In this document: piece after piece, positions 1 to 64,000 of the stretch
Layout of the letters: each line of letters starts with the position of its first letter
Position numbering within the stretch: position 1 is the first letter of the stretch
Source of the DNA: Minisyncoccota bacterium
GTDB taxonomy: Bacteria > Patescibacteriota > Minisyncoccia > Phycocordibacterales > Phycocordibacteraceae
NCBI GenBank assembly: GCA_041663025.1
Contig: JBAZRE010000001.1
Location: forward strand, 5,912 to 69,911
DNA length: 64,000 nucleotides
Direction of reading: 5' to 3'
Notes under the pieces: model-generated
Databases searched by the model: none
What the model was told of the DNA's origin: nothing
Seen by the model: the letters and a program-made list of their open reading frames with translations, nothing else
Translations under genes and position numbers: made by a program

Positions 1-228
1 CATCGCAACATTGATGATGCCGTAGGCACCGAAGATGATCACGAGACCGATGATGCCCCAGAACATCGCCTTGTGACCCTCCTCGCGCTTCGTTGCGTCC
101 CCTGCATGCGCGACAAACTCAAACACGCCCCAGAGGAAGACGACAAAGGCACCCGCGGAGAGAAGCAGAATAATCGGATTGATAATCTGCGTGACGACCT
201 TGTCGAGAAATGAGTTGAGAACGGGCAT
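1..228 (-). CDS. pilin-like small membrane protein, paralog 1 of tandem array; partial, with the C-terminus beyond the window start
   Basis: Reverse-strand ATG at 226-228 translates to MPVLNSFLDKVVTQIINPIILLLSAGAFVVFLWGVFEF...EGHKAMFWGIIGLVIIFGAYGI. This is the same two-helix motif (…FLWG…EG….WGIIG…) as the downstream paralogs. It is not in the ORF track because it runs off the window edge. Confidence 0.5.
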   Translation of the reverse strand, partial: MPVLNSFLDKVVTQIINPIILLLSAGAFVVFLWGVFEFVAHAGDATKREEGHKAMFWGIIGLVIIFGAYGIINVAM

Positions 229-232
229 TTAA

Positions 233-610
233 CTAGCCACCGACTCGGACACCAGCTGAAGGAGTGCCGCCAGCGGGACCGCTGCCACTACCGAAACCAA
301 CTGTGCCGGTTAGGATGTTCACCAAGCCCCAAACTGAAACCATCACAAAGAAACCAATAAGACCCCAAAGCATAAGATTCTTGCCCTTCTCCTTTACATC
401 AGCAGAATTAGCACCGAGGATGAAGGTCTGGAATGCGCCCCAGAGGAAGACGATGAAGGCGACGGCGAAGAGAACCGGGACGAAGACGTTGTTGATGGTG
501 TTGATAATAAACGAGCCAACGTCTGCGATGTTATTGATAGCGGCGAGAGAGACGAGCGGCACGGCGAATGCAGCGAGCGATATTGCGGTGAGGGTAAGGG
601 CTTTTTTCAT
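233..610 (-). CDS. VirB2/TrbC-like (T4SS-pilin-like) small membrane protein, paralog 2
   Basis: 125 aa with an N-terminal signal peptide (MKKALTLTAISLAAFAVPLVSLA). It then has two hydrophobic helices separated by a short charged loop (VPVLFAVAFIVFLWGAF…EKGKNLMLWGLIGFFVMVSVWGLV). The motif is shared with the neighbouring ORFs. Confidence 0.55.
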   Translation of the reverse strand: MKKALTLTAISLAAFAVPLVSLAAINNIADVGSFIINTINNVFVPVLFAVAFIVFLWGAFQTFILGANSADVKEKGKNLMLWGLIGFFVMVSVWGLVNILTGTVGFGSGSGPAGGTPSAGVRVGG

Positions 611-690
611 AAATTAAGTAATGATTAACAGGATAATTGTAGCTTTTCTGTAGACGTGGTCAATGCGGCTGTGGGCGGTGTGTGGATAGT

Positions 691-1875
691 CTAATTTTCT
701 ACCGGAGTATTCGAACAATCGCAACCTGTTGATGGATCATATGTGCACCCATCATTTATCATTTTACAATCAAGTTCCGCTTGTGAGGCTCCGCTATCGT
801 TGCTGCTGCTGGTATCAGTGATACATGTTCCTGGAGTACCTGAACACACGAGGCCGAGGCTGGTATTACATATGTCGTATTGTCCGGTACCACAAGTGCT
901 TCCAAGCGAACCGTCATTGACTGTGTAGCCTGTGAGACATGTACATAGCGACCAATCGTATTTATTGCCAGCTATTGATTCACAATCTATTATCTCGTCT
1001 CCTGTTGCCGCACATGTGTCAGTGCCACTTCCACTACTGCCAGTATTGGTACTGCCTGTTCTGGCACCACACCTAGAAACTCCAGAACTGGTAGCTCCGC
1101 ATGCTAGAGAGGGATCACAGTAATCATCATTGCAACACAGGGCTCCTTCTGTACCATCTCCACTGGCGCAATCAGCGCCACTTCCACTTCCACTTCCAGT
1201 ATCGCCACCACCGGTATTGGTACTGTCGTCGCAGTTACCAAAGATGGTACATGAGGTTACGCCTGGAGCGCAGACACTTTTAAAGAACGTGCCGCAAGTG
1301 ATAGTGCCACCACCTCCGCCACCAGGAACTACATAAACTTTTTGTGCGTTGCTATATGCGGTAGTTGCCGAGATGCATTGGCTGCTTGAACTGCCATATC
1401 GCGTACACGTAGTATTCTTGCTGGTATATAGATTATTCATCTGCGTCTGGGCTGCAGAGGTTCCACCGGGTCTCTGAGCACAGATTCCGTCAAAAAGTGA
1501 CCCGCCACTGCAATATCCGCTTGCACATTCAGGATGCGAAGTGCATGCTCCGCCGTTTGCCGTCAAGTCACCACCGCTGCTACCACCGATCGTCGGGAAT
1601 GGAGGCGCGTTCGTCGCGGAATTTAGGCCGAGTGTGCCCATGAAGATCTGCACAATGCCCCAGACTGAGAAGAGGAGCACAAAGCCGATGATGCCGTAGA
1701 GAGTGAAGACACGTCCTTCTGCACGTTTCTTTTCGTCGTCTGCTCCCTTGATGAAATAATTATAGATACCCCATAGGAATACGATGAACGCGACAGAAAT
1801 CAACGTTGGCACAAGAATGCCGTTGATAATGCCGGTTATGCTATTGGCATAGCCTTGGATGTAGGATGCGTCCAT
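691..1875 (-). CDS. pilin-like N-terminal domain fused to a long Cys/Gly/Ser/Thr-rich extracellular extension
   Basis: 394 aa. Residues 1-90 carry the same two-helix motif (VPTLISVAFIVFLWGIYNYF…EGRVFTLYGIIGFVLLFSVWGIV). Residues about 90-394 are low-complexity with about 38 Cys spaced irregularly, including GSGSGSG runs, suggesting a disulfide-rich surface domain. Confidence 0.5.
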   Translation of the reverse strand: MDASYIQGYANSITGIINGILVPTLISVAFIVFLWGIYNYFIKGADDEKKRAEGRVFTLYGIIGFVLLFSVWGIVQIFMGTLGLNSATNAPPFPTIGGSSGGDLTANGGACTSHPECASGYCSGGSLFDGICAQRPGGTSAAQTQMNNLYTSKNTTCTRYGSSSSQCISATTAYSNAQKVYVVPGGGGGGTITCGTFFKSVCAPGVTSCTIFGNCDDSTNTGGGDTGSGSGSGADCASGDGTEGALCCNDDYCDPSLACGATSSGVSRCGARTGSTNTGSSGSGTDTCAATGDEIIDCESIAGNKYDWSLCTCLTGYTVNDGSLGSTCGTGQYDICNTSLGLVCSGTPGTCITDTSSSNDSGASQAELDCKMINDGCTYDPSTGCDCSNTPVEN

Positions 1876-1886
1876 AGAGGTGATGA

Positions 1887-2282
1887 TTAATACGACGTCG
1901 GGAGCGGCGGTGCGTAGTATCCCGAGAGACCGAATGTGTTGGCGACGACATTCACTAGCCCCCAGATAGAGATCATGATGGCGAATGCGACGATGCCCCA
2001 GAGGACAAGGTGATGGCCCTCCGCAACCTTCGTGGTGTCGCCATAAGAGAAGATGTATGCCTTCGCGATGCCGTAGAGGAAGACGATGAAGGCGATGGCG
2101 AAGAGTACCGGCACCAAGACCGAATTGATAATGTTGAGAATCATCCCACCGAGCCAGCAGATGTAGACATCACAGCCATCGATGGAGGAGTAGCTCAAAT
2201 AGCCGCTAGCTGCAAAAGCGAACGACGGAGCAAGAAGTGTTGTAAGAATAAGTGCGGCACGGGTTATTTTTTTCATTTTCAT
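1887..2282 (-). CDS. VirB2/TrbC-like small membrane protein, paralog 4
   Basis: 131 aa with a signal peptide (…LLAPSFAFAAS). It has the conserved core IINSVLVPVLFAIAFIVFLYG…EGHHLVLWGIVAFAIMISIWGLV. Confidence 0.55.
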   Translation of the reverse strand: MKMKKITRAALILTTLLAPSFAFAASGYLSYSSIDGCDVYICWLGGMILNIINSVLVPVLFAIAFIVFLYGIAKAYIFSYGDTTKVAEGHHLVLWGIVAFAIMISIWGLVNVVANTFGLSGYYAPPLPTSY

Positions 2283-2302
2283 ATAGTTAAGAGTATGACA
2301 CG

Positions 2303-2587
2303 TTATGCGCCTGGTGCGATACCGAGCGTGGATAACAATAGATTCACGAATCCCCAGACCGAGAAGAACACCACCATCCCGAGAATGCCCCAGAAGATGA
2401 AATCTCGGCCCTCTTTCAACTTCGCTTCATCGCCATTATTACTGAAGAAGAAATACTTCACCACACCCCAGATGAAAACTGCGAAGATAAACGCGCCGAT
2501 GAGCGGTACGACAATTGTGTTGATGATGCCGATAATGCCGGTCGTGCCACTGCCGACAAATTGAGCGAAGGTCATACTAGCCGCCAA
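2303..2587 (-). CDS. VirB2/TrbC-like small membrane protein, paralog 5
   Basis: 94 aa with no signal peptide. Core is IINTIVVPLIGAFIFAVFIWG…EGRDFIFWGILGMVVFFSVWGFV. The probable start is the internal Met of MTFAQF. Confidence 0.5.
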   Translation of the reverse strand: MAASMTFAQFVGSGTTGIIGIINTIVVPLIGAFIFAVFIWGVVKYFFFSNNGDEAKLKEGRDFIFWGILGMVVFFSVWGFVNLLLSTLGIAPGA

Positions 2588-3014
2588 GCGCCTGCACAGT
2601 CGCGGTGATACTTATTTGTATCGCCTGCGCTCCGAGCAATATCAAAGCACCAATAACTGTCCAGAGGAGCGCCTTGTGTGCCTCTTCTAGTTTCCCAGGA
2701 TTACCCTGCGCCTTGACATACAAGAAGCCGATATACACCAACATCAAGACAACGGCGATAGCGCCGATACGCACGACGAATTTCAGAATGCTATTGAGGA
2801 AGGCCATTAAGCAATCGCCATTACTGCTACTGCAGTCAATACCTTTGAGCGGGTTGATGAGGGTGACTTTTTGTCCTGAAGCGCCAATTATCGGTGTGGG
2901 CGTTACAGGCTTACCCGTCACTGGTGTTATCTGCGCGAGCGCCGTAGGCGCGAGCGTGAAGAAGACAAAAATGGCAATTAGAGCAAGACGCATACTATTG
3001 TTGCAAGAGTGCAC
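2577..3014 (-). CDS. TrbC/VirB2-type pilin-like protein, paralog 6 and the most canonical copy
   Basis: 145 aa. Signal peptide MRLALIAIFVFFTLAPTALA is followed by a mature region ending IAVVLMLVYIGFLYVKAQGNPGKLEEAHKALLWTVIGALILLGAQAI. This helix, small polar loop, helix layout is typical of conjugative VirB2/TrbC pilins. Confidence 0.55.
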   Translation of the reverse strand: MHSCNNSMRLALIAIFVFFTLAPTALAQITPVTGKPVTPTPIIGASGQKVTLINPLKGIDCSSSNGDCLMAFLNSILKFVVRIGAIAVVLMLVYIGFLYVKAQGNPGKLEEAHKALLWTVIGALILLGAQAIQISITATVQALGG

Positions 3015-4302
3015 TCAAGGATCGCCCAGCAGAGACAAGAGCGGTGGCGAGACCTGAACGACCGGTTATCACATCTGTAATCATACCCGAGAAGACCGCG
3101 TCAGTGTCAGCTGGCATTGGGGACAGCCAACCGCTTGTGTAGAGTGCTTCAGCATACGCAACTGCAGCGACAGGGTCGGCGGGAGCTGTCGCAAGCTCGC
3201 TCAATACTGCGGGCGCGAGCCCTGTGAGAGATGCCGCTTCTTCCTGCGCGACAGGATTAGTTAGAAGTGCGGCGGCCTGATATGCACCAGAAGAGTTCTG
3301 CGTACCAATAGGGATCATAAAAGCATATACGAGACCATACGCGCTCTTTGTCGTGGCGATTGCCGGCTGTGGCACAGGCGAAACACCGAAATCAAGATTT
3401 GGATTTGCTGATACAAGGAAGTGCGCTTCAGAAGCGTAGCCGAGATAGAGTGCGAGGTCTCCTGCAAGAAATGCTTGTTGAGAATCACGCAAAGAAGCAT
3501 TCCAGGTGTACGAGATCTTCGATGGGTCGGCAAATTGTGTGTAGAAGCCGAGCACGGCTTCTCCAGCTGACACACCACTCCCTGTGGCGGATCTCTCGCC
3601 AAGATTTGCACTAAGAACACCGCCTGAAGAATATGAAGAAAGCTGGGTGCCCGTTTGTAGGAATAGTGTTGAGAGTATGCCGCGACTATTGTGAACATTG
3701 TCATAAGAACCGAGAGCAATGAGCCCGCGTGTGATTTGTCGTGCTGGTGTCATGATCGCCACATTCGGCACAAGACCAGTGAGAGCCTCCCAGGTCGTCG
3801 GCGGCTTCGCGATACCGTCAGAAGAGAGGATTGTGTGGTTTGAGAATAGGACAAGCGGATCGACAAGAAATGGTATGCCGTAGTATCCGTCTGCTGCCGC
3901 GAAGAGCTGTCCTTCTCCAACGAACGTGCTGGTGAAGGTTGCCGCGGAGAGCGTGGTCGACGGTATTGGAGTGATGAACTTCGCAATGGTATGCAGCTCC
4001 TCTTGTGAAGCGAGCACTAGGTCAGGCCCCGATCCTGTCGCTATCGCTGTGGCAAGGTCATTGGGAAGAGTTGCGGGATCTTTTTGCACATACGAAACAT
4101 TCTTGAGACCCGTCTCGGTTTTTGCAACGGCCGTGAGCATGCTCTGCATTCCCTCTTTCGGTAACGTACCCCAAATAACAACGGTGCCGACTGCACTTCC
4201 ACCGCCACTGTTACTCGTGTAGGTTGCGAAGACAAATAGACCGATAATGGCGGCGAGACCGAAGACTCCGAACAAAATGCCTTGGAAGAGAGAGACTTTC
4301 AT
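2995..4302 (-). CDS. extracellular solute-binding protein (ABC transporter SBP family 1-like), N-terminally membrane anchored
   Basis: 435 aa. N-terminal TM helix, then VVIWGTLPKEGM…VSYVQKDPATLPNDLATAIATGSGPDLVLASQEEL, which resembles the sugar-binding SBP_bac_1 N-terminal region. Confidence 0.55.
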   Translation of the reverse strand: MKVSLFQGILFGVFGLAAIIGLFVFATYTSNSGGGSAVGTVVIWGTLPKEGMQSMLTAVAKTETGLKNVSYVQKDPATLPNDLATAIATGSGPDLVLASQEELHTIAKFITPIPSTTLSAATFTSTFVGEGQLFAAADGYYGIPFLVDPLVLFSNHTILSSDGIAKPPTTWEALTGLVPNVAIMTPARQITRGLIALGSYDNVHNSRGILSTLFLQTGTQLSSYSSGGVLSANLGERSATGSGVSAGEAVLGFYTQFADPSKISYTWNASLRDSQQAFLAGDLALYLGYASEAHFLVSANPNLDFGVSPVPQPAIATTKSAYGLVYAFMIPIGTQNSSGAYQAAALLTNPVAQEEAASLTGLAPAVLSELATAPADPVAAVAYAEALYTSGWLSPMPADTDAVFSGMITDVITGRSGLATALVSAGRSLSALLQQ

Positions 4303-4305
4303 AAG

Positions 4306-4884
4306 TTATGGTGCTGTAAAAATAATCCCGTAATGGTGCGACCCCGCGCGAAATGACTTCACCTTATGGAAGCCGTTATTGATAAAAAATTCTTCTGCTT
4401 CATGTTCAGTTATGACCTGCTCTGGCGAAGGACCCATACCCCCGTAACTTCCCGCCCAGTCGACAAGAAGGAGTTTGCCGCCAGACTTCAGCACGCGCCG
4501 TATCTCCTTCAAGAGTTCTGGGCGATTCTCGATTTGGAAGAGCGTGTTCGCAAGCATGACGGCATCAAGCGATGCGTCGCGCAAATGGGTGCCACCAAGC
4601 TTTTCGATATCGCCCCAAACCGTATCGATGATGCTCCGATGGTGTTCGTGTGAATTGAGTTTGAGATGCTTCAACACATCTTCTTGTATATCGATTGCGT
4701 AGACTCTGCCACTTGGCCCGACTACTGCAGCAGCCATGCGCGAATAGTGACCAGAGCCGGCGCCAAAGTCTCCCACCTGCATCCCCTCGCGGAGTCCTAG
4801 CTGGAGGACGTTATCTCTAGGAGAACTGAATTGCGCATCCATACCATATAAAATACCACGTGCGGCCCGCAGCGGGCCGCACAA
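4306..4884 (-). CDS. class I SAM-dependent methyltransferase
   Basis: 192 aa. SAM-binding motif I VGDFGAGSGHYS, an acidic loop AIDIQED, and post-motif LKSGGKLLLVDW. Confidence 0.75.
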   Translation of the reverse strand: MCGPLRAARGILYGMDAQFSSPRDNVLQLGLREGMQVGDFGAGSGHYSRMAAAVVGPSGRVYAIDIQEDVLKHLKLNSHEHHRSIIDTVWGDIEKLGGTHLRDASLDAVMLANTLFQIENRPELLKEIRRVLKSGGKLLLVDWAGSYGGMGPSPEQVITEHEAEEFFINNGFHKVKSFRAGSHHYGIIFTAP

Positions 4885-4961
4885 TCAACAGAATATGCTA
4901 TTCTCTACCTCAGAGGCTTACAGGAACTAAACGGCTAGACTGCTCTTTTAAGGAGGCAACT

Positions 4962-5156
4962 ATGACAGTCATGAGTGAGGAGGAAAAACGGAAAAGAAAT
5001 GAGGATCTCCGCATTTTTGCCAGCACCGGTGTAGCGTCGCCGGAGCTACAAGCATCAAACGACGCTTTCTTTGCGAGAAATCGTGAGGCAATCAGAGGAG
5101 CGCTCAAGATGCTGGGAGAACATCCCTACGCAGACAAAATCCGATGGTCGAACTAG
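4962..5156 (+). CDS. small hypothetical protein (about 64 aa)
   Basis: Strong SD AAGGAGG sits 5 nt upstream of ATG at 4962 (MTVMSEEEKRKRNEDLRIF…). It is followed by a hairpin plus T-tract terminator. Confidence 0.4.
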   Translation: MTVMSEEEKRKRNEDLRIFASTGVASPELQASNDAFFARNREAIRGALKMLGEHPYADKIRWSN

Positions 5157-5171
5157 TTTTTACTTACGTGC

Positions 5172-5206
5172 AAATGCCCGGCAATTCCCCGGGCATTTCT
5201 TTTTTC
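5172..5206 (+). terminator. rho-independent terminator
   Basis: Hairpin ATGCCCGG-loop-CCGGGCAT followed by TTCTTTTTTC. Confidence 0.6.
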
Positions 5207-5210
5207 ACAC

Positions 5211-5253
5211 TATATCCTTATCTTTACCGACCGGTATTTATAAGAATATTCAG
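5211..5253. repeat. copy-specific direct repeat A1, downstream flank of wHTH-Cas2-like paralog 1
   Basis: ATATCCTTATCTTTACCGACCGGTATTTATAAGAATAT. It is about 80 percent identical over about 40 bp to 5857-5898, and 22 of the first 23 bp match. Confidence 0.6.
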
Positions 5254-5256
5254 AAG

Positions 5257-5838
5257 TTACATTAAAGGAAGATTGAATTGCCGTCGGATACCTTTGTCGT
5301 GTTCTATTGTATCGGCAATTGCATAGAGAACATCCTTGCCTATCTTGAGTTCTGCTTTGAGAAGCGCGATGAAATCTTCGCAATCATAAGGGTAGACCCA
5401 CACGCTATCTTGCAAACGAATGAATCCCACTTCGCGCATGACAGCACATAGACGAAATCTCACTCGGCTTCTTCGTTCGGGAATATCAAAGACGATCATT
5501 CGCCAACGCTTATCCCATTTCTTTTTCTGATTTTTAATAGCAACTTTCGCTTGCTCAAGAGCAACCGCTTTGCGTCCTTTAGGGGTTATTCGTAAAAATT
5601 TCTTTCCATCTCTTTCGATCCAGTTTGCATATCCTTTGGTTACTAAACGCCCTGATGCTGACTTTGCTCTATACCTCAAGTTGTATTTTTCATTTGGCAG
5701 GTATTTGAGGAGCTGAAGAGCGTTCCCAGCGATGGCCGCTACAGCAATAAAGCCCGTGACTGCGACGGCAGCAAGCACTGCGTGTTGGATATCTCGTTTC
5801 TTTTTCCTTTTTCGCGACGTCTCTTCGAGTTTCCCCAT
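5257..5838 (-). CDS. membrane-anchored winged-helix + Cas2-like domain protein (paralog 1 of 3)
   Basis: 193 aa with a basic N-terminus (RKRKKKR) and a TM helix (AVLAAVAVTGFIAVAAIAG). A wing-like segment (GRLVTKGYANWIERDGKKFLRITPKG) follows. The C-terminus WRMIVFDIPERRSRVRFRLCAVMREVGFIRLQDSVWVYPYDCEDFIALLKAELKIG matches the Cas2 pattern by eye (lVvYDI…rR.k..k.l..yG.RvQnSVFec…). Confidence 0.5.
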   Translation of the reverse strand: MGKLEETSRKRKKKRDIQHAVLAAVAVTGFIAVAAIAGNALQLLKYLPNEKYNLRYRAKSASGRLVTKGYANWIERDGKKFLRITPKGRKAVALEQAKVAIKNQKKKWDKRWRMIVFDIPERRSRVRFRLCAVMREVGFIRLQDSVWVYPYDCEDFIALLKAELKIGKDVLYAIADTIEHDKGIRRQFNLPLM

Positions 5839-5856
5839 TAGCTTTAGTATAAATCA

Positions 5857-5898
5857 AATATCCCTATCTTTACCGACCGATTGTTGATAAGGATACGA
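5857..5898. repeat. copy-specific direct repeat A2, upstream flank and promoter region of paralog 1
   Basis: ATATCCCTATCTTTACCGACCGATTGTTGATAAGGATAC. It contains the dyad ATCAA…TTGAT. Confidence 0.6.
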
Positions 5899-6104
5899 CT
5901 TCTAGGACGACGCCTCAGATGAGCGAATTGGCTTTTATTTGGTCCGCCAATTTATTTCAAAACAAAGGGAGTATTTGTTCGGAATATTCCATCTCGAGAA
6001 TCGAAGCCAGAAAAATTGGAACTTGTTATCACTAATCTTCCCGAAACCAAATCGGTTAAGCGTGAGCTCAATATCTATGGACATACTTGATTTATCGCTT
6101 ATTT

Positions 6105-8573
6105 CTATAACGCAACCATGCTGGCGATGGAGTCGCCCTCGCGCATTTTCATGATACGGACACCTTGAGTCGCGCGGGAAAGGAGCGAAATTTCGGCAAC
6201 GCCGGTACGGATCACTTGCCCTTTCTTAGAAACAACCACCAATTCTTCTTCTTTGAGGTCGCCAATGCAGACGCGCGCGCCGATAATCTCGCCCGTCTTC
6301 GGTGTCACTTCTGCCGTCTTGATACCCGAACCGCCGCGACCCTGCACCTTATATTCAGACAGCTTGGTGCGCTTGCCGTAACCTTTGCTCATAATAACGA
6401 GGAGTGATGCCTCACGAGCCGCAGCAGAGATCACTTCTGCCGAAACCACCTTGTCGCCTTTCTTCACACTCATACCGCGCACACCACCGGCCGTGCGCCC
6501 CATCTCTCGCACTTCTTCAGTATCAAAACGAATCGACTGCCCTTTTGACGTCACGATCGAGACCGTGTCGCCCTCTGCCGAGTGATGAGCCGAGACGAGT
6601 TTGTCACCCTTCTTCAAATTAATCGCGATGATGCCCGAGCGCCGCACATCAGAGAACGACTTCGCTGCCACGCGCTTCACGACACCCTGCTCGGTTACAA
6701 AAACGACTGACGAGGCATCGAGCGCAGCACCCTTCGGCACCGGCAATATTGAAGTAACATTCTCATCTCCCGCGAGCGCGAGGAAGTTCATAATGCTCTT
6801 GCCCTTGGTCGCGCGCTTCCCTTCTGGGATCTCATACATCTTGAGCTGATACGCCTTACCGAAGTCGGTGAAGAAGAGAAGATCGCTGTGTGCATTGGTC
6901 ACCAAGAAGTGCGTCACAATGTCTTCTTCTTTGGTCGCGATATCCACGACACCCACACCGCCGCGCTTCTGCTTCTTATATTCATTTGGATTCGTTCGCT
7001 TGATGTATCCGCCCTGCGTCATAATCAACATCGACTCTTCATCGGGCACAAGATCTTCGGCAGAGATGTTCTGCACGCCGCCACGTACAATCTTGGTACG
7101 TCGATCATCGCCATATTTCAGGGCGAGCTCGGCGAGTTCGCTCTTCACCACCGCGAGAATCTTCTTGGGCGAGGAGAGAATTTCTTTAAGCTTCTTGATG
7201 AGTGTCTGAATCTCGGAGAGCTCGTCTTCTAGCTTCTTGCGTTCGAGACCAGCAAGCTTCGAGAGACGCATTTCGAGAATCGCCGCTGCCTGCAAAGATG
7301 AGAAGCCAAATTTCTTTTGGAGCGCGAGACTCGCCGATGGCACATCAGCCGCCTTCTTAATGATCGCAATAACCTCGTCGATATGATCGAGCGCCTTGCA
7401 GAGCCCGAGGAGGATGTGCTCGCGCGCCTCGGCCTGTCGCAGATCGTATTCAGTACGGCGCTTCACTACCTCTTGACGATGATGCACAAAGTGACCGAGC
7501 ATTCCCGAGAGTGAGAGCATCTCTGGCACGCCGTCGACGAGCGCGAGCATGTTGTAGTGGAAAGTGCTCTCGAGCTCGGTGTGTTTATACAAAGCGTTCA
7601 AGACCGCCTGCGGATGCGCTGTGCCTTTGAGCTCAACCACCACTCGAATGTCTGAGGTAGACTCGTCACGCAAGTCGCGAATGCCTTCAAGCTTCTTCTC
7701 TTGTACCAGCTCAGCGATACGCGTGATGAGCTCGCTCTTATTCACGCGATATGGAATAGAAGTGATAACGATGTGAGTGTCCTTTTTGCTGTCGTCAATA
7801 ATCTCCGCTTCGCCGCGCACTACCACCGGCCCCTTGCCCGAGCCATAGGCATGTTTGATATCCGTATGATTAAAGGCGACGCCGCCGAGCGGGAAATCGG
7901 GGCCTTTTACAAACTGCAGAAGATCATCGGTTGTTGCATCAGGATTATCGATAAGATGTATCGCTGCGGCAACAACCTCGCGGAGATTGTGTGGCGGGAT
8001 GTTCGTCGCCATGCCGACTGCGATGCCGAGCGTACCGTTCAAGAGCAGGTTTGGCAACGCTGCAGGGAGGACGTTCGGCTCTTCGCGCGTCGCGTCATAG
8101 TTTGGATTCCACGCGACAGTCTCCTTCTCAAGATCAAGGAGGAGCGCTTCGGCGATGCGCGACATCTTCGCCTCGGTGTAGCGCATGGCGGCTGGACTAT
8201 CGCCGTCAATGGAGCCGAAGTTGCCCTGCCCAAGCACGAGCGGATATCGGTGAGAGAAGTCTTGCGCCATCTTCGCCATCGAGTCGTAGACCGCAACATC
8301 GCCGTGCGGGTGATATTTACCGAGCACTTCGCCGACGACTGTGGCCGACTTGCGGAATTTCGCACCCGGCACGAGTCCCATGTCCTTCATCGCATAAAGG
8401 ATGCGGCGGTGCACCGGCTTCAAGCCGTCACGTACATCTGGTAGAGCGCGACTCGTGATGACAGACATCGCGTAGTCGAGATATGAAGTGCGCATCTCCG
8501 AGACGATCGGTTGATCAATGACGTTTGCCGCCACGATAGATACTCCTCCAGGATTTTTATCTTTTGAAGCCAT
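6105..8573 (-). CDS. gyrA: DNA gyrase subunit A
   Basis: 822 aa. N-terminal [33 protein letters not shown] with the catalytic Tyr region, and C-terminal beta-pinwheel repeats. Confidence 0.95.
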
Positions 8574-8576
8574 TAT

Positions 8577-8933
8577 TTAAAACGGGAGGATTGTCTGCTC
8601 TGCCTGCTTCACAGGAAGCTTTGATGGCGAAGTGTCTACAATCTCGATATGCGCGGGTACGTCCCCGTCTTGAAGCGCCGCCGCGGCGCCAGCAATCCCG
8701 CCGACGGCGGGATGTGAGTTAGAACCTGTATCGGTCGTGATTGCTGGTTCCTGACTCGTACTCTCGGCAAATGTGCTTCCCTGAATAGCAAATTTCCCAG
8801 ACGAGAGTGTACCTACGAACCACACTAGAGCGATAAGAGAGGTTCCAATCCCGGCAACGCCGAAGACGATCCTCTTCCGGATGTGGTGCGGCTTTCCTTT
8901 TGCGTATTCAATATGTTCAAAAATGGTTTTCAT
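8577..8933 (-). CDS. hypothetical membrane protein
   Basis: 118 aa with a single TM segment (IVFGVAGIGTSLIALVWFVGTL). It lies directly downstream of gyrA. Confidence 0.45.
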   Translation of the reverse strand: MKTIFEHIEYAKGKPHHIRKRIVFGVAGIGTSLIALVWFVGTLSSGKFAIQGSTFAESTSQEPAITTDTGSNSHPAVGGIAGAAAALQDGDVPAHIEIVDTSPSKLPVKQAEQTILPF

Positions 8934-8950
8934 GCGAGTTAGGCAAGATC

Positions 8951-9592
8951 TTATGGCTGCATCACAATTATACTCCCATCGCGACCAATGAGATCCTTCT
9001 TTTTCAATGTTAATTTATCAACTGTATCGCTCCCGTTCCCGGTCGCTTTCAAGAATGCTTCAAGTGCTTTCGGCTGACCGATACCACTCCAGTGCATCGG
9101 GATGATGATCTTCGGCTCGAGCGAGACCGCGAGCTCATGCGCTTTTGATGGGGAGAGGACACCATCGCCTCCAACTGGAACGAAAAGCACATCAACCTCG
9201 CCCATGTTCTCGCGCGCCTCCTTAGAGAGCTCGGCATCAGCGAGAGCTCCTAGATGCACGAGTGTCATGTCTTCAAGCTCAACACTATAGATAGTATTCA
9301 CCGCTTCTTCCTGACCTTTTGCAAGACCATATTTAGATTTAGAGAGAAATCCTTGAATATTAATGCCTTGTTTTTCGTATTCACCGGGGCCAGTGATTGC
9401 AAATGGCTTCTTCTCGCCGTAGGTCACTTCTTCAACACCATTCATATCTGCATGATCGCGTGAGACGAGAGCGATGTCCGCGCCGAAGCGTACCGGAGGC
9501 AAACTTGCACCTTTGGCAATTGGATCAAATACAAGCGTTAAGTCACCAAAAGTGACTTTAAAACACTGCCCGCCGTGGTGGGTTATGACCAT
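8951..9592 (-). CDS. MBL-fold metal-dependent hydrolase (UPF0173-like)
   Basis: 213 aa. MVITHHGGQCFKV…DPI…LVSRDHADM…VDVLFVPVGG…IIPMHW is typical of the metallo-beta-lactamase superfamily. Confidence 0.7.
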   Translation of the reverse strand: MVITHHGGQCFKVTFGDLTLVFDPIAKGASLPPVRFGADIALVSRDHADMNGVEEVTYGEKKPFAITGPGEYEKQGINIQGFLSKSKYGLAKGQEEAVNTIYSVELEDMTLVHLGALADAELSKEARENMGEVDVLFVPVGGDGVLSPSKAHELAVSLEPKIIIPMHWSGIGQPKALEAFLKATGNGSDTVDKLTLKKKDLIGRDGSIIVMQP

Positions 9593-10056
9593 AATTTAGG
9601 CTTATTCTATCATAAAACGCCTCTATCCACAACGGGTTTTATAGACTCTTGCGAAGAAAACTGGCTCTGCTATATTCATATTCAGACAAGTTCCTTGGAT
9701 CGGCGTGTTGCCGAGGCGCTCATGTCTTCACTGGGCCGGTTGGCTAAACTAAAGGAGATTGCTCTATGATTGCTTTTACATGCAGTACAACGTTTTGAAC
9801 CTTGTGAAATCATGATGTAGTAATCTGGTCGTCTCGCCTGACCTTAGTCAGCGAGACCGTTAGAAGGATTAACTCGGCCGGATGGCCACAACTAGATGCC
9901 CGCTTCCTCTCGGAGGACCGGGCATTTACCTTTTTCATACTTTCTGCTATAGTCCCTCTGTTGCGTGCTGAGAAGTAGATTCTGGCTAACACTGATGTTC
10001 TAAGGTTTAACCTCAGAACCAGCACCGGATTCGAAAATCTGCATAGCTTTATATAA

Positions 10057-11181
10057 ATGTCCGAGGAAAAATCCGGAGCAAAAGCTGCTCCAGTGCCAAC
10101 TATTCATTTAACCGAAGGCCATCCGATGGAAGGTCTGATTGATAGTATCCCGACGCCGCCATCAACCGGCGACTTGGTCGATGGCACTATCATCGCGATG
10201 AATCGTGGGCGCGTCTATGTCGACCTGCCACCCTTCGGCACAGGCATCATCTATGGTCGCGAATACCTCAACGCCGCTGATGTATTGCGCAAGGCGAATC
10301 CAGGAGACTCTATCAGCGCAAAAGTTATTGATCCGGCCGGTCGCGAAGGATACTTCGAGCTCTCACTCAAGGAAGCTCGCCAGGCAGCTATCTGGGGAGA
10401 GGCAGAAACTGCAATTCTCTCACAGACGCCATATTCACTCATCGTCGAAGAGGCGAACAAGGGCGGTTTAATTCTCTCGTGGCAGGGCATTGCCGGGTTC
10501 CTCCCCGCTTCACAACTCTCTAAGGATCATTATCCGCGCGTGCCAGAAGGTGATAAGGACAAGATTCTTGGTGAGCTCATGAATCTCATTGGTAAGCCGC
10601 TCTCAGTGCGCATTATCACTGCCGACGCGAAGGAGGGCAAACTTATTTTCTCAGAGCGCACCGGTAATGAGGCAGAAGAAAAGGCATCACTCATTGATAA
10701 GTATCAGGTTGGCGACACAGCGACCGGAGAAGTGACCGGCGTTGTTGATTTCGGCGTCTTCGTGAAGCTGGAGCAAGGGCTTGAAGGCCTTGCTCACATC
10801 AGCGAGCTTGATTGGGGACTTGTTGAAGATCCTCATGCACTCTTTACTGTTGGTGACGCGGTCAAGGTGAAGATTATTGAAATAAAGGAGGGCAAGATCT
10901 CGCTCTCGATCAAGGCACTCAAGGAGAACCCTTGGCACACCGCCGCTGATCGTTATAAGAAAGACATGGAGGTGCCCGGTGTCATCATCAAGTACAACAA
11001 ACATGGCGCGCTCGCTTCTATTGAAGAAGGTGTTGCTGGCTTGGTGCATGTGAGCGAGTTTGAGACTCCTGCGGCACTTCGCGAGGCGCTCGAGCTCGGC
11101 AAGACGTATCCATTCACAATCTCCCTCTTTGAGCCGAAGGAACAGCGCATGACGCTGACGTATAACGGAAAGAAGAAGTAG
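10057..11181 (+). CDS. rpsA: S1 RNA-binding domain protein (ribosomal protein S1-like, four S1 repeats)
   Basis: 374 aa with repeated S1 motifs (GDLVDGTIIAMNRGRVYVDL, GDTATGEVTGVVDFGVFVKL, GDAVKVKIIEIKEGKISLSIK). Confidence 0.75.
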   Translation: MSEEKSGAKAAPVPTIHLTEGHPMEGLIDSIPTPPSTGDLVDGTIIAMNRGRVYVDLPPFGTGIIYGREYLNAADVLRKANPGDSISAKVIDPAGREGYFELSLKEARQAAIWGEAETAILSQTPYSLIVEEANKGGLILSWQGIAGFLPASQLSKDHYPRVPEGDKDKILGELMNLIGKPLSVRIITADAKEGKLIFSERTGNEAEEKASLIDKYQVGDTATGEVTGVVDFGVFVKLEQGLEGLAHISELDWGLVEDPHALFTVGDAVKVKIIEIKEGKISLSIKALKENPWHTAADRYKKDMEVPGVIIKYNKHGALASIEEGVAGLVHVSEFETPAALREALELGKTYPFTISLFEPKEQRMTLTYNGKKK

Positions 11182-11192
11182 GAAAACAAATA

Positions 11193-11230
11193 AAAAAACA
11201 CCCTCGTAAGAACGAGGGTGTTTTTTTATT
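11193..11230. terminator. bidirectional rho-independent terminator between rpsA and pth
   Basis: AAAAAAACACCCTCG-TAAGAA-CGAGGGTGTTTTTTTATT. Confidence 0.7.
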
Positions 11231-11825
11231 AGCGGGTATTCGCGAATTGGGTTGCGGATTCGATACCTTCGGTCGCGAAGAGGCACACGGACTCGGCAAC
11301 TTTTTTCATGACTTTTTTCACTATCGCCTCTTCACTCGGCTTCCACTTCCCTATCACATGCTTGATGACCTTCTCGTCACCTGAAACTTTCTTTGCCTGA
11401 TTCTTTTTGCCTGCTGCACTGATGCCGATGCGGATGCGCGCGAAGTTTTCAGTCTTGAGCGCGCGCATGATGCTCTCGACACCTTTGTGCCCGCCGCTCC
11501 CACGCCCAAACACCATTTTTATCGTCCCAAGTGGCAAATCTAAGTCATCATGAATCACGAGCAAGCTTTTTGCGGCTTTAGGCGACTTAACAAACGCACT
11601 CACTGCCTTCCCCGAGAGATTCATCATGGTCTCTGGCAAGACGAGTGTTGCGTTTTCTTCGTCAATCGCGCCTTTGCTTACGAGGGCATTGCTCGTTTTG
11701 TTGAAAGTAAACTCATCAAAGCTCTGGTTCTTAGCAACAAGCATGACTGCACTTCTGCCGGCGTTGTGTCGTGTCTTTTCGTATTCTTTTCCCGGATTCC
11801 CAAGCCCGACGATGATGAGTGTCAT
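11229..11825 (-). CDS. pth: peptidyl-tRNA hydrolase
   Basis: 198 aa. MTLIIVGLGNPGKEYEKTRHNAG…DDLDLPLG…GHKG. Confidence 0.9.
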   Translation of the reverse strand: MTLIIVGLGNPGKEYEKTRHNAGRSAVMLVAKNQSFDEFTFNKTSNALVSKGAIDEENATLVLPETMMNLSGKAVSAFVKSPKAAKSLLVIHDDLDLPLGTIKMVFGRGSGGHKGVESIMRALKTENFARIRIGISAAGKKNQAKKVSGDEKVIKHVIGKWKPSEEAIVKKVMKKVAESVCLFATEGIESATQFANTR

Positions 11826-11873
11826 GCGAGAATCGTATCACAAACTTGCATGCTGCAAACAGACGAGTACACT

Positions 11874-12467
11874 ATGCATATGTCTGACACTTGGAAGGGT
11901 CTGCTGAAGGATCTTTTCACGCTTGCACTCCTTGTTATTGTCGTTGTTATCCCGATTCGTGTCTTCGTCATTTCTCCTTTTGTTGTTGATGGTGAATCAA
12001 TGCATCCAACCTTTGAGAATCTCGACTATCTTATTGTTGACGAGTTTCTCTACATCTTCCAAACACCCGCCCGCGGTGATGTGGTCGTCTTCCGCTACCC
12101 AGACAATCCATCTATTTTTTATATCAAGCGCGTTATCGGACTCCCAGGCGAGACTGTCTCTATCAATAGAGGCGCGGTGACCATTATCAAAGCCGATGGG
12201 AGCGAGCTAACGCTAGCCGAGCCATACATTGTGAACGAAGACGCGACGTACACAAAAAACACTTCGCTCAACTCTGGTGAATATTTTGTTATGGGAGACA
12301 ATCGTCCGAACAGTTCTGACTCACGCATTTGGGGTCCATTGCAAAGGAAGAATATTATCGGTCGCGTCGACCTCCGGCTCCTCCCTATTTCAAAAAGTAG
12401 TTTCTTCCCAGGTGCAACGACTTATTCATCTATCACTGCAAGTTCGACAAAATCCCTTGCACCATGA
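11874..12467 (+). CDS. lepB: signal peptidase I
   Basis: ATG at 11874 (MHMSDTW…) is chosen over the longer ORF-track start. TM helix, then VVDGESMHPTF (Ser box), YIKRVIGLPGETV (Lys box) and FVMGDNRPNSSDSR. Confidence 0.85.
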   Translation: MHMSDTWKGLLKDLFTLALLVIVVVIPIRVFVISPFVVDGESMHPTFENLDYLIVDEFLYIFQTPARGDVVVFRYPDNPSIFYIKRVIGLPGETVSINRGAVTIIKADGSELTLAEPYIVNEDATYTKNTSLNSGEYFVMGDNRPNSSDSRIWGPLQRKNIIGRVDLRLLPISKSSFFPGATTYSSITASSTKSLAP

Positions 12468-13609
12468 TGCGCGATATTATCCCAGGAGAAGAGCTTTTGA
12501 GTAAATCACACGCTATTGGTCAGTATTACGGTTTCACTCCACTCTCCACGCTCACCGATAAAACGCGCGGCGCCGCCCGTCCAAAAAAAAATATTCCCGA
12601 TGCCGATATTGATTTCGGGAATGATCCGGTAGCTGACACCGTCGTAAACTTTTTGAAACAGTGCCGAAACTCTGAGTGCGTACCCTCTTCGCGGCGACCA
12701 CTCTTTATCTGGCATACGAACATTACCCCAGGGCGTCCAGTGCAGAAAAAAACAATCATACAATTCCACGCGCTCGGCACCGATCGCGCGATTGCAGATG
12801 CGGTTGTCATTCGCGCGCTCGTCGCCCTCTCGCGCGACCTCTTCCGTACTGAGCCCGTGGTGCGTATCAATTCAATGGGCGATAAGGAGACCCGCGCGCG
12901 CTACGCGCGCGAGCTCGGGTGTTATTTCAAAAAACGCGCGAACTCACTCCCCGATGAGTGTGCAGTGTGTGCGAAACGTGATGTGATTGAAGCTGCAGAG
13001 ATGGTTATTGCGCGTGGCTGGGCAGAGGATCTCCCGGCACCGACCGAGCATCTTTCTGATGCGAGCCGTAAACGTTTTGAAGATTTGCTCGAGTATCTTG
13101 AAATGACCGAAACACCCTATGAACTCGCACGCCACCTCATTAGCCGTAGCAATGCATGGAACGATATCTGTTTCGAAGTCATGGTTGGTGAACGACGTGT
13201 AGCATGGGGCTCGCGCTATGGTGATCTCACGAAGCACTTCTTCCCTGGTGCGCCATTCGCCGCAACGGGCGCAGTATTCCAAATCGCGAGTGAAGGTGCC
13301 GTGGTGAAGAAAACGTCACCATCGCGATTCCGCTTCTCCTTTATCCATATTGGCGACGAGGCAAAGCGGCACTCGATCCGCCTCGCTGAAGAATTCCGCA
13401 AAGCGCGCGTCCCGCTCACTCAAGATATCGGTGTCGAATCGCTAGCCGAACAGCTCTATCTCGCCGAGAAGCGCGACAGCCCCTATCTCCTCATTATGGG
13501 CCGCAAAGAGGCGCTTGAGAATTCGGCGATCCTCCGCAATCGCCAAACGCAACAAGAAACCATCCTCCCCCTCCTCGGCCTCGTCGACCGCCTAAAGTCG
13601 TTTGCATAA
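12464..13609 (+). CDS. hisS: histidyl-tRNA synthetase-like class II aaRS (divergent catalytic motifs)
   Basis: 381 aa. QFHALGTD resembles the HisRS motif 2 region and GSRYGDL resembles HisRS GGRYDxL. The C-terminal class II anticodon-binding domain reads FSFIHIGDEAKRHSIRLAEEFRKARVPLTQD…YLLIMGRKEAL. The N-terminal third aligns poorly. Confidence 0.5.
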   Translation: MMRDIIPGEELLSKSHAIGQYYGFTPLSTLTDKTRGAARPKKNIPDADIDFGNDPVADTVVNFLKQCRNSECVPSSRRPLFIWHTNITPGRPVQKKTIIQFHALGTDRAIADAVVIRALVALSRDLFRTEPVVRINSMGDKETRARYARELGCYFKKRANSLPDECAVCAKRDVIEAAEMVIARGWAEDLPAPTEHLSDASRKRFEDLLEYLEMTETPYELARHLISRSNAWNDICFEVMVGERRVAWGSRYGDLTKHFFPGAPFAATGAVFQIASEGAVVKKTSPSRFRFSFIHIGDEAKRHSIRLAEEFRKARVPLTQDIGVESLAEQLYLAEKRDSPYLLIMGRKEALENSAILRNRQTQQETILPLLGLVDRLKSFA

Positions 13610-13612
13610 CTA

Positions 13613-13633
13613 CCGTAAGGTGTCACCTTACGG
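13613..13633. repeat. REP-like hairpin, solitary copy of family 1
   Basis: Perfect palindrome CCGTAAGGTGTCACCTTACGG. The same unit occurs at 40057, 40098 and 40830-40874 next to a RAYT gene. Confidence 0.8.
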
Positions 13634-13720
13634 ATTTACATCGGATGTCTAATTTGCTACCCTGCTCTACGGATATTTTGTTCCGTAACCTTAAGCCAGA
13701 ACACCAGAAAGGGGGTTCAT

Positions 13721-14464
13721 ATGCCACGAGAATTACAGAAAGTTACGCAGTATGAGTTCGATATGTTGGGCGCCGCGCTTGCGCAAGAGGGTTGGCAGAT
13801 TGAATGCCAATATTCGGTAAACGATATTGAGCCGATAATGCTCAACATCCTTGATTTCAAACTTACTCCTTTTGACACCGGAAAGGTGCAACTCGCTCTA
13901 ACCCTCCGAGAGAAAGGCGACTTGTTTAGGGAGGAGTTCGAGATTGAAGTCAAAAGAGTCTTTGCCGAAGGACAGCTCGGAATAGCGACCGGTGAACTAC
14001 GACGATTTACTGTCGCGGTCCGCAACCTACCGAGAATGCACCGCCCTGGTGCACGTTTAGGATTTGGTTATTGGCGCGTGCTTAAACCGAACACTTTCGG
14101 ACTTCTCTTCACCCGAAGCAAAGCAGCTCTGCCAGGGTGGCCGCTTCACAAACATCTTCAGCACCACCAACATCCTACGTACGGATTTGAAGAACATCTG
14201 AAGAGATACGGAAATGGTGACAATCTTCTCCGCACTGCGCGCTTTGCGCAATCACAAGCTCTTCAAGTCGGCGATATTCTCGCAACTGGTGACAAAGTTC
14301 TCTCTCCTCCGCGGAGAGGATTCAACGGTTCGGTTCTCATTCACCTAACCGGAGGATTCAACGGTCATTGGATTGATGTTGCGTCTCGACTCCCGATTGC
14401 CCTGCTAACTGCGGAAGATCATGCCCCTGCGGAAATCTGGAATCGAATCTGGAACCAAACGTGA
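13721..14464 (+). CDS. hypothetical protein
   Basis: 247 aa with a good SD (AGAAAGGGGG) before ATG. No recognisable motifs. Confidence 0.45.
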   Translation: MPRELQKVTQYEFDMLGAALAQEGWQIECQYSVNDIEPIMLNILDFKLTPFDTGKVQLALTLREKGDLFREEFEIEVKRVFAEGQLGIATGELRRFTVAVRNLPRMHRPGARLGFGYWRVLKPNTFGLLFTRSKAALPGWPLHKHLQHHQHPTYGFEEHLKRYGNGDNLLRTARFAQSQALQVGDILATGDKVLSPPRRGFNGSVLIHLTGGFNGHWIDVASRLPIALLTAEDHAPAEIWNRIWNQT

Positions 14465-14481
14465 TACCCCAAGCCTACGAA

Positions 14482-14514
14482 GAGCCCTCCCGCTCCTTGT
14501 GGGCTTTTTGTTTA
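14482..14514 (+). terminator. rho-independent terminator
   Basis: GAGCCCTCCCGCTCCTTGTGGGCTTTTTGTTT. Confidence 0.6.
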
Positions 14515-14516
14515 TC

Positions 14517-14558
14517 CACTATTTATAACGGTCGTAGATACTTTTTGATATTACTTCA
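14517..14558. repeat. copy-specific direct repeat B1, downstream flank of paralog 2
   Basis: …TTTATAACGGTCGTAGATACTTTTTGATATTAC. The core ACGGTCGT..ATA.TTTTTGATA is shared with 15143-15170. Confidence 0.55.
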
Positions 14559-15132
14559 GACCGAAATGTTCGCGCAGATGCTTATCGTTTTCAATTTCTT
14601 CAACAACCATATACAACACAGCAGACCCAATCTTTAACTCTGCTTTTAACAATGCAACGAAATCCTCACAATCGTATGGAAAGACCCATACGCTATCCTG
14701 TAGACGAACGAAGCCAATTTCCTGCATAAGAATTCGCAATCGATCGCGTGTCTTGCGGCGACGCTCCGGCACGTCAAAGATAACCACGCGCCACCTGCCA
14801 TTCCAGCGGCGTTTTTTGGAGAGATCTAATTTCTTTTTCTCGAGTTCGAAAGTAAGTTTCTTCTGTCCCGCATCCGTGATTTGCGCATATGATTTGCCAT
14901 CCCTTTTTTGAAACGTAACAAGTCCGAGCACTGCAAGCCTCCCAAGTGCAGTACGGTATTGGTAACGTAATTTCGCTCGTTGTAACGGAGGTAGTTTCGC
15001 AAGCGCTCCCGGCAGACCAGGCGCTATGGCCGCGACAAGTACGACACCCGATAGAGCAACAGCGGCAAGCAAACCAGCTTGGACATTTGTACGTATTCTC
15101 TTTTTCTTCGCTCCTGATTCTACATTCCCCAT
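14551..15132 (-). CDS. membrane-anchored winged-helix + Cas2-like domain protein (paralog 2 of 3)
   Basis: 193 aa with a basic N-terminus, a TM helix (AGLLAAVALSGVVLVAAIAPG) and a wing segment (GLVTFQKRDGKSYAQITDAGQKKL). The C-terminus is WRVVIFDVPERRRKTRDRLRILMQEIGFVRLQDSVWVFPYDCEDFVALLKAELKIG. Confidence 0.5.
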   Translation of the reverse strand: MGNVESGAKKKRIRTNVQAGLLAAVALSGVVLVAAIAPGLPGALAKLPPLQRAKLRYQYRTALGRLAVLGLVTFQKRDGKSYAQITDAGQKKLTFELEKKKLDLSKKRRWNGRWRVVIFDVPERRRKTRDRLRILMQEIGFVRLQDSVWVFPYDCEDFVALLKAELKIGSAVLYMVVEEIENDKHLREHFGLK

Positions 15133-15175
15133 ATCAAAAATATACCACGGTCGTGTATAGTTTTTGATACAGAGG
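15130..15175. promoter_or_regulatory. palindromic site B2 in the divergent promoter region between paralog 2 and the 81-aa ORF
   Basis: catATCAAAAAtataccacggtcgtgtatagTTTTTGATacag. It has 8-9 bp inverted arms around a spacer of about 20 bp, and is a diverged direct repeat of 14517-14558. Confidence 0.5.
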
Positions 15176-15264
15176 TGGTGCTTGCGGTATGGCTTGTGGG
15201 GTGGTATAAAAACCTCGGAGTTTTTGTTGTTTAACTGAAATCAACCGGAAGAAAGGAGCAGCCT

Positions 15265-15510
15265 ATGGAAAAAGAATGGAGAAATATCTTTGTTGTAATC
15301 GACCGGAAAAAGAAGATAGATCCTGTCAATACTCTGTCAATTTTTTTGAACATCTACGGCATTAAGCCAACGGAAGTGGTTATTGTGCAGACAACAAACC
15401 GCGGGGGCATTGATGATGTTTGCAATGTAGATGAAGTAAGAATTGATATGCTGATTTATGTTACAAAGGCGGCACTAATCCCGAACGGAAGGACATTGTT
15501 GGGGTTCTGA
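15265..15510 (+). CDS. small hypothetical protein (81 aa), divergent from paralog 2
   Basis: SD GAAAGGAG sits 6 nt before ATG, and a terminator hairpin follows at 15521-15565. Confidence 0.45.
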   Translation: MEKEWRNIFVVIDRKKKIDPVNTLSIFLNIYGIKPTEVVIVQTTNRGGIDDVCNVDEVRIDMLIYVTKAALIPNGRTLLGF

Positions 15511-15520
15511 AATCTCCAAG

Positions 15521-15565
15521 CTCACGAAAGCCCACACGCTTCTCGTGGGCTTTTCGTTTTTATTA
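15521..15565 (+). terminator. rho-independent terminator
   Basis: AAAGCCCACACGCTTCTCGTGGGCTTTTCGTTTTT. Confidence 0.6.
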
Positions 15566-15588
15566 TGATGTGCTAGAGTGGCGGAATC

Positions 15589-15849
15589 ATGTCAGCAGAC
15601 ACAAGAGTCGAAGTATCACGCGGGAAGAACGAGAGCGCGACCGCGCTTATTCGCCGCTTTACCCGCCGCGCGCAGGGGCTTGGCCTCGTGCGCGAGATGC
15701 GCGACCGCCGCTACTTCAAGCGGACGAAATCTAAGAATGTTGGCCTCAAGCGCGCCCTCATCAGCAAGGTTCGCCGCGAAAATTACAACGAGCTCGTGAA
15801 GCTCGGCAAGATTGATCCTGCAGCGAAGAAGGTTCGCGGGAAGCACTAG
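15589..15849 (+). CDS. rpsU: 30S ribosomal protein S21-like
   Basis: 86 aa, basic. ALIRRFTRRAQGLGLVREMRDRRYFKRTKSKNVGLKRA fits the S21 pattern (RRF.R…G…..R.R.YF.KP). Confidence 0.65.
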   Translation: MSADTRVEVSRGKNESATALIRRFTRRAQGLGLVREMRDRRYFKRTKSKNVGLKRALISKVRRENYNELVKLGKIDPAAKKVRGKH

Positions 15850-15856
15850 TTTAATA

Positions 15857-16309
15857 ATGAGTGTCGATATAAAAAACCTCACCCGCCGACATCATGAAGT
15901 TGGGGCGGGTTCTGTGTTTTCTACCATTGCAGCTGACGTACTTCCCGACTGGGATATCTCACTCGTTTTTGTCGGGCCGAAGCAAGCGCAAGAATTAAAT
16001 AAAAAATTACGCGATAAGACCTACATACCCAATGTGCTTTCTTACACCGTTGGCGAGAAGAGTGGCGAGATATTTATTTGCCCGAGTGAGGCAGACAAAC
16101 AAGCGTCTGACTTCAAGCTTCCTGCATCCAGCTTCCTGCTCCTACTCTTTATCCACGGTTTACTTCATATAAAGGGAATGGCGCATGGTGCTACTATGGA
16201 GGCATGCGAGCAAAAACTCCTGAGCTTTTATGGCACGACGCATAGCGACCGGAATCGACATCGGCACGTACCAGATCAAGATGGTCGTCGTCGAGGAGCT
16301 CACCGATAA
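15857..16309 (+). CDS. ybeY: endoribonuclease YbeY (rRNA maturation factor)
   Basis: Internal Met MSVDIKNL… is the probable start. The zinc motif IHGLLHIKGMAHG matches H..LH..G.DH. The 3' end overlaps the ftsA start by about 80 nt in another frame. Confidence 0.75.
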   Translation: MSVDIKNLTRRHHEVGAGSVFSTIAADVLPDWDISLVFVGPKQAQELNKKLRDKTYIPNVLSYTVGEKSGEIFICPSEADKQASDFKLPASSFLLLLFIHGLLHIKGMAHGATMEACEQKLLSFYGTTHSDRNRHRHVPDQDGRRRGAHR

Positions 16310-17390
16310 GCGCACGGGCGTACGGCAGGTGCGTATTCTTGGCACGGGCCTCGCTGAGTCGAAGGGCTTGCGGCATGGCTACATCGTCAATAAAGAAGAA
16401 GTATCTGTCTGCATCCAGAGAGCGAAGAAACAAGCGGAGTCGGTCGCACACGTGCCTATACGAGCTGGGTTCCTCGCCGTCGGCGGTATCTCTCTTGATG
16501 AAGCACGTGCAACTGGCTCTGCAATCATCTCACGCGCTGATCAAGAAATAACTACGCTCGATATCGAAAAGGCCGGAAAGGCAGCGCGTGAAGTTGCTGC
16601 ACCTGGTTTTCTTAATCGACATGTCCTGCACAGCATCCCCCTTGAATATCGAATTGATGGTTCCAAGGTACTTGGCGATCCGCTCGGTATGAAAGGTATA
16701 AAACTCGAGGTCGACTATCTATTTGTTACATGCCTCGCTCAGCATGAAGAGGCACTCTCAAAAGCGGTTGAAGATGCGGATATTGAAATAATTGATCAGA
16801 TGGCTTCCCCACTCGCTGGTTCGTATGTCCTCTTGGAGGGTGACCAGAAGATGAAGGGATGCGTGCTGGCGAACATCGGTGCCGAAACTGTTTCTATTGT
16901 TGTCTATGATGAGGGCATCCCAGTTTCTGTCAAAGTGTTCCCAATGGGTTCGAGCCACATCACAGATGATATTGCACTCGGATTCCGCATCTCACTCGAA
17001 GAAGCTGAACGTGTGAAGCTCGGGCGACTCTCGGGACAGATGTATCCGCGAAAAAAAGTTGATGATCTTGTCGGCAATCGCCTCACTGCGATGTTTGCGC
17101 TCGTTGATAAACATCTCAAATCGCTCGGTCGTCGTGGACCACTGCCGGCCGGCATTATTATTTCTGGTGGCGGTGCTGGCATCGGCTCGGTAAGTGATAT
17201 CGCGAGAGGGTCTCTGAAGCTCCCTTCACGCCTCGCAGAGCTGCGCATCTCTGCTGATACAAAAATTCGTGATGCGACCTGGGCGGTTGCATATGGCCTC
17301 GCGATCTGGGGACTCACTGGCGACACGAATGCTCCAAAAAAGAATTTTCTTGCCTCACTATCAAAATTCTTTCGCCAGTTCTTGCCATAG
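16230..17390 (+). CDS. ftsA: cell division protein FtsA
   Basis: 386 aa with an actin-like fold. GIDIGTYQIKMVVVEE…, …IISGGGAGIGSV…, and a C-terminal amphipathic tail. Confidence 0.85.
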   Translation: MARRIATGIDIGTYQIKMVVVEELTDKRTGVRQVRILGTGLAESKGLRHGYIVNKEEVSVCIQRAKKQAESVAHVPIRAGFLAVGGISLDEARATGSAIISRADQEITTLDIEKAGKAAREVAAPGFLNRHVLHSIPLEYRIDGSKVLGDPLGMKGIKLEVDYLFVTCLAQHEEALSKAVEDADIEIIDQMASPLAGSYVLLEGDQKMKGCVLANIGAETVSIVVYDEGIPVSVKVFPMGSSHITDDIALGFRISLEEAERVKLGRLSGQMYPRKKVDDLVGNRLTAMFALVDKHLKSLGRRGPLPAGIIISGGGAGIGSVSDIARGSLKLPSRLAELRISADTKIRDATWAVAYGLAIWGLTGDTNAPKKNFLASLSKFFRQFLP

Positions 17391-17506
17391 ACAAAATAAA
17401 TAGATTTTGTGTTGACTTTTTGTTGCCTAGCTAGTATAGATGAGTTCGTGAGGTTTTGATCTCACGGGGTGTTCTTTCCATTAACCTATAACGATGGAGG
17501 TGTGAA

Positions 17507-18268
17507 ATGGCTTCGGTCAAAGATCCAAAAACTAAGGCCCAAGAAATGCTCGAGATTGCTCTCGGGAAGAAACGAATCTGCTTCGGTAAATTGTCCAAGA
17601 CAGAGGTTGACGAATTATTGAGGTCGGTGCTGTCAGAAGTCCGTCTCCGGGAGCTACGCGGATTCAAGCCCCTCAGAGAACTTCTCACTTTCCGACCAGG
17701 AAGTGTTGTCTACGGTGGACCGACTCGGCATACCCTTGATGTGGAAGTGCTCGACTTGAGTGAGGATGTTTTGCTCCTAGCTAACGGATTTAAAGATTCT
17801 CCCCCAATCACTTTAGACACACATGTCATGAGTCTGTCTCGTAATGCGGGAAAATGGACAGCCACTTTCAAACGGAACGAATCGGATGAGGAAACTGAAG
17901 ATTACGGAACAGCGTCTTCTTGGGGCCGATCAGCGTACCGTTACAAAGGGAGCGGTGAGGTTTTGACACTCCGGCGATCCCACAATCACACGAGGGCGGA
18001 TGAGAATCTAATCATCACAAAGTTCTCGTACGTTAAGGTTCCACTGAAGCAGAGGTACGTGATTACGAAGATGGAACTACAGCCATTTCCTCTTGAGAAG
18101 TTTCGTCAACATTACGGTTCATCGTATGCTCGAGTAGCCGTTGAGCTCATCCGAGAGCTCGGAAGCGTCTACCGACGAACATCGGACGAACTTGCGTTTC
18201 AATCGGACTCCATGCGCAAAAAAGTCACCGAGTTTGAGAGATTGTCAGAAGCACTTTCGTTCAGATAA
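17507..18268 (+). CDS. hypothetical protein inserted between ftsA and ftsZ
   Basis: 253 aa. SD GGAGGTG before ATG, and a terminator at 18285-18318. No recognisable motifs. Confidence 0.5.
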   Translation: MASVKDPKTKAQEMLEIALGKKRICFGKLSKTEVDELLRSVLSEVRLRELRGFKPLRELLTFRPGSVVYGGPTRHTLDVEVLDLSEDVLLLANGFKDSPPITLDTHVMSLSRNAGKWTATFKRNESDEETEDYGTASSWGRSAYRYKGSGEVLTLRRSHNHTRADENLIITKFSYVKVPLKQRYVITKMELQPFPLEKFRQHYGSSYARVAVELIRELGSVYRRTSDELAFQSDSMRKKVTEFERLSEALSFR

Positions 18269-18284
18269 AATTGTTATTTCTTGT

Positions 18285-18318
18285 AAACCCCACTGAGATT
18301 CGCTCCGGTGGGGTTTTT
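18285..18318 (+). terminator. rho-independent terminator
   Basis: AAACCCCACTGAGATTCGCTCCGGTGGGGTTTTT. Confidence 0.65.
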
Positions 18319-18411
18319 CATATGAAAATAATGAGTCATGTGCATTAGTTGTCAATATTTGCATAACCCAGCGTTCTGCTATCATGGCAGAAACACCTTA
18401 TTTATATTTAT

Positions 18412-19659
18412 ATGTCAAAGCGCATTGAACCAGAGGTTGAGACGTTCGCACGGATTCGGGTGGTTGGCGTCGGTGGCTCGGGCAAAAATGCAGTGAATCA
18501 CATGATCGATTCGAAGGTGCGTGGCGTTGAGTTCATCGCGGTCAACTCTGATGCGCAAGATCTCCACCGGTCGCTCGCCAAGCGCAAGATCCACATCGGA
18601 AAGAATCTCACGAGAGGGCTCGGCACAGGGATGAATCCTGAGCTCGGCAAGCGCGCCGCCGAGGAGACCCGTCAAGAGATCCAAGAAGCACTCTCGGGCA
18701 GCGACATGGTCTTCATCACCTGCGGCATGGGTGGTGGCACCGGCACTGGAGCCTCTGCGATTATTGCAAAAATAGCGAAAGAGGTCGGTGCACTCGTCAT
18801 CGCGGTCGTGACGAAACCATTTTCCTTTGAGGGTGCACAGCGCAAAGATATCGCCGAGCGCGGTCTCGCCGAATTGAAGAAAGAGGTTGATGCATTCATA
18901 GTCATCCCAAATGACAAACTACTCGCGATTGTCGATAAGGATACGTCAGCAAAAAGCGCCTTCGCGATGTGTGACGAGATCTTGCGCCAAGCGGTCGAGG
19001 GCGTCTCCGACATTATTACGACTCCTGGTGATATCAATACCGACTTTAACGACATCAAGGCAATTATGGAGGGTGCCGGCCCTGCTCTCATGGGTATCGG
19101 CATCGCTGAAGGTGACGAACGAGCTCGTGAGGCCGCACGCCAGGCGGTCAATTCCCCACTCCTTGATGTTTCTATTAGTGGTGCAAAAGGCATTCTCTTC
19201 GTCGTGGCTGGATCTGATGATCTCGGCATCATGGAGGTACAAGAGGCCGCAAAGGTTATAAGTGAATCTATCGACAAGAGCGCGAAGGTTATCTTCGGCA
19301 TTATGCGCGATGAGAAACTTAAGAAGGGCCAGATTCGCATTATCGTCATCGCAACTGGTTTCCCAGAGGGAGCGATACACACATCTACAGTCGAGCGTTC
19401 TCTATTCTCGATGCCGGTAGAAAAACATGAGGAAGAACGTGGTCGCATTTATCATGAGATTCTAAAGCGTGAAGAAAAAGAAGAGAAACCGGAGGTTAAG
19501 GTTGAGAAAAACTTGACTGTCGAAAGCACTCCTTTTGGCGGAAAGGAAGAACCTATCGTCACGGCACTGCCGCACAAGCGCGAGGTGATTCCTGTTGTTC
19601 CAGAAGATGATGAATCCTGGGGCGCAATTCCGGCATTTTTGCGCCGTCATAAAAAGTAG
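18412..19659 (+). CDS. ftsZ: cell division protein FtsZ
   Basis: 415 aa. GVGGSGKNAV…, the tubulin signature GGGTGTG and the T7 loop are all present. Confidence 0.95.
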   Translation: MSKRIEPEVETFARIRVVGVGGSGKNAVNHMIDSKVRGVEFIAVNSDAQDLHRSLAKRKIHIGKNLTRGLGTGMNPELGKRAAEETRQEIQEALSGSDMVFITCGMGGGTGTGASAIIAKIAKEVGALVIAVVTKPFSFEGAQRKDIAERGLAELKKEVDAFIVIPNDKLLAIVDKDTSAKSAFAMCDEILRQAVEGVSDIITTPGDINTDFNDIKAIMEGAGPALMGIGIAEGDERAREAARQAVNSPLLDVSISGAKGILFVVAGSDDLGIMEVQEAAKVISESIDKSAKVIFGIMRDEKLKKGQIRIIVIATGFPEGAIHTSTVERSLFSMPVEKHEEERGRIYHEILKREEKEEKPEVKVEKNLTVESTPFGGKEEPIVTALPHKREVIPVVPEDDESWGAIPAFLRRHKK

Positions 19660-19671
19660 TTTTGTTTTGAA

Positions 19672-19703
19672 TGGAAAAAGGCAGATTCTCATCTGCCTTT
19701 TTT
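19672..19703 (+). terminator. rho-independent terminator
   Basis: GGAAAAAGGCAGATTCTCATCTGCCTTTTTT. Confidence 0.65.
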
Positions 19704-19725
19704 GATGCTTCACGCGTCAAGAAGA

Positions 19726-20502
19726 TTACCCCTCAACTAACGGCTTCATCCTCGGCCAGCAATCCCGTGATGGCACCCCTTCTGAGGAATGAGGAGGCCA
19801 CTCTTGTACATAACCCCAGCAGAGTTTGGGTCGCCCACCAAAGTTTTTTTCGGCAGAGACAGCCATCCGCTTATCTCTGTTTTCGTTTCCCCCAAAACGC
19901 GACCCGAGTGCTGAAATGTAGCCGATCCTTGAGAGAACGTCTGTGTGCACACAAAGCGCGACAACTTCTGTGATGGTCAGCGGAAATCGATTTTGTTTCG
20001 CAAGGAGCTTCTCAGCATTTTTCTCGTTTGCCTCGATTGATGTCGTTCCGTCATTTATGTCGAAGATGTAGCTCAGCGCACTTGTCTTTTCAACATCCTC
20101 AACCGAATAACTGTGGTCGGCATAACCGACTTTACCATCGGTGGTTCGTATCATAGCCATGAGATCATAGACGGTGCGCTGATCTAATGAAATGACCGGC
20201 AAGAACGGGATATTCCATTTGCCCAAAGTCATTTCCATCGCATGCCGCATAACATCTCCTTTGCTGTTACGAAGCCATCTCCTAATCGGTTCGGGAACAC
20301 CGCGTTCTATGAGAGTCGCGATTTGACTCTCAAAAAGTTTGTCGAACTCCTTCCATCTGGTGATCTCACTGTTGGCGTGTGCCACGGTAGCATCGATTTT
20401 TTCTCTGAAATCATCAATGGTTTCGAACGGTTCCATAATTGCTTTGACTAACTTATTGTCTGTCTCTATTCTTTCTTTCATCTCCCACCTCCCTATAAAC
20501 AC
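19726..20502 (-). CDS. hypothetical protein, downstream partner of paralog 3
   Basis: 258 aa with no recognisable motifs. The palindromic site C1 (20591-20649) lies about 90-150 bp upstream of its start. Confidence 0.45.
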   Translation of the reverse strand: MFIGRWEMKERIETDNKLVKAIMEPFETIDDFREKIDATVAHANSEITRWKEFDKLFESQIATLIERGVPEPIRRWLRNSKGDVMRHAMEMTLGKWNIPFLPVISLDQRTVYDLMAMIRTTDGKVGYADHSYSVEDVEKTSALSYIFDINDGTTSIEANEKNAEKLLAKQNRFPLTITEVVALCVHTDVLSRIGYISALGSRFGGNENRDKRMAVSAEKNFGGRPKLCWGYVQEWPPHSSEGVPSRDCWPRMKPLVEG

Positions 20503-20590
20503 AGTTATTTGTTATATCTCAAACACCCTAATCCGCCGTAAGTTAACTCCTTTGTCGCCGAAAAGTCAAAGTGATTGTACTAAGCCGGCT

Positions 20591-20649
20591 CATGTATCAA
20601 TTTTCATCCTATAGGATAAGAATTGAGACAACTTACTTTCACAAGTCAT
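20591..20649. promoter_or_regulatory. repeat C1: palindromic TCCTATAGGA-centred site upstream of 19726..20502 and downstream of paralog 3
   Basis: CATGTATCAATTTTCATCCTATAGGATAAGAATTGAGACAACTTAC. It is a near-duplicate of 21225-21276. Confidence 0.55.
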
Positions 20650-21227
20650 AGGAGTCGGAAGTGTTCCCGAAGTCGGCGATCTGATTCAAGTGCCTCGGCA
20701 ACGAATGAGAGCATTTCGCCCGTACCGCTCTTGAGGTGTGCGCGGACAAGCCCGATGAATTCATCACAGGGATATGGATATATCCAGACACTGTCCTGAA
20801 GCCTCAAGAAACCAGCGCCCATGAGAAGAGTCCGTAGTTGCGAACGAGCTCGCCTGCGCTTCTCGCGGATATCAAACATAACGACGCGCCACTTGCCATC
20901 CCAGAATACTGGTGCAGGAATGCGGTATTCGTTTGCGTACACCGTTCCAATCACCGCACGACCCTTTTCGGTCAACGAGGCATTGCGGTGTCCATACTTT
21001 CCTGATGTCTTTACGAGACCGGCGTACTCGAGACGGGTTATTGCCTGCGTGATACGACGGTACAAATCTTTCCGATTCGCCACACCACGATCAAGTTTTT
21101 TCAGAATGGTCAGTACCCTCGGAGCGACGAGTGCGACACCGAGCGCCCCACTCACTGCTAGCGTTCGCAAAATGAGATTGCGCATTGGCAGATATTTCCC
21201 GCGCGTTTCCGTCCGCATTTTCTTCAT
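20646..21227 (-). CDS. membrane-anchored winged-helix + Cas2-like domain protein (paralog 3 of 3)
   Basis: 193 aa with a hydrophobic helix (LAVSGALGVALVAP) and a recognition helix plus wing (ITRLEYAGLVKTSGKYGHRNASLTEKG). The C-terminus is WRVVMFDIREKRRRARSQLRTLLMGAGFLRLQDSVWIYPYPCDEFIGLVRAHLKSG. Confidence 0.5.
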   Translation of the reverse strand: MKKMRTETRGKYLPMRNLILRTLAVSGALGVALVAPRVLTILKKLDRGVANRKDLYRRITQAITRLEYAGLVKTSGKYGHRNASLTEKGRAVIGTVYANEYRIPAPVFWDGKWRVVMFDIREKRRRARSQLRTLLMGAGFLRLQDSVWIYPYPCDEFIGLVRAHLKSGTGEMLSFVAEALESDRRLREHFRLL

Positions 21228-21276
21228 GTATCAAATTATATCCTATAGGACAGAAATTGAGACATGTTATTAACAA
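21225..21276. promoter_or_regulatory. repeat C2: roughly 42 bp imperfect palindrome overlapping the paralog 3 start codon and promoter
   Basis: CATGTATCAA-attata-TCCTATAGGA-cagaaa-TTGAGACATG. The outer arms match 9/10 as inverted repeats around a perfect 10-bp core palindrome. Confidence 0.6.
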
Positions 21277-21322
21277 TAGGTAGAAATTCTGTTCAATGCA
21301 TAGAAAGTGATAGAATAGGGCG

Positions 21323-22246
21323 ATGTACGATTTAATAATCATCGGCGGGGGGCCGGCGGGGGTGGCTGCAGGCATTTATGCAGCACGGAAACATCTAAAA
21401 GCGGTTCTGATTGCTGAAGAGATCGGCGGACAATCTGTTGTCTCAAGCGGCATAGAGAATTGGATCGGTATGCCGAAGATCAGTGGTGCAGATTTTGCGA
21501 AGTCTATGAGAGAGCATCTCGAGGTGGTGAAGGGCGATATTGTCACGCTCGCCATCGGCGAGCGTGTCGTCTCGCTTGAATCCCAACTTGGCGGTTTCAC
21601 CGCCAAAACAAAATCAGGCAAAGAATTTTCTGCAAAAGCTGTCCTCATTGCTTCTGGTGCCAGCCGCCGCAAGCTTGATATCCCGGGCGCAGATAAGTTT
21701 GAACATAAGGGTGTCACCTACTGCGCCTCCTGCGACGGCCTCCTCTTCTCGGGTATGGACGTCGCGGTGGTCGGTGGCGGTAATGCCGGTTTTGAGACGG
21801 CACTCCAACTTCTCGCGTATGCGAAATCGGTCACCCTTATTCATCGTCATGCAGAATTCAAGGCTGATCAGATAACAATAGAGAAAACGCGTGCTCATCC
21901 CAACATGCACATTATTGCTCATGCCGAGCCGACTGAAGTCATCGGCGAACAGTTTGTCACTGGTTTAAAATATAAAGACAAAGGGTCTGATGAAATAAGA
22001 GAAGTGAGTGTGTCTGGTATATTTGTCGAAGCGGGCGTTGTACCGAATACACAGTTTGCCGAAGGGTTTGTTGAGCTTGATGCGGTAAAAAGAGTGAAGA
22101 CCGATCCTCATAACCAACACACGAGCGTTGAGGGCATCTGGGCTGCCGGTGACTGCACCGACGAGCTCTACCATCAGAACAACATCGCCGCCGGCGACGG
22201 CGTTAAAGCAGCAGAAGATATTTATCTTTGGATCAAGAAGCAATAA
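21323..22246 (+). CDS. trxB: thioredoxin-disulfide reductase
   Basis: 307 aa. FAD motif DLIIIGGGPAG, redox-active CASCDG, and NAD(P) motif VAVVGGGNAG. Confidence 0.9.
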   Translation: MYDLIIIGGGPAGVAAGIYAARKHLKAVLIAEEIGGQSVVSSGIENWIGMPKISGADFAKSMREHLEVVKGDIVTLAIGERVVSLESQLGGFTAKTKSGKEFSAKAVLIASGASRRKLDIPGADKFEHKGVTYCASCDGLLFSGMDVAVVGGGNAGFETALQLLAYAKSVTLIHRHAEFKADQITIEKTRAHPNMHIIAHAEPTEVIGEQFVTGLKYKDKGSDEIREVSVSGIFVEAGVVPNTQFAEGFVELDAVKRVKTDPHNQHTSVEGIWAAGDCTDELYHQNNIAAGDGVKAAEDIYLWIKKQ

Positions 22247-22980
22247 GCTTTATGCCGCCAACCATCTCAATCATCATCCCGACGCTGAAGGAGGAACAGT
22301 TTTTGGAGCGGACACTAGAGAATCTGAAGACGCTCCAATTACCGCACGAGATTGTCATCAGCGACGGCGGCAGCACTGATCATACACTCGATATCGCGCG
22401 GCGGTATACCGATAAGATTGTTGTCTGGGACCAGCCACGCCGACAAACGTTTGGTGAGGCGAAGAATACGGGAGCAGCGATTGCGAGTGGGAAATATTTG
22501 GTATTCATCGATGCCGATGTAATCATCCCTGAGCCAGAGGCTTTTTTTGAAGAGGTCATTGCCGCGTTTGATAAAAATCCGAAGCTCGCTGGCATCACTG
22601 CCCCACTTAAGCCATTAGTTGAAAATAGTTCGCTCACTGACGCATTCTTCTGCGCGCCGCTTAATTGGTTCTATGTCGTGTCGAACAACATGTTCCATTC
22701 GGGCAATTCATCCGGTGAGTTCCAGATGATGCGTGCCGACATCTTCAAAAGCATTGGCGGGTTCGGCGAACATCTCGCCGCCGGTGAAGATAACGAGATG
22801 TTCCGCCGCCTCGCGGCGCACGGCCGCACACTCTCCTATCGCAAGCTCTGTGTGCGTCATTCGCTGCGCCGCGCTCACAAGCTCGGCTGGCTGCGCACCT
22901 ATGGCATTTGGATTAAGAACGGCCTCTCTATCATGTTCCGCGACAAAGCCGCGTATAAGGAGTGGACGGTGGTGCGCTAA
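22228..22980 (+). CDS. family 2 glycosyltransferase
   Basis: ISIIIPTLKEE…VISDGGSTDHT…FIDADV fit GT-A/DXD motifs. The probable start is MPPTISIIIPT, slightly inside the track ORF. Confidence 0.8.
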   Translation: MDQEAISFMPPTISIIIPTLKEEQFLERTLENLKTLQLPHEIVISDGGSTDHTLDIARRYTDKIVVWDQPRRQTFGEAKNTGAAIASGKYLVFIDADVIIPEPEAFFEEVIAAFDKNPKLAGITAPLKPLVENSSLTDAFFCAPLNWFYVVSNNMFHSGNSSGEFQMMRADIFKSIGGFGEHLAAGEDNEMFRRLAAHGRTLSYRKLCVRHSLRRAHKLGWLRTYGIWIKNGLSIMFRDKAAYKEWTVVR

Positions 22981-22986
22981 CATACT

Positions 22987-23583
22987 ATGAGCGTCTCCGC
23001 TGTCATTGCACTCTTTCTCCAATATAAATACCCCGCGCTGGTGGTGCTTTCTTTTTTTGAGGGTCCGTACATGATGATGATGTCCGGCTTTCTTATTAAG
23101 CTCGGCGTGCTCACGATTATTCCCACTTACATTGCCCTCTCAATTGGCGATCTCCTCGCCGATACGGTTTGGTACTACGTCGGATACTTTTTTGGGAATA
23201 AGTTTGTACATCGATTTGGAAAGTTTTTTGATATCAATGCCACAAGCATCGAGAATGCAAAAGAGCTTTTTTCAAAACACCGGAAGAAGATTCTTTTAGG
23301 ATCTAAGATGACCGCCGGCTTCGGGCTCTCACTCGCGACGCTTATCACCGCGGGGATTGTTCGAGCGCCTTTTGGAGAATATATCGTTTTAAACTTCTTC
23401 GGCCAGCTCGTCTGGACGACCGTGATGCTCGCGGTTGGATACTTCTTCGGAAATCTTTATGTAGTCATTGATAATGTCGCTGGAAAAATATTCATCATTG
23501 CCATTGCGCTTCTCGCTCTCTATCTCCTGCTTCGCCTAAGCAGACGCCTTGGAAGAAAAGCGAAAGAAGCTATTGGTGAATAA
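22987..23583 (+). CDS. DedA/SNARE-associated family membrane protein
   Basis: 198 aa polytopic protein. GDLLADTVWYYVGYFFG … F.G.L.W resemble the DedA motifs. Confidence 0.75.
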   Translation: MSVSAVIALFLQYKYPALVVLSFFEGPYMMMMSGFLIKLGVLTIIPTYIALSIGDLLADTVWYYVGYFFGNKFVHRFGKFFDINATSIENAKELFSKHRKKILLGSKMTAGFGLSLATLITAGIVRAPFGEYIVLNFFGQLVWTTVMLAVGYFFGNLYVVIDNVAGKIFIIAIALLALYLLLRLSRRLGRKAKEAIGE

Positions 23584-24583
23584 AAGCGAGGTTTTGAAGA
23601 AAGAGGTCTGTTGAGTGTTCCCAAGTATACTGCCCTGCTTTCTTCCGGCAATCTGCTGGAGATAACTCTAGGCATTTTATAGCGACTTCTTGAAGATCTT
23701 CGCCTAGGTAACCATCCTTCCCTTCTGTGACACTGTCGCGCGGGCCCATGGCGTCATGTGCCGCGACCCTGAGGCCACAGGCGAGCGCCTCGAGGACGAC
23801 GAGACCGAAGGTCTCAGTGCGCGAGGGGAAGACGAACACATCACAGAGCGAGAGCCAATCTACTAACTCTTGGCCATGCTTATAGCCGATAAACGTATTT
23901 TTCTTCCCGTACTTTTCTTCTAATCTCTTTCTATCGGGGCCATCCCCTATGACCAGCTTCGTCCCAGGCAAATCAAGTTTTAAAAATTCTTCAGGACTCT
24001 TTTCTGGTGCGAGACGGCTGAAGTAGACGAAGACCGGTTTCGGTAGGGGGGGCAGAGGTGGTGTTGGATTGCGCGTGAAGAGTTTGGTATCGACGCCTAG
24101 TGGCACCACCACTACATTTTTAAAACCTTCTGACTCTAATTCTTTTTTTAAACTCTCAGTTGAGACCATCGTGCACATTGCTCGAGAATGGAAGTGCCGT
24201 AAGAAAGCATGTGCGGGGCGCAGAAGACCGCGGAAGCGCATATCCACATAGAGCTGGTATCTGGTGTGATACTGCGTCGTGAATGGTATTCCATTCTTGA
24301 TGCAAACGGCCCGCGCCGCCCAGCCGAGCGGCCCTTCGGTCGGGAGATGCACGGCATCTGGTTGAAACTCCTCGATCATCTGTCGAACGCGGCGACGCGG
24401 GAAGAGCGCCAAGCGGATCTCTGGATACGTCGGCATCGGATAGGTCATCTTAAATTGCCCCGGCTCTATCACATCAACAATATACCCACGTTCTTCGAGA
24501 CAACGCTTATGGGCCAAAAGCACTCGTGGCACGCCGTTGACCTGTGGCGCCCACGCATCCGTCACGATCAGTATTTTTTTCAT
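23570..24583 (-). CDS. family 4 glycosyltransferase (GT-B)
   Basis: 337 aa. N-terminal KILIVTDAWAPQVNGV and C-terminal EALACG… are typical of GT4. Confidence 0.8.
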   Translation of the reverse strand: MKKILIVTDAWAPQVNGVPRVLLAHKRCLEERGYIVDVIEPGQFKMTYPMPTYPEIRLALFPRRRVRQMIEEFQPDAVHLPTEGPLGWAARAVCIKNGIPFTTQYHTRYQLYVDMRFRGLLRPAHAFLRHFHSRAMCTMVSTESLKKELESEGFKNVVVVPLGVDTKLFTRNPTPPLPPLPKPVFVYFSRLAPEKSPEEFLKLDLPGTKLVIGDGPDRKRLEEKYGKKNTFIGYKHGQELVDWLSLCDVFVFPSRTETFGLVVLEALACGLRVAAHDAMGPRDSVTEGKDGYLGEDLQEVAIKCLELSPADCRKKAGQYTWEHSTDLFLQNLAFIHQ

Positions 24584-24799
24584 CTAGTAGCCCTACGGAG
24601 AGTCGGACTCCGATTATCGGCTTGAAAAGCCGGCGTCCTAACCGTTAGACGATAGGGCCATGTTGCTTGCACATGGCCATACACTCTTCGCCTCACTCGG
24701 AACAGATGAAAATCCCATCTGTTCACTCGTTCGGCTTGATTGTAGGGCCTCGCATAAACCTTATCATTTTTGCTCTGAAATGCTAGGATGACGAGCAAC

Positions 24800-24886
24800 G
24801 GAGACGTGGCAGAGTGGTCGATCGCGCTTGTTTCGAAAACAAGTATGTCCGAAAGGGCATCGGGGGTTCGAATCCTCCCGTCTCCG
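24800..24886 (+). tRNA. tRNA-Ser (anticodon CGA)
   Basis: Cloverleaf by eye. Acceptor GGAGACG/CGTCTCC, anticodon stem CTTGT/ACAAG with loop TTCGAAA, a long variable arm, and T-loop TTCGAAT. Confidence 0.85.
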
Positions 24887-24910
24887 CAAATTGTGTTATA
24901 GTCTTGATAC

Positions 24911-24983
24911 GCGCGGTTAGCTCAATTGGTAGAGCGCCACATTGACGTTGTGGATGTTATAGGTTCAAGTCCTGTACCGCGCA
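24911..24983 (+). tRNA. tRNA-Val (anticodon GAC)
   Basis: Acceptor GCGCGGT/ACCGCGC, anticodon stem CCACA/TGTGG with loop TTGACGT, and T-loop TTCAAGT. Confidence 0.85.
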
Positions 24984-24984
24984 C

Positions 24985-25812
24985 ATGAGATCAAAAAAAT
25001 ATAGCCCGCGTGTTAAACATGCGGTGCGACGCCCGAGCGGACACAGCAAAGCCTCTGCAAGCGGCAAGGTATATGTCTATGGCAAACACGCGCTTATGGA
25101 AGCGTTGCGACATGCACCAAAAGTTATTCGCAAAGTTTTTCTTGCGCCTGATTTGAAAGATGCTGAGCTGCGCGTGCTGCTGACAAAAAATAATATCCCG
25201 ACTGCTGAACTCGCATCGGGTAAAGGCAAAGAGCTTGTGGGCAAAGATGCGGTACATCAGGGTGTTATCGCCGTCATGGATCCCACTGCCCTACTTATAT
25301 CGTTTGATGATTTTCTGGCGACTCTCCCAACAGGATCCGCCAAAATTGCTGTAGCGATTTTGGCTGAGGTGCAGGATCCTCACAACGTGGGCGCCGTTAT
25401 CCGCTCAGCGGCCGCCTTCGGCCTCTCGGCCGTTCTCATTCCTGAACACAACCAGGCACCCATCACCGGCACAGTAGTGAAGAGTTCTGCCGGCATGGCG
25501 TTCCGCGTGCCGCTCGTCTCTATCGGCAATGTGAACAACACCATCAAGACACTCAAAGAAAAAGGTTTTTGGATCTATGGTCTCGCGATGGATGGAGCGA
25601 CAGCGCTTGGCAGTGAGGTATTCGATGCACCGACGGCTTTCGTGATCGGAAATGAGGGTGCCGGCATCAGAGAGAAGACACTCGTCGCCTGCGACGTTAC
25701 ACTCGCTATCCCTATGCACGCACGCACCGAATCACTTAACGCGGCTGCCTCGGCTGCGGTCGTCTTCTACGAATGGTCACGGAAACATCCAGAGGCGCTT
25801 GGAAAAGTATGA
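24985..25812 (+). CDS. SpoU/TrmH-family rRNA 2'-O-methyltransferase (RlmB-like)
   Basis: 275 aa. N-terminal substrate-binding VYVYGKHALMEAL and the SPOUT motifs LAEVQDPHNVGAVIRSAAAFG, …FVIGNEGAGI…, PMHARTESLNAAASAAV. Confidence 0.8.
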   Translation: MRSKKYSPRVKHAVRRPSGHSKASASGKVYVYGKHALMEALRHAPKVIRKVFLAPDLKDAELRVLLTKNNIPTAELASGKGKELVGKDAVHQGVIAVMDPTALLISFDDFLATLPTGSAKIAVAILAEVQDPHNVGAVIRSAAAFGLSAVLIPEHNQAPITGTVVKSSAGMAFRVPLVSIGNVNNTIKTLKEKGFWIYGLAMDGATALGSEVFDAPTAFVIGNEGAGIREKTLVACDVTLAIPMHARTESLNAAASAAVVFYEWSRKHPEALGKV

Positions 25813-26672
25813 GTGAAAAACAAACGGTTATTCTTTATCATGGTGGATGCCCCGATGGCTTCGGGAGCGCCTATGCCGCATGGAAAAAATTTGGCGACAC
25901 GGCAGAATATATTCCATTAAAATTACATGAGCGGCCCATCCCAGAAGGACTCGAGGGTAAACATCTCTTTTTTATCGACTTCACCTATCCGCAGGACATC
26001 ATGGATGAGATTGTGAAGACTGCTGCGTCTGTGACGGTTCTCGATCACCATCTCGGCATACAAGAGGTTGTGGAGAGTATGCCGGATCATGTGTTTGATG
26101 AAAAACGATCTGGTGCAACTATTGCATGGAGCTATTTTCATCCCGATGTTCCCATCCCGTTCTTGTTAAAATATGTTGAAGATGCGGATCGGTATGTTTT
26201 CTTACTTCCTGATTCTCGCGCGGTGATCGCCTACGCGTATGCGCAGCGATTTACTTTTGAAGATTGGGATCATCTCGTGCAAGAATTTGAAAATGAACAA
26301 ACGCGCGCAACATTGATAGAGAAGGGTAAGGTATATGCAGAATATTTTGCAATCTTAGTCGAACAAATCTCCAAAAAGGCGATACTCGTGTCGTTTGAAG
26401 GACACACCTGTTATCTCTCAGCCGCGACTGACATGTTCAAATCGGACGTGGGGAACAATCTTGCTCACCTACATCCACCGCTTGCCATTATCGCAAACCT
26501 GCATGGCGACGTCATAAACGTGTCACTCCGGAGTGACTCCAGCGTTGATGTATCAGTTATTGCACGGAAATATGGAGGAAATGGACATCCTCATGCGGCC
26601 GCCTTTCGATTGAAGTGGGGAGACCCACTCCCTTGGGTAGTGTTAGATGAAAATGAAAATCCTAGCCATTGA
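25809..26672 (+). CDS. DHH-family phosphoesterase (NrnA-like)
   Basis: VILYHGGCPDGFGSAYA and VLDHH (the DHH motif), plus a DHHA1-like C-terminus (…GGNGHPHAAAF). Confidence 0.7.
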   Translation: MSEKQTVILYHGGCPDGFGSAYAAWKKFGDTAEYIPLKLHERPIPEGLEGKHLFFIDFTYPQDIMDEIVKTAASVTVLDHHLGIQEVVESMPDHVFDEKRSGATIAWSYFHPDVPIPFLLKYVEDADRYVFLLPDSRAVIAYAYAQRFTFEDWDHLVQEFENEQTRATLIEKGKVYAEYFAILVEQISKKAILVSFEGHTCYLSAATDMFKSDVGNNLAHLHPPLAIIANLHGDVINVSLRSDSSVDVSVIARKYGGNGHPHAAAFRLKWGDPLPWVVLDENENPSH

Positions 26673-27891
26673 AACCTCGTGTGACGAGACCGCAATTGCG
26701 ATACTCGAGTGCACTGGAGATGAAACGCATGCTGAGTTTAAAGTACTTGGGAACGCACTCCTCTCACAAATAGAAATTCACAAACAATATGGCGGCGTCT
26801 TCCCTGCCCTCGCAAAACGCGAGCACGCGAAGAATCTCGTGCCGATTCTCGAGGCAGCACTCGAGGAAGCAGAGCTATTGCATGAAGACACCCAAGCAAT
26901 CGCGGATGAGACCCGCGCCAAAATTTCAGAAATTTTGGCGCGTGAGCCCGGTCTCACTGAAACGTTTTTCGAATTCATTTCTGAATGTGAGCCTCCTGCG
27001 ATCGACGAAATCGCCGTCACGGCCGGCCCCGGCCTCGAGCCGGCGCTCTGGGTCGGTATTAATTTTGCAAAGGCGCTCGCGCTCGTTTGGCAGAAGCCGC
27101 TAGTCGCGGTGAACCATATGGAGGGACACATACTCGCCGCACTTGCTCGGCAAGAAGCACGAAGCACGAAGCACGAAGAACCAAACGAATCTCAAACAGA
27201 AAAATTGGAAATTAAAAATGTGCAATTCCCCATACTCGCCCTCCTGATTTCTGGTGGACACACGCAGCTCGTCTTGATGCGTGAATGGCTTCAGTACGAG
27301 CTTATTGGAGAGACGCGTGATGATGCTGTTGGCGAGGCCTTCGATAAGGTTGCGCGCATGCTCGCACTCCCCTACCCTGGCGGTCCTGAGATCTCCAAGC
27401 TTGCAGAAGAAGTTAGGACATCGAATGTCCTAGTTTCTGAAATAGGACATTCGATGTCCAGACCCGAATTCAAACTCCCGAGGCCAATGATCAATGAAAA
27501 CAGCTGCGACTTCTCATTTGCCGGACTAAAAACTGCGGTGTTAAATTTATTGAAAAAGATCCCCGACATAAGTGACGATGATAAGAAACACATAGCGCAC
27601 GAATTCGAAAATGCCGTCACTGATGTTTTGTGGAAGAAGACTGCGCGTGCACTTGAAGAAACTGGCGCCCAAACACTCATCATCGGTGGTGGCGTCTCGG
27701 CCAACACTCACATCAAGCGGACTTTCCAAGAAAATGTCTCCCAAGAATTTTCTGAAGTTGCACTCAAGATACCGGCGGCATCGCTCTCAACCGATAACGC
27801 TATTATGATTGCCATCGCTGGCTACTATCGTGCCTTGCGCAAAGAATTTTCAAATGATTTTGTTGCAAATGGCAACCTCCCTCTTATCTGA
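26647..27891 (+). CDS. tsaD: tRNA N6-adenosine threonylcarbamoyltransferase TsaD (Kae1/YgjD family)
   Basis: MKILAIETSCDETAIAI…NHMEGHILA…ISGGHTQL…GGGVSAN. It carries two in-frame insertions. Confidence 0.9.
   Translation: MKMKILAIETSCDETAIAILECTGDETHAEFKVLGNALLSQIEIHKQYGGVFPALAKREHAKNLVPILEAALEEAELLHEDTQAIADETRAKISEILAREPGLTETFFEFISECEPPAIDEIAVTAGPGLEPALWVGINFAKALALVWQKPLVAVNHMEGHILAALARQEARSTKHEEPNESQTEKLEIKNVQFPILALLISGGHTQLVLMREWLQYELIGETRDDAVGEAFDKVARMLALPYPGGPEISKLAEEVRTSNVLVSEIGHSMSRPEFKLPRPMINENSCDFSFAGLKTAVLNLLKKIPDISDDDKKHIAHEFENAVTDVLWKKTARALEETGAQTLIIGGGVSANTHIKRTFQENVSQEFSEVALKIPAASLSTDNAIMIAIAGYYRALRKEFSNDFVANGNLPLI
27413..27462. repeat. in-frame palindromic element inside tsaD
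   Basis: GGACATCGAATGTCC – 14 nt – GGACATTCGATGTCC. Each 15-mer is self-complementary and the two are reverse complements. It encodes RTSNVLVSEIGHSMSRP. Confidence 0.8.
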
Positions 27892-27904
27892 TATATTTTA
27901 AATA

Positions 27905-30076
27905 ATGGACGATAAATTTCTCAAACCATACAACTCCTCCGCGACCGAGTCGCGCATCTACACAGCATGGGAGAAGAGTGGCCTCTTCAACCCAGATGAG
28001 TGTGTGAAGCGAGGTTTTGCAAAAACAGATTCGCCAAAGTATTCAATAGTGCTCCCGCCACCAAACGTCACTGGGCGACTACACATGGGTCACGCGCTCA
28101 TGCTCGCTGTCGAAGACATTTTTGTTCGCTATAAGCGCATGTGCGGTTATCGCACACTCTGGACTCCAGGCACTGATCACGCAGCTATCGCGACACAATC
28201 GGTTGTTGAGAAACAAATAAAAAAAGAAGAAAACAAAAGTCGTCACGATCTCGGACGCGAAGAATTACTCAAGCGCATTGGGGTATTCGCAAACGAAAGT
28301 CACGACACTATCGTGAGCCAATTAAAGACGATGGGTGCCTCGCTCGATTGGTCGCGCGAGGCCTTCACGCTTGATGAGACGCGGAGCCGTGCAGTTCGTA
28401 CCGTCTTCAAGCGTATGTATGATGCCGGTCTTATTTATCGAGGACTACGTATTGTGAATTGGGACCCAAAAGGCCAAACAACTATTTCTGATGATGAGAT
28501 TGTATATGAAGAACGTGCCGCAAAACTCTATACCTTTCGCTACAGTAAGGACTTCCCTATTTCTATCGCGACCACACGGCCTGAGACCAAGGTAGGTGAT
28601 GTTGCTGTGGCGGTGCATCCAGATGACGCGCGCTATACGGCCTTCGTCGGCAAAGAATACGATGCGGTTTTTTGTGATGTACCGATACACATAAAAATTG
28701 TTGCTGATAAAGAAGTCGACCCAACCTTTGGCACTGGTGCCGTCGGTCTCACGCCCGCCCATAGTCATGTTGACTGGGAGATTGCTGATCGGCATCTGCT
28801 CTCGCATGAAGTAATTATCATAAACGAGTACGCGAGGATGACAGTCGCTGGGCGCCTATTGGATAAGAAAACCACTGAAGCGAGAGAGGTGGTTATTGAA
28901 TGGCTGAAGGAAGAAGGCCTGTTGGAAAAGACAGAAGATACCGTGCAAAATATCGCAACCGCCGAACGTACCAGTGGCATCATCGAACCTCTGCCGAAAT
29001 TGCAATGGTGGATCGAGGTGAATAAGCCAATTCCTGGTCGTGGAAAGACACTGAAAGAGCTCATGCTTGAGCCGGTACGTTCAGGAGCCATTAAGATCAT
29101 TCCAGAATATTTTGAAAAAACGTATTTTCACTGGATAGAAAATCTTCGTGACTGGTGCATCAGCCGGCAGATCTGGTATGGGCATCGTATCCCCGTCTGG
29201 TATCGAGGTGAAGAAATCAGTGTCGGTATTGAACCTGCTGAAGCTGGTTGGACGCAAGATGAAGATACACTCGATACATGGTTTTCATCAGGACTTTGGA
29301 CCTTCTCTACTTTAGGCTGGCCAGACGACACCGATGATTTCAAAAACTACCATCCGACCGATTTGCTCGAGACTGGCTACGATATTCTCTTCTTCTGGGT
29401 CGCCCGCATGATACTCATGACCGAATTCACGATTGGTGATATCCCTTTTAAAACAGTGTATCTCCACGGAATGGTTCGCGATGCCCAAGGGCGCAAAATG
29501 TCAAAGTCACTCGGCAATAACCTTGATCCGCTTGATATCACGGCAAAGTTCGGTGCGGATGCTGCGCGTATGGCACTTGTTGTCGGCAATACGCCGGGAA
29601 CCGACATGCGAATAAGTGAGGATAAAGTGAAGGGCTACAAGCACTTCTCAAACAAACTCTGGAATATCGCTAGGTTTATTCTAGAAAACACCGTGGATAC
29701 GCCACAAAATCATGTAGGACGTACTACGTCCTACATGAGTGATAGTGACAAAAAGATTCTTTCTGAACTTGATGTTCTCACAAAAGAAATTACAAATGAT
29801 ATTGATGAATATCGCATCTATCTAGCCGCAGAAAAAATATATCACTACGCGTGGCACGAGCTTGCAGATAAAATTATTGAAGAATCAAAACCGATTCTCG
29901 CTGGCAGTGATGTGGCCGCAAAAGAATCGCGTGCTATCCTGCTCATACTCCTGCTCACTCGCGTTCTGAAGCTCCTCCACCCCTTCATGCCCTTCATTAC
30001 CGAAGAGATCTGGCAATCTATGCCGACAAAAGATTCTGAATTCCTAATGGTTGCCCCTTGGCCAGTGGTAGAATAA
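27905..30076 (+). CDS. valS: valine--tRNA ligase (compact form)
   Basis: 723 aa. PPPNVTGRLHMGHAL (HIGH) and KMSKSLGN (KMSKS). Confidence 0.9.
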   Translation: MDDKFLKPYNSSATESRIYTAWEKSGLFNPDECVKRGFAKTDSPKYSIVLPPPNVTGRLHMGHALMLAVEDIFVRYKRMCGYRTLWTPGTDHAAIATQSVVEKQIKKEENKSRHDLGREELLKRIGVFANESHDTIVSQLKTMGASLDWSREAFTLDETRSRAVRTVFKRMYDAGLIYRGLRIVNWDPKGQTTISDDEIVYEERAAKLYTFRYSKDFPISIATTRPETKVGDVAVAVHPDDARYTAFVGKEYDAVFCDVPIHIKIVADKEVDPTFGTGAVGLTPAHSHVDWEIADRHLLSHEVIIINEYARMTVAGRLLDKKTTEAREVVIEWLKEEGLLEKTEDTVQNIATAERTSGIIEPLPKLQWWIEVNKPIPGRGKTLKELMLEPVRSGAIKIIPEYFEKTYFHWIENLRDWCISRQIWYGHRIPVWYRGEEISVGIEPAEAGWTQDEDTLDTWFSSGLWTFSTLGWPDDTDDFKNYHPTDLLETGYDILFFWVARMILMTEFTIGDIPFKTVYLHGMVRDAQGRKMSKSLGNNLDPLDITAKFGADAARMALVVGNTPGTDMRISEDKVKGYKHFSNKLWNIARFILENTVDTPQNHVGRTTSYMSDSDKKILSELDVLTKEITNDIDEYRIYLAAEKIYHYAWHELADKIIEESKPILAGSDVAAKESRAILLILLLTRVLKLLHPFMPFITEEIWQSMPTKDSEFLMVAPWPVVE
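29711..29737. repeat. perfect 13-1-13 palindrome in frame inside valS
   Basis: CATGTAGGACGTA C TACGTCCTACATG, encoding HVGRTTSYM. The core GGACGT…ACGTCC resembles the tsaD and recG elements. Confidence 0.7.
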
Positions 30077-30080
30077 ACTG

Positions 30081-30785
30081 GTGACTCTCACGACACTCGG
30101 CTATGCATTCCTCGGCGGTCTGCTGCCTTCTTTTATCTGGCTTTATTTCCTTTTGAAAGAGGATGCCAGCCATCCGGAGCCGCGTTCTCTTATTGCACTC
30201 ACCTTCATTGCCGGCATGATTGCGGTACCGCTCGCACTCCCTCTAGAACAGTACGCGAAGGATCATTTGGTAGGCGACATCTCCATCTTTACCGCGTGGG
30301 CGCTTATTGAGGAGATGCTGAAATATATAATGGTAGCGGGCCTCATATTGTGGCGAAATGCAGTCGACGAAGCACCTGATTATGTTATCTACATGATCAC
30401 AGTGGCACTTGGCTTCGCAGCCGCAGAGAATATGCTCTTTCTAATTACACCTCTTATGGACGGTGGTATTGCCAGCAGTCTATTTACGGGTAATGTGCGT
30501 TTCCTTGGCTCATCATTGCTTCATGTAGTCGCTTCTGCGACAATCGGATTTTCTCTTGCTTTCTCTGTCAGGAGTCGTCCGTCTGTACGCATGACTGCCG
30601 CTTGGCTTGGACTTATCCTCGCCATCGTGTTGCACACTGCCTTCAATACGCTTATTATCAGTCAAGGTACTTCGACCACGTTCTATGCATTTTTTCTTGT
30701 CTGGACGGTCGCCGTTGTTTTCTTCGCGGCGTTTGAAGTACTCAAATATTTCCAGTACCGTAATTTTCCTAACACCACTTTCTAA
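30081..30785 (+). CDS. PrsW-family intramembrane protease-like protein
   Basis: 234 aa polytopic protein. EEMLK (the EExxK motif), FAAAENMLF (FxxxEN) and the His in LHVVASATIG. Confidence 0.6.
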   Translation: MTLTTLGYAFLGGLLPSFIWLYFLLKEDASHPEPRSLIALTFIAGMIAVPLALPLEQYAKDHLVGDISIFTAWALIEEMLKYIMVAGLILWRNAVDEAPDYVIYMITVALGFAAAENMLFLITPLMDGGIASSLFTGNVRFLGSSLLHVVASATIGFSLAFSVRSRPSVRMTAAWLGLILAIVLHTAFNTLIISQGTSTTFYAFFLVWTVAVVFFAAFEVLKYFQYRNFPNTTF

Positions 30786-30787
30786 TT

Positions 30788-31285
30788 ATGGCTCTCAAAC
30801 ACTCATTCTTTGAACGTCTCTCTGGTAGCCCAGCAGTTGGTGACACATTCGATTCGTTTGATGACGAATTGCCAACTACACCAATACCTACGCGCAAAGA
30901 ATCGCGTGAACGTGCTGCTCGCCCAGCACCGCTTGATGACGAGCCTTCTGGTGGCGAAGGACAACTCCCAGTTGATGTACACCAGACCTCTAGCGATATT
31001 ATTATTCGCGCTTTTGTCGCAGGAGTACGTCCTGACGAACTCAGTATTTCTATAAGCCGTGACATGGTTGAGATCGAGGGTTCGCGCATTGAACGTGAAC
31101 AAACCTCAGGCTCCGATTATTTCACCAGAGAACTTTTTTGGGGTTCATTCTGTCGCACGATTATGCTCCCACAAGAAGTGGATGTTGAAGCCTCCTCTGC
31201 AAGTGCCAAAGACGGTCTCTTGACCATCATCCTCCCGAAGCTTGATAAGGCAAAGCAGACGAAATTGCGCGTGAAGGCAGGCTGA
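30788..31285 (+). CDS. Hsp20/alpha-crystallin family small heat-shock protein
   Basis: 165 aa. Alpha-crystallin domain …DVHQTSSDIIIRAFVAGV…DGLLTIILPK. Confidence 0.8.
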   Translation: MALKHSFFERLSGSPAVGDTFDSFDDELPTTPIPTRKESRERAARPAPLDDEPSGGEGQLPVDVHQTSSDIIIRAFVAGVRPDELSISISRDMVEIEGSRIEREQTSGSDYFTRELFWGSFCRTIMLPQEVDVEASSASAKDGLLTIILPKLDKAKQTKLRVKAG

Positions 31286-31348
31286 ACAAAAAACAAGATC
31301 TAACCTTTAAGTCAGATTCCCAAGGTTGAACCTTGTTTTTTGTTCGTG

Positions 31349-31425
31349 TGGTGCTTGGGCCCGGAAGTGCGCCGGGGACCTTCGCTTCTTCAGAGCGACG
31401 CTCTAACTAACTGAGCTACCCAAGC
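31349..31425 (-). tRNA. tRNA-Phe (anticodon GAA) with a non-canonical T-loop; CCA encoded
   Basis: Reverse complement is GCTTGGGTAGCTCAGTTAGTTAGAGCGTCGCTCTGAAGAAGCGAAGGTCCCCGGCGCACTTCCGGGCCCAAGCACCA. The acceptor, D-arm and anticodon arm are canonical. The T-stem CCCGG/CCGGG encloses the loop CGCACTT rather than TTCRANY. Confidence 0.6.
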
Positions 31426-31433
31426 AATGCGGG

Positions 31434-31727
31434 CTACTTCCCCGCTGTATAAGAGTTTATCAGCTTTTGCAGCTCAGCGGAAGTCGGGAGACCAAGGAAT
31501 CCGGAGGTCGTTGTGGTGGACATCCCAGCGGCCGAAGAAATCTTCGTGACGATTGGCTCGAGGTATTCGCGATAAAGATAGAGTGGTAGGGCGAGCACAA
31601 CAATCCATACGATAATCGTGCTAAAAAAGCCCATCCACTGCCCGCGTCTGATGGCACGAAGCATTCGGTGATTATCTTTTGCAAGTGCGTGGGTCTCATC
31701 TAACAATCGTCGTGTTTCTTCATCCAT
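31434..31727 (-). CDS. hypothetical small membrane protein
   Basis: 97 aa with one TM helix (MGFFSTIIVWIVVLALPLYLY). Confidence 0.4.
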   Translation of the reverse strand: MDEETRRLLDETHALAKDNHRMLRAIRRGQWMGFFSTIIVWIVVLALPLYLYREYLEPIVTKISSAAGMSTTTTSGFLGLPTSAELQKLINSYTAGK

Positions 31728-31794
31728 ATATCCAGTATTCTATCATTGAAAAAGAAAGGGCGGCCGCCGGTTATTCACCAGTGACCGCCATCAT

Positions 31795-32331
31795 CTAATC
31801 CTTCGGAAGCGGAATCCTGTAGACAGCTTCGGGATCGAAGATTCCTCTCTCGCAACCAAAAGTCCTTGCTTCCATGAATTTTTCTTCCCATAATGCTTTT
31901 GCTTCCTTGACAGCCTTAACTCCATCATTAGCGGTGGTTGCCGTTTTCATAGGGATTCTCTCATCTTCGGAAAGATGGCTAACAAAGCCATCTCCCGACA
32001 GGAGTCTGTGTTTGTGTTCCAGATACCATTTCCCATTCCCCATACTTTCGTCTTTCTTCTCCGTTTTTTCTTGTACTTCAGGTTCGATGTCCTGCCCGAG
32101 AAGCCATGTCTTGATCTTCTCTGCATCCTCGGCAGTGTAGTGACCGACAAAAGATTGAGGATTCGATGTACAGAACGTACCTCTGCTAAGTCCCGACCAC
32201 TCGTAGATACCCTCAACTGATACGAAGTAATAGAGTTCGTCGAGAAGTCCTCTTCCGTCAGATTTACACTCTTCTTCAATTTCGATAAGTATCTGCACTA
32301 TCGGGTTGATCGAACATTTTATTTTTGCCAT
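31795..32331 (-). CDS. hypothetical protein
   Basis: 178 aa, acidic, with no recognisable motifs. Confidence 0.4.
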   Translation of the reverse strand: MAKIKCSINPIVQILIEIEEECKSDGRGLLDELYYFVSVEGIYEWSGLSRGTFCTSNPQSFVGHYTAEDAEKIKTWLLGQDIEPEVQEKTEKKDESMGNGKWYLEHKHRLLSGDGFVSHLSEDERIPMKTATTANDGVKAVKEAKALWEEKFMEARTFGCERGIFDPEAVYRIPLPKD

Positions 32332-32426
32332 TTTATACTCCTTTCTGTTGATGGTTTAGCTTCTACAAAAGACCCTTCCAATCCGAAAAGACGTTAGCAC
32401 GAGCTATATATAAAGTAAAGGTTTTG

Positions 32427-32499
32427 TGCCCCCTCCGGGAGTCGAACCTGGATCAGCTCGTTAGGAGTGAGCCGTTCTATCCATTGAACTAAGAGGGCA
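32427..32499 (-). tRNA. tRNA-Arg (anticodon CCU)
   Basis: Reverse complement GCCCTCTTAGTTCAATGGATAGAACGGCTCACTCCTAACGAGCTGATCCAGGTTCGACTCCCGGAGGGGGCA. T-loop TTCGACT and anticodon loop CTCCTAA. There are A-C mismatches at 31-39 and in the T-stem. Confidence 0.6.
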
Positions 32500-32502
32500 A
32501 TT

Positions 32503-32739
32503 TTAGATACCGAGTGTGCTGGCGAGCTTCTCTCTATCAAAACCGACGATTAGCGTATCACCAACTGAGATGACCGGCACACCCATCTGACCAGACTTCT
32601 GGATCATCTCCTGTCGCCTCTCCAGATCGTGTGCCACGTCATATTCAGTATAGGTAATTCCCTTCTCCTTCAAGAAGTCCTTGGCGAGCTGGCAGAAGTG
32701 GCAGGTCGGTGTGCTATAGATAGTGACGGTTTTGTCCAT
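32503..32739 (-). CDS. glutaredoxin-like protein (NrdH-type redoxin)
   Basis: 78 aa. VTIYSTPTCHFCQLAKDFL…GVPVI, a CxxC thioredoxin fold. Confidence 0.75.
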   Translation of the reverse strand: MDKTVTIYSTPTCHFCQLAKDFLKEKGITYTEYDVAHDLERRQEMIQKSGQMGVPVISVGDTLIVGFDREKLASTLGI

Positions 32740-32931
32740 AATATTTGAGTTAGTGTGCTGAGTATATCACTTTGTGCGGAATATGAGAACCGGCGATTAC
32801 GCCTTCGTTCGTCTGTACAGGGTTAAAGAAAACAGGCAAAATTAGTAATACACCAATACCTCCCCTCTTCATGAAACCCTCCTTGTGTGAGTCACACCTA
32901 AATTAAGGCTGGTTATATCCCTCTATAAATA

Positions 32932-33528
32932 CTATTGTCCCTCTATGAAGTTGAAAGTTGAGATAATTTTATTATGGATATCACTGTTTACACCTCTTAA
33001 CTTATAACTAATATCATTCTTTCGTAAAAAATAGAAAAGGTCATCAACTCCAATAGCATTGGTTAAAACTAATTTAAACGCTTTGACACCTCCTAAGTAA
33101 ATTTCTTTTTCTTCTAAAACCGTAGTTAAACTATCTCTACTTTTTAGGCTTCTTATCTCTTCTTCCAATTTATTATTTAGCACTCTCACAAAAACACCCG
33201 TTGCCCTATATTCCGAATTCGCACCCATAAAAACATTACCCAGGTCCGTCTGGTCTATTTGGTAATTATTGGGATATTTAATCTCGTAACCATATTTTTC
33301 ATTCCGATAAACATTCCAGTTTGAAGTATCTATCCCCGAAGTTTCATCTTTTATGGGTTCTGTTGTGCTTGCAGTTGGACCTTCTTTCGGCGTTTCTTTA
33401 CCGTTAAACGAAATTTGGTTTGGCTGAAAATTAACTTTTTGGGTCTCATACCAAACTCCGACAACGATAACCGACAACGTGAGAATGGAAATTACTAAAA
33501 CTGGTGCTTTTGAAGGGTATGCTGTCAT
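32932..33528 (-). CDS. hypothetical secreted/anchored protein
   Basis: 198 aa with an N-terminal TM or signal anchor, then a Thr/Asn-rich region. Confidence 0.4.
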   Translation of the reverse strand: MTAYPSKAPVLVISILTLSVIVVGVWYETQKVNFQPNQISFNGKETPKEGPTASTTEPIKDETSGIDTSNWNVYRNEKYGYEIKYPNNYQIDQTDLGNVFMGANSEYRATGVFVRVLNNKLEEEIRSLKSRDSLTTVLEEKEIYLGGVKAFKLVLTNAIGVDDLFYFLRKNDISYKLRGVNSDIHNKIISTFNFIEGQ

Positions 33529-33617
33529 GGGTTTATTTATTTTAAATATAGGTCCAAATCACAAAGAAGTCAAAATGTACCAGGGATGGGAGAATTTAGC
33601 TATTTAGACAATATTTG

Positions 33618-33689
33618 TGCGGGTACCGGGAATCGAACCCGGGTCTCAACCTTGGGAAGGTCGCGTTCTGCCACTAAACCATACCCGCT
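33618..33689 (-). tRNA. tRNA-Gly (anticodon CCC)
   Basis: Reverse complement GCGGGTATGGTTTAGTGGCAGAACGCGACCTTCCCAAGGTTGAGACCCGGGTTCGATTCCCGGTACCCGCA. Confidence 0.85.
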
Positions 33690-34030
33690 TATTTGAACCA
33701 ATTAATAACTCTTTGCCACCATGAGGGCACTGTGGTGGGTGCGCTCGTTGCCGGTGGCACCACCACAATAACCTCTTCTCCAGGTCGTGCAACACCGAAG
33801 GCCGATCGGACGGCAGCATCCTCGCCACGTTCCGTAGCAATTGCGGCGAGATTCGCCTCAAGCATCTTCTTGCGCTCTTCGAGCGCCTGATACTGTCGTT
33901 CTGCGCTGTTCGCTTGCGATACGGCCACCTCAGCCTTCCCTGCAAGCCCCCAGATAAGTGACGCCAACCAAAAAATGACCAACAAAAGGACACTTATCAG
34001 AACACCTTGCCGTAATTGCTTCGCGCGCAT
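33689..34030 (-). CDS. septum-formation-initiator-like protein (FtsB/DivIC-like: TM plus coiled coil)
   Basis: 113 aa with an N-terminal TM helix, then a heptad-like region (ERQYQALEERKKMLEANLAAI). Confidence 0.4.
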   Translation of the reverse strand: MRAKQLRQGVLISVLLLVIFWLASLIWGLAGKAEVAVSQANSAERQYQALEERKKMLEANLAAIATERGEDAAVRSAFGVARPGEEVIVVVPPATSAPTTVPSWWQRVINWFK

Positions 34031-35820
34031 TACGACGATTGTACCATCTTCATGAAAACTTCTTCAGGAATGTTTACCTTGCCTCTACCATGCTCCAGTA
34101 GCTTCTTCTTGCCTCGTTTCTGCTTATCAAGCAACTTATTTTTGCGCGTAACATCACCGCCATAGAGATAGCCCGTGACATCCTTACGCATCGCAGAGAG
34201 TGTCTTTGAAGCAATGATACGTCCCTGCATCCGAGCTTGAATCTTCGTAACAAAGAGTTGCTTCGGCAAATTGCCGTGGAGCTTCTCCACCATCTTCTCT
34301 GCTTCTTCTTGTACCCTCCTGCGTGCGATCATACGTGCGAACGCGGGTACCGGCTCTTCGGCAACAAGGATATCAAGCCGCACGACATCCGCCGGCCGTT
34401 CGTCCATAATCTCGTATGAGAGCGAGGCGTATCCTGCAGAAATACTTTTTAGTGTGTCAAAGAAACCGCGCATCAATTCCCGGAGTGGCATCTCTACGGT
34501 CATTTCGATACGACCGTCATGATACGTCTCGGTCGCGAGTGTGTGTGCCTCGTGCTCATAGAGCAATTGCACCAGTGCACTGACCGCGTCTGGAGGCGTG
34601 ATAATAATAACCTTTGCCCACGGCTCTTCTATTTTCATAATATCACCATGCTCGGGGAATTTTGCAGGTGTGTATATGATCTCGCGTACGCCATTCGTCT
34701 TCGTGACGATATATGAGATTGTCGGGATAGTAACGATAAGCGAGAGGTCGAACTCACGTCTCAAACGCTCAGTGACAATCTCGAGATGTAAGAGCCCAAG
34801 GAAGCCGCAGCGGAATCCGCGCCCCAAAACACCTGATGACTCCTCTTCAAAAGAGAGTGATGAATCAGAGAGCCGCAATCGCCCAAGTGATTGTCTCAAG
34901 AGAGGTAGATCATCTTGGCTCTCTGGATACACCGAGGCCCAGACGACCGGTCGTGGTTTTGCGTATCCTTCAAGAGCAGCGAGAGATCCTCCAGTTTTAC
35001 CAATAGTGTCACCAACGCCAACGATGCCCGGTTCCTTTATACCCGTAACGATGTAGCCAATCTCGCCAGCAGAAAGCGAATCAGCAGGCGTTTCTTCTGG
35101 AGTGAAGATACCGACCTCAAGCGCAGTGAAATTTTTTCCTGCGGCATGAAATGAGAGCGACTGGCCTTTTTTAAACGTACCGTTGAACACACGCAGATAC
35201 ACGGCAATGCCCCTGTGGGTTGAGTAGGAAAAGTCGAAAACCAGACCTCGCGCTTCGCCATCTGTAGTTTTATGCGAAGGAGGGGCTGGGATGCGCGTGA
35301 CTATCGCCTCAAGAAGCTCATCAACGCCCACACCTGTCTTCCCCGACACGCCAATCACATTCTCTGGTGAAACAGATAAGAGCTGTGCGAGCTCCAGGCG
35401 CACTTCATCAACCCGCGCTGCCGGAGAATCAACCTTTGAAATAACAGGGATGATAGTACACTTCTGCGCTCTTGCCGCTGCAAGCGTCGTGAGGGTCTGG
35501 GCTTGTACTCCTTGTGTTGAATCTACGAGAAGAAGCACACCTTCGACTGCCTTGAGTGCACGTGAGACTTCATACGAAAAATCAATGTGTCCGGGTGTGT
35601 CTATCAAGTTCAAAATATAATTTCCATATTGCATTCTGACGGGTTGCATTTTTATTGTGATTCCGCGCTCGCGTTCGAGATCCATACGATCAAGGACCTG
35701 ATCGCGCATCTTGCGTACCGGAATTGTTCCCGTGCGTTCAAGGAGTCGGTCAGCGAGCGTTGATTTGCCGTGGTCAACGTGCGCGACGATAGAAAAATTG
35801 CGAATATTTTCAGAGTTCAC
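34030..35820 (-). CDS. lepA: elongation factor 4
   Basis: 596 aa. NFSIVAHVDHGKSTLADRLL…DTPGHIDF…, and the LepA-specific C-terminus. Confidence 0.95.
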   Translation of the reverse strand: MNSENIRNFSIVAHVDHGKSTLADRLLERTGTIPVRKMRDQVLDRMDLERERGITIKMQPVRMQYGNYILNLIDTPGHIDFSYEVSRALKAVEGVLLLVDSTQGVQAQTLTTLAAARAQKCTIIPVISKVDSPAARVDEVRLELAQLLSVSPENVIGVSGKTGVGVDELLEAIVTRIPAPPSHKTTDGEARGLVFDFSYSTHRGIAVYLRVFNGTFKKGQSLSFHAAGKNFTALEVGIFTPEETPADSLSAGEIGYIVTGIKEPGIVGVGDTIGKTGGSLAALEGYAKPRPVVWASVYPESQDDLPLLRQSLGRLRLSDSSLSFEEESSGVLGRGFRCGFLGLLHLEIVTERLRREFDLSLIVTIPTISYIVTKTNGVREIIYTPAKFPEHGDIMKIEEPWAKVIIITPPDAVSALVQLLYEHEAHTLATETYHDGRIEMTVEMPLRELMRGFFDTLKSISAGYASLSYEIMDERPADVVRLDILVAEEPVPAFARMIARRRVQEEAEKMVEKLHGNLPKQLFVTKIQARMQGRIIASKTLSAMRKDVTGYLYGGDVTRKNKLLDKQKRGKKKLLEHGRGKVNIPEEVFMKMVQSS

Positions 35821-37502
35821 GGTTTTGGTGGTTCTCCAGCAGACGGAACAAGAGCGGCGGCGCGTTCGCTCGGTGTACGGATGAGCTTACTGATGGCATT
35901 GACTACGATACGAAATTCTTCGTTCTGGGTGAGATAGAGTGCGAACGCCGCCGCAATAAGACCGACCACCCCAGCAACCAACCCTTGTGTGAGGACTGAT
36001 GCAAGTGTTGTGAGTGGTGCGATGCCACCTTCAAAGGAGAGGGTTACATATGCCGCCGCGCCGCCAGCGATTGCAGCAATACAGCCGTCAAGGAGCGGTC
36101 GTGCAAGTGTACGCGCGAGAGCTGGAGAGACACTGCGAAGCGCCACGAGAGAAAGAACGGCTAAGAATATCTGGCCGAGTGTTGCCGCAAGTGCTAAAAG
36201 TAGGATGGCCGTCCCCGGTACATCACCGACGCGCAAGAGAGCGGCAAGCGAAGCAGGCATTCCTGCAGGCGGAAAAGAAAGAAACAGTACAGCGAGAAAT
36301 ACGGTGAGTAATGCTCCTGCAGATTGATACGCGAGCGGTCGCCATGATTGGCGTACTGCATACAATGCACGTGAGAATAGGAGCACGAGCCCTTGTGCGA
36401 CAAGCCCAACTGCAAGAATGGCCAGAAGTGCTGCAGTGAGTCGTGTCGCGTCCCAATCAAAGGCACCCGTTCCAAGAATCACGCGCACGATATGCGCACG
36501 CAGGACCGTGATGAGGCCGAGCGAAACAACGGACCAGAGGATAATATGCCGTGCGCTCGCAGATAGAATATTGGTAAACTCCTCACGTCGCTCAAGAGCT
36601 GATGCCTCAGAAAGTGCAGGAAACGCTGCAATGGCATACGAAGCCCCAATGAGCGAGAGCGGAACCGCCTCGAGATTACTAGCAAGAGTGAATACAGAGA
36701 CCGATCCTGAGCCAATCCTAGAAGCAAATGATGTTAAGAAAAGTGCGGTAATTGAGCCCATACCAAGCGCGAGCGAGCGAGGAATAGAGTCTCGAATGAC
36801 CGGCACCATAATAGCGAAGCTCGGTATACGGAAGTGTGGCACAACATCCGCTTCTATAAGCACAGGAATATTGACGGCGAGATAGGCAATCGCGCCAATC
36901 ACGACGCCCATTCCTATTCCAGGCAAACCAAAGTATGGATAAAGCAAAACTGCACCGAGAATAATGCCGAGGTTATATAGAACTGGCGATGTGGCGAAGA
37001 GCATAAAGCGCCGATGCACCTGCGTTACGCTCGAGAACACACCAGAAAGTCCCAACAAAATTGGTTGTATCAATAAGATACGTCCGAGAAGAATGAAATC
37101 GGACTGGTACGGAGAAGCAACAAGATTTGGATACAGAAGAGCTAAGAATTGAGGCATGAAGATAGCGAGGGCAACGCAGATCAAACCGCCAACACCGAAT
37201 AGAAATGTTGCTGATTCGGATAGGAGCCGACGCGTCGCTTCCCTATCCATTCCAGTAATGCGTGGAATGATGACATACGCGCTCACAAGCGAGGATACAA
37301 GGGCGAAGACAAGATCTGGCACACGAAATGCTGAGTAGTAGAGGTCGAGCACCTGCCCTGCACCAAAAGAATGTGCAAATACCCTGTCGCGCAAGAGCGC
37401 GAGAGCCTGAGAAGCAAGCGTGAGTCCGGCCAGCAAATACGCGGCCTGATGCAGGCCGCGTATTGGTGCCGCGATGCGCTCGAAGATTCGTCGAACCATC
37501 AC
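35817..37502 (-). CDS. murJ: lipid II flippase MurJ (MviN family)
   Basis: 561 aa with about 14 TM helices. The N-terminal region resembles MviN, and the C-terminal extension is hydrophobic. Confidence 0.75.
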   Translation of the reverse strand: MMVRRIFERIAAPIRGLHQAAYLLAGLTLASQALALLRDRVFAHSFGAGQVLDLYYSAFRVPDLVFALVSSLVSAYVIIPRITGMDREATRRLLSESATFLFGVGGLICVALAIFMPQFLALLYPNLVASPYQSDFILLGRILLIQPILLGLSGVFSSVTQVHRRFMLFATSPVLYNLGIILGAVLLYPYFGLPGIGMGVVIGAIAYLAVNIPVLIEADVVPHFRIPSFAIMVPVIRDSIPRSLALGMGSITALFLTSFASRIGSGSVSVFTLASNLEAVPLSLIGASYAIAAFPALSEASALERREEFTNILSASARHIILWSVVSLGLITVLRAHIVRVILGTGAFDWDATRLTAALLAILAVGLVAQGLVLLFSRALYAVRQSWRPLAYQSAGALLTVFLAVLFLSFPPAGMPASLAALLRVGDVPGTAILLLALAATLGQIFLAVLSLVALRSVSPALARTLARPLLDGCIAAIAGGAAAYVTLSFEGGIAPLTTLASVLTQGLVAGVVGLIAAAFALYLTQNEEFRIVVNAISKLIRTPSERAAALVPSAGEPPKP

Positions 37503-37558
37503 TCTATATTATCCTAATTGTTACTACCAAGCGAGTGAGGATAGGGATAGATTTTAGC

Positions 37559-39979
37559 TTATTGATTAACCGTGGTTGGAGATGCGGAGAGGAGATTTGC
37601 TGGAAATGGATTCTTCCCAGCGGTTAATTCGGCCAGTTGAGAAGCAACTGCTGTCGCATTTTCGCTCGACATTGCGGCGATTGCCTGCATTTGTTCGAGT
37701 GCTTGTGGCATATTGCCCTGTTTCGCATAGACCGCTGAGAGGAAATAACGCGCATTCGCGAACTGCGGGTTTGCAGTCACTGCCGCCCCGAGTGCGGCGA
37801 TAGCATTTGCGAGATCACCTTGTGCCGCATAGAGGATGCCAACTTGGAAGAGAATATCTGGGTTATTCGGCGTGAAGTAGGCAGCCGCTAGAGCGGAGGT
37901 AAGTGCCTCTTTCACATTACCGTCCTGCACCTGAAGTCTTGAGAGGAGGAAGATAGCGGCCGTGTAGTCCTGCTTCAGTGTTATAGCGGCCTTCAGATCT
38001 TCTTGAGCTGCCTTGGTGTTTTTGTTTGCGATATCGAGCTGCGCGAGGATATAGAGAATTTGTGGATTTGTCGGATTAAGTGCTTTTGCTTTGTCGTACG
38101 CTGTCTTAGCATTGTCGTAGGCACCAGAAACTCCAAGTGGCACTGCTTGGGCGTATAGATTTCCCAGGACGAGCCAATTCTGATAGTCAGAAGGGGCGAG
38201 ACTGGTCGCGGTTAATGCCGCGTTTATGCCTGACGAGAGTGCCGCTTGGAATGCGGCCTGTGCTGCGGCTGCAGGCATTGTTGAAGAAGCTGCTATTTGA
38301 TTGAGACGCGCGTTCGCAACGCCTGACTCAATTTGATAGGCAGCTGCGCTCGGTGCGAATGCTGTTGAATTTCGCGCCGCAGCATCAGCCGCATCAAGAT
38401 TCCCAGCAGCGAATGCTGCACCGGCGTTTGAGAGTTCAACGGCAGCAATAGAACGACCTACCAGCGCATAGGCGGCAACAACTGATGCGAGCAAGAGGAG
38501 TGTGAGTGAGAAAACGATCACGAAACCAATCCGTGGACTTCGTGAGAATATGATGCCCCACTGTCGACCTCTAGCGGCAAAGCGCATGGTAGAGATGAAT
38601 AGACCCGTGAAGACGAAAGCGAGCATTAGAGTAACCGAATTCGGCAAACCGAATATTGCAATAATGAAGAGGTAGAATGCTGCAACAAACGAGAGTATCG
38701 CAATGTAGCGAATAAACGCGTCTTGTGGCGCACGGAGGATAAGCATACGTAGACCGAACACGATAAGAACAGTGAGGAACGTGACCCACGCAAGTATTCC
38801 CACAATACCAGTTGTCACGAACGAAGTCGGAATAAATCCAATACCAGATGAGAAGTCAACATTCCAGAAGATAGTTGAATTCAGGGATACGTCACGATAC
38901 TTGAGCCACTCAACTCCGAACGTGCCGGGACCAGTGCCAAAGATAGGCGAGGTTGTATAGGCGTTGCGCGCAACAGAAAACGTTGACTGCCATGAAGGAC
39001 TCACCGAGAGCACGTTCACGTGGAGAGCATTCGCGAGAGCACTACCAAGCGTTCCCCCGATAAGGAAGAAGAGCGATACCGCGAGGACAAAGAGTGGGAG
39101 AACGAGTGAATGATTTGGTTCATCTATCTCGAGTGGCATTTCATCCACGGTACTTACTTCATCAAGATCAGTGTCAGAGGACTTCGGTCCGCGTTGCATC
39201 ACTGCTTCTACGAAGAGACCGAGTGATACTAATGCAATCAACACCCAAACTATAAAGGAGTTTGCGATGGCGAGAATGAAGAGCGCCAGAACACCACACG
39301 CAATAAGGGCGCGATGCGTACGCTGCTGAAGCTCGAGAAATCGTAATGTGATGAGGACGCACACGACTCCAAGCCCGAGAAGAAAAGCGAGATCTTGGAA
39401 GGAACCAACGATTGAAAACTCTGGTGAAATCGTTGACGAGAATTGTCCGCCAATGACGACGAGTGTTTCGAGAATGGCAGCAATCCCGAAAACAAAAGCT
39501 CCCCCACGCAGAAAGAGGTTGTAGTGTTCAGAGCGACGCAATGCGAGTGCTGTTAGAGTGCCAAGGACCGCTGCAACAAGCATAAAGCCGAGCGTATCAA
39601 CCTCAAGTGATGAACCCCACACTGCGCTAGCAATCGACACTCCAGAAAACGCGGACGAGAGTGCATATGCAATCACTGGCAACCAGAGTGCGCCAATAAG
39701 GATGCCTGGCGGTAGGATGATATTACCCCGCGCAAGACGCGCTAGTATGTAGAGCGCAAGCGTGATGAGCGCTCCAGCGGCGAGTAGATAGGTCTTTGCT
39801 GTTATGAGTGGAACTGCTGAGAACGGGACAAAAATAAATATGGACACTATAATTGTGGCGATAAGCGCCCAAATGCTCGTATTCTCAAGTGAACGACGCG
39901 GCTTGCTTTGAGTAACCTGTTCTGGGCTATACCGATTTGAATCGAACGATGGGACGGTTGTTGATTGTTGTTGAAACAT
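37559..39979 (-). CDS. large polytopic membrane protein (O-antigen-ligase/Wzy_C-like TM region) with C-terminal TPR repeats
   Basis: 806 aa with at least 10 TM helices in the N-terminal 450 aa. The C-terminal 300 aa contain repeated 34-aa TPR-like units (AYDKAKALNPTNPQILYILAQL…). Confidence 0.5.
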   Translation of the reverse strand: MFQQQSTTVPSFDSNRYSPEQVTQSKPRRSLENTSIWALIATIIVSIFIFVPFSAVPLITAKTYLLAAGALITLALYILARLARGNIILPPGILIGALWLPVIAYALSSAFSGVSIASAVWGSSLEVDTLGFMLVAAVLGTLTALALRRSEHYNLFLRGGAFVFGIAAILETLVVIGGQFSSTISPEFSIVGSFQDLAFLLGLGVVCVLITLRFLELQQRTHRALIACGVLALFILAIANSFIVWVLIALVSLGLFVEAVMQRGPKSSDTDLDEVSTVDEMPLEIDEPNHSLVLPLFVLAVSLFFLIGGTLGSALANALHVNVLSVSPSWQSTFSVARNAYTTSPIFGTGPGTFGVEWLKYRDVSLNSTIFWNVDFSSGIGFIPTSFVTTGIVGILAWVTFLTVLIVFGLRMLILRAPQDAFIRYIAILSFVAAFYLFIIAIFGLPNSVTLMLAFVFTGLFISTMRFAARGRQWGIIFSRSPRIGFVIVFSLTLLLLASVVAAYALVGRSIAAVELSNAGAAFAAGNLDAADAAARNSTAFAPSAAAYQIESGVANARLNQIAASSTMPAAAAQAAFQAALSSGINAALTATSLAPSDYQNWLVLGNLYAQAVPLGVSGAYDNAKTAYDKAKALNPTNPQILYILAQLDIANKNTKAAQEDLKAAITLKQDYTAAIFLLSRLQVQDGNVKEALTSALAAAYFTPNNPDILFQVGILYAAQGDLANAIAALGAAVTANPQFANARYFLSAVYAKQGNMPQALEQMQAIAAMSSENATAVASQLAELTAGKNPFPANLLSASPTTVNQ

Positions 39980-40056
39980 GGGAATTTCTACTGTTCAGTA
40001 ATAATATTGTCAGTATAGCCCGCTATCTTCCCTGCATATGCCTTTTCCCCACCTTT

Positions 40057-40118
40057 CCGTAAGGTGACACCTTACGGTTTTTGGTATTTCCCCAGCTCCG
40101 TAAGGTGACACCTTACGG
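40057..40118. repeat. two tandem REP-like hairpins (family 1) upstream of the RAYT gene
   Basis: CCGTAAGGTGACACCTTACGG at 40057-40077 and again at 40098-40118. Confidence 0.85.
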
Positions 40119-40155
40119 TTTCCCTCTAGGGCATGCTAGTATTAGCTCATTACAT

Positions 40156-40827
40156 ATGACAAAGAGAGATGCCCCGTTTGCTGTCGGCGAGTGGTACCAC
40201 TGCTACAACCGTGGTATTGAAAAGCGTACCGTGTTTGAAGATACCAGGGATTATCATCGCTTTCTCGAACTCCTTTACTTGGCAAATGATGAGTTCCCTC
40301 TCCGGCGTGAAGATATCGGCACATATAAATTTGAAGAAATATTAAAGATTCCCCGCGGCAAGAAATTGGTCGCCATTGGAGCGTTCTGCCTGATGCCTAA
40401 CCACTTCCATCTGGTGCTGAAGGAGATCTCGGAGGGAGGTATCACCGCATTTATGCGAAAAATCGGAACATCCTATACTTTGTATTTTAATGCACGGCAT
40501 GAGAGGACTGGAAACCTCTTCCTAAAGCCATTCCGATCCCTTCATGTATCTAACGACCGTTACTTCCAACACCTCATTAACTATGTTCACTGCAATCCAG
40601 CAGCTCTCTATGAACCTGGGTGGAAAACTAACCAGGTTGTGGACCCTCAATTCTTGGGAGAACAGATTGCAGCTTATCCATACTCAAGTCTTGGTGCCCA
40701 TACTGGTGCACACCCATCGACCAGACCCATCCTGGATGCAGAAGTATTCTCCATAACGCATACTGTTCGGATACAAAAGATGCTGCAAGAAGCACGACAG
40801 TATTACGCTGATTCTAATCTTCCGTAA
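40156..40827 (+). CDS. IS200/IS605-family Y1 (HUH) transposase-like protein, REP-associated (RAYT-like)
   Basis: ATG at 40156 (MTKRDAPF…) is preferred. The N-terminal part of the longer track ORF overlaps the REP hairpins. WYHCYNRG…, the HUH motif CLMPNHFHLVL, and the catalytic Tyr region YVHCNPAA. Confidence 0.75.
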   Translation: MTKRDAPFAVGEWYHCYNRGIEKRTVFEDTRDYHRFLELLYLANDEFPLRREDIGTYKFEEILKIPRGKKLVAIGAFCLMPNHFHLVLKEISEGGITAFMRKIGTSYTLYFNARHERTGNLFLKPFRSLHVSNDRYFQHLINYVHCNPAALYEPGWKTNQVVDPQFLGEQIAAYPYSSLGAHTGAHPSTRPILDAEVFSITHTVRIQKMLQEARQYYADSNLP

Positions 40828-40874
40828 GGCCGTAAGGTGTCACTTTACGTCAGGCGTAAAGTGACACCTTACGG
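40822..40874. repeat. compound REP-like hairpin (family 1) downstream of the RAYT gene
   Basis: CCGTAAGG + CCGTAAGGTGTCACTTTACG-tcaggc-CGTAAAGTGACACCTTACGG (a 20-bp stem). Confidence 0.8.
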
Positions 40875-40884
40875 AATATAGATG

Positions 40885-40893
40885 TGGTATAAT
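40885..40893 (+). promoter_or_regulatory. extended -10 promoter of rnpB
   Basis: TGGTATAAT (TGnTATAAT) sits 6-7 nt upstream of the P1 5' strand. Confidence 0.55.
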
Positions 40894-40898
40894 GTGCC

Positions 40899-41241
40899 CG
40901 GACTGAACTAAGCGATCGCCCGCCAACATCTGCGAAGTTGTGGCGGGAGGAAAGTCCGAACATACTCCTGCCGTAAGGCGGGAAAATAGGTAGCGGGTAA
41001 CGCCCGTCGTCCGTGAGGATAGAGGTGACCACAGAAACGTCCTGAGCGAAAGTGAAGGAATTCCCTCGTGGAATACGCCCGTCGCGAGATGGGAATGCAA
41101 CGACTAAATCCTTACCCGTATGCAAGGCCGTGCCCGACCACACTTCGAGTGTGACGGGAGTGACGCTTAAGGCGTTGAGTAATTAACGGCTCAGATAAAT
41201 GATCGCTCACGACAGAATTCGGCTTATCGGCTCAGTCCACA
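40899..41241 (+). ncRNA. rnpB: RNase P RNA (bacterial type A-like)
   Basis: P1 pairs GGACTGA (40900-40906) with TCAGTCC (41232-41238). The P4 5' strand is GGGAGGAAAGTCCGAACA, the P4 3' strand is ACAGAATTCGGCTTATCGG, and the internal sequence GCGAAAGTGAAGG is also present. Confidence 0.8.
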
Positions 41242-41248
41242 AAGATGC

Positions 41249-41279
41249 AATCGCCCGCGCTCCTGCGCGGGCGATTGCT
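41249..41279. terminator. bidirectional terminator hairpin (rnpB 3' end and RNR gene 3' end)
   Basis: GCAATCGCCCGCGC-TCCT-GCGCGGGCGATTGC. Confidence 0.55.
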
Positions 41280-43663
41280 TATATGACTTCGCACGTGCCG
41301 CCGGCGCAGGCAAGTTCTTTCTTCATCTCTGTCTCATCATGAAGCTCATAGGCAACGAGTTTTGAATAATCCACTTTCGGGAAGCGACTCATACGCTCTT
41401 CATATTCTTCTTTTGTAATCGTTTCATAGGGCGCGAGGCGGTAAACGTGATTCGCGCGTGGGAGGAAGGATAGTCCGCCGATGATATCCCAATTCTTCTG
41501 AATCCAATCCACAACACTGATCCACTCGTCCTCGCTCACCGATATTGTCGCCGAAGGATTGTGTTCAGTGTAATTCAGCTTCACTTGTCTCCAATACTCA
41601 AGCTGGGCGAGCGCTGTCAGATCATCCTTAAATCGTGCCTCCTTTGAGTGATCGGGTGCCTTAACCGGGAATTCAAACACGAATGTATTTGCCTCCTCCA
41701 TTGATTGCCCTACTTCTGGATAACACGGCACGCCCTGGTCGCGCATCAATTTAAATAATGAGTCAGTCACACTAATCCTAACACGACGAATATAGTAGGG
41801 TGCGTGGCGTGGATGAATACCTGATGCACAGTTAAAGGTCTGTGAGACGGTACCCGATGGTTTCACTGCCGTTACCGCCATTGATCGCTCAATGCCGAAG
41901 CGCTTCGCATAGGTTGCGTTTGTCTTAATCGCCATATCACGAACTTTACGCATCACCTCTGGCTGTCGCGCGACAGGTGAATCCCACTGACCAGTAATAG
42001 AGACACCTAGCAAACGTTCCGCACGGCAATGGTCTGTCCATTCTTTAGAAATGTAGCCGAACTTCGTGAGTGTTGACTGATACGTGCCGAGAATTGCTGC
42101 GAGGCGCGCCTTTCGGATGAGTGATGCCTCGGTGTCGTGTGCACGCGCGATAATTTCTGAAAGGTTACAGAATTGCTTTGACTGCAAAATGATCTCGGCA
42201 CACGGATTAGCACCAATAGATCCGTGTACGATGCCGTCTTCTTCGATAAAGCCGACTTTTTTAAAGTATTCTACACGCCGTTTGGACATGGTGACTGCGA
42301 GTGATCCACGATTGAAGATTCCGCGCTCACCAGAACCGCTCTTCATAAGTGCGACCCATTCGTCCATAAGCTCGGAGTTGGTTGGCTGCATCTCGTACAC
42401 GGCTGAGTTGTTCGCGATCGAGCGATGTGGATCAGTCATATAGAACTGACCTTTTTTAGCATCGCGCATCTCGACATCATCGAGGTCGGAGAGTGAGATC
42501 ATGGCCGTGCGACGAACACCGCCCGCCACGACACATTCACCGATCTTGCAGATGACATCATGAGCATCGATGGTGCGCAAGCGACGGCCTTGGCGTGCGA
42601 GTACACGCTCTCGAGCAAACGAGAGGAGAGAACGGAGTGGTTCAGGACCGCTCGCCTTCCCTCCCATCGTCTTAAGACGAGCACCCGCTGGGCGGATCTG
42701 TGAGAAGTCAAAACTTATATCTTTACCGGCATACCATGTTTGGAGGCCGAGAGTTAGAGCATCACACCATCCTTCTTTTGAATCAGCGATGATGTGCGTC
42801 TGGAGCTTCTGCCCTTTCTGTTTCATGATCTGCGGGAGCTGTTCAACATTTTGGCTCTCGACTGCGAAGCCGACACCGCATCCTTGCATAGAGAGGTACA
42901 TGATCTCAGCGAAGTCTTCAAGCTTCACCGGCGCGGTGAATGTGCAGTTATAGGCGCAGGTATTGCATCGACGTGCTGCGTCTCCAGAGAACTGCATAAG
43001 TCGCATTGAGGGCATTACTTCTTGTTTCAAAATACCCATGCGCACTTCGGCATACTCTTTTTCAGTTAATTTGTTGCCGAGATTCTCGCGCATGAAGCTG
43101 ATATAACGATCTACGGTCTCTACCCATGTTTCGCGACGACCTTCTTCAGGAATCCATTTTGCATACGTACGCAGATAGACAAATTCGCCGAGTGAATTGC
43201 CTTCAAAATATTTTTTACTCTCCGCAGCAAGTTTGCGTACATGTTCTGGAATCTCGATATGCGACGCACGCAGTTGTGCACGCTTATCGCGATAGAGGAT
43301 GTAGGCTTTTGCCGTCTTCACATAATCATTGAGGATGAGATATTTCTCTACTGAGTCCTGCTGACCCTCAACGGTCGGGAGGAAGTTCTTATATTTTTTC
43401 GCAAACCGCCCCAGCTCACCAGCGACTTGATGCGCCACGAGCACTGCATCATCCTGACTTCCCTCCTCTGCCGCGATCATCGCCTTCCATATAGCGGTAA
43501 CAATTTTATCAAAATCAAATGGGACGAGTCGTCCATCGCGTTTTTCTATCTGCGGAATCATTTCGCGATAACGTCGTGTTTCTTTTGAGATTGGTGCCTC
43601 AGGTGCGTGAACAGCAGGAGGAATTGATTTTACTCGAACGGAAACGTGAGCTGTTTTTGGCAT
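41279..43663 (-). CDS. ribonucleotide reductase catalytic subunit with N-terminal ATP-cone (class II/B12-dependent-like)
   Basis: 794 aa. ATP-cone DGRLVPFDFDKIVTAIWKAM, catalytic core …GANPCAEI… and …CNLSEI…, and a C-terminal Cys pair (ACAGGTC). No nrdB-like gene is in the window. Confidence 0.7.
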   Translation of the reverse strand: MPKTAHVSVRVKSIPPAVHAPEAPISKETRRYREMIPQIEKRDGRLVPFDFDKIVTAIWKAMIAAEEGSQDDAVLVAHQVAGELGRFAKKYKNFLPTVEGQQDSVEKYLILNDYVKTAKAYILYRDKRAQLRASHIEIPEHVRKLAAESKKYFEGNSLGEFVYLRTYAKWIPEEGRRETWVETVDRYISFMRENLGNKLTEKEYAEVRMGILKQEVMPSMRLMQFSGDAARRCNTCAYNCTFTAPVKLEDFAEIMYLSMQGCGVGFAVESQNVEQLPQIMKQKGQKLQTHIIADSKEGWCDALTLGLQTWYAGKDISFDFSQIRPAGARLKTMGGKASGPEPLRSLLSFARERVLARQGRRLRTIDAHDVICKIGECVVAGGVRRTAMISLSDLDDVEMRDAKKGQFYMTDPHRSIANNSAVYEMQPTNSELMDEWVALMKSGSGERGIFNRGSLAVTMSKRRVEYFKKVGFIEEDGIVHGSIGANPCAEIILQSKQFCNLSEIIARAHDTEASLIRKARLAAILGTYQSTLTKFGYISKEWTDHCRAERLLGVSITGQWDSPVARQPEVMRKVRDMAIKTNATYAKRFGIERSMAVTAVKPSGTVSQTFNCASGIHPRHAPYYIRRVRISVTDSLFKLMRDQGVPCYPEVGQSMEEANTFVFEFPVKAPDHSKEARFKDDLTALAQLEYWRQVKLNYTEHNPSATISVSEDEWISVVDWIQKNWDIIGGLSFLPRANHVYRLAPYETITKEEYEERMSRFPKVDYSKLVAYELHDETEMKKELACAGGTCEVI

Positions 43664-43751
43664 GAACGGGGCAGTTAAGTTATCCTCTAATAATTCGTAC
43701 TTCTTACTGATAAGTTTACTCCTGTATGTGGGAAATGCCCTGTGGACAGCG

Positions 43752-44207
43752 TTACTCTGAAATGCTTGGGGAGTTTTTCAACAAGAGTAGTGTGCCTGTC
43801 GCAACGTTATGTGCGCGGGCGAATCCTGCAACGGTCTCAAGGACATATCGTGCCGGCACCGATGGATAAAAGACATTTGGATAACTTGATGTGGCAACGA
43901 TTTCTGCAATAGAGACGACTTGTCCTTTATCATCAAGCCAGAAGATATCAATGGGTACGAGCATATCCTTCATCCAAAAACCATATTTGCCATCCAGTAG
44001 AAATACGAAGAGCATTCCGTAGTCCTTTGGTATGCTCTCACGACCTCCTAACCCTCTCTCCTGAGCCACCGTTGACGTCGCATACTCGATCCTTAAGGAC
44101 ACCCCACCGAACTCCGCCGTCGGCGTCGGTAATGTTTTATAAACAAACGAAATCGCGATAATCGCTATCATAACTATCAGCAATCCTTCATAAAGATATC
44201 TCTTCAT
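43752..44207 (-). CDS. DUF192-family protein
   Basis: 151 aa with an N-terminal anchor. GMLFVFLLDGKYGFWMKDMLVPIDIFWLDDKGQVV…YVLE fits the DUF192/COG1430 pattern. Confidence 0.55.
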   Translation of the reverse strand: MKRYLYEGLLIVMIAIIAISFVYKTLPTPTAEFGGVSLRIEYATSTVAQERGLGGRESIPKDYGMLFVFLLDGKYGFWMKDMLVPIDIFWLDDKGQVVSIAEIVATSSYPNVFYPSVPARYVLETVAGFARAHNVATGTLLLLKNSPSISE

Positions 44208-44330
44208 AACTCATGTATTCTACTTGTTTTTCGAGCACTTGACAAATTGACCTTGTGGGTGTATACTGGTAGCAGGTAGTAAGTTCTGTAAATACAGTAA
44301 ATAACCCATTGAAAAAATAGGAGGTGCGTT

Positions 44331-44633
44331 ATGAAGAGGTTTTTAGTTTGTTTTTTGGTGTTAGTGACGCTCGCTGCGCCGATGTCGGCTTCAGCACGCG
44401 GTGGATTCGGAGGAAGCGGTGAGGGTATCTGTTTGGGACTTGGACTCGGGGCTTTATTCGGCCTCGCGATGTCCCAGCCGCAACCAGTCTATGTGGCGCC
44501 GGTGCGACAACCAGCAATGTGCCTGACCCTGGTTCCCGTGTGGGGAATGCGATGGGATCCATACTCAGGTCGGTACGTTCAGGTACAGGTTGGAGAACGG
44601 TACGTCCGGATGTCCTGCCCTCCCGTCTACTAA
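44331..44633 (+). CDS. small secreted hypothetical protein
   Basis: 100 aa. SD AGGAGGTG, signal peptide MKRFLVCFLVLVTLAAPMSASA, and a terminator hairpin at 44659-44680. Confidence 0.45.
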   Translation: MKRFLVCFLVLVTLAAPMSASARGGFGGSGEGICLGLGLGALFGLAMSQPQPVYVAPVRQPAMCLTLVPVWGMRWDPYSGRYVQVQVGERYVRMSCPPVY

Positions 44634-44658
44634 CGGAACGCCAGCATAACAGTCTTAG

Positions 44659-44680
44659 CCACTTGGAAGTTTTCAAGTGG
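44659..44680. terminator. bidirectional terminator hairpin
   Basis: CCACTTGgaagttttCAAGTGG with T-runs on both sides. Confidence 0.55.
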
Positions 44681-44798
44681 CTATTCTTTTATTCGCCCGC
44701 GGAGTTTTTCGGCACTGAGGATTAAACCCTGAGCAAGGACTACCCTTGCTCAAATAAAAACAGAGGGATTGGCACACTGCCAATCCCTTCCTGCAATC

Positions 44799-44957
44799 CT
44801 AGTTACGGGCGAATCCGTATGAGAGGAATTCCTGTGACGACCTCCGGGCCATTTGAGCAATTGCGGCAAGCTCCTTTGCTTGAGCATTGCTTACTTGTGC
44901 CTTCAGGACTTTTCCTGTCTTCACATCGCGCAGGTTGTCAAAAACTATTGTCTTCAC
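44799..44957 (-). CDS. small protein (52 aa) on an inserted segment at the gdh 3' end
   Basis: Not in the ORF track because it starts with GTG and is shorter than 60 aa. A very strong SD (GGAGGAAAGGAGGTGG) sits 5 nt before GTG, giving (M)KTIVFDNLRDVKTGKVLKAQVSNAQAKELAAIAQMARRSSQEFLSYGFARN*. It is followed on its strand by the hairpin GGATTGGCA-GTG-TGCCAATCC plus a T-run. Confidence 0.35.
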   Translation of the reverse strand: MKTIVFDNLRDVKTGKVLKAQVSNAQAKELAAIAQMARRSSQEFLSYGFARN

Positions 44958-44993
44958 TTTTACCACCTCCTTTCCTCCCTTACTATATCACAA

Positions 44994-46224
44994 TTATTTA
45001 ATCCGGCCGCGGAGTTTTTCGGCGGAGAGAATACGGTTGACGGCGAGGATATAGGCCGCTTGGCGCAGGGTGACACTTCCCTTCTTCTCTTGGAATACTT
45101 CGTACATCCGCTGCCAATTGTCCTTCATCTTTTTTTCTAGCAAGCTGCGCAAGTAATCCTCCTCGAGAATCTGCCCAGTGCGATTCTGCGCCCATTCAAA
45201 ATAGCTTGCGATGACGCCGCCAGAGTTTGCGAGGATATCCGGGATCACCACTTTCTTGTTTGCTTCTAGAATGCCATCGGCATCATAATCAACTGGGCCA
45301 TTGGCTAATTCAATAATGTACTTTGCTTGAATGTTTCCTGCATTTGCTTTAGTTACCTGATTGCTTAAGGCCGCTAACACCAGAATGTCAGCTGGCAACT
45401 CAAGCAGCTCGGCATTGGTGACTTTTTCTCCTGCCTCATATTCGCAGACCTGCCGACCTTTTCTCTTACATTCGATAAGCCCAGGAATATTCAGACCTTT
45501 TTTATCGTAGATACCGCCCTTACTGTCAGAGACCGCGACGATCTTAAAGCCGTCTTGATGTAGCTTCTCTGCCATATAGAGCCCAGCGTTGCCAAACCCT
45601 TGAATAATGACACTTAGGTTCTTTTTGCCCGCCAAAAATGTCTCCACCATCTTCTTCGCTATTAAATAACCTCCCTGCGCTGTCGCGTCGCCGCGCATCG
45701 CGATACCGCCAAGCTCAACCGGCTTGCCGGTGATCATGCCTGGTTCATGATGCCCAACCTGCTTTTCAAATTCATCAAGCATCCACGACATGATCTGACT
45801 ATCGGTATAGACATCAGGAGCTGGGATATCTTTGTCCTGCCCAAGATAGGTATGAAATGCCTGAATATATTTGCGACTCACCTCCTCAAGCTCCGCCTTA
45901 TCAGCATCTTTTGGATTAAAACAAACACCTCCCTTCGCACCACCATATGGGATGTCTGCCAAAGAATTCTTCAATGCCATCCAGAAAGCGAGAGACTTCA
46001 CCTCGTCTTCGTCTACTTCAGGATGGAAGCGAATACCGCCCTTGCCTGGACCAAGAGCTCTATTGTAGACAATCCGCCACGCCGGATAGCGATTTCCCTT
46101 AATACTCAGCTCGGTGTAGTTAACCTGCACAGGGTCAAGCAACACCGCCATGTCGGTGTTGCTGATACTGGCTATCTTCTGGATATCATTCAAACGCTTC
46201 AGATTATCTTCAGTGATGCTCATT
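44994..46224 (-). CDS. gdhA: NAD(P)-dependent glutamate dehydrogenase
   Basis: Start at MSITEDNLKRL… (about 46224), giving about 410 aa. The track ORF extends about 107 aa further N-terminally through a terminator hairpin and promoter-like TATATACT, which is rejected. Catalytic GGAKGG and Rossmann GFGNAG motifs are present. Confidence 0.85.
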
Positions 46225-46620
46225 TCTTTGTTATTACGTATCAGTAAACTATTTCTTACAGAGTATATACCAAAAATTAAGAAGGGCGCGGATCCTCTGG
46301 TCCGCGCCCAATAAAAGTGATTCTTATTTAACTTGAGTAGACTACCTTTGGCCAGTGAACAATCTGTTTGGTTATAACCTGCTTTTCTGGATATGTCGGC
46401 TTTTGTTTTACCGATATTTCTCCCAAATAACAGATTATTCGATATTGTTTCCCGCAACTCTTGTTCTCGCACTGAACGTATGTAGCTTCTCGATGCTTGA
46501 CCGACTTTTTGCGAAAACCAATTACCACAATCTCCTCGCCACATCTACACTTCGGTATAGCATTGTGTGCTTCCTTGTACCCAACCTCCTTCCGCCACAG
46601 ACTATATCACAGCCAAAATG

Positions 46621-46705
46621 CGGAGGCGGAGAGATTCGAACTCTCGGTGAGTTTCCCCACACACGCTTTCCAAGCGTGCGCACTAGACCGCTATGCGACG
46701 CCTCC
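46621..46705 (-). tRNA. tRNA-Ser (anticodon GGA); CA encoded
   Basis: Reverse complement GGAGGCGTCGCATAGCGGTCTAGTGCGCACGCTTGGAAAGCGTGTGTGGGGAAACTCACCGAGAGTTCGAATCTCTCCGCCTCCG, with a long variable arm. Confidence 0.85.
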
Positions 46706-46732
46706 GTTCGCTCTGTTATATCAGAAAAACGT

Positions 46733-47641
46733 TTACTGCGCTCCTGTATTGAGAAGTGCTTTTATTCTGTCTGGGATTGGTGGATGGGTAGAGAAGAGCT
46801 TCTCGATCCAGCCAGCACTACCCGTGGACTTCACTCCGAATGGATCGCCAATGAAGAGATGCGCCGTGGCGAGATTCGCACTCTTCATTGGCGCCTGGTA
46901 ACTGCCGAGCTTCTGGAGTGCCGAAGCAAGTCCTTCTGGATAACGCGTGAGGAGCGCCCCCGAAGCATCGGCGAGAAATTCGCGACGGCGTGAGACGGCG
47001 AGCTGAATGAGCTTAGCAGCAATAGGCGCGAGGACAATACCAACGACCGCGAGAATCATGATCAGCGCGTTGCCCCCTTCACGATCATTATTACTTCGCC
47101 CGCCGCCCCAAAATGAGACGCGCAAGAAGATGTTCGCAACGATTGCGACGAATCCAGCAAGCACCACCGCCACAGTCATCAGGAGTATGTCGCGATTCTT
47201 GATATGCGAGAGCTCATGTGCGATGATGCCCTCTATCTCAGCTCTCGTCATCATTGCGAGCAGTCCGGTTGTCGCACATACCACCGCATGATCCTCATCG
47301 CGACCAGTCGCGAAGGCATTTGGTGCTGGATCGTCAATCACATAGAGCTTCGGCTTCGGCAGCCCCGCCGTGATTGCGAGGTTCTCGGTGACGGTATAGA
47401 AGTCAAAGAATTCTTCACGTGAGGCCGGTCGCGCATGATTGAGTGAGAGCACGAGCTTGTCTGACTGCCAGTAGGCGTAGAAGTTGGTTGCAATAGCGAT
47501 GACTGCTGCGAAGAAGAGAATTGTCGGATTTCCGTAATACCAAGAAATGGCATATCCAACTGCCATGACGACAACAACAAACCCGAGGATGAGCGCCCAG
47601 GTCCGGCGGACGTTACTCGCACGTTCGGCATAGAGATTCAT
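46733..47641 (-). CDS. htpX: M48-family zinc protease HtpX
   Basis: 302 aa. TM helices and HELSHIKNRD (HExxH). Confidence 0.9.
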   Translation of the reverse strand: MNLYAERASNVRRTWALILGFVVVVMAVGYAISWYYGNPTILFFAAVIAIATNFYAYWQSDKLVLSLNHARPASREEFFDFYTVTENLAITAGLPKPKLYVIDDPAPNAFATGRDEDHAVVCATTGLLAMMTRAEIEGIIAHELSHIKNRDILLMTVAVVLAGFVAIVANIFLRVSFWGGGRSNNDREGGNALIMILAVVGIVLAPIAAKLIQLAVSRRREFLADASGALLTRYPEGLASALQKLGSYQAPMKSANLATAHLFIGDPFGVKSTGSAGWIEKLFSTHPPIPDRIKALLNTGAQ

Positions 47642-48282
47642 ATTCCATCTCCATTATGTACCACGACTTGATTCTTCCCATTGCCTTTTGCAACATAAGC
47701 AGCTGCATCAGCGCGTTGGATAAGACTCTCTGGGTCTAGTGGATTCGCTACATCCGCCGATGAGACTCCGATACTTGCGGTGACATTAAACTCAGTGAGT
47801 TTGTCATCGTTCTCTAGATTTATTCGTATCTTGTCCGCAACGACTTTTCCTTCTTTTTCATTTGCACGCGGCAAGAGTACATAAAACTCATCCCCGCCAA
47901 AGCGCGCCACTACGTCTGCCTCACGAACCGATGTTGCCAAGATCTCTGCGACTTTCTTTAATACATTATCACCTTCGAGATGACCATGAGTATCATTCAC
48001 TTGCTTGAAGTTATCAAGATCAACAAAGATAAGAGAAATTTCTTCGAGTGGTTCGCTCTTCTTGCGCTGTGGTTCCCCACCCTCGCGAATCGCTTTGAGT
48101 GACTTCTCTAGTTCATTCTCAAATGCCTTACGGTTTTTCAATCCTGTCAGATGATCGATGCCCAATTGCTCTTCTTGATGTGCAATATGTTCAAGCAAAT
48201 ATTTATTGCGATCAAGCACAAATTCATTTTCTTCTTCGGGAGTCGTGGGTGGTCCACCGAATTTTAGCTTCTCAATGCTCAT
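47638..48282 (-). CDS. GGDEF-domain protein (putative diguanylate cyclase), no sensor domain
   Basis: 214 aa. …TGLKNRKAFE…VDLDNFKQVND…GH..GD…RFGGDEFYVLL contains the GGDEF signature itself. Confidence 0.8.
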   Translation of the reverse strand: MSIEKLKFGGPPTTPEEENEFVLDRNKYLLEHIAHQEEQLGIDHLTGLKNRKAFENELEKSLKAIREGGEPQRKKSEPLEEISLIFVDLDNFKQVNDTHGHLEGDNVLKKVAEILATSVREADVVARFGGDEFYVLLPRANEKEGKVVADKIRINLENDDKLTEFNVTASIGVSSADVANPLDPESLIQRADAAAYVAKGNGKNQVVVHNGDGI

Positions 48283-48286
48283 ACAG

Positions 48287-48850
48287 CTAGAACTGCACCT
48301 TCACTGGCTCAGCAGCTGCCGCATCAGCAGCAGTGAGCTCGAAGAGATCCATCGGCTTGAAGTCGAATGATGAAGCGATGATATTGCCTGGGAATGACTG
48401 CTCGGTGGTGTTGAGTGCCATTACGGTCGTGTTGTAGAAGCGGCGAGAAGCTTGAATCTTATCCTCAGTGTCACTGATTTCTTGTTGCAGCTGCATGAAG
48501 TTCTGGTTTGCTTTCAAGTCCGGATACGCTTCAGAAACAGCAAAGAGTGTCTTGAGTGCACCCGAGAGCTGATTCTCTGCCTGTGCTTTATCGGCAGTAC
48601 CGGTTGCGCCCATCGCGGCCGCACGCGCTTTGGTCACATTCTCAAACGCACTCGACTCGTGCGCTGCATAGCCCTTCACCGTCTCGACAAGATTCGGGAT
48701 GAGGTCATAGCGGCGTTTCAACTGCACTTGAATATCAGCCCATGCCTCCTTTGCACGATTGGTAAGCAGCACTAAGCGATTAAAGGCGAACACGATCCAG
48801 AGCACGATAACGGCGACTGCTATAAGAATGATTGTGGTTGTTGTAGACAT
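48287..48850 (-). CDS. lemA: LemA-family protein
   Basis: 187 aa with an N-terminal TM helix. …LKRRYDLIPNLVETVKGYA…EAYPDLKANQNF…. Confidence 0.85.
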   Translation of the reverse strand: MSTTTTIILIAVAVIVLWIVFAFNRLVLLTNRAKEAWADIQVQLKRRYDLIPNLVETVKGYAAHESSAFENVTKARAAAMGATGTADKAQAENQLSGALKTLFAVSEAYPDLKANQNFMQLQQEISDTEDKIQASRRFYNTTVMALNTTEQSFPGNIIASSFDFKPMDLFELTAADAAAAEPVKVQF

Positions 48851-48876
48851 ACCTTTTATTATACCCCAGAAGGGAT

Positions 48877-50013
48877 TTAACGCACGGCGCGCGCAACGGC
48901 CTTAACCACCCGCGAGTCGAGCAGATCGGGGATAATCTTGAGAGCCGTAGGTTTTGAGACGAGCGCCGCGAGCGCGCGAGCGGCACGTAACTTGGTGTTT
49001 TCTGTAATCTTTTTGACGCCCTTATCGAGCGCGCCTCGGAAGATACCTGGGAATACGAGCGCGTTATTGATCTGATTCGGGTAATCAGAGCGGCCGGTGG
49101 CGATAACTACCGCGTCTGCCGCCTTTGCCTCTTCTGGCAGAATCTCTGGATCAGGATTCGCCATCGCAAAAACTATTCCATTATCAGCCATCGATGCAAC
49201 ATGTTCTTTCTTGAGCAAACCCTTCCCCGAGACACCAATAAAAACATCTGCACCTTGCATCGCCTCGGCGAGACCGCCCACCACCATGCGAGGATTCGTG
49301 AGCACAGCGAGTTCGGCTTTGTGCACATTCAAACCGGCACGCTTCTTGTAAATCGTGCCCTCGCGATCAAGAAGAACGATATCTGTAATCCCAGCTGCCA
49401 GAAGAAGCTTCGCGATCGCAGTACCTGCCGCGCCAGCACCACTTATCACCACTTTTAATTTCTTGAAATTCTTTTTTACTACCTTTGTTGCGTTGATGAG
49501 TCCGGCAAGGACAACAATCGCTGTGCCATGTTGATCGTCGTGCATCACAGGTATCGCGAGTTCATCAACAAGCCGCTTTTCAATAGCAAAACAACGCGGC
49601 GCCGCAATATCCTCAAGATTGATACCACCCCATGCTGGCGCGATCGCCTTTACGATTTTTATGATTTCTTCTGAATCTTGTGTTGTAAGAACAATCGGCC
49701 ACGCATCAATGCCTGCCTTTTCTTTAAAAATAAGTGCCTTCCCTTCCATCACGGGCAGAGCGCCATAGGGGCCGATGTTGCCTAGACCAAGCACGGCCGA
49801 GCCATCTGAAATGACTGCGACACTATTTTTCTTCACAGACATCAGTCGCGCATCCTCGGGGTGTTTCGCGAGGTGCAAGGCAGCCGTGGCGACACCTGGC
49901 GTATACCAGAGCGAAAAATCCTTCTTCTCGCATAGCTTCACCCGCGCTTTCGTCTCTACACGTGCACCCTGCTTCTTGTAAGTGGCAAGTATCTTTTTGG
50001 TTTTGGTGTCCAT
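48877..50013 (-). CDS. NAD(P)-dependent malic enzyme (short form)
   Basis: 378 aa. …DFSLWYTPGVA…, …ISDGSAVLGLGNIGP…, …VISGAGAAGTAIAKLL…. Confidence 0.85.
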   Translation of the reverse strand: MDTKTKKILATYKKQGARVETKARVKLCEKKDFSLWYTPGVATAALHLAKHPEDARLMSVKKNSVAVISDGSAVLGLGNIGPYGALPVMEGKALIFKEKAGIDAWPIVLTTQDSEEIIKIVKAIAPAWGGINLEDIAAPRCFAIEKRLVDELAIPVMHDDQHGTAIVVLAGLINATKVVKKNFKKLKVVISGAGAAGTAIAKLLLAAGITDIVLLDREGTIYKKRAGLNVHKAELAVLTNPRMVVGGLAEAMQGADVFIGVSGKGLLKKEHVASMADNGIVFAMANPDPEILPEEAKAADAVVIATGRSDYPNQINNALVFPGIFRGALDKGVKKITENTKLRAARALAALVSKPTALKIIPDLLDSRVVKAVARAVR

Positions 50014-50045
50014 AATAGTAGTAGTACGCTAGTATACTACGAATA

Positions 50046-52292
50046 ATGACTCCTGGTGATCTGATAGAAAAGCACTTTACTCGGCTCAAGCCGGAGCAGA
50101 AGCGGGCGTTGCATAAGCTGAAGATTCGCACAGTTCGTGATCTGCTCTACCACTTCCCCGCGCGCTACGAGAACGCGGGTGCAACGGGAACGATTGCTGG
50201 GATAGCAGCAGGCGCCGAGGTAACGCTCTATGGCACCATCAGGAAGCCTGATATCAGGAAGACGTGGAAGAGCCGTCGACCGATCGCCGAGGCATGGCTC
50301 GAAGATGCCTCTGGGAAGATTAAGATGATGTGGTTCAGCCAGCCCTATATCGCGAAGACTCTTCACGATGGGATGGTGGTTAAAGTGAGTGGGAAGGTGG
50401 CAGGAGCAGGAGCGAAGATTTATTTGGCGAACCCAACGATCGATAAATCGCCAATAGCTCCAGACGCAGTGCATAATTCTTTATTCAATCAGAATGTTAG
50501 GACATCGGATGTCCAAGTCATCGGAGGACATCCGATGTCCCAGAGCCGAGGTGACTCCTCGCGTGAGAGAGGTGTCTCCTCGGCTTCGGCTCCGGGACTC
50601 TTTCCAGTATATCCGGAGAGCCAGGGAGTCTCTTCGCTCTGGTTCTTACATGCGGTAAAAAAGATTTTTGAGGCGGGAGTGCACGAACAAATTGAAGACC
50701 CGATTCCAGCTGAAATTCTCGCACGCTACAATCTCCCCTCGCTCTCTTCTGCGATTGTTTTTATACATGCACCAAAAAAACTTTCGGACGCAACGGCAGC
50801 GCGCAAACGATTCGCCTTTGAAGAAGTGTTCGCGCTCCAGATAGTGATGCAACAACGCCGTCGCCTCCTACTCTCTGAAAAGGCGCTGCCCGTCGCCGTC
50901 GATCGTTCTAAACTCGCTGATTTTATTGCCTCATTCCCCTTCCCTGCTACCGCCGCGCAGATGCACGCGATTGAAGCTATCGTGAGCGATTTTGAAAAAT
51001 CAAGTCCGATGTTGCGACTTCTTGAAGGCGATGTGGGTAGCGGCAAGACCGCTGTCGCAGCCGCCACTGCCTATTTAGTAGCGACATCTCTGCCAAAAGG
51101 CAGAATTGCCGGTACTTTGCAGGTTGCCTATCTCTGCCCGACTGAAATCCTCGCAAAACAGCATTTTTCAACTTTTGTTTCTTATTTTAAAGACCATCCG
51201 ATCCCCATTGGTCTTATTACCGGCAGTGAATGTCGTAAGTTCCCGTCAAAAGTGCGGTATGAAGAATCTGCGAAACTCTCAAAAGTAGCGTTTAAGAAGA
51301 TGGTAGCGAATGGTGAAATACCGATTGTTATCGGCACGCACGCCATCGTCGAAAAATCAGTCAGTTTTAAATATTTTGCCTACGCGATTATTGATGAACA
51401 GCATAGGTTTGGCACGATCCATCGACAGAAGCTCGCGACCAAGGGTGATATTGCGCCACACTTGCTATCAATGACCGCAACGCCAATTCCGCGCACACTC
51501 GCGCTCACGCTTTATGGCGATCTGGATTTAACTCTTCTTGATGAAATGCCAGTGGGACGCAAGCCAGTCATCACTGAGATACTTGTGCCAAAAGAGCGTG
51601 CGAGAGCATACGAGCGCGTGCGCGCCGAGCTCGCGGCCGGCCATCAGGCCTATGTGATCTGCCCCAGAATAGACGAACCAGATCCTGCTAAAGAACTCGC
51701 GCTCATCGCGAAATCAGTGAAGGCCGAGGCGGCGCGCCTTCAAAAAGACGTATTCCCCGAGGCGGAAATAGGAATATTGCACAGTAAAATGACGCCGTCA
51801 GAAAAAGAAGAGACGATGCGAGAATTTGAGAAAGGTAAAATAGATATTCTCGTCGCGACGTCAGTGGTTGAAGTGGGTGTGAACGTCGCGAATGCGACCG
51901 TGATTCTCATCGAGGGTGCCGAACGCTTCGGGCTCGCGCAGCTGCATCAGCTGCGCGGACGAGTTATTCGCTCAACGTATCAATCCTATTGTTTTGCCCT
52001 TCCAGAATCATCTGGCGATACGACACGTGAACGCATGAAAGCATTTAAGAATGCAAAAAACGGCTTCGAGCTCGCCGAATATGACCTCGCGCTTCGCGGC
52101 GCGGGCGAGCTCGCTGGCGGGCGGCAGTGGGGCGTCTCAGACATCGCGATGGAGGCGCTTAAAAATATAAAATTAGTTGAAGCCGCCCGCACCGAAGCGG
52201 CGACTCTTGTCGCCGCCGATCCCGACCTCCACAATCACCCTGTCCTTCTCCTCCGAGCTGCCACTGCGGATAAAGAGATGCATTTGGAGTGA
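50046..52292 (+). CDS. recG: ATP-dependent DNA helicase RecG
   Basis: 748 aa. Wedge/OB N-domain, helicase motif I GDVGSGKT, DEQHRFG, and motif VI QLRGRV. It carries an in-frame palindromic insertion near codons 150-165. Confidence 0.9.
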   Translation: MTPGDLIEKHFTRLKPEQKRALHKLKIRTVRDLLYHFPARYENAGATGTIAGIAAGAEVTLYGTIRKPDIRKTWKSRRPIAEAWLEDASGKIKMMWFSQPYIAKTLHDGMVVKVSGKVAGAGAKIYLANPTIDKSPIAPDAVHNSLFNQNVRTSDVQVIGGHPMSQSRGDSSRERGVSSASAPGLFPVYPESQGVSSLWFLHAVKKIFEAGVHEQIEDPIPAEILARYNLPSLSSAIVFIHAPKKLSDATAARKRFAFEEVFALQIVMQQRRRLLLSEKALPVAVDRSKLADFIASFPFPATAAQMHAIEAIVSDFEKSSPMLRLLEGDVGSGKTAVAAATAYLVATSLPKGRIAGTLQVAYLCPTEILAKQHFSTFVSYFKDHPIPIGLITGSECRKFPSKVRYEESAKLSKVAFKKMVANGEIPIVIGTHAIVEKSVSFKYFAYAIIDEQHRFGTIHRQKLATKGDIAPHLLSMTATPIPRTLALTLYGDLDLTLLDEMPVGRKPVITEILVPKERARAYERVRAELAAGHQAYVICPRIDEPDPAKELALIAKSVKAEAARLQKDVFPEAEIGILHSKMTPSEKEETMREFEKGKIDILVATSVVEVGVNVANATVILIEGAERFGLAQLHQLRGRVIRSTYQSYCFALPESSGDTTRERMKAFKNAKNGFELAEYDLALRGAGELAGGRQWGVSDIAMEALKNIKLVEAARTEAATLVAADPDLHNHPVLLLRAATADKEMHLE
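50499..50539. repeat. in-frame palindromic element inside recG
   Basis: GGACATCGGATGTCC – 11 nt – GGACATCCGATGTCC. The 15-mers are self-complementary and the peptide is VRTSDVQVIGGHPMSQSR, similar to the tsaD insert. Confidence 0.8.
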
Positions 52293-52306
52293 GCTTGAAA
52301 ACAAGA

Positions 52307-52346
52307 AAACAAGGGTGCCCCTTGCAGCAAGGGGCACCCTTGTTTT
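52307..52346. repeat. GC-rich REP-like hairpin (family 2) between recG and 52346..53182
   Basis: AAAACAAGGGTGCCCCTTG-cagca-AGGGGCACCCTTGTTTT (stem of at least 15 bp). It may also act as a bidirectional terminator. Confidence 0.8.
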
Positions 52347-53182
52347 TACTCCGCCGTTTCTTCTTTCCCCTTATCTCTCTCCGCAACAAACTTTTTTACT
52401 TCTTCATAACTCATCTGCTTGGGCCAACGAAGATCTCCTTCTTCATTATAAATGGGCAACAGCAATTCAGGTTTGTCTTTGTATGCCTCTATTTGAGCAT
52501 CAAGAGTTCCGTAATCACCAACAATCCCGCGGAAATAGCGTGGCGCTAAGCGATGACTAAGGGCAAAACCATCTTCGCTAGTTACGATGGTTGCACCTTC
52601 CTCATTCAATTGATCATCATGAAATCCATGCAAATTATCCATCGCACGATAGGTCCGACTCTTGCCTGGAAATAATTCCGAAGCTCTTTTGCTTTTGCCC
52701 ATCTCAACCCTTTCAGAAAACGATGATAGATCGAAAATTATAAAGACATTTGGATTGCGACGACTCATCCAGTGAGAGTCTTTTATTGATTGGGGTTGTT
52801 CATATTTATATGCGTCCATCCTCCCGAGAATATTGAAGAAAACATTCCCGCCCGATGACTCTCCATCCCTCAAATTTTTTGACCAATTTTCTTTGGATAT
52901 TTCTGTCTTTCCCCAAGTAAAATCTGGACATCCCAGCAATCCTTCACGATATATTTTCGCTAGAACTTCTTTTTTTAGACTATGTTCACCCCCGCCACCA
53001 GCATCTCTGGTTACGTTAATTTGAGTAAAAGCTGTTCCCTTTTTATTGATGTCCTGCACTTTCTCCATTATCTTCTCAATCGTTTCTGGTGAGAGATCTT
53101 TTTCTAGCTCTTCGAGACTCTTTTCTTCTGGCACACTCTCGACCTTTGGCGCTTCTGGCTTTTGCGGTCCTTCTAGGCTCAT
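52346..53182 (-). CDS. hypothetical protein bracketed by family-2 REP hairpins
   Basis: 278 aa, acidic N-terminus (…PEEKSLEELEKDLSPETIEKIMEK…). No recognisable motifs. Confidence 0.45.
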   Translation of the reverse strand: MSLEGPQKPEAPKVESVPEEKSLEELEKDLSPETIEKIMEKVQDINKKGTAFTQINVTRDAGGGGEHSLKKEVLAKIYREGLLGCPDFTWGKTEISKENWSKNLRDGESSGGNVFFNILGRMDAYKYEQPQSIKDSHWMSRRNPNVFIIFDLSSFSERVEMGKSKRASELFPGKSRTYRAMDNLHGFHDDQLNEEGATIVTSEDGFALSHRLAPRYFRGIVGDYGTLDAQIEAYKDKPELLLPIYNEEGDLRWPKQMSYEEVKKFVAERDKGKEETAE

Positions 53183-53222
53183 GGGAAGAATAATATCATC
53201 AAATCAACCGTTGCAAGCATTG

Positions 53223-53269
53223 CAAGGGTGCCCCTTGTATCTTGCACAAGCTTACAAGGGGCACCCTTG
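53223..53269. repeat. REP-like hairpin (family 2) upstream of the second RAYT gene
   Basis: CAAGGGTGCCCCTTG – 17 nt – CAAGGGGCACCCTTG. Confidence 0.8.
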
Positions 53270-53293
53270 TTAGGTTACGATAGTAAATAAGTT

Positions 53294-53923
53294 ATGAGAA
53301 AACGCGATTATAAAGAATTCGCTCCCGACACGTCCTATCACATCTATAACCGTGGAAACGGTAAAATGGACATTTTTCGTGATGAACAAGATTACTTGAA
53401 CTTTCTCAAGCGCCTTCGCCTCTTGCTCGGTAAAACAAGGGGCACCCTTGCATCGTCAATTCGAGTTACGCCATTTGAATCAGACGACTTCTCGCTTATT
53501 GCCTACTGTCTAATGCCAAATCACTTCCACTTGCAGGTAGAACAATGCGGAGAAGTGTCATTAAGTAGCCTCTTGCTTAAGGTGTGTACGAGTTATTCTA
53601 TGTATTTCAATCGTAAGTATGACCATGTCGGGCACGTGTTCCAAGATCAATTTAAAGCCATTCCGGTTGAGTCAGATAATCAAATGGCCGCATTGTCGGC
53701 ATACATACACCAAAATCCAAAAGTGGCAGGGTTAGTAGACACTCTCGACGCGTGGGTTTATAGCAGTTATCCGGATTATATTGGACTTCGGCAGGGCGAT
53801 CTTATTGATCCCGAATCAGTACTCGGTCAATTTCCAAATAAAGAAGCCTACAAAAGTTTCGTGGACGAGCAATACGAAGAAATTCTTGAACGAAAAAATA
53901 TCAGAGAACTCCTTCTTGATTAA
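53294..53923 (+). CDS. IS200/IS605-family Y1 (HUH) transposase-like protein, REP-associated (RAYT-like), second copy
   Basis: 209 aa. YHIYNRGNGKMDIF…, the HUH motif CLMPNHFHLQV, and the Tyr region YIHQNP. A family-2 REP half-site AAAACAAGGGGCACCCTTG lies in frame at 53433-53451 and encodes KTRGTLA. Confidence 0.75.
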   Translation: MRKRDYKEFAPDTSYHIYNRGNGKMDIFRDEQDYLNFLKRLRLLLGKTRGTLASSIRVTPFESDDFSLIAYCLMPNHFHLQVEQCGEVSLSSLLLKVCTSYSMYFNRKYDHVGHVFQDQFKAIPVESDNQMAALSAYIHQNPKVAGLVDTLDAWVYSSYPDYIGLRQGDLIDPESVLGQFPNKEAYKSFVDEQYEEILERKNIRELLLD

Positions 53924-53924
53924 C

Positions 53925-53969
53925 TGCAAGGGGCACCCTTGTAATTTAATTACAAGGGTGCCCCTTGCG
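53925..53969. repeat. REP-like hairpin (family 2) downstream of the RAYT gene
   Basis: CTGCAAGGGGCACCCTTG-taatttaat-TACAAGGGTGCCCCTTG. Confidence 0.8.
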
Positions 53970-53973
53970 ACTT

Positions 53974-54048
53974 GTCCGCCCCCTTGGACTCGAACCAAGA
54001 ACCGCAGAGGTATAAGCTCTGTGCTCTAACCAATTGAGCTAGGGGCGG
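53974..54048 (-). tRNA. tRNA-Ile with genomically encoded UAU anticodon
   Basis: Reverse complement CCGCCCCTAGCTCAATTGGTTAGAGCACAGAGCTTATACCTCTGCGGTTCTTGGTTCGAGTCCAAGGGGGCGGA. U8 is present, the D-arm is Ile/Met-like, the anticodon loop is CTTATAC, and the T-loop is TTCGAGT. Confidence 0.7.
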
Positions 54049-54057
54049 CTACTTAAT

Positions 54058-55989
54058 TTATACTACAACACTCTGGTCCTCTTCGCGCTTTTTGGGGGTG
54101 ATGCCGTTTGTTATGAGGAGTTTCTCAAATTCGCTACGTTCAACCGTTTCTTTTTCAATAAGCTCTTTTGCAATCGCGTCCAACGCGTCGCGATGCGTGG
54201 TGATAGCCTGCTTCGCTCGTACCTTAGCCTCTTCAACAATACGCGTCACTTCAGAATCAATCTCGGCGGCGATTCGGTCTGAGTATGGCTCGTTCCCCAG
54301 CATCCGATCGCCAAAGGCGATCGACCCAAGCTTCTCGCTCATGCCGTAACGCATCACCATGTCGCGTGCAATGGCAGTGACGACCATAAGGTCGTTGGAT
54401 GGGCCAGTCGTCACATCATTGAAAAGCATCTCCTCAGCCACATATCCGCCAAGCGTCGCTGCGATGTCATCAAGAAATTGTTTCTTTGAGAACATCTTCT
54501 TATCTTCAAACGGGAGCTTCAGTGTGTAGCCAGCCGCGCGACCGCGACTGATGATAGAGATTTTGTGCACAGGATCAGCGTGCTCCAGCACAGAAGAAAC
54601 GAGTGCGTGGCCGGCCTCATGATACGCAGTAATTTCTTTTTCTTTTTTTGAGAGCAGGTGGCTCTTGCGTTCGGGCCCCAACATCACTTTTTCTATTGAA
54701 CGAATCAGATCGTATTGAGTCACTTCAGTACGACTCTCGCGCGCAGCGAGAATCGCGCCCTCATTCATGAGCGAGTAAAGCTCGGCACCTGAGAAACCCG
54801 GTGTGCGTTCTGCTATTACCGATAGACGAACATCAGGCCCGAGTGGTTTCTTCCGCGCATGGATACCCAAAATTTCTTCGCGATCGCGGCGATCGGGCAA
54901 GTCAATGGTAACGCGCCTGTCAAAGCGGCCGGGGCGAAGTAGAGCTGAGTCGAGAACGTCTGGACGATTTGTTGCCGCCATGACCACCACTTTTTCAGTG
55001 GGTTCGAAACCGTCCATTTCAACGAGAATCTGATTGAGCGTCTGCTCGCGCTCGTCATTACCACCGCCCATTCCCGAACCACGCACACGACCGACGGCGT
55101 CAAGCTCGTCAACAAAGATGATCGCTGGTGCCGCCTTCTTCGCCATCTGGAAGAGGTCGCGCACGCGTGAGGCACCGACGCCGACAAACATCTCAACGAA
55201 CTCACTTCCCGAGATAGAGAAGAACGGTACGCCAGCTTCGCCCGCGACCGCGCGCGCTAGGAGTGTCTTCCCTGTCCCCGGTGCGCCCATAAGGATAATG
55301 CCCTTCGGGATGCGCGCGCCAATATCTAAAAACTTTTTTGGATTCTTCAAGAAATCTACAATTTCTAGAAGCTCTTCTTTTGCCTCGCGCGCACCGGCAA
55401 CATCAGCGAAGGTGACGCGTTGCGTCACATCGGCAGGATCGGTGATGCGCGCCTTTGACTGCCCGAAGCTGAATGCCTGCATCCCCGCGCCCTTTACTTG
55501 TCGCGAGAGAAACCAAAAGAGGAATATGACAAAGAGGAGAGTCAGGAGAGTTGGTGCGAGTGCGAGAAACCAGAATTGAAATCCAGACTGCCCTTGTATC
55601 GTAATCGCGACTTTCGCGAGCTCTGCAGGCGTGACGCCATAGGTCGCGAGCGTCTCTGGGAGACCTGCGACAGGATCCTTGCGCGAAGTTTTTACCGTCC
55701 CATCGACGTATGTCAGATCGAGCGAATCACCACCCACAATGATCGCACTCACCTTCCCCTCCGCAACATCAGCCGCAACAACCGAAAGTGGTACATCATT
55801 ACTTGGCTGCATGAAGCTCGCGACGAGCGAATACGCACTCATGAGAAGAAGAAATATAAGAATGGTGGTTGTGAGATTGCCAAGAAATGACGGACCGCCA
55901 AAGAACGCGCGCCAGCCGCGCTTTTTCTGCACAGTTTTTCCGTTCCCTGTGGGCTTATTTTTTGGTTTTTTTACTGGTGCAGTTGCCAT
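54058..55989 (-). CDS. ftsH: ATP-dependent zinc metalloprotease FtsH
   Basis: 643 aa. Two TM helices, Walker [12 protein letters not shown], and HEAGHAL (HExxH). Confidence 0.95.
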
Positions 55990-56025
55990 AAAAGATACTT
56001 CACCATAACACTAAAACACTAATTT

Positions 56026-56427
56026 GTGGAGGCGCGGGGAGTTGAACCCCGGTCCGAGAATGTTTATGAAAGCGATTCTACGACGCATAGTCAGCGTTAG
56101 ATTTAAGGCAGGATGCGAGGAACGCAGACGAAACCATTCCTGCCCGATCCCTTATTTAAATGTGCCGAGCGGGAGGTCGGACATCGATTCAACAGATAAT
56201 TCCGCCCCTGCCTCCGGCTGTAGAAACCCGAGAGGAGAGACGTCGCGCTAGGCGTGTGCCGTTAGGCTGCGTAGGCGAACGCGAAGTCAGACACACCGAA
56301 GTATGGAGACTTCACGCTTGCAAGAGTGTTCTTGGCAAGTTTGATTTCCCGCCAGTTTTAAGTGTTAGCGGGAGAGCACTGCGTCGCACGTCTTTCAAAG
56401 AACAGACCGTCAAAGCCGGTCACCCCC
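56026..56427 (-). ncRNA. ssrA: tmRNA (transfer-messenger RNA)
   Basis: The 5' end is GGGGGTGACCGGCTTTGACGG and the 3' end is …GGACCGGGGTTCAACTCCCCGCGCCTCCA, giving a tRNA-Ala-like acceptor with G3-U70 and a T-arm. An internal tag frame ends …FAFAYAA-TAA. It lies directly downstream of smpB on the same strand. Confidence 0.8.
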
Positions 56428-56486
56428 GAAAAATACAGAAAGCAGTTTGCAGAAGGCAGTAAGCAGACCTTCTGAACTTTTCGGGA

Positions 56487-56930
56487 CTACCGAGTTTTTA
56501 AGACTCGTTCTGCTTCGCGCGTCGCATCGCGCTTCTTCAAATCTTCGCGATGATCGGCTTTGTCTTTGCCGCGAACGATAGCGATGCGCGCCTTCACAAA
56601 CCTACCAGAAGTATACACTTCAAGTGGGATAATTGTCAAGCCCTTCTTGGACTCTGCATCGGCGAGCATCGCGATCTCTTTTTTATTAAGCAGAAGCCGG
56701 CGTGCTTTCTCTGCATCATAGCCCTTGAGCATATTGGCTGCCTGATAGGGCGGAATGGTCATGCCGACGATAAATGCCTCCCCTCCGCGTACCACCACAC
56801 GCGAACCATCGAGAGAACCGAGCTTCCCTCGTAGTGCCTTCACCTCTTGGCCAGACAGCTCTAATCCCGCCGCAAAACTCTCGAGCGGCGCGAAACGTAA
56901 CAGGGCTTTTTTGTACTCAACCAGAGTCAT
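56487..56930 (-). CDS. smpB: SsrA-binding protein SmpB
   Basis: 147 aa. …GLELSGQEVKALRGKL…PYQAANMLKGYDAEKARRLLLNKKEI…. Confidence 0.9.
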   Translation of the reverse strand: MTLVEYKKALLRFAPLESFAAGLELSGQEVKALRGKLGSLDGSRVVVRGGEAFIVGMTIPPYQAANMLKGYDAEKARRLLLNKKEIAMLADAESKKGLTIIPLEVYTSGRFVKARIAIVRGKDKADHREDLKKRDATREAERVLKTR

Positions 56931-57050
56931 AATTGAGAGTATACCGCACCATTGCGATTTATTGACATTCCTGTTAACCTCTTCTCCGGTAGTCAGCCCT
57001 GATAACTGGGTTGCAATTGTACATTTCGTTGATTAAAAAGGAGGTTAGAA

Positions 57051-57767
57051 ATGAGAACAGGGAAAGACAGAATCATTGTTGCGTTAGATGTAAACAGTTT
57101 AGACAAGGCGAAGCATCTTGTGGAAAAACTTGCTCCGTATGTTGGATGTTTCAAAGTTGGGCTGGAATTACTGACCTCAGCGGGAGCCCCACAGGTCGTC
57201 AAGGCCATTCATAAGCTCGGCGGTGAAGTGTTCTTTGACGGGAAGTTTAATGACATCCCGAACACGATTGGCGGTGCAACCAAAGCAGTTGCTATGCTAA
57301 ATGTGAAGATGTTTAATCTCCACGCGTCAGCTGGTATCGAAGGAATGATGGCTGCTGTCGCCAACAAAGGAAAGTCCATTGTTCTGGCCGTCACAGTGCT
57401 CACTTCGTTTGAAGAAAATAACGCGCATCTGATCTTCGGCGGACCTATCAAGGCAAAAGTTTTGCAGTTTGCGCGCAATGCGAAGCTCGCAGGATGCGAC
57501 GGCATCGTGTGCTCGCCGCAAGAACTTCTACTTCTCGGTAAACAGAAAGAACTGAGTGGTTTGTTAAAAGTCACTCCGGGAATCCGTTCTCTGACTAGTT
57601 TACCGGATGACCAGAAACGGACAATGACCGCGGACGAAGCTGTCAAAGCAGGAGCTGACTTCATCGTGGTCGGGCGTCCCATTATTGAGGCACCAGATCC
57701 TTTCGAAGCGGCAAAGAAAATGGCAGCAGAAATTGACGCAGTACTCAACGAAAAGGAGACAAAATGA
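57051..57767 (+). CDS. pyrF: orotidine 5'-phosphate decarboxylase
   Basis: 238 aa. IIVALDVNSLDKA…FKVG…DGKFNDIPNT…IVVGRPI. Confidence 0.85.
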   Translation: MRTGKDRIIVALDVNSLDKAKHLVEKLAPYVGCFKVGLELLTSAGAPQVVKAIHKLGGEVFFDGKFNDIPNTIGGATKAVAMLNVKMFNLHASAGIEGMMAAVANKGKSIVLAVTVLTSFEENNAHLIFGGPIKAKVLQFARNAKLAGCDGIVCSPQELLLLGKQKELSGLLKVTPGIRSLTSLPDDQKRTMTADEAVKAGADFIVVGRPIIEAPDPFEAAKKMAAEIDAVLNEKETK

Positions 57768-58426
57768 AATCAGCAGGAGAATTTATTCGGAGCTCGTTAG
57801 CGATTGGCGCCCTCGAGCTTGTCCCGGAGGGACGAGCACTGAAGAGCGGGCGAATCTCGCCCTACTTCTTCAACTCAGGCCTGTTCAACAGCGGCGCACG
57901 TATAAACTTGCTCGCGAAGGCTTATCTTGGGGCAATTATGGACGTGGATTGGAGTATGGGGGTAGAGGTGTTTTTTGGCCCTGCATACAAGGGTATTCCC
58001 CTTGTGGTGGCGATAGCAATGATGTCGTGGCATCAGAACAACTTTGACATCGGCTACTCCTTCAATCGCAAAGAAGCAAAAGATCATGGAGAAGGTGGCA
58101 TCATCATCGGACACCCCATGGAGGGTAGAGATGTTCTCATCATTGATGATGTTATGACCACAGGATCATCTTCAGGTGAAGCAGTTGAGCTGGTCCTCGC
58201 AAACGGTGGAACCCCCGTAGGGTGCGTGATTGGCTTCGACCGACAAGAGAGGGGTTTAAAAACTGACCTTTCTGCTGTGCAAGAATTCGAAAAGAATTAC
58301 GGTATTCCCGTATGCGCCGCCGCGACTCTCACAGACCTTATCTCGATACTCAAGGTGTCCAAAGATAAGAATAGGAGAGCAACCCTAAAAAAAATCTTGA
58401 AGTACCAAGAAACGTACGGCGTTTGA
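57764..58426 (+). CDS. pyrE: orotate phosphoribosyltransferase
   Basis: 220 aa. PRPP motif VLIIDDVMTTGSS and a flexible loop KEAKDHGEGG. Confidence 0.85.
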   Translation: MKSAGEFIRSSLAIGALELVPEGRALKSGRISPYFFNSGLFNSGARINLLAKAYLGAIMDVDWSMGVEVFFGPAYKGIPLVVAIAMMSWHQNNFDIGYSFNRKEAKDHGEGGIIIGHPMEGRDVLIIDDVMTTGSSSGEAVELVLANGGTPVGCVIGFDRQERGLKTDLSAVQEFEKNYGIPVCAAATLTDLISILKVSKDKNRRATLKKILKYQETYGV

Positions 58427-58569
58427 TTTGTATACAAGAGCCAGCAACCTATCGAGGTTGCTGGCTCTTCTTTTTGCTTTTTTGTCCTATGTCCGCTAAG
58501 GTGAGTTCAGAAAACAGTTGGGTTGGCTGGCTGTTTATTTTGTACATTCTAAACAAGAAGGAGGGCGAC

Positions 58570-59088
58570 ATGCTGAATGATCTCATCAGAATTGGGGCTG
58601 TTACAAAAGGCCATCCGATGAAATACAACAGACGCGTTGTATATCTGCACACAAGCACAATGTTTAGTTTGTGCGATGCGATTGCGAACAAGTTCAAGTA
58701 CGACGGCGTGGAGGTGGTTATTGCCGCCTCAGAAAGAAATGCGGTTATCTCGCAGTGGGTTGCCTATTTCCTCACCTTGTCCTCTGCGGGAAGAAAAGTG
58801 CCCGGAATCTACGCCGAGAGGTCAATGAGGATGGGAACTATCCTTTGGTGCATTTGGAAAGCTCTGCACGGACACGCCTCGTTTGAGTACGAAAAACTCG
58901 TCAGGGGCAAGAAGGTCCTCGTTGTAGAAGAATTTCTGCACTCCGACGGCTCTGCACAGGAGATCGTTGAGGTCGTGCGCTATCTTGGTGCACACATCAT
59001 TGGTCTCGGAGCCTTTTGTGCTGACTCCAAAGAAGTCTCAAGTCGCATCGACGTTCCCAAAATCGCGACGCTCGTCTCAGTCATCTAG
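58570..59088 (+). CDS. phosphoribosyltransferase-fold protein with degenerate PRPP motif
   Basis: SD AAGGAGGG before ATG at 58570 (MLNDLIRIG…). KKVLVVEEFLHSDGS occupies the PRPP-loop position but has EE in place of DD. Confidence 0.45.
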   Translation: MLNDLIRIGAVTKGHPMKYNRRVVYLHTSTMFSLCDAIANKFKYDGVEVVIAASERNAVISQWVAYFLTLSSAGRKVPGIYAERSMRMGTILWCIWKALHGHASFEYEKLVRGKKVLVVEEFLHSDGSAQEIVEVVRYLGAHIIGLGAFCADSKEVSSRIDVPKIATLVSVI

Positions 59089-59149
59089 CCACTTACCACA
59101 AGAGCCGTAATGCCAAACACCGAGTGTTTGACATTGTGGCTCTTCTTTT

Positions 59150-60946
59150 TTAGCGACGCGATTTGGCACGATCGTTTTGAGTCAAAGCTTGTTTACGCAG
59201 ACGCACCGACTTCGGCGTGATTTCCAAATACTCATCATCCGACATTATTTCCATAGCGCGTTCAATCGTGAGGTCGAATATTGGCACAAGCGTGAGCGCT
59301 TCATCCATGCCCGAGGAGCGGACGTTTGACTGATTCTTCCCTTTTGTCGGGTTTGCGAGCATCTCTTCGCCCTTTGAGGTATTACCGATGACCATACCCT
59401 CATACACTTCAGTCGCTGGTTTGATATAGAGCTGACCGCGGTCTTGCAGAGACCAGAGTGAGTAACCAAGCGCTTTGCCGGCTGCCATCGAGATCATCGA
59501 GCCGACGATGCGACGGCGAATCTCACCAGCATAGGGCTTAAAGCCGATCACGCGCGATGAGAGAATCCCCTCACCCTTCGTATCAATGATGAACATGTTT
59601 TTATAACCAAGCAGTCCGCGCGTCGGGCCCTCGAGTGTGAGGCGCACAATATTCCCGAGCTGCGTGAGATTCTGAAGCACGAATGCGCGCTGACCCAACT
59701 TCTCAATCACTGCGCCCTGAAATTCTGACGGGGTATCAATAATGACTTCTTCAAACGGCTCGAGCTTCACCCCATTTTCTTCACGAATGATGACGTGTGG
59801 CTGCGAGACCTGCATCTCATACCCTTCGCGACGCATGTTCTCAAGAAGTACCGCTATGTGGAGCTCTCCGCGGCCAGACACATGGAAGGAGTCGGTGCCT
59901 GAAAAATCCACTTTCAAACCAACGTTCACCTCAAGTTCTTTCTCGAGTCGATCGCGAATCTGACGACTGGTCACATACTTCCCTTCTCGCCCCGCAAACG
60001 GCGAATTATTGATAACGAAGTTGAGTGCGATAGTCGGCTCGTCAACTGCGATCGCCGGTAGCGGTGCCGCACTTTCGTTCGTCGTCACTGTTTCACCAAT
60101 ATAGATGTCAGGTAAACCGGCAATAAGAGCGATATCTCCAGCCAACGCTTCTGTTGCTTCGACACGCTCGAGACCCTTGAAGGTAAAAACCTTCGTGGTG
60201 CGGCCTGTGCGCGTCTCGCCGTCTGGCTTCTTTATAAAAACAGTCTGATTTGGGCGAACCGTTCCTTCATAGATGCGGCCGATCGCAAGACGACCCATGA
60301 AATTATCGTAGGCGAGATTGAATGGCTGGAGCATGAGGGGCGCGGCTGCATCGGCACCCGCATTTGCTGGTGGCACTTTCTCAAGAATGAGATCGAGAAG
60401 TGGTGAGAGATCCTTTTCCGCACCCATGAGGAGATCATCGGGATTCAGTGACGCACGACCATCGCGCCCAATTGCGTACACAACTGGGAAATTAGACTGC
60501 TCATCGGTCGCGCCAAGCTCAAGGAAAAGTTCAAGAACTTGTTCCTCAGAGCGTGCTGGATCGGCTGCTGGCTTGTCGATCTTATTGAGAACGACGATCG
60601 GCTTCAGGCCCAGCTCCAGTGACTTCTTCAACACAAAGCGCGTCTGCGGCATAGGACCCTCTTGAGCATCGACGACGAGAAGTACTGAATCAATAGAGCG
60701 CAACACACGCTCAACCTCACTACCGAAGTCTGCATGCCCGGGGGTATCCACGATATTGATCTTGGTACCCTTATACTCCACTGCGGCATTCTTGGCATAA
60801 ATAGTGATGCCGCGCTCACGTTCAAGCGCGTTGGTGTCCATCGTGGTGCCCTCAGCCGCGGCATGCGTCTGCTTCAAAATGGCGTCAGTCAACGCCGTCT
60901 TCCCGTGGTCGACGTGCGCGATGATAGCGATGTTACGAATTTCCAT
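59150..60946 (-). CDS. typA: translational GTPase TypA/BipA
   Basis: Start is probably [17 protein letters not shown], 11 codons inside the track ORF. G-domain motifs and the BipA-specific C-terminus are present. Confidence 0.9.
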
Positions 60947-60997
60947 AAAAAATAAAAGCCCTGCGGGCAATGCATTCAATATACAATAAGGAGACTT

Positions 60998-61816
60998 TTA
61001 TGCAAGCAGAGTACCGCCGTCAACGACAATTTGTGAGCCAGTCATATAGGAGGAGAGATCCGAGGCGAGGAAGAGCGCGACCTTAGCAATTTCGTCAGCA
61101 TCTGCCATGCGATGCATAGGGATCTTCGCAATGAAAGGTTCCATTATTTTCGCGAGTGCTGGATCCACCGGCTTCCCGAGCCCTGTGCCGGGCGTCGAGA
61201 CGCCGCCAGGCGCAATAGCGTTTACCCATATCTTATGTGGCGCTAGCTCAAGCGCAAGATTTTTGGTAAAGCCCCAGAGGCCGTGTTTTGAAGCATCGTA
61301 GAATGCAAGGCCGATTGAAGAAGGGTGGAGTGCATCAATCGAAGTGATATTGATGATAGAGCCACCCCTGCCCTGCTCGATCATCTGCTTCGCCGCAGCT
61401 TGCGCACAGAGGAATGCGCCTTTGAGATTTATCGCGAGAATCTTCTCAAAATCTGCGAGTGATGCGTCCATCACCGATACTTCGGGATAGATCCCTGCAT
61501 TGTTGATGAGGATATCCACGCCGCCGAGCTCACTCACAGCTTTTGTAATCATCGATTCAACTTGTGATTCATCAGAAACATCAACAGCGAATGCGGTAGA
61601 GCCATTGATTTTTGCCGCGGCCGCCTCGGCGGCCGCGGTGTCTTTATCGGCAATGAGTACTTTTGCGCCTGCCTCTGCGAGCCTGCTCGCAATCGCAAAG
61701 CCAATCCCCATTGCACCGCCCGTCACAATCGCGACCTTCTCTGAGAGATCCATACATTCTGAAATGGTTTTTTGTTCCATGATCTTAGTATACCAACGAA
61801 ATGATAGCGGCGACAC
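60998..61816 (-). CDS. short-chain dehydrogenase/reductase (SDR) family oxidoreductase
   Basis: VAIVTGGAMGIGFAIA (TGxxxGxG), NAG, and Y…K in SIGLAFYDASKHGL. The probable start is MDLSEK… at about 61753. Confidence 0.8.
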   Translation of the reverse strand: MSPLSFRWYTKIMEQKTISECMDLSEKVAIVTGGAMGIGFAIASRLAEAGAKVLIADKDTAAAEAAAAKINGSTAFAVDVSDESQVESMITKAVSELGGVDILINNAGIYPEVSVMDASLADFEKILAINLKGAFLCAQAAAKQMIEQGRGGSIINITSIDALHPSSIGLAFYDASKHGLWGFTKNLALELAPHKIWVNAIAPGGVSTPGTGLGKPVDPALAKIMEPFIAKIPMHRMADADEIAKVALFLASDLSSYMTGSQIVVDGGTLLA

Positions 61817-63062
61817 CAGAGATCGCCATCACGCCGATAGTTACCCAACCCATAGTTGAAATGAGTGGATGATTAATATGTTCACCCATAATATGTTTAT
61901 TACTCGAGAGTCGTACCACAAAAAATAAGATGAATGGCGCAATGATGCCATTTGCAACAGCGGCATAAATAAGGCCTTTGATTGGATCCAGGTGCAAGAA
62001 GTTTGCGGCAATGCCGAGGAGCATTGAAACAATAATGACACCGTAAAAAGAGTGTGCTTGCTTCAACTTCCGATACAAGCCAAATTTCCAACCGAAACTT
62101 TCACTCAGTGCATACGCCGTGGAGCCAGCAAGCACTGGTATCGAAAGGAGTCCTGTCCCTACAATGCCAAGAGCAAAGAGGAGAAAGGCGAATTCACCAA
62201 AGGGTCGGAGTGCAAGTGCCGCTTGATCGGCGGTCGCAATATTCGTGATGCCATTTACGTAGAGCGTGCCAGCGCATGCAGCGAATATGAAGAAGGTAAT
62301 GAGGTTCGAGAAGGCCATTCCACTCCACACATCTGTACGCATATTGCGCACAGATTGTGTGCTCACTTGTGCTTGCCGGGCCCGAATCGTTGTCTCGCCA
62401 TGTAGGATCTCTTCTTCAACCTCCTGTGATGTCTGCCAAAAGAAGAGGTAGGGAGAAATGGTGGTGCCGAGTATGGCGCACACGAGGAAAATCTGATCTT
62501 TAGAGAAAGTTAGAGATGGAATAAGCGTATGACTGAAGACGTCACCCCAATCTAGCCCAACTGAAAGAGCGACGACGACATACGAGAGTAGTGCGAGGGT
62601 TAGGTATTTCAGATATTTTGCATAGCGCGCATAGGTGGTGAATATCTGAAGCAGTAAGCTCATCAACGCAAAACCAACAACAAATATTTCAAGTCCGACC
62701 ATTGGGAACAAGAGCTGAGTCCCAGCCGCCATCGCGCCGAGATCTGCCGCAATGTTGAGCGTATTCGCGAAGAAGAGAAGCCCGGTTACCACGTACAGTG
62801 CGCGAGTAGAATAGTGACGGCGAATGTTCGCCGCGAGGCCGCGGCCTGACACAAGACCAATGCGCGCACACATCTCCTGAACCACGGCCATGAATGGATA
62901 TGTAAAAAGCGCCGTCCAGATGAGCTGAAGTCCGTATTTGGCACCTGCCTGTGAATACGTCGCTATGCCCGATGGGTCATCATCGGCAGCGCCAGTGGTA
63001 AGTCCAGGCCCTAGTTTTTCCCAATATTCTTCTGCTTCTTCTTCAAGCTTCTTGATTCCCAT
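61785..63062 (-). CDS. mntH: NRAMP-family divalent metal transporter
   Basis: 425 aa with about 11 TM helices. GPGLTTGAADDDPSGIATYSQAGA carries the DPGN-type motif. Confidence 0.85.
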   Translation of the reverse strand: MGIKKLEEEAEEYWEKLGPGLTTGAADDDPSGIATYSQAGAKYGLQLIWTALFTYPFMAVVQEMCARIGLVSGRGLAANIRRHYSTRALYVVTGLLFFANTLNIAADLGAMAAGTQLLFPMVGLEIFVVGFALMSLLLQIFTTYARYAKYLKYLTLALLSYVVVALSVGLDWGDVFSHTLIPSLTFSKDQIFLVCAILGTTISPYLFFWQTSQEVEEEILHGETTIRARQAQVSTQSVRNMRTDVWSGMAFSNLITFFIFAACAGTLYVNGITNIATADQAALALRPFGEFAFLLFALGIVGTGLLSIPVLAGSTAYALSESFGWKFGLYRKLKQAHSFYGVIIVSMLLGIAANFLHLDPIKGLIYAAVANGIIAPFILFFVVRLSSNKHIMGEHINHPLISTMGWVTIGVMAISGVAAIISLVY

Positions 63063-63120
63063 TACCCTTTAGTATACCCCGGGCACTAACAGTTAGTGCT
63101 GGGTATACGTGATGTGCTAC

Positions 63121-64000
63121 CTATTCGTACCGCAATGCATCAATAGGATTCTTGCGCGCGGCTTGGCGGGCGGGATAGATGCCGAAGGCGATACCAGAGA
63201 TACCTGACACCGCGAGCCCAAGGATGACGGCAGAGATCGGGAAAGCAAATACCCAGCCGATAGAAAAGAAGTTGGACAAGACAAAAGACACAAGGCCAAC
63301 AACCCCAGCACCGAGGGCAATGCCGATAACACCACCCGCGAAGGTTAGCAGCACCGACTCGATAAGAAATTGTTGCAAGATATCGTTATCCGTCGCGCCG
63401 ACCGCCTTGCGAAGGCCTATCTCGCGAGTGCGTTCAGTAACAGAGACTAGCATGATGTTCATGATTCCGATGCCGCCAACGATAAGTGATATAGAAGCAA
63501 TCGCGGCTAAGAATATGGTGAGAATCGACATGATATTACCTAGAGTATTAAGCGTCTCGTCCATAGATGTAACCATGAAGTCGTCTTTCGTCGGATCCGT
63601 AATCTGGTGGGATGTTCTTAAAATAGAGATAATCCTTGTCTTGACGAACGCTGTGTCGTACGTTGGATCAATCTGGATGTTCAGCTCTTGATAATAATCA
63701 ATACCGCGAATTTGCTTTTGTCCAACAGAAATCGGAATCAGTGCATACCCGTCCATACTAAACATTCCGGAACCCTTCGGTTCTAGAACTCCAATAACAC
63801 GGAAAGTAATGTCTTCGAAACGAACAGTCTTCCCGACAGGTTCAATGTTATACCCGAACAGGTCTTCTGCTAACTTCGAACCAAGGACGACAACGTGTTT
63901 GTATGCAGTCTCATCTGCACTGGTGAACCCATACCCACTGGAGAAATTAAGGTTTGTCATCCTGAATATGTTTGCTGTCGTCGCAATCCAAAGAGTCGAC
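63121..64000 (-). CDS. ABC transporter permease (FtsX/MacB-like), partial; N-terminus beyond the window end
   Basis: The C-terminal four-TM FtsX-like domain ends …ARKNPIDALRYE. The ORF is open at the window edge. Confidence 0.75.
   Translation of the reverse strand, partial: STLWIATTANIFRMTNLNFSSGYGFTSADETAYKHVVVLGSKLAEDLFGYNIEPVGKTVRFEDITFRVIGVLEPKGSGMFSMDGYALIPISVGQKQIRGIDYYQELNIQIDPTYDTAFVKTRIISILRTSHQITDPTKDDFMVTSMDETLNTLGNIMSILTIFLAAIASISLIVGGIGIMNIMLVSVTERTREIGLRKAVGATDNDILQQFLIESVLLTFAGGVIGIALGAGVVGLVSFVLSNFFSIGWVFAFPISAVILGLAVSGISGIAFGIYPARQAARKNPIDALRYE

What the first reader, a model, noticed from the sequence alone, without database searches (positions are those of the whole stretch)
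5257..21227. Three dispersed paralogs of a membrane-anchored winged-helix + Cas2-like nuclease-domain protein, with no cas1 and no CRISPR array
The ORFs at 5257-5838, 14551-15132 and 20646-21227 are all 193 aa and share one architecture. Each has a basic N-terminus and a 20-residue Ala/Val/Gly-rich TM helix, then a segment with a classic wHTH wing signature (G-L-V-x5-8-Y-x-L-T-x-x-G). The last 70 residues are W-R-[MV]-[IV]-[VMI]-F-D-[IV]-[PR]-E-R/K-R-R…R-x-[LR]-L…[IV]-G-F-[IL]-R-L-Q-D-S-V-W-[VI]-[YF]-P-Y-x-C-[ED]-[DE]-F-[IV]-x-L-[LV]-[KR]-A-[EH]-L-K. Laid against canonical Cas2 (MlVLVtYDVs…RRlRKVaklCekyGqRVQNSVFECl…) this reproduces beta1 with the catalytic Asp, the basic helix, and the G-x-R-[VL]-Q-x-S-V-[FW] strand. 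A Cas2/VapD-fold endoribonuclease domain fused to a DNA-binding-like module and tethered to the membrane is not a standard annotated architecture, and it occurs here three times outside any cas context. Each copy sits beside a different small hypothetical gene. It could be a toxin-like or abortive-infection-like nuclease, an autoregulated TA-like module, or the single gene of a small mobile cassette (see the flank findings).
Basis: partly seen in the sequence, partly recalled or inferred. Interest (0 to 1): 0.8.

Follow-up and report, generated by a model that had tools for sequence, protein, structure and literature searches.

The report
Self-bracketed mini-PaaX regulators, not Cas2
The three genes encode small DNA-binding proteins related to the PaaX repressor (a winged-helix domain plus a Cas2-shaped domain), and each gene sits between two copies of its own ~40-bp palindrome, so they are most likely self-regulating transcription factors of an uncultured Patescibacteria genome rather than membrane-anchored CRISPR-type nucleases.

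Summary
The three 193-aa minus-strand ORFs are real paralogs (35-48% identity). Their C-terminal halves match Pfam PF20803, the "PaaX central Cas2-like domain", at E 1e-16 to 4e-20. Cas2 profiles are hit only marginally. AlphaFold models match E. coli PaaX best, then full-length PadR winged-helix proteins and Cas2. The window has no cas1 and no CRISPR array. The family is very large in Paceibacteria, has several paralogs per genome, is inherited in conserved housekeeping neighbourhoods, and NCBI often names it "Cas2".

The "TM helix" aligns in register with helix 1/strand 1 of the winged helix. It carries charged residues in many relatives and is modelled as part of the domain, so a membrane anchor is doubtful.

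New here: each gene is bracketed by two copies of a paralog-specific 38-40 bp imperfect palindrome. One overlaps a leaderless promoter and one follows the stop codon. The pattern holds across the family (52/71 family genes against 9/496 other genes). The palindrome has about the length of the PaaX operator.

Best reading (0.58): cytoplasmic, dimeric, autoregulated minimal PaaX-type repressors. The main rival is a nuclease/palindrome system analogous to REP/RAYT.

The parts
5257..5838 (-). Paralog A, 193 aa: winged helix (about nt 5530-5790) plus PaaX_M/Cas2-like domain (nt 5299-5523)
   Evidence: ORF. PF20803 E 1.5e-16, residues 106-180. A-type orthologues (64-83% identity) are syntenic with gyrA, a SAM-methyltransferase and a substrate-binding protein in about 15 genomes.
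5858..5896 (-). A upstream palindrome GTATCCTTATCAACAATCGGTCGGTAAAGATAGGGATAT, ending 19 nt before the ATG and abutting the -10 box
   Evidence: 22 nt are 95% identical to the downstream copy.
5846..5851 (-). A -10-like box TATACT, 7 nt before the ATG; no Shine-Dalgarno (leaderless start inferred)
5212..5250 (-). A downstream palindrome AATATTCTTATAAATACCGGTCGGTAAAGATAAGGATAT, 6 nt after the stop and before the terminator of the convergent gene
14551..15132 (-). Paralog B, 193 aa: winged helix (about nt 14818-15084) plus PaaX_M/Cas2-like domain (nt 14587-14811)
15132..15169 (-). B upstream palindrome TATCAAAAACTATACACGACCGTGGTATATTTTTGATA; its last base is the A of the ATG, and it contains the -10 box TATATT (15139-15144)
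14513..14550 (-). B downstream palindrome TATCAAAAAGTATCTACGACCGTTATAAATAGTGGATA, starting directly after the stop. The left arm is B-type; the right arm (GTGGATA) resembles another paralog group's arm.
20646..21227 (-). Paralog C, 193 aa: winged helix (about nt 20913-21179) plus PaaX_M/Cas2-like domain (nt 20679-20903). Identical to public protein P0121, which NCBI names 'CRISPR-associated endonuclease Cas2' (Candidatus Paceibacterota MAG).
21226..21265 (-). C upstream palindrome ATGTCTCAATTTCTGTCCTATAGGATATAATTTGATACAT, running into the ATG and containing the -10 box TATAAT (21235-21240)
   Evidence: (D1/I1).
20592..20631 (-). C downstream palindrome TTGTCTCAATTCTTATCCTATAGGATGAAAATTGATACAT, 14 nt after the stop and upstream of the co-directional DUF5701-like gene 19726-20484

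Best explanation
A, B and C are cytoplasmic, dimeric, sequence-specific DNA-binding proteins of the PaaX lineage, reduced to its first two domains. These are a PadR/PaaX-type winged helix (residues about 17-105) and a Cas2-fold domain (about 110-180), and the C-terminal effector-binding domain is missing.

Each paralog recognises its own 38-40 bp imperfect palindrome. The two winged helices of a dimer would read the outer arms, about 29-31 bp apart. The flexible centre (CGRYCG, CTATAG or CCATGG) lies under the Cas2-like dimer.

One copy of the palindrome overlaps the gene's own promoter. The -10 box lies in or just after the right arm, 5-9 nt before the ATG, so the mRNA is leaderless. Binding there would shut off the gene's own transcription, giving negative autoregulation. 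A second copy lies 0-30 nt after the stop codon. It most likely acts as a second operator (a loop anchor or transcription roadblock), or in co-directional cases as the operator of the next gene.

Shown: homology and fold; the family-wide bracket; the promoter register; the symmetry pattern; co-variation of arms with the recognition helix and wing.
Inferred: binding itself; repression; dimerisation through the Cas2-like domain; the role of the downstream copy; any role of the invariant Asp (a metal or effector site is possible).
For: Homology and fold:
- PF20803 PaaX_M E 1e-16 to 4e-20 in all three. TIGR02277 PaaX aligns over residues 59-168.
- hhalign of the family against E. coli PaaX: 95% probability, E 2.8e-8, family 56-177 aligned to PaaX 54-171. 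The N-terminal length before helix 3 is the same, 55 against 53 residues.
- AlphaFold with a 138-sequence alignment: pLDDT 88.6.
- Foldseek: 8a39 E 5.5e-6 over 165 columns.

Operator length:
- The E. coli PaaX operator is TGATTC-N27-GAATCA, 39 bp (PMC9493321). That is about the length of the palindromes found here.

The bracket:
- Window repeats D1 and D2.
- Upstream/downstream match score of 13 or more in 52/71 family genes, against 9/496 other genes and 9/300 non-cognate family pairs.
- Within the 64 kb window the cognate palindromes occur only at the two flanks of each gene.

Promoter register:
- TANNNT lies 5-9 nt before the ATG in 72/83 family genes against 81/311 others. A Shine-Dalgarno motif is present in only 6/83.

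dsDNA-protein signature:
- Mismatches cluster at position 1 and positions 5-10 from the dyad. Positions 2-4 and 11-18 stay symmetric. There is no G:T excess.

Co-variation:
- Within A-type orthologues, changes in the recognition helix track changes in all four arms.
- C and its 84%-identical paralog P0126 share the recognition helix and the palindrome centre but differ in the wing and the outer arms.

Other sites and inheritance:
- Solo cognate palindromes occur in intergenic regions of other genomes, some at conserved positions.
- Vertical inheritance in housekeeping synteny with no conserved partner gene.
Against: - No binding or expression data exist; everything rests on sequence and models.
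- A repressor does not normally need a second operator after its stop codon. In copy A the downstream neighbour is convergent, so that site cannot be a promoter operator.
- Many solo palindromes sit right after stop codons or between convergent genes, a location more typical of REP elements or terminators than of operators.
- The Cas2 signature (F-D-x-P-E, G-F-x-R-L-Q-x-S-V-W), with an invariant Asp and Ser, is far better kept than in E. coli PaaX, which has LLSEG at that place. This hints at more than a passive dimerisation role.
- A and B have a stretch hydrophobic enough (KD 2.4-2.5) that a TM predictor would call it.
- The Pfam PaaX_N model itself did not hit at E <= 1.
Confidence: 0.58

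Rival explanations
1. A palindrome-plus-nuclease system analogous to REP/RAYT or IS200. The wHTH targets the protein to its cognate palindrome and the Cas2-like domain, with its invariant Asp, nicks or cleaves there. The unit [palindrome-gene-palindrome] would be a domesticated or slowly mobile cassette, and the solo palindromes would be its dispersed non-autonomous copies or excision scars.
For: - The gene is exactly bracketed by cognate palindromes with nothing else inside.
- Solo copies lie after stop codons and between convergent genes, sometimes in tandem with a second palindrome type. One 12.7-kb contig (L111) has three copies of one type.
- Variable small genes and TA modules lie next to the palindromes.
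- L044 has gyrA followed by a degenerate solo palindrome and then the methyltransferase, which looks like an empty site.
- Asp, Ser and the rest of the Cas2 signature are invariant.
- B-type sits in a different place in this genome than in its relatives.
- The same window carries two true IS200-type Y1 genes, each bracketed by its own palindromes, so this architecture exists in the organism.
Against: - No HUH/Y1, recombinase or other known transposition domain is present.
- Copy number is low: no solo copy in the 64 kb window, and about 13 operator-like solos in 915 kb of relatives.
- A-type and B-type positions are conserved across genomes whose proteins are only 64-83% identical.
- No phage or plasmid relatives were found.
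- The upstream palindrome keeps a fixed register to the -10 box and the ATG.
- The closest homologue is a bona fide repressor.
Confidence: 0.14
2. One reading: the hydrophobic N-terminal stretch is a real signal-anchor. The proteins would then be membrane-tethered, either tying specific chromosomal sites to the membrane (C-terminus inside) or exposing a nucleic-acid-binding or nuclease module on the cell surface (C-terminus outside).
For: - KD 19-mer means of 2.38 (A), 2.50 (B) and 1.86 (C). A and B have 25-27 uncharged residues.
- 131 of 150 diverse representatives exceed KD 1.6.
- A basic N-terminal flank (median 6 K/R) precedes the stretch.
- L22 and G29 are conserved on one helix face.
Against: - The stretch aligns in register with helix 1/strand 1/helix 2 of the wHTH. 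In 108 of 149 representatives it holds at least one charged residue. The hydrophobicity distribution is unimodal, not bimodal.
- A whole clade in the same lineage (P0366 group) has a plainly amphipathic version and keeps the same palindrome bracket.
- Only 55 residues precede the recognition helix, as in PaaX (53), so there is no room for a TM helix plus a complete wHTH.
- AlphaFold models it (pLDDT about 80) so that 95 of 103 PadR residues superpose.
- The positive-inside rule would place the DNA-binding domains outside the cell, which conflicts with the operator evidence.
- In C, Arg residues interrupt the stretch.
Confidence: 0.1
3. An RNA-level role. The downstream palindrome is transcribed as a long 3' hairpin, and the protein (an RRM-like Cas2 fold plus wHTH) binds or cleaves it, controlling termination or mRNA stability.
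For: - The downstream copy lies inside the transcript, 0-30 nt after the stop.
- Cas2 and VapD relatives have reported RNase activity (PMC3506569).
- Solo copies lie at gene 3' ends.
Against: - There is no G:T over A:C excess. Half of all mismatches are non-wobble, and mismatches cluster in a spacer zone rather than being spread along a stem.
- The upstream copy is largely not transcribed if the mRNA is leaderless.
- Outer-arm sequences are conserved as sequence (TATC...GATA), not only as pairing.
- No U-tract follows the palindromes.
Confidence: 0.06
4. A toxin, abortive-infection or TA-like nuclease, or an orphan CRISPR Cas2.
For: - Weak Cas2 profile hits: TIGR01573 at 26-28 bits for B and C, and PADLOC Cas2 at E 4e-7 to 1.5e-4.
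- Public records name these proteins Cas2.
Against: - Pfam Cas2 scores are below the gathering cutoff in all three (17-20 bits against 23.8), and only about 36-50 residues align.
- No cas1 and no array.
- No conserved partner gene.
- Several strongly conserved paralogs per genome sit in housekeeping contexts.
- The protein is fused to a specific DNA-binding domain whose cognate sites lie at its own promoter.
Confidence: 0.03

Closest known systems
PaaX, the phenylacetyl-CoA-responsive repressor of the paa operon (E. coli; PDB 8A39, 3L09; Pfam PaaX_N/PaaX_M/PaaX_C; TIGR02277)
   Different: No C-terminal effector-binding domain: 193 aa against 316 aa. TIGR02277 scores 31-43 bits against a cutoff of 264.55. 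No paa genes nearby. The Cas2 signature, including the beta1 Asp, is retained (E. coli PaaX has LLSEG there). Helix 1 is extremely hydrophobic. There are 3-5 paralogs per genome, each with its own palindrome, and a second palindrome after the stop codon. Leaderless promoters.
Cas2 (CRISPR adaptation protein) and VapD
   Same: [quoted passage not shown] The Asp at the end of beta1. The basic helix. The G-x-R-x-Q-x-S-V-[FW] strand.
   Different: Fused to a sequence-specific wHTH. No cas1, no array, no antitoxin. The Pfam Cas2 score is below the cutoff. The proteins group with PaaX_M, not with Cas2. The public 'Cas2' names are best treated as over-annotation.
PadR-family (subfamily 2) and MarR-type winged-helix regulators
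   Same: The first ~105 residues superpose on whole PadR proteins (95 of 103 residues, 2.5 A), including the long N-terminal helix and the C-terminal helix. These are dimeric regulators that bind palindromic operators at their own promoters.
   Different: No significant sequence match. The operator is twice as long. Dimerisation is probably through an added Cas2-like domain.
REP/RAYT and IS200/IS605 modules
   Same: A single small gene exactly bracketed by cognate imperfect palindromes. Each paralog has its own palindrome family. Solo palindromes lie in intergenic regions near gene 3' ends. Vertical inheritance. Two true Y1_Tnp examples lie in this same window (40081-40827 and 53294-53923).
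   Different: No HUH/Y1 domain. Very few dispersed copies. The palindromes are dyad-symmetric through the centre (no loop) and twice as long as typical REPs. The upstream copy is built into the promoter.

Membership tests
PaaX family (TIGR02277; Pfam PaaX_N + PaaX_M + PaaX_C) | Central Cas2-like domain PF20803 above the gathering score | tested here: met
   60.6, 72.0 and 62.8 bits against a cutoff of 24.
PaaX family (TIGR02277; Pfam PaaX_N + PaaX_M + PaaX_C) | N-terminal winged-helix DNA-binding domain | tested here: met
PaaX family (TIGR02277; Pfam PaaX_N + PaaX_M + PaaX_C) | C-terminal effector (aryl-CoA) binding domain PaaX_C | tested here: not met
   The proteins end about 15 residues after the Cas2-like domain, and there is no PaaX_C hit.
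PaaX family (TIGR02277; Pfam PaaX_N + PaaX_M + PaaX_C) | Equivalog score and paa-operon context | tested here: not met
   31-43 bits against 264.55. The neighbours are gyrA, rpsU, trxB, ftsZ and unannotated genes.
PaaX family (TIGR02277; Pfam PaaX_N + PaaX_M + PaaX_C) | Binds a long palindromic operator at its own promoter | not testable with these tools
   Candidate operators of 38-40 bp overlap the promoters, and the PaaX operator is 39 bp. Binding itself needs an experiment.
Cas2 (PF09827 / TIGR01573) | Profile score above the curated cutoff | tested here: inconclusive
   Pfam 17.4, 19.5 and 19.9 bits, all below 23.8. TIGR01573 20.1 (A, below), 26.3 (B) and 28.4 (C) against 24.5, over only 36-38 residues.
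Cas2 (PF09827 / TIGR01573) | Ferredoxin-like Cas2 fold with an Asp at the end of beta1 | tested here: met
Cas2 (PF09827 / TIGR01573) | Encoded with cas1 next to a CRISPR array | tested here: not met
   No spaced repeats. No Cas1 among 54 window ORFs. No cas neighbours in 80 related loci.
Type II toxin-antitoxin (VapD-like) | A conserved adjacent partner gene | tested here: not met
   No neighbour cluster is shared across the family; neighbours follow orthologue-specific housekeeping synteny.
REP/RAYT or IS200/IS605 | HUH/Y1 transposase domain | tested here: not met
   No Y1_Tnp hit in A, B or C, whereas two other window genes do hit it.
REP/RAYT or IS200/IS605 | Gene flanked by cognate palindromes | tested here: met
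REP/RAYT or IS200/IS605 | Many dispersed copies of the palindrome in the genome | tested here: inconclusive
   None in the 64 kb window. About 13 operator-like solos in 915 kb of relatives, and about 20 solo A-type sites in metagenome contigs. No whole genome could be scanned.
Single-pass (signal-anchor) membrane protein | An uninterrupted hydrophobic stretch of about 18 or more residues that is conserved as hydrophobic across the family, with a consistent topology | tested here: inconclusive
   Met in A and B, weak in C. 108 of 149 representatives have at least one charged residue in the aligned segment, and one clade is amphipathic. The positive-inside rule gives a C-out topology that conflicts with DNA binding. 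No dedicated TM predictor was available.

The most novel reading that the evidence does not exclude
The wHTH-Cas2-like proteins and their cognate 38-40 bp palindromes form a previously undescribed protein/repeat system of Patescibacteria, analogous to REP/RAYT but built on a Cas2-fold nuclease. Each paralog would recognise, and through its invariant Asp cut or nick, its own palindrome family. This would bracket and mobilise its own gene and shape intergenic regions and gene-insertion hot spots. If so, it would be a free-living relative of Cas2 that has sequence-specific DNA targeting, which bears on the origin of both PaaX and the CRISPR adaptation module.
Probability: 0.13. Interest if true: 0.85.

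Novelty: new variant of a known kind. Interest (0 to 1): 0.58.

Why it matters
1. Annotation. Many proteins in Patescibacteria MAGs are named "CRISPR-associated endonuclease Cas2" because of a marginal partial hit. They belong to the PaaX_M lineage and have no cas context, so surveys of CRISPR in the CPR may be inflated by them.

2. Regulation in the CPR. These reduced genomes have few recognisable transcription factors. This looks like a family of compact, leaderless, self-bracketed regulators with 3-5 apparently orthogonal paralogs per genome and a readable protein-to-operator code. That makes CPR gene regulation testable in vitro.

3. Evolution. The family keeps the full Cas2 signature next to a PaaX-type winged helix. 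It is a plausible intermediate between Cas2/VapD-like proteins and the PaaX repressors.

4. An unexplained design. I found no description of a second copy of the palindrome directly after the stop codon, or of solo copies at gene ends, in the papers searched. If these act as protein roadblocks, loop anchors or recombination sites, that would be a new way of delimiting transcription units.

Tried and rejected
- Literature: searches for PaaX+Cas2, PaaX+Patescibacteria, Cas2-like+winged helix, and orphan Cas2 in the CPR found nothing on this family.
- PDB sequence search: only a weak hit to 3kfw, E 0.03.
- Fold search against afdb50: the library was not available.
- tblastn against phage and plasmid collections: no match.
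- Metagenome scan with the A-type arm. By my rough estimate of the collection size, about half of the 66 hits are what chance predicts for a 17-base pattern. The scan could therefore only show that real solo palindromes exist, not count them.
- Centre orientation. I considered that the asymmetric central dinucleotide (GT/AC), which flips between copies, marks a serine-recombinase-type crossover site. I rejected this because the centres form a transition series (CGGTCG, CGGCCG, CGACCG) and interchange with CTATAG within a single locus, L072.
- Direct reading of the centre. I considered that the conserved Cas2-like domain reads a conserved central motif. This is not supported, because the centre varies (TATA, GGTC, GGCC, CATG) for near-identical proteins. 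It looks more like a bendable pyrimidine-purine-rich hinge.
- Shine-Dalgarno control. The SD frequency in control genes is unreliable because control start codons were crudely called. Only the -10 comparison is used.


Full report
**1. The observation**

Three ORFs of exactly 193 aa lie on the minus strand at 5257-5838 (A), 14551-15132 (B) and 20646-21227 (C). They are clear paralogs. Identities are A/B 47-48%, A/C 35% and B/C 38%, with tblastn E-values of 1e-29 to 1e-57. tblastn finds no fourth copy in the window.

The window has no CRISPR-like spaced repeats. Scanning 54 window ORFs against PADLOC found no Cas1. The neighbours are housekeeping genes (gyrA, rpsU, ftsA/ftsZ, trxB) plus unannotated genes beside each copy.

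**2. What the proteins are**

All three hit Pfam PF20803, "PaaX protein central Cas2-like domain", far above its cutoff (E 1.5e-16, 4.3e-20, 3.3e-17). Pfam Cas2 stays below its cutoff (17-20 bits against 23.8). NCBIfam PaaX (TIGR02277) aligns over residues 59-168, but at only 31-43 bits against an equivalog cutoff of 264.55. TIGR01573 cas2 is just passed by B and C over 36-38 residues. That marginal hit fits the name "CRISPR-associated endonuclease Cas2" that NCBI gives to relatives, including copy C itself (P0121, Candidatus Paceibacterota MAG, 148-kb contig). JGI calls them PaaX or MarR.

A profile of 138 family members aligns with E. coli PaaX at 95% probability (E 2.8e-8). Family residues 56-177 match PaaX 54-171, which covers the recognition helix, the wing, the linker helix and the whole Cas2-like domain.

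AlphaFold with a shallow alignment gave pLDDT 73. With the 138-sequence alignment it gave 88.6. [quoted passage not shown]

- Foldseek: 8a39 is the only hit below E 0.001 (5.5e-6 over 165 columns). Next come 3l09 and then many Cas2 chains.

The family these proteins belong to is the PaaX lineage, without PaaX_C. The Cas2 signature is unusually well kept. D120, S147, P152 and G89 are invariant in 138 sequences. W110, W114, R115, F119, E123, R129, G140, F141, Q145, V148, W149 and C155 are at least 90% conserved. E. coli PaaX has LLSEG where this family has F-D-x-P-E.

**3. Distribution and inheritance**

The family is very large in Paceibacteria (Kaiser-, Nomura-, Adler- and Taylorbacteria).
- At least 563 stretches were confirmed in GTDB species representatives.
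- At the 50%-identity level, 422 clusters score E < 1e-30 and 2762 score E < 1e-10. Nearly all are 180-200 aa.
- Several genomes contributed two or three loci. A fourth paralog, P0126, is 84% identical to C. It is listed with the same longest-contig length (148,432 bp) as copy C, and in a related assembly it lies about 10 kb beyond A, next to infB.

Orthologues of each paralog are strongly conserved (70-93% identity) and syntenic. A-type sits in the order gyrA > (variable small ORF) > X > (variable) > SAM-methyltransferase > substrate-binding protein in about 15 genomes. B-type usually follows map-ndk-beta-CASP RNase-(NUDIX), downstream of the ribosomal-protein/secY cluster. In this window B lies elsewhere, next to rpsU.

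No neighbour is conserved across the family, so a TA pair is not supported. There are no relatives in the phage or plasmid collections.

**4. The "TM helix"**

A and B do carry 25-27 uncharged residues (KD 2.4-2.5). In C, R21 and R37 are 15 residues apart. Five things argue that this stretch is helix 1/strand 1/helix 2 of the winged helix rather than an added anchor.

1. Only 55 residues precede the recognition helix, as in PaaX (53). There is no room for a TM helix plus a complete winged helix.
2. Across 149 diverse representatives the aligned segment follows the pattern iQ.aiL..l..aG.l.va.lAPN.l..L. It has no charged residue in 41 of them, one in 81, and two or more in 27. The hydrophobicity distribution is unimodal.
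3. A whole clade from the same lineage (P0366 group, for example KIQQKLLVLLTRLTTRSTKTAFAPENVLLKRLG) is plainly amphipathic and canonical. It keeps the same palindrome bracket.
4. AlphaFold models the segment with pLDDT about 80, and 95 of 103 PadR residues superpose.
5. The positive-inside rule (median 6 K/R before the stretch against 3 after) would put the winged helix and the Cas2-like domain outside the cell. That conflicts with the operator evidence below.

A dedicated TM predictor was not available, so I leave about 10% for a real anchor.

**5. The new feature: each gene is bracketed by its own palindrome**

The repeat finder showed a 46-nt repeat (83% identity, itself palindromic around TCCTATAGGA) at 21224-21269 and 20590-20635, which brackets C. 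It also showed a 22-nt repeat (95% identity) at 5858-5879 and 5212-5233, which brackets A. B has TATCAAAAACTATACACGACCGTGGTATATTTTTGATA running into its ATG, and TATCAAAAAGTATCTACGACCGT... starting directly after its stop.

This holds across the family. The best ungapped match between the 100 nt upstream and the 100 nt downstream scores 13 or more in 52 of 71 family genes. The figures are 9 of 496 for other genes in the same loci and 9 of 300 for non-cognate family pairs (listing).

The elements have these properties:
- They are 36-44 bp imperfect palindromes, symmetric through the centre. The outer arms are of the type (A)TATC.../...GATA(T). The centre is CGRYCG, CTATAG, CCATGG or similar.
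- They start either at -37 to -39, so that the right arm holds the -10 box and ends in the ATG, or at -57 to -62, so that the -10 box follows directly.
- A TANNNT hexamer ends 5-9 nt before the ATG in 72 of 83 family genes against 81 of 311 others. A Shine-Dalgarno motif is present in only 6 of 83. Leaderless mRNAs are therefore inferred.
- Mismatches between the arms cluster at position 1 and at positions 5-10 from the dyad, while positions 2-4 and 11-18 stay symmetric. G:T mismatches are not enriched over A:C (52 against 42 downstream, 41 against 58 upstream), and half of all mismatches are non-wobble. This is the pattern of a dimeric protein reading two zones about one helical turn apart on double-stranded DNA. 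It is not the pattern of an RNA stem.
- The palindromes are paralog-specific and co-vary with the protein. Within A-type orthologues, recognition helices ...YRAKSAAG go with CCTTATC arms...HQAKSA with TGTTATC, and ...RMKSVAG with C[CA]CTATC. All four arms change together.
- C and P0126 share the recognition helix and the centre TCCTATAGGA. They differ in the wing and in the outer arms: TGT[CA]T[C]AA against TGTCGGAA.

The total length matches the E. coli PaaX operator, TGATTC-N27-GAATCA (PMC9493321).

**6. Where else the palindromes occur**

In the 64-kb window the cognate sequences occur only at the two flanks of each gene. In relatives, 3 of 49 loci have a third copy within 6 kb. In L032 it lies directly after the last gene of the divergent operon, so that operon is bracketed too. 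L044 has a degenerate copy right after gyrA.

A strict detector found 77 such palindromes in 915 kb of related loci and none in shuffles. Of these, 56 lie next to family genes and 21 are solo. About 13 of the solos are of the operator type and the rest look like ordinary terminators.

A metagenome scan with the A-type arm returned 66 sites. About 8-10 lie next to a family gene. About 20 are full palindromes in loci without one. By my rough estimate of the collection size, the rest are about what chance predicts.

Solo sites lie directly after stop codons, between convergent genes, or 30-60 nt before the next gene. Four different contigs have one upstream of a variable TA module followed by pyrH. 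Several solo sites abut a second palindrome of another type. So there are a few extra sites per genome, some positionally conserved. That is compatible with a small regulon. Their frequent 3'-end location is not what simple operators predict.

**7. Mechanism**

Best supported (0.58): minimal PaaX-type dimeric repressors. The winged helices read the outer arms about 30 bp apart. The Cas2-like domain provides the dimer over a bendable centre. The promoter-overlapping copy gives negative autoregulation of a leaderless gene. The copy after the stop codon is a second operator. It may anchor a loop with the promoter copy (centre-to-centre 646, 620 and 634 bp). It may act as a roadblock ending the transcript. 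Where the next gene is co-directional, as downstream of C and P0126, it may be that gene's operator.

Shown: homology, fold, the family-wide bracket, the promoter register, the symmetry pattern and the co-variation.
Inferred: binding, repression, dimerisation, and the function of the downstream and solo copies and of the invariant Asp.

The main rival (0.14) is a REP/RAYT-like protein-palindrome system in which the Cas2-like domain is an active nuclease. It explains the exact bracketing, the 3'-end solos, the tandem palindromes and the variable genes beside the palindromes. It is weakened by the low copy number, the stable synteny, the promoter register and the lack of any transposition domain. 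A membrane-tethered version (0.10), an RNA-hairpin role (0.06) and a toxin or true Cas2 (0.03) are less likely.

**8. Comparison with known families, and novelty**

The closest known protein is PaaX. Membership of the PaaX equivalog is not met: there is no PaaX_C, the score is far below the cutoff, and there is no paa context. The proteins are best called PaaX_M-family, two-domain "mini-PaaX" proteins. They are not Cas2 by context or by the Pfam threshold. They are not RAYTs, because they have no Y1 domain.

I found no paper describing this family or its palindromes. I rate it a new variant of a known kind, with moderately high interest. It corrects a widespread annotation. It exposes a readable regulator-operator code in an uncultured phylum. 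It leaves an unexplained gene-bracketing design together with a fully conserved Cas2 signature.

Noticed in passing
window 40056-40877 and 52306-53974; solo copy at 13613-13633: Two IS200-like Y1_Tnp (RAYT-like) genes at 40081-40827 (E 7.6e-6) and 53294-53923 (E 7.9e-10). Each is flanked by doublets of its own short palindrome: CCGTAAGGTGACACCTTACGG at 40056-40121 and 40829-40877, and CAAGGGTGCCCCTTG at 53219-53270 and 53923-53974. Further copies of the second lie at 52306-52346 and 53432-53457. A solo copy of the first lies right after the stop of gene 12464-13609. This looks like a REP/RAYT system in a Patescibacteria genome.
   Followed up: partly
It is bracketed by TGTCGGAATATTTGTCCTATAGGATATAATTTCCGACA, which has the same centre as C's palindrome but different outer arms. 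The protein's wing also differs.
   Followed up: yes
window 14513-14550: B's downstream palindrome is a hybrid. The left arm is B-type (TATCAAAAA). The right arm...TAGTGGATA, matches the TATCCAC-type arms used by another paralog group in other genomes. It may be a heterodimer or cross-talk site, or simply decay.
   Followed up: no
window 18926-18945 (inside ftsZ): A 20-nt sequence, CGTATCCTTATCGACAATCG, matches the left arm of A's upstream palindrome at 19 of 20 positions (BLAST E 0.001 within the window). It is a half-site only and its meaning is unknown (D5, 54).
   Followed up: no
window 5898-5921; L087 about 1375-1400: The motif CATCTGAGGCGTCGTCCTAGAAGT lies directly upstream of A's palindrome. 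It recurs, as CATCTGAGGCGACGCCTTAGAAGT, upstream of infB in a related contig. It occurs only once in the window and is unexplained.
   Followed up: partly
metagenome loci L127 (about 793-860), L129 (182-247), L137 (936-1001), L111 (about 1096-1162, 2752, 3411): Solo A-type palindromes often abut a second palindrome of the type TATCCC.A...CTATAG...GGGATA. L111 carries three copies of that second type within 2.3 kb and has no family gene in its 12.7 kb. These are composite intergenic palindrome clusters.
   Followed up: partly
L139 738-1261, L137 354-840, L120 3889-4478: Different toxin-antitoxin modules (RHH/ParD-like with RelE/ParE-like; MazE-like with MazF/PemK-like, judged from sequence by eye) lie between a solo A-type palindrome and pyrH in different contigs. 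The variable small genes next to A-type X genes fit the same pattern. The palindromes coincide with gene-insertion hot spots.
   Followed up: no
L044 about 1450-1500: In a more distant genome gyrA is followed directly by the methyltransferase with no family gene between them. A degenerate copy of that genome's own family palindrome (shared core CTCATTATCTACG) lies right after the gyrA stop.
   Followed up: partly
window 53974-54048: tRNA-Ile with anticodon TAT (UAU), which as far as I know is less usual in bacteria than the lysidine-modified CAU tRNA-Ile2.
   Followed up: no
window 27416-27459 and 11189-11230: A 44-nt near-perfect palindrome, GGACATCGAATGTCCTAGTTTCTGAAATAGGACATTCGATGTCC, lies inside or near gene 26647-27891. 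A textbook bidirectional intrinsic terminator, AATAAAAAAACACCCTCGTAAGAACGAGGGTGTTTTTTTATT, lies at 11189-11230.
   Followed up: no
public records (P0036, P0075, P0077, P0082, P0121, P0122 and others): NCBI names many members of this family 'CRISPR-associated endonuclease Cas2'. This fits a TIGR01573 hit that covers about 37 residues and only just passes the cutoff. JGI names the same proteins PaaX, MarR or Cas2.
   Followed up: yes
family N-termini (for example window 5824-5838): The N-terminus M-G-x-x-E is conserved (M1 99%, G2 91%, E5 96% in 85 sequences). This holds even in A-type genes, whose palindrome does not reach the ATG. The reason is unknown; it may relate to leaderless translation or to an N-terminal DNA-contacting arm.
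   Followed up: no

Follow-up and report, generated by a model that had tools for sequence, protein, structure and literature searches.

Paired locus-specific palindromes flanking short PaaX-type genes in Patescibacteria are candidate private operators

Three related genes in a 64-kb stretch of Patescibacterial DNA, analysed here as a whole and referred to as the window, are each flanked on both sides by a copy of a short repeat whose sequence is particular to that gene. The arrangement raises the question of what such paired, private repeats are for, and whether they serve the encoded protein, the movement of the DNA that carries it, or nothing at all. The features on which the answer depends are collected in Table 1.

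Table 1. Features of the three paralog loci and of the DNA around paralog 2 (positions in the window).
Feature	Position	Strand	Remarks
Paralog 1	5257-5838	-	193 aa; 47% identical to paralog 2; downstream of gyrA
U1, upstream palindrome of paralog 1	5857-5896		centre ~38 nt before ATG
D1, downstream palindrome of paralog 1	5211-5250		centre 26 nt after stop
Paralog 2	14551-15132	-	193 aa; shortened PaaX-type protein with N-terminal hydrophobic segment, winged helix and Cas2-like domain
U2, upstream palindrome of paralog 2	15131-15170		imperfect, 40 bp, proposed operator; from direct-repeat search, inverted-repeat scan and family alignment
D2, downstream palindrome copy of paralog 2	14512-14551		begins right after paralog 2 stop codon
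Paralog 3	20646-21227	-	193 aa; 38% identical to paralog 2
U3, upstream palindrome of paralog 3	21226-21265		CTATAG centre; ends on start codon
D3, downstream palindrome of paralog 3	20592-20631		centre 34 nt after stop
81-aa ORF	15265-15510	+	within inserted unit, divergent from paralog 2; from ORF list; no Pfam or PADLOC match
Intrinsic terminator, left copy	14469-14513	+	outer direct repeat; ends where D2 begins
Intrinsic terminator, right copy	15516-15559	+	directly before rpsU promoter

The upstream element of paralog 2 has the sequences and coordinates given in the first-pass annotation, which described it as a 9-bp inverted repeat centred between divergent genes. Its arms, TATCAAAAA (15132-15140) and TTTTTGATA (15161-15169), do match perfectly across a gap of 20 nt, but they form only the outer part of an imperfect palindrome of 38-40 bp with CGGTCG at its centre (15148-15153). 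The proposed location did not hold, as the site overlies the paralog 2 promoter and start codon, touching the latter with its centre 18 nt upstream, and is 95 nt from the ATG of the divergent 81-aa ORF. A direct-repeat search paired 15132-15169 with 14513-14550, a 38-nt repeat with 29/38 identical positions and a spacing of 619 whose inner limits agree with those of the paralog 2 ORF to within a single base on both sides. The downstream copy does directly follow the stop codon, as had been noted, but it occupies 14513-14550 and not 14517-14558. It shares the CGGTCG centre (14529-14534), and its gene-distal arm is degraded, with a difference of ~20 nt from the closest relative, locus L081. The 81-aa ORF has a putative, sequence-inferred extended -10 promoter site (TTGCGG, 17 nt, TATAAA at 15184-15212); in L081 its 5′ region is conserved and the ORF itself is exchanged for an unrelated one of 117 aa.

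Paralogs 1 and 3 are bracketed in the same way by different site sequences. The two copies at each of the three paralogs match at 22/24, 29/38, and 32/38 positions, and none of the three sites occurs a third time in the window, even at 5 mismatches, in agreement with the earlier suggestion that each locus has its own repeat, present twice, once in either flank. The CGGTCG core, which had been said to recur in the paralog 1 flanks as part of a theme common to the three loci, is indeed found there (TACCGACCG, + strand), but its place is taken by CTATAG at paralog 3. The paralogs are mutually 38-48% identical, and genes neighbouring them or their relatives include gyrA, a methyltransferase, a hisS-like gene, rpsU, ybeY, ftsA, ftsZ, and a trxB-like gene.

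A single 9-bp inverted repeat of this kind is not significant, with ~9 expected in 64 kb and ~50 separate places seen (156 nested matches). The match between the two flanks is less easily obtained, as 29/38 for the flanks of a 600-bp segment stands at or above the 99.7th percentile of random placements. Among 75 homologous loci from other Patescibacteria, 66 have a gene-bracketing repeat, scored as a flank-to-flank match of at least 22/30, compared with none of 141 displaced controls. Because the same layout occurs at three paralogs and in 66/75 loci against 0/141 controls, AT-rich promoter background, which the first-pass annotation had named as the explanation that would undo its own, is excluded. 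The downstream copy is kept in ~90% of loci, across proteins down to 40% identity, and the family falls into no fewer than 365 clusters when grouped at 50% identity, a genome having several paralogs. Averaged over the family, the two copies of a site have an identity of 0.62-0.88 up to 20 bp from the centre in both directions, and of 0.25-0.30 farther out. The theme shared by the loci thus extends from the window to the family as a palindromic plan of 40 bp in which the centre is always C-N4-G, the outer ends resemble ATATC, and the rest is locus-specific. Symmetry is bipartite, involving positions 2-4 and 10-19 from the centre, and the downstream copy, which has no promoter, is more symmetric than the upstream one. 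Many sites have outer arms that read TATCCACA. Words resembling TTATCCACA are about two-fold enriched in the window (21 vs 11 expected) and are not clustered, and a replication origin or DnaA-box cluster was rejected.

Within a genome the two copies change together, their identity being higher within than between genomes in all three groups tested (0.78 vs 0.67, 0.67 vs 0.53, and 0.82 vs 0.58). Gene conversion could also uphold this agreement, a possibility raised by locus L003, where the two copies of an unrelated 51-nt outer repeat are 100% identical. A search for further regulator targets found only 2 extra site copies (L032 and L078) in 376 kb across 64 loci. Mismatches between the arms show no G:U bias (79 vs 100 upstream, 74 vs 72 downstream), which is counted as support for palindromes that would act at the level of DNA and not RNA.

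U2 contains the extended -10 box of paralog 2 (TGgTATATT, minus strand, 15139-15147). Across the family, a -10-like hexamer begins at -12 or -13 in 67/79 loci and a Shine-Dalgarno-like motif is present in only 6/79. The upstream copy covers both the -10 box and the start site of what is predicted to be a leaderless promoter. Relative to the leaderless start, the 38-40-bp sites of family loci are centred at -18 or ~-40. The downstream site of certain relatives likewise coincides with a promoter, that of the next host gene, and in the paralog 2 group the downstream copies retain a -10-like TATAAA box. D2 itself faces the end of a convergent gene and thus has no obvious promoter to control, which argues against reading it as an operator.

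The encoded protein suggests what might recognize these sites. Pfam identifies PaaX_M in paralog 2 (E 4.3e-20), and the three paralogs score 72, 60.7, and 63 bits against a gathering score of 24. An AF2 model has a helix, a helix, and a wing followed by a ferredoxin fold, and Foldseek places it closest to E. coli PaaX (8a39, E 1.4e-5, 140 columns, spanning the winged helix and the Cas2-like domain), with Cas2 chains as the next-best structural matches and further matches to 3kfw (E 5.7e-4) and to AspA. AspA, a centromere-binding winged-helix protein, is also a weak profile match to residues 53-100 (E 0.03-0.08). On these profile and model comparisons, the protein is best placed in the PaaX-like superfamily, with a winged helix and a PaaX_M Cas2-like domain. 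It is a short member: the PaaX equivalog TIGR02277 gives 43, 31, and 36 bits where 264.55 is required and is covered only at model positions 37-142 of 279, and a Pfam search found PaaX_M alone, without the C-terminal PaaX_C effector domain. Cas2 models give partial matches of only 35-50 residues, at 26.3, 20.1, and 28.4 bits for TIGR01573 (cut-off 24.5) and 19.5, 17.4, and 20.1 for PF09827 (cut-off 23.8). Searches with Pfam, NCBIfam, PADLOC, and PHROGs returned only these PaaX_M and Cas2-like matches and no transposase or recombinase domain. Public names of family members include 'Cas2', 'PaaX', and 'hypothetical', with NCBI calling many Cas2, and a search of the published literature found no description of this mini-PaaX family.

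Some properties of the protein do not follow from DNA binding. Residues ~19-40 reach the hydrophobicity of a membrane helix (Kyte-Doolittle mean over 19 residues 2.4-2.5) and AF2 confidence is low for residues 1-60; the segment may be a membrane helix or the first helix of the winged-helix domain, and a protein that was exported could not bind DNA. The Cas2-like domain has invariant polar residues (D120, E123, R125, R129, Q145, S147, and Y153-E156) that appear to outnumber the needs of a plain dimerization module, a point against a role as operator-binding protein only. The aspartate that ends strand beta-1 is invariant in the family and absent from the PaaX-like Rv0674, and it would sit where Cas2 has a metal-binding residue. 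Covariation with the site is weak for the winged-helix region (partial rho 0.21) and for the Cas2-like domain (0.13), and this slight winged-helix excess, which is confounded by phylogeny, was rejected as proof of binding.

The neighbours of paralog 2 bear on how it came to its present place. The two terminator copies are 37/45 identical (alignment score 48, random maximum 28) and are the only matches to this terminator in the whole window, the left one lying just past the stop codon (14462-14464) of ORF 13721-14464 and the right one just past that of the 81-aa ORF (15508-15510). A metagenome search found no relatives of the neighbouring 247-aa ORF; repeating the scan with the hisS-like gene did find relatives. 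In 43/64 of these the hisS-like gene and rpsU are at most 120 nt apart, none of the 64 compared at this site carries the gene, and the palindrome is absent from all five empty gaps read. The terminator is present once in L088, which has no cassette, and flanks the unit as two copies in the window and also in L081. These comparisons point firmly to the insertion of a ~1-kb unit (14513-15515), comprising the two palindromes, the gene, and the divergent small ORF, between hisS-like and rpsU, with duplication of the local terminator.

Comparable insertions are seen in other contexts. One subfamily, with a single type of palindromic site, is found at an RNase J-like gene's 3′ end (L001-L011 and L084), in the hisS/rpsU gap (the window and L081), and in a third setting in L012. 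Outer direct repeats accompany cassettes at the RNase J-like gene (36/40 in L001, 51/51 in L003, and also in L005 and L008), gyrA (L067), ligA (L066), and an epimerase (44/47 in L027), as well as in L012 (41/44). These repeats duplicate the 3′ end or terminator of the host gene over 17-51 nt, and no inverted outer matches were found around the cassettes. Both presence and absence of the unit and duplication of its target are therefore observed, the length of the duplication being atypical. Junctions and palindromes do not coincide in L003 and L081, where 19-45 nt lie between them. Orthologues of paralog 1 occur at the same gyrA site in at least 16 species, and a search of 2.9 million viral contigs of IMG/VR found no relative. 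The insertion evidence, like the family-wide conservation, the leaderless promoter, and the PaaX-type fold, goes beyond what the first-pass annotation had recorded.

The palindromes are probably, though by no means certainly, locus-specific operators through which the encoded protein represses its own gene, with a second operator at the other end of the cassette. The paralog 2 protein would bind both flanking 40-bp palindromes as its private operators. U2 would cover -35 to +2 of the leaderless promoter, with the -10 box within one arm; because such an operator overlies the gene's own promoter, bound protein should silence the gene that encodes it (negative autoregulation), in the manner of E. 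coli PaaX at the Px promoter. D2, following the stop codon, would mark the opposite end of the cassette, where its likely role is either to bind cooperatively with the upstream site, looping ~620 bp of DNA, or to block transcription across the cassette boundary. The distance between sites has no helical phasing (Rayleigh p ~0.7, uninformative at 620-650 bp) and so lends looping no positive support. Each paralog would have evolved its own site sequence, allowing several cassettes to share one genome without cross-talk.

Parts of this arrangement are familiar from known systems. PaaX, known from phenylacetate catabolism in E. coli and Pseudomonas, resembles the family in having an N-terminal winged helix and then a Cas2-like central domain. 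The E. coli PaaX operator is TGATTC-N27-GAATCA, 39 bp, and the protein shuts RNA polymerase out of its own promoter, which it thereby represses (PMC9493321). Its span is like the 38-40 bp of the family palindromes, which are predicted operators. Paralog 2 differs in its length of only 193 aa, its hydrophobic N-terminal segment, and its lack of the C-terminal ligand-binding domain, and the family differs in keeping the Cas2-type aspartate, in having no paa genes nearby, and in combining several paralogs per genome, private putative operators at both gene ends, leaderless mRNA, and a Patescibacteria host. The FD(I/V)PE and QDSVW motifs of the family are taken here to resemble those of Cas2; unlike Cas2, the protein is fused to a DNA-binding domain and has no Cas1, CRISPR array, or other cas genes nearby. 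The C proteins of restriction-modification systems are small autoregulators, often with leaderless transcripts, whose palindromic C-box operators lie over their own promoters and are system-specific (in part, PMC2632904). They differ from the family in their Xre-type helix-turn-helix, in having an operator upstream only, and in controlling an adjacent restriction gene. AspA of Sulfolobus plasmid pNOB8 is likewise a small winged-helix protein that binds a palindrome, but it belongs to a three-gene partition system, lacks a Cas2-like domain, and binds sites that are not arranged around a gene. RAYTs (REP-associated tyrosine transposases), which have an HUH/Y1 fold, are flanked by cognate, lineage-specific REP palindromes that the protein is thought to bind, and REPs are scattered in hundreds of copies; IS target duplications measure 2-14 bp. 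What RAYTs and IS have in common with the family is a lone gene with a lineage-specific palindromic or inverted repeat on either side, whereas the family sites are essentially limited to the two flanks and the outer repeats are 17-51 nt long.

The evidence for insertion also allows a rather unlikely reading in which the palindromes form the termini of a tiny mobile element, the protein is an end-binding and possibly catalytic factor similar to a transposase or integrase, and autoregulation is a side effect. IS transposases can bind their own terminal repeats, and because each site is palindromic, the two cassette ends are also terminal inverted repeats. The presence or absence of the unit at hisS-like/rpsU, where the five empty gaps have no palindrome, favours such an element, as do the occurrence of one subfamily and site type in at least three contexts, the outer direct repeats in several independent ones, the different small ORF beside the gene in the window and L081, and the invariance of the aspartate missing from Rv0674, whose Cas2 position is inferred. 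Its weaknesses are the want of any known transposase or recombinase fold or of Cas1, target duplications whose length and variability are unlike those of any transposase, junctions that lie off the palindromes, and the empty search of viral contigs. Fixation of paralog 1 orthologues at gyrA across species implies that movement is rare, and the low identity among paralogs of one genome speaks against a recent burst of copying. In its boldest form, which is decidedly doubtful, these would be the smallest self-contained mobile cassettes seen so far in bacteria, with a single winged-helix/Cas2-fold protein that recognizes both palindromes and is itself involved in excision or integration; the intermediate might be a circle with only one palindrome, and the long duplications of terminators and gene 3′ ends would be scars left by the protein.

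It is improbable that the repeats are non-functional scars, with the downstream copy a promoter and operator remnant of a deleted tandem duplicate, or an insertion duplication, kept alike by gene conversion. This would account for the downstream copies of L060, L066, and L021, which are followed by ATGGG and a few N-terminal-like codons, for the persisting TATAAA box of the paralog 2 group, and for outer repeats that stay identical with no plausible binding role, such as that of L003. Scars of mixed age would be ragged, however, whereas similarity stops sharply 20 bp either side of the centre, and the greater palindromicity of the downstream copy and its wide retention among divergent proteins also count against them. 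Still less credible are hairpins formed by the mRNA at its 5′ and 3′ ends, acting in stability, termination, or binding by the Cas2-like domain. Folding does surpass that of shuffled sequences for the upstream site (-18.4 kcal/mol, z -5.1), D1 (-12.3, z -2.4), and D3 (-12.7, z -2.6), and perfect 18-bp stems with U-rich tracts behind them occur in some relatives. Because the -10 box falls within the upstream palindrome or downstream of it and the mRNA appears to be leaderless, however, the upstream copy would not be transcribed whole, and the hairpin or terminator reading was rejected on the missing excess of G:U wobble on the sense strand, the weakness of the D2 hairpin (-5.8 kcal/mol, z -1.8, no U-tract), and a search that found no Rfam family match near the locus. 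A degenerate one-spacer CRISPR-like unit, with repeat, insert, and repeat beside a Cas2 gene, can scarcely be entertained. Two of the three paralogs do fall just above the NCBI cas2 cut-off, and repeats of 38-40 bp with partial palindromy are as in CRISPR, but the would-be spacer is the 582-bp gene itself, the repeat changes from locus to locus, the Pfam Cas2 model stays below its cut-off, and PaaX is the best structural match. With no cas1 among the neighbours and no tandem array in the window, the anatomy effectively refutes such a mini-array.

To our knowledge, Patescibacteria (CPR) have tiny genomes with very few recognizable regulators, and their transcription is almost unstudied. The family described here is a large set of predicted regulators with a clear leaderless promoter layout and with putative operators that can be read directly from sequence. 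As proposed orthogonal protein/operator pairs, its members form a natural set for the study of how DNA-binding specificity evolves and a potential source of parts for synthetic biology. A widespread annotation error is also corrected, as the many members named 'CRISPR-associated endonuclease Cas2' inflate CRISPR counts in CPR genomes. Scars of insertion at housekeeping-gene 3′ ends suggest one way in which genes are gained by organisms that are regarded as poor in mobile elements. If the protein itself were to mediate movement, the cassettes would be a new kind of element, in which a Cas2-fold protein has a Cas1-independent role in DNA transactions and the repeat-insert-repeat product is formally like the duplication of a CRISPR repeat.

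A 38-nt direct repeat flanks paralog 2, one of three PaaX-type genes in the window; its copies, 14513-14550 and 15132-15169, agree at 29/38 positions and have a spacing of 619. The repeat starts 1 base away from the gene on the stop-codon side and takes in the final base of the start codon on the other. Both copies are themselves imperfect palindromes, and the perfect 9-bp inverted repeat that the first-pass annotation reported upstream of the gene corresponds to the arms TATCAAAAA / TTTTTGATA of the upstream copy, whose centre is CGGTCG. The annotation's reading of the sequence here agrees with the window, but its description of the inverted repeat as centred between divergent genes does not hold, as the ATG of paralog 2 is 18 nt from the centre and that of the small divergent ORF 15265-15510 is 115 nt away. 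The downstream copy looks diverged because part of its distal arm is lost. A 29/38 flank match is reached by at most 0.3% of random 600-bp window segments, some of those trials being real loci.

All three paralogs are exactly 193 codons long, and paralogs 1 and 3 are likewise bracketed, each by a sequence of its own, with copies identical at 22/24 and 32/38 positions, respectively. The proposal of locus-specific repeats on a shared theme is supported: each paralog has its own pair, built around a common C-N4-G centre. No third match to any of the three site consensuses was found in the 64-kb window, allowing up to five mismatches.

Coordinates of features in the window, and outer direct repeats around cassettes at loci from other genomes and metagenomes (L-numbers)
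Feature	Position	Strand	Detail
Paralog 1	5257-5838	minus	tblastn with paralog 2, 47% identity
Terminator, left copy	14469-14513		same terminator as the single one of L088
Paralog 2	14551-15132	minus	ORF, 193 aa
Paralog 2 -10 box, TGgTATATT	15139-15147	minus	
Terminator, right copy	15516-15559		same terminator as the single one of L088
Paralog 3	20646-21227	minus	tblastn with paralog 2, 38% identity
L001, RNase J-like			outer repeat 36/40
L003, RNase J-like			outer repeat 51/51
L005, RNase J-like			outer repeats 16/16 and 20/22
L008, RNase J-like			outer repeat 33/36
L012			outer repeat 41/44
L027, epimerase			outer repeat 44/47
L066, ligA			outer repeat 30/34
L067, gyrA			outer repeat 19/19

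Other repeats occur in the window. A 40-bp near-perfect palindrome (17/20) at 27418-27457, ACATCGAATGTCCTA...TAGGACATTCGATGT, lies within ORF 26647-27891 and is unrelated in sequence to the paralog sites. Hairpins with the stem CAAGGGTGCCCCTTG are found at 52306-52338, 53223-53261, and 53926-53960, flanking genes 52346-53182 and 53294-53923, and a second recurring hairpin, CCGTAAGGTG / CACCTTACGG, is found at 13613-13633, 40057-40118, and 40830-40874. An exact 14-nt direct repeat, GAGGATTCAACGGT, at 14316-14329 and 14352-14365 (36 nt spacing), encodes a repeated GGFNG peptide within ORF 13721-14464.

Scanning a single genome from each species yielded at least 563 relatives, and at 50% identity the family falls into at least 365 clusters (E at or below 1e-30). 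The best 80 of the relatives are all from Patescibacteria (Kaiserbacteria, Paceibacterota, Nomurabacteria, and Adlerbacteria), often with several members per genome. Both flanks could be compared at 75 loci. There, the best ungapped 30-nt match of the upstream to the downstream flank had a median of 24/30 and reached at least 22/30 in 66, compared with 0/141 displaced controls; in most loci below this value the repeat is still there, but with an indel of 1 nt or with its centre flipped. The mean identity of the two copies over 64 loci is 0.62-0.88 at positions -20 to +19 relative to the centre and drops abruptly to 0.25-0.30 beyond, and therefore the repeated unit is a site of exactly 40 bp. 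In 376 kb of family loci there are just two additional copies. These rare third copies lie ∼1638 nt upstream of the gene in L078, where ATGGG and a 74-aa ORF begin 17 nt from the centre, and ∼322 nt upstream in L032. No description of the family or its architecture was found in the searchable literature.

The arms of the site are almost fully symmetric at positions 2-4 from the centre, weakly so at 5-9, and strongly so again at 10-19. The centre is always C-N4-G (CGGTCG/CGACCG in ∼37 loci, CTATAG in ∼19, and CGGCCG, CCATGG, or CGATCG in a few) and the outer ends are ATATC-like, with the rest being locus-specific. Asymmetric GGTC/GACC centres are far commoner than symmetric GGCC and GATC centres, and the central dinucleotide is flipped (GT vs AC) between the otherwise directly repeated sites of L002, L005, L025, L027, L031, L042, and L069. 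The downstream copy, which has no promoter, is more symmetric than the upstream copy, and within orthologous groups copies from the same genome are more alike than copies across genomes, so the two copies change together. At many sites the outer arms have the sequence TATCCACA / TGTGGATA, resembling the DnaA box (TTATCCACA), both in the window (e.g., 14512-14520 and 5882-5890) and at many other loci. Words resembling TTATCCACA number 21 in the window against 11 expected, a roughly two-fold enrichment without clustering.

The sole Pfam domain of the protein is PaaX_M, the Cas2-like central domain of PaaX (E 4e-20 for paralog 2). The NCBIfam PaaX match is partial and far below cut-off, and the public name "CRISPR-associated endonuclease Cas2" arises because the cas2 model scores just above cut-off, as it does in two of the three paralogs. 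The AF2 model (pLDDT 74 overall, >90 for residues 110-193) is ordered as helix, helix, wing, and ferredoxin fold, and its top Foldseek hits are E. coli PaaX (8a39, E 1.4e-5) and Rv0674, followed by Cas2 chains and AspA; a profile search of PDB sequences is in agreement. An FD(I/V)PE motif, absent from the PaaX-like Rv0674, is invariant in the family and, as mapped from model positions, would sit where Cas2 has its beta-1 aspartate. In each of the three paralogs, residues ∼19-40 (window 15013-15078, minus strand, for paralog 2) form an uncharged Ala/Gly/Val/Leu stretch of 20-25 residues, with basic residues on either side and hydrophobicity at membrane-helix level (Kyte-Doolittle mean 1.9-2.5). 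This stretch is poorly modelled (AF2 confidence <55) and may serve as a membrane anchor or else be a helix buried in the fold. PaaX itself recognises a 39-bp palindrome, TGATTC-N27-GAATCA, and silences its own Px promoter by keeping RNA polymerase out (review, PMC9493321). The span of that operator matches the sites of this family. The C-terminal effector domain of PaaX is absent from the family.

A TAnAnT hexamer, often preceded by TG, begins at -12 or -13 from the A of the ATG in 67/79 loci, and a Shine-Dalgarno-like word is present in only six of the 79; together these features make the genes look leaderless, with transcription apparently starting at or beside the ATG. The palindrome is centred at one of two places relative to the start. 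At -18, as in paralogs 2 and 3, the site covers -38 to +2, with the -10 box falling where one arm is only weakly symmetric; at ∼-40, as in paralog 1, it covers -60 to -20. Loci of the -18 type often have an extra DnaA-box-like word near -55.

In one subgroup the downstream copy lies ∼40 nt ahead of the ATG of a co-directional host gene that looks leaderless (RNase HII, PD-(D/E)XK nuclease, malic enzyme, RuvA, or a NUDIX protein), placed just as the upstream copy is relative to the cassette gene, and there it could regulate the neighbour. This role is not general, because at paralog 2 the downstream copy faces the end of a convergent gene. Remaining candidates are looping with the upstream site and a roadblock at the cassette boundary. 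No helical phasing of the between-site distance (median 646 bp) was found, which at such a length neither supports nor excludes looping. Beyond the downstream palindromes of L060, L066, and L021 follow ATGGG and a few codons resembling the family N-terminus, as if a second tandem gene copy had been truncated.

Comparison of loci shows that the cassette, made up of the gene, its palindromes, and the small divergent ORF, is an insertion between a hisS-like gene and rpsU. Its closest relatives (L081 and L082, 93% protein identity) occupy the same place, other orthologues (68-82% identity) are found at the 3′ end of an RNase J-like (beta-CASP) gene, and that of L012 has a third context. Of 64 metagenomic loci that contain the hisS-like gene as well as rpsU, none has a family member; the gap is at most 120 nt in 43 of them, with no palindrome in the five such gaps read. 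The gap (window 13610-15590; L087-L166) is a variable spot, and in 17/64 loci it holds 400-1050 nt of other content that is not PaaX. The order in L088 is the 247-aa ORF (window 13721-14464), a single terminator, and rpsU. This ORF, which has no Pfam match, is absent from L081, where a short unrelated ORF takes its place. The terminator is doubled in the window (37/45 identical, alignment score 48 vs a random maximum of 28, and only two matches in the window) and in L081 (40/43). The segment enclosed by the two terminators runs from the downstream palindrome through paralog 2 and the upstream palindrome to a conserved promoter-like region and a small ORF, of 81 aa in the window vs an unrelated 117 aa in L081. 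The terminator abuts the downstream palindrome in the window, with 19 nt between them in L081. Window 15170-15264, the promoter-like/5′ untranslated region divergent from paralog 2, is conserved in L081 (reverse complement 4610-4712).

The best explanation of these observations is that a compact, leaderless cassette inserted at this locus probably encodes a shortened PaaX-type autoregulator and carries the 40-bp operator of that protein at each end. Readings in which the repeats are only scars, act as RNA, or are CRISPR-like are unlikely; mismatches in the arms show no G:T excess over A:C on the sense strand (79 vs 100 and 74 vs 72), which argues for a double-stranded DNA site rather than an RNA hairpin.

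The main rival, improbable though compatible with autoregulation, is a small mobile element with the palindromes as its ends and the encoded protein acting on them. At several loci the cassette lies between outer direct repeats in which the 3′ end of the upstream host gene is duplicated, and no inverted outer matches were found around the cassettes. The distal outer copy ends ...DSVKKI-stop in L003 and L005 and ...DSVKKFV-stop in L001, and in L003 a terminator comes next; the shared ending and this terminator make it look like the original end of the RNase J-like gene. Movement is rare, since paralog 1 orthologues are kept downstream of gyrA in at least 16 species. No relatives were found in viral contigs. 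Under the autoregulator reading, a PaaX-type repressor with its operator is a known arrangement, and what is unusual is the pair of operators bracketing the gene, the orthogonal paralogs, and the insertion scars.

What the first reader, a model, noticed from the sequence alone, without database searches (positions are those of the whole stretch)
20591..21276. Paralog 3 is bracketed by two copies of a roughly 45 bp element built around a perfect palindrome TCCTATAGGA; the second copy sits in front of the next gene
The copy at 21225-21276 is CATGTATCAA-attata-TCCTATAGGA-cagaaa-TTGAGACATG. It is an extended imperfect palindrome whose outer 10-bp arms match 9/10, and it overlaps the paralog 3 ATG. 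The copy at 20591-20649 is CATGTATCAAttttcaTCCTATAGGAtaagaaTTGAGACAacttac. It lies about 90-150 bp upstream of the hypothetical gene 19726-20502. A dyad of this size is what a dimeric wHTH protein would bind. This suggests paralog 3 autoregulates and co-regulates the downstream 258-aa hypothetical gene. Alternatively the two copies are long direct repeats left by an insertion or duplication event.
Basis: seen in the sequence. Interest (0 to 1): 0.65.

Follow-up and report, generated by a model that had tools for sequence, protein, structure and literature searches.

The report
Self-bracketed mini-PaaX gene cassette
The two 45-bp palindromes are real and are the matched DNA-binding sites of the small regulator encoded between them; this operator–gene–operator layout holds in about 85% of a large protein family of ultra-small (Patescibacteria) bacteria, and the whole unit has been inserted at many different places in their genomes.

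Summary
A 38–46-nt imperfect palindrome centred on TCCTATAGGA occurs exactly twice in 64 kb, at 20590-20635 and 21224-21269, bracketing the 193-aa gene 20646..21227(-).

The pattern is general. Both other paralogs in the window, and 66 of 77 homologous loci from other Patescibacteria, carry their own pair of cognate palindromes. Mismatched locus pairs reach that level 3.4% of the time.

The sites share one plan:
- an invariant C-N4-G centre;
- an AT-rich spacer;
- 8-bp outer arms that differ between loci but match between the two half-sites and between the upstream (U) and downstream (D) copies.

The protein is a "mini-PaaX": a winged helix plus a Cas2-like domain, with no ligand domain. E. 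coli PaaX binds a 39-bp dyad of the same geometry.

U overlaps the -10 box and the leaderless ATG, which implies autorepression. D follows the stop codon and is equally good when the next gene is convergent, so "co-regulates the downstream gene" does not generalise.

The U–gene–D unit is discrete and insertable. Sister genomes have ftsZ directly next to trxB. Close homologs sit in at least eight contexts, one inside the ribosomal spc operon. Five cassettes are flanked by 50–130-bp target duplications.

Best reading: an autonomous, autoregulated cassette in which the protein bridges its two end sites. Whether it mobilises itself is open.

The parts
21224..21269 (-). U3: upstream cognate dyad of paralog 3. 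Core palindrome 21227-21264, centre between 21245 and 21246. On the minus strand it contains the -10 box TATAAT (21240-21235) and, 7 nt further on, the start codon (21227-21225).
   Evidence: -10 position statistics
20646..21227 (-). Paralog 3: 193-aa mini-PaaX protein. It has a hydrophobic N-terminal segment, a winged helix (recognition helix about residues 52-68, wing 72-85) and a Cas2-like domain (109-190). There is no PaaX_C domain.
   Evidence: Pfam PaaX_M 3.3e-17; TIGR02277 and TIGR01573 partial hits; AlphaFold2 model, pLDDT 69.5; Foldseek top hit E. coli PaaX 8A39, E=2e-6
20590..20635 (-). D3: downstream cognate dyad of paralog 3. Core 20593-20630, centre between 20611 and 20612. It starts 10 nt after the stop codon. 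It has the same arms and centre as U3, but its -10 position is degenerate (GAAAAT).
19726..20484 (-). Downstream hypothetical gene with a weak DUF5701 match. It is part of the same insertion between ftsZ and trxB. It is not a conserved partner of the family.
19660..21304 (.). Segment absent from about 65 sister genomes, in which ftsZ is followed within 12-200 bp by the leaderless trxB promoter. It holds the ftsZ terminator, the DUF5701-like gene, D3, paralog 3 and U3.
5858..5894 (-). U1: upstream dyad of paralog 1. Arms TATCCYTATC / GATAAGGATA, centre CGGTCG on the gene strand.
5257..5838 (-). Paralog 1, 193 aa, 34% identical to paralog 3.
5212..5246 (-). D1: downstream dyad of paralog 1. It differs from U1 by one indel.
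15132..15169 (-). U2: upstream dyad of paralog 2. Arms TATCAAAAA / TTTTTGATA, centre CGACCG. It abuts the ATG.
14551..15132 (-). Paralog 2, 193 aa, 36-38% identical to paralog 3.
14513..14550 (-). D2: downstream dyad of paralog 2. It abuts the stop codon. The next gene (13721..14464 +) is convergent, so D2 cannot be a promoter operator for it.

Best explanation
The two elements are the cognate binding sites of the protein encoded between them. Together with the gene they form a self-contained cassette: site, gene, site.

The protein. It is a roughly 190-aa 'mini-PaaX', a winged helix-turn-helix fused to a Cas2-like domain.

How it binds (inferred). A dimer sits on each 38-bp dyad. The variable recognition helix (residues about 51-64) reads the 8-bp outer arms at positions ±11-18. 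A conserved part of the protein, probably the Cas2-like dimer core on the two-fold axis, faces the invariant centre C(T/G)(A/G)(T/C)(A/C)G.

The upstream site U. It carries the -10 box and the start codon of a leaderless mRNA, so occupancy shuts the gene off. This is autorepression, as PaaX does at its own promoter Px.

The downstream site D. It lies just past the stop codon, has the same arms and is bound by the same protein. I propose that dimers at U and D pair up, looping out the roughly 0.65-kb gene. That makes repression cooperative and makes the cassette regulate itself independently of where it sits.

Diversification and movement. The arms change quickly and in concert at all four half-sites, which keeps the four or more paralogs per genome orthogonal. 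The cassette is the unit that has been duplicated and inserted at new chromosomal places, sometimes with 50-130-bp duplications of the target.

What is shown: the anatomy of the sites, their family-wide pairing, covariation with the protein, the insertion polymorphisms and the target duplications.

What is inferred: binding itself, autorepression, U-D bridging, and any role of the protein in moving the cassette.
For: (1) All three paralogs in the window are bracketed by their own dyad pair.

(2) The bracket is family-wide. In 61 of 75 homolog loci the U-D local alignment exceeds the 99th percentile of mismatched pairs. By the joint site finder, 66 of 77 loci reach at least 26/40 identity, against 3.4% of mismatched pairs.

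(3) Site anatomy over 66 loci:
- positions ±3 are C/G in 100%;
- arms at ±11-18 show dyad symmetry 0.82-0.95 and U-D identity 0.83-0.95, yet only 0.1-0.7 bit of conservation across loci;
- spacers at ±5-10 are poorly symmetric, with U-D identity 0.52-0.79.
This pattern argues for selection by one protein rather than gene conversion.

(4) Arm mismatches show no G·T wobble bias on the sense strand, so the signature is that of a double-stranded DNA site, not an RNA hairpin.

(5) Mutual information links arm positions to residues 51-64 (position d17 with residue 57, z=11.7). It links the centre to the Cas2-like domain (residue 125, z=25).

(6) The U centre lies 17-20 nt before the ATG in 31 of 66 loci. 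There TATAAT sits at +6..+11 with 4.45/6 matches in U against 3.0/6 in D.

(7) The best fold match is E. coli PaaX 8A39. The PaaX operator is TGATTC-N27-GAATCA, 39 bp, and PaaX represses its own promoter (PMC9493321).

(8) D quality does not depend on the orientation of the downstream gene.

(9) Among roughly 80%-identical homologs from five contexts, homology starts at the outer edge of U and stops at the outer edge of D.

(10) Insertion polymorphisms: ftsZ|trxB and rplE|rpsN.

(11) Long flank duplications occur in 5 cassettes against 0 of 87 control genes.
Against: No binding, repression or looping has been measured; all of that is inferred from sequence.

The centre-to-centre distance (594-749 bp) shows no helical phasing. 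That is neutral for a loop of this size, but it gives no positive support.

Nothing shows that the protein forms tetramers.

The covariation between the centre and the Cas2-like domain is confounded by phylogeny.

The N-terminal segment is hydrophobic enough to be a membrane helix (Kyte-Doolittle 19-residue mean 1.7-2.6) and is modelled with low confidence. The true architecture of the DNA-binding domain is therefore uncertain.

About 14% of loci lack a detectable pair.

Solo sites next to other genes (L132, L125) show that at least some paralogs also have targets in trans, so the cassette is not always a closed system.
Confidence: 0.55

Rival explanations
1. IS-like mobile element. The two dyads are the ends of a minimal mobile element and the wHTH-Cas2-like protein is its mobilising enzyme. 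It binds both ends, pairs them, and cuts or joins at or near the conserved centre using the invariant acidic residues of the Cas2-like domain. The promoter inside the left end gives autoregulation, as in many insertion sequences.
For: - The unit boundaries coincide with the sites.
- Homologs at 68-85% identity lie in at least eight unrelated contexts, including inside the rplE-rpsN junction of the spc operon.
- Empty sites exist in sister genomes.
- Five cassettes have 50-130-bp target duplications, against 0 of 87 control genes.
- There are four or more diverged paralogs per genome and no conserved partner gene.
- The Cas2-like domain is the conserved part of the protein. D119, the equivalent of the Cas2 β1 Asp, is invariant, as are D110, E181, D183 and C154. 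Canonical PaaX and Rv0674 lack that Asp.
Against: - There are no near-identical copies within a genome; the closest pair is 84% identical.
- The target duplications vary in length and lie 12-100 nt outside the dyads rather than abutting them.
- No catalytic class known to transpose is present, and Cas2 is not known to catalyse strand transfer.
- Some cassettes have kept their position across orders (L059 for the paralog 2 context, L069/L075 for the paralog 1 context).
- Empty sites carry no solo dyad.
- No relatives were found on viral contigs.
Confidence: 0.25
2. The protein is an ordinary local regulator. U is its autoregulatory operator, and D is the operator through which it controls the next gene downstream (here the 258-aa DUF5701-like gene).
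For: - D3 lies 89-107 nt upstream of the next co-directional gene.
- In 35 of 63 loci the downstream neighbour is co-directional.
- Solo family-type sites occur upstream of other genes (L132, L125).
Against: - 28 of 63 downstream neighbours are convergent, yet D is equally well conserved: palindrome score 15.0 against 15.6 of 20, and U-D identity 32.4 against 32.2 of 40.
- D2 in this window faces a convergent gene.
- D lacks a -10 box at the position where U has one.
- The distance from D to the next start ranges from 17 to 920 nt.
- Downstream genes are unrelated from locus to locus.
Confidence: 0.1
3. D acts at the RNA or termination level. The palindrome is transcribed at the 3' end of the mRNA and forms a long hairpin that terminates or stabilises the transcript. 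Alternatively, protein bound at D acts as a roadblock that insulates the cassette from read-through.
For: - D lies 3-115 nt after the stop codon, median 37.
- Several D copies are perfect or near-perfect 38-40-nt palindromes, for example in L004, L011, L030, L054 and L080.
- The P genes in the window have no canonical terminator of their own.
Against: - Arm mismatches show no G·U-compatible bias: in D, 11 G·T against 11 A·C against 48 other.
- No T-run follows D3.
- A hairpin alone does not explain why the D arms track the U arms and the recognition helix.
- A roadblock would be harmful for the cassette sitting antisense inside the ribosomal operon.
Confidence: 0.07
4. Neutral relic. The two copies are simply leftovers of the duplication or insertion event that created paralog 3, with no present function.
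For: The segment is an insertion relative to sister genomes. Paralog 3 is an 84% duplicate of a fourth paralog on the same contig.
Against: - Pairs are kept in 86% of loci across a family whose members are only 35% identical.
- Within the sites, conservation is patterned: arms and centre are kept, spacers drift.
- In the infB context the D arms are identical in L004, L081 and L084 while the flanks cannot be aligned.
- Empty sites do not contain the sequence.
Confidence: 0.03

Closest known systems
PaaX (phenylacetyl-CoA-responsive repressor of E. coli and Pseudomonas; PDB 8A39, 3L09) and Rv0674 (3KFW)
   Same: An N-terminal winged helix followed by a Cas2-like (PaaX_M) domain. PaaX is the best sequence and fold match. 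Its operator is a long dyad with widely spaced arms, TGATTC-N27-GAATCA (39 bp), close to the 38-40 bp seen here. It represses its own promoter by occluding RNA polymerase (PMC9493321).
   Different: - No PaaX_C ligand-binding domain; the protein is about 190 aa against about 310.
- It scores 36 bits against the TIGR02277 cut-off of 264.
- No paa genes are nearby.
- It keeps the Cas2-type FD(I/V) Asp and the Q-x-SVW motif that PaaX has lost.
- It has a conserved dyad centre.
- It has a second cognate site behind its own stop codon.
- It has several orthogonal paralogs per genome.
- It occurs only in Patescibacteria in the loci fetched.
Cas2 of CRISPR-Cas adaptation modules (the name NCBI gives this family)
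   Same: A ferredoxin-like fold with the β1 Asp and the Q-x-SV(F/W) strand motif. TIGR01573 scores 28.4 bits against a cut-off of 24.5. Foldseek hits S. pyogenes Cas2 5ZYF. CRISPR spacer integration also duplicates a 25-40-bp, partly palindromic repeat. That is a loose parallel to the long duplications seen around some cassettes.
   Different: - The match covers only the first 38 of 96 model positions, and Pfam Cas2 is below its cut-off.
- The protein is twice the size, with an added wHTH.
- There is no CRISPR array in the window.
- No cas genes appear in any of the called-gene tables.
Insertion sequences whose transposase promoter lies in the left terminal repeat (my own knowledge of IS biology)
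   Same: One small gene, with a binding site for its product at each end. The left site overlaps the promoter, so the product autoregulates. The unit is found inserted in many contexts, with flanking target duplications in some cases.
   Different: - No DDE, HUH, serine or tyrosine catalytic domain.
- Each end is itself a palindrome.
- The duplications are 50-130 bp, variable, and not flush with the ends.
- There are no near-identical copies.
RAYT/REP systems: REP-associated tyrosine transposases flanked by their cognate REP palindromes (my own knowledge)
   Same: A single-copy gene flanked on both sides by short imperfect palindromes that co-vary with the encoded protein. Different paralogs have different palindromes.
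   Different: - The RAYT is a Y1 HUH enzyme that acts on single-stranded hairpins.
- REPs are scattered in tens to hundreds of copies. Here only the two flanking copies occur in 64 kb.
- The mismatch pattern here does not indicate hairpins.
Repressors with auxiliary operators and DNA loops (LacI O1-O2, GalR, λ CI)
   Same: A second operator a few hundred bp from the promoter operator, here proposed to raise local repressor concentration by looping (concept as in PMC3592455, listed).
   Different: In those systems the loop controls a target operon. The repressor gene itself is not the thing bracketed, and the arrangement is not a family-wide, portable feature.

Membership tests
PaaX family (TIGR02277; PaaX_N + PaaX_M + PaaX_C) | Central Cas2-like PaaX_M domain | tested here: met
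   PF20803 scores 3.3e-17, 62.8 bits, against a cut-off of 24.
PaaX family (TIGR02277; PaaX_N + PaaX_M + PaaX_C) | N-terminal winged-helix DNA-binding domain collinear with PaaX | tested here: inconclusive
   There is no Pfam PaaX_N hit. The HMM alignment to 8A39 is collinear (query residues 59-119 against PaaX residues 57-116). Foldseek aligns 190 columns to 8A39 at E=2e-6. However, residues 1-50 have pLDDT below 55 and are TM-like in hydrophobicity.
PaaX family (TIGR02277; PaaX_N + PaaX_M + PaaX_C) | C-terminal PaaX_C effector (phenylacetyl-CoA) domain and full-length equivalog score | tested here: not met
   The protein ends at residue 193. There is no PaaX_C hit. TIGR02277 scores 36.5 bits against a cut-off of 264.55.
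PaaX family (TIGR02277; PaaX_N + PaaX_M + PaaX_C) | Operator made of two short inverted repeats about 27 bp apart, overlapping the regulated promoter | tested here: met
   The dyads are 38-40 bp with arms at ±11-18, and they overlap the -10 box and ATG. The reference operator is TGATTC-N27-GAATCA (PMC9493321). Binding itself was not tested.
CRISPR-associated Cas2 | Full-length match to a Cas2 model (stand-alone protein of about 90-100 aa) | tested here: not met
   TIGR01573 scores 28.4 bits but covers model positions 2-38 of 96 only. Pfam PF09827 scores 19.9, below its cut-off of 23.8. The protein is 193 aa.
CRISPR-associated Cas2 | Genomic association with cas1 and a CRISPR array | tested here: not met
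   There is no array in the window. No cas genes appear in the called-gene tables of more than 20 loci. Cas1 elsewhere in the genome was not searched for.
CRISPR-associated Cas2 | Conserved β1 Asp and the Q-x-SVF strand motif | tested here: met
   D119, Q144 and S146 are invariant in 66 members, and V147/W148 in at least 98%.
Insertion sequence / DNA transposon | Transposase of a known catalytic class | tested here: not met
   Pfam, NCBIfam and PADLOC give only PaaX_M, Cas2 and wHTH hits.
Insertion sequence / DNA transposon | Short, fixed-length target duplication flush with the terminal repeats | tested here: not met
   Duplications were found in 5 cassettes. They are 50-130 bp and lie 12-100 nt outside the dyads. 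None was found for the three cassettes in the window.
Insertion sequence / DNA transposon | Presence/absence polymorphism and multiple genomic contexts | tested here: met
   Empty ftsZ|trxB sites and empty rplE|rpsN sites. At least eight contexts for homologs at 68-85% identity.
Insertion sequence / DNA transposon | Several (near-)identical copies per genome | tested here: not met
   Paralogs in the window are 34-38% identical. The closest same-contig pair is 84% identical.
RAYT/REP | Cognate palindromes dispersed in many copies through the genome | tested here: not met
   There are only the two flanking copies per paralog in 64 kb. The rest of the genome is not available.
Looping repressor with auxiliary operator | Protein oligomer that bridges two operators | not testable with these tools
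   This needs biochemistry or a multimer-DNA model. The only result here is the absence of helical phasing.

The most novel reading that the evidence does not exclude
The cassettes are a previously unrecognised kind of minimal mobile element of Patescibacteria. Each is about 0.7 kb and holds one gene for a wHTH-Cas2-like protein. That protein recognises a private 38-bp dyad at each end of its own gene, pairs the ends, and uses the conserved Cas2-type acidic site on the dyad axis to nick or join DNA. Insertion takes place at 3' ends of genes and leaves 50-130-bp target duplications. If so, this would be a Cas2 relative acting as a site-specific DNA enzyme outside CRISPR, with a duplication geometry reminiscent of CRISPR repeat duplication.
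Probability: 0.2. Interest if true: 0.9.

Novelty: new variant of a known kind. Interest (0 to 1): 0.7.

Why it matters
Patescibacteria have tiny genomes and few recognisable regulators. Yet this family is large (426 clusters at 50% identity at E≤1e-30) and present in several copies per genome. It is currently mislabelled as "CRISPR-associated endonuclease Cas2".

The analysis shows that each member comes with two private, co-evolving 38-bp sites. This gives:
- a ready-made prediction of protein-DNA specificity for hundreds of natural, mutually orthogonal repressor/operator pairs, which is useful for deciphering wHTH recognition rules and for synthetic biology;
- a directly testable model for gene control in organisms that cannot be cultured alone;
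- evidence that a regulator gene plus its sites behaves as a portable unit that can land even inside the ribosomal protein operon, with unusually long target duplications.

If the Cas2-like domain proves to be catalytic, it would bear on the origin of Cas2 and on how CRISPR adaptation modules arose from mobile or toxin-like ancestors.

Tried and rejected
RNA hairpin or known RNA. The arm mismatches show no wobble bias. Rfam finds nothing at the sites. The consensus terminator scan found no terminator at the sites (its only hit is 19617-19633, + strand), and its single promoter-like hit (20444-20472, + strand) was no more than shuffles gave.

Generic repeat. Exact, degenerate and arms-only searches, and a whole-window palindrome scan, find only the flanking pairs.

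The palindrome as target-site duplication or pre-existing integration site. Sixty-odd empty ftsZ|trxB junctions and three empty rplE|rpsN junctions contain no solo dyad.

Gene conversion as the reason U resembles D. The spacers are not homogenised while the arms and centre are.

Helical phasing of U-D spacing. None was found: Rayleigh p=0.04, 0.57 and 0.09 for periods of 10, 10.5 and 11 bp.

DUF5701 as a conserved partner. There are no homologs next to other family members.

Phage origin. There are no relatives in IMG/VR.

Defence-system membership. PADLOC gives only partial Cas2 hits.

CRISPR context. There is no array.

Literature. Searches combining PaaX with Cas2 or Cas2-like, PaaX with Candidate Phyla Radiation, and Cas2 with winged helix and Patescibacteria all returned nothing.

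Target duplications around the three cassettes in the window. None was found.

Membrane anchor. The question could not be settled. Hydropathy says TM-like. The model and the collinearity with PaaX say these are helices H1-H2 of the winged helix.
Full report
1. The observation.

The region was read directly. The repeat finder reports a 46-nt direct repeat, 20590-20635 and 21224-21269, at 83% identity. Each copy is an imperfect palindrome. TCCTATAGGA occurs only at 20607-20616 and 21241-21250. The 40-mer consensus, and an arms-only pattern, each hit only these two places, with about 0 hits expected from shuffles.

The upstream copy (U3) contains the start codon of the 193-aa minus-strand ORF 20646..21227. 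On that strand it also holds a TATAAT box (21240-21235) 7 nt before the ATG, which makes the mRNA leaderless. The downstream copy (D3) starts 10 nt after the stop codon.

2. The gene.

The ORF matches Pfam PaaX_M, the "PaaX central Cas2-like domain", at 3.3e-17, plus weak winged-helix families. It matches NCBIfam PaaX at 36 bits against a cut-off of 264. It matches Cas2 at 28.4 bits against a cut-off of 24.5, but only over model positions 2-38 of 96. That partial hit explains why NCBI names the family "CRISPR-associated endonuclease Cas2".

An AlphaFold2 model (47-sequence alignment, pLDDT 69.5) shows the order H-S-H-H-wing followed by a β-α-β-β-α-β domain. Foldseek's best hits are E. coli PaaX 8A39 (E=2e-6, 190 columns) and Rv0674 3KFW. 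Domain-level hits go to MarR/ArsR winged helices and to Cas2. There is no PaaX_C domain.

Residues 15-45 are very hydrophobic: the Kyte-Doolittle 19-residue mean is 1.7-2.6 in all 47 sequences. They are also collinear with helices H1-H2 of PaaX. I could not decide whether they form a membrane anchor or a buried helix pair.

The family is large: 426 clusters at 50% identity at E≤1e-30 and 2803 at E≤1e-10. Every named source is Patescibacteria: Kaiser-, Nomura-, Zambryski-, Taylor- and Lloydbacteria and others. The window contains no CRISPR array.

3. The pattern is general.

tblastn finds two paralogs in the window, 5257..5838(-) and 14551..15132(-), also 193 aa and 34-38% identical to paralog 3. 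Each is bracketed by its own, different palindrome:
- 5212-5246 / 5858-5894, arms TATCCYTATC, centre CGGTCG;
- 14513-14550 / 15132-15169, arms TATCAAAAA, centre CGACCG.

A fourth paralog (P0006, 84% identical to paralog 3) lies on the same ENA contig upstream of infB. It is bracketed by TGTCGGAAT...CCTATAGG...ATTCCGACA.

I fetched 80 homologous loci from one-genome-per-species contigs. For each, I compared the 130 nt upstream of the gene with the 130 nt downstream. In 61 of 75 loci the score exceeded the 99th percentile of mismatched pairs (null mean 8.4, 99th percentile 15; observed values commonly 20-35). With a joint centre finder, 66 of 77 loci have at least 26/40 identity between U and D, against 3.4% of mismatched pairs.

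4. Anatomy of the site (66 loci).

- Positions ±3 from the dyad centre are C and G in 100% of U and D copies. Positions ±2 are T/A or G/C. Positions ±1 are A/G and T/C. Centre types are therefore CTATAG and CG(A/G)(T/C)CG.
- Positions ±5-10 are AT-rich with poor symmetry (0.47-0.73) and low U-D identity (0.52-0.79).
- Positions ±11-18 are the arms. Dyad symmetry is 0.82-0.95 and U-D identity 0.83-0.95, yet information content across loci is only 0.1-0.7 bit. The arms are hypervariable between loci but matched at all four half-sites within a locus.

Because the spacers are not homogenised, gene conversion does not explain the U-D similarity. Selection by one binding protein does.

Mismatches in the arms show no sense-strand G·T bias (D: 11 G·T, 11 A·C, 48 other). 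That argues against an RNA hairpin.

The review PMC9493321 gives the E. coli PaaX operator as TGATTC-N27-GAATCA (39 bp). It also states that PaaX represses its own promoter by hindering RNA polymerase. The geometry is the same as here.

5. Protein-DNA covariation.

Across the 66 loci the winged-helix region is almost unconserved. The Cas2-like domain holds the invariant residues W109, D110, W113, R114, F118, D119, R128, Q144, S146, V147, W148, P151, C154, E181, D183 and F190. D119 corresponds to the Cas2 β1 Asp, which PaaX and Rv0674 lack.

Mutual information between protein columns and folded half-site positions is highest for arm positions against residues 51-64, the predicted recognition helix. 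Examples are d17-res57 (z=11.7), d18-res57 (8.5), d14-res61 (8.1) and d18-res64 (7.4). The regional mean z is 2.2 against about 1.0 elsewhere.

Centre positions covary most with the Cas2-like domain (d4-res125, z=25; regional mean 2.3). The regional contrast for the arms is a fair internal control for phylogeny. The centre result is more exposed to subfamily structure.

6. What U and D do.

The U centre lies 17-20 nt before the ATG in 31 of 66 loci. In those, the hexamer at +6..+11 matches TATAAT 4.45/6 in U, with A2 and T6 present in 74%. In D it matches 3.0/6, with A2 and T6 in 29%. So U is both promoter and operator, and D is not a promoter.

The D centre lies 3-115 nt (median 37) after the stop codon. 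The centre-to-centre distance is 594-749 bp without helical phasing.

The downstream neighbour is convergent in 28 of 63 loci. D is just as good there: palindrome score 15.0 against 15.6 of 20, and U-D identity 32.4 against 32.2 of 40. In this window D2 faces a convergent gene. The conservation of D is therefore tied to the regulator gene itself and not to a downstream promoter.

7. The cassette is a discrete, insertable unit.

(a) I fetched 80 sister loci using trxB as the query. In about 65 of them ftsZ is followed within 12-200 bp by the leaderless trxB promoter. They have no P gene, no DUF5701 gene and no solo dyad. Only L121 shares paralog 3 and the same U site. Other genomes carry unrelated genes in the same gap. 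Window 19660-21304 is therefore an insertion into a hot spot.

(b) I aligned seven cassettes whose proteins are about 80% identical. They come from five contexts: trxB, infB, dnaG/rpoC, a sugar operon and lysS/mraZ. Homology begins at the outer edge of U and ends at the outer edge of D.

(c) Homologs of paralog 2 at 72-81% identity lie between RNase J and rplT-rpmI-infC. They keep the arms ATATCAAAA/TTTTGATAT.

(d) A 68% homolog (L178) sits antisense between rplE and rpsN inside the spc operon. Three sister genomes whose L5 is 92-95% identical have rplE directly followed by rpsN. In L178 the insert is flanked by a 54-56-nt direct duplication of the 3' end of rplE, at 87% identity. The two copies are more alike than either is to the sisters.

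(e) A systematic scan found similar long flank duplications, 50-79 nt in the DNA alignments, in L071, L022, L001 and L064. In L071 and L022 the duplicated piece is the 3' end of the upstream gene: an epimerase-like gene in L071 and a ligA-like gene in L022. In L022 the duplication extends to about 130 nt when the protein-level similarity up to the stop codon is included. These loci score 30-46 against a null 99th percentile of 13. None of 87 control genes in the same loci shows anything comparable; their maximum is 16.5. The duplications lie 12-100 nt outside the dyads.

(f) On the other hand, some cassettes keep their position over long evolutionary distances. L059 shares the ftsA/ftsZ context of paralog 2, and L069/L075 share the context of paralog 1, each with completely different arms. 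No near-identical copies exist. No relatives occur on viral contigs. The three cassettes in the window show no flank duplication.

8. Interpretation.

The well-supported core is this: the two elements are cognate binding sites of the encoded mini-PaaX, and site-gene-site is a conserved, portable cassette. I put confidence in that core at about 0.8.

For the mechanism I commit to the following. U gives autorepression. D is a second site for the same protein. Dimers at U and D pair, looping out the gene. That makes repression cooperative and independent of genomic context. Paired ends are also the obvious substrate for the rare relocations.

Overall confidence in this fuller statement is 0.55. 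Binding, repression and bridging are all inferred.

The main rival is that the protein itself mobilises the cassette, an IS-like logic with a Cas2-like catalytic core. I give it 0.25. The two readings overlap, since many transposases autoregulate through a promoter in their left end.

The downstream-gene operator model (0.10), RNA or termination models (0.07) and the neutral-relic model (0.03) fit the family-wide data poorly.

9. Comparison and novelty.

The protein works like PaaX: a long dyad operator and autorepression. It fails PaaX membership because it lacks the effector domain and falls far below the cut-off. It fails Cas2 membership on length, context and partial match. It resembles IS elements and RAYT/REP units in layout but lacks their enzymes and copy-number signatures.

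I found no paper describing this family or its bracketing sites.

I rate it a new variant of a known kind, namely a PaaX-type repressor and operator. There is a 0.2 chance that it is something categorically new: a Cas2-related, self-mobilising mini-element.

Noticed in passing
L178 2296-3173; L022, L071, L001, L064 (flanks of the cassettes): Long direct duplications (50-130 nt) flank five cassettes. The duplicated piece is the 3' end of the neighbouring gene where that gene could be identified: rplE in L178, a ligA-like gene in L022 and an epimerase-like gene in L071. An intact copy sits on the gene side and a decaying copy on the far side. None of 87 control genes shows this.
   Followed up: partly
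L132 about 1095-1135; L125/L138 positions 203 and 246; L141 position 167: Solo family-type dyads occur without an adjacent family gene. One has paralog-1-like arms and lies upstream of a 75-aa ORF in the ftsZ|trxB gap. In L125/L138 two different dyads lie 43 nt apart upstream of the ftsA operon. These suggest that some paralogs also have targets in trans.
   Followed up: partly
window 19660-21322 and loci L096, L106, L112, L147, L169: The ftsZ|trxB junction is a hot spot. Different sister genomes carry unrelated minus-strand genes of 205-479 aa in that gap.
   Followed up: partly
window 21308-21325 and the ftsZ-trxB gaps of L092-L171: trxB appears to be leaderless. An extended -10 (TGaTAGAAT) ends 6 nt before the ATG at 21323, and the same arrangement is conserved in the sister loci.
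   Followed up: no
window 27416-27459: A 44-nt near-perfect palindrome, GGACATCGAATGTCCTAGTTTCTGAAATAGGACATTCGATGTCC, lies inside the listed ORF 26647..27891. It is unrelated to the family dyads.
   Followed up: no
window 40819-40873 and 40900-41242: A 24-nt tandem repeat (2.2 copies) sits immediately upstream of the RNase P RNA gene. The window also holds tmRNA at 56024-56427 and eight tRNA genes.
   Followed up: no
window 14209-14365: Internal repeats lie in the 3' part of ORF 13721..14464: a 33-nt repeat at 14209/14281 and an exact 14-mer GAGGATTCAACGGT at 14316/14352. This is the gene convergent on paralog 2.
   Followed up: no
L084-L086 6834-7475: A LAGLIDADG_3-like ORF (weak Pfam hit) lies downstream of infB-rbfA in the genomes that carry the infB-linked paralog.
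   Followed up: no
family-wide (P0001, P0002 and others): Public annotation calls these proteins 'CRISPR-associated endonuclease Cas2'. The name rests on a 28-bit match to the first 38 positions of TIGR01573. No CRISPR array (checked in the window) or cas gene (gene tables of the fetched loci) was seen, so the name is misleading.
   Followed up: yes
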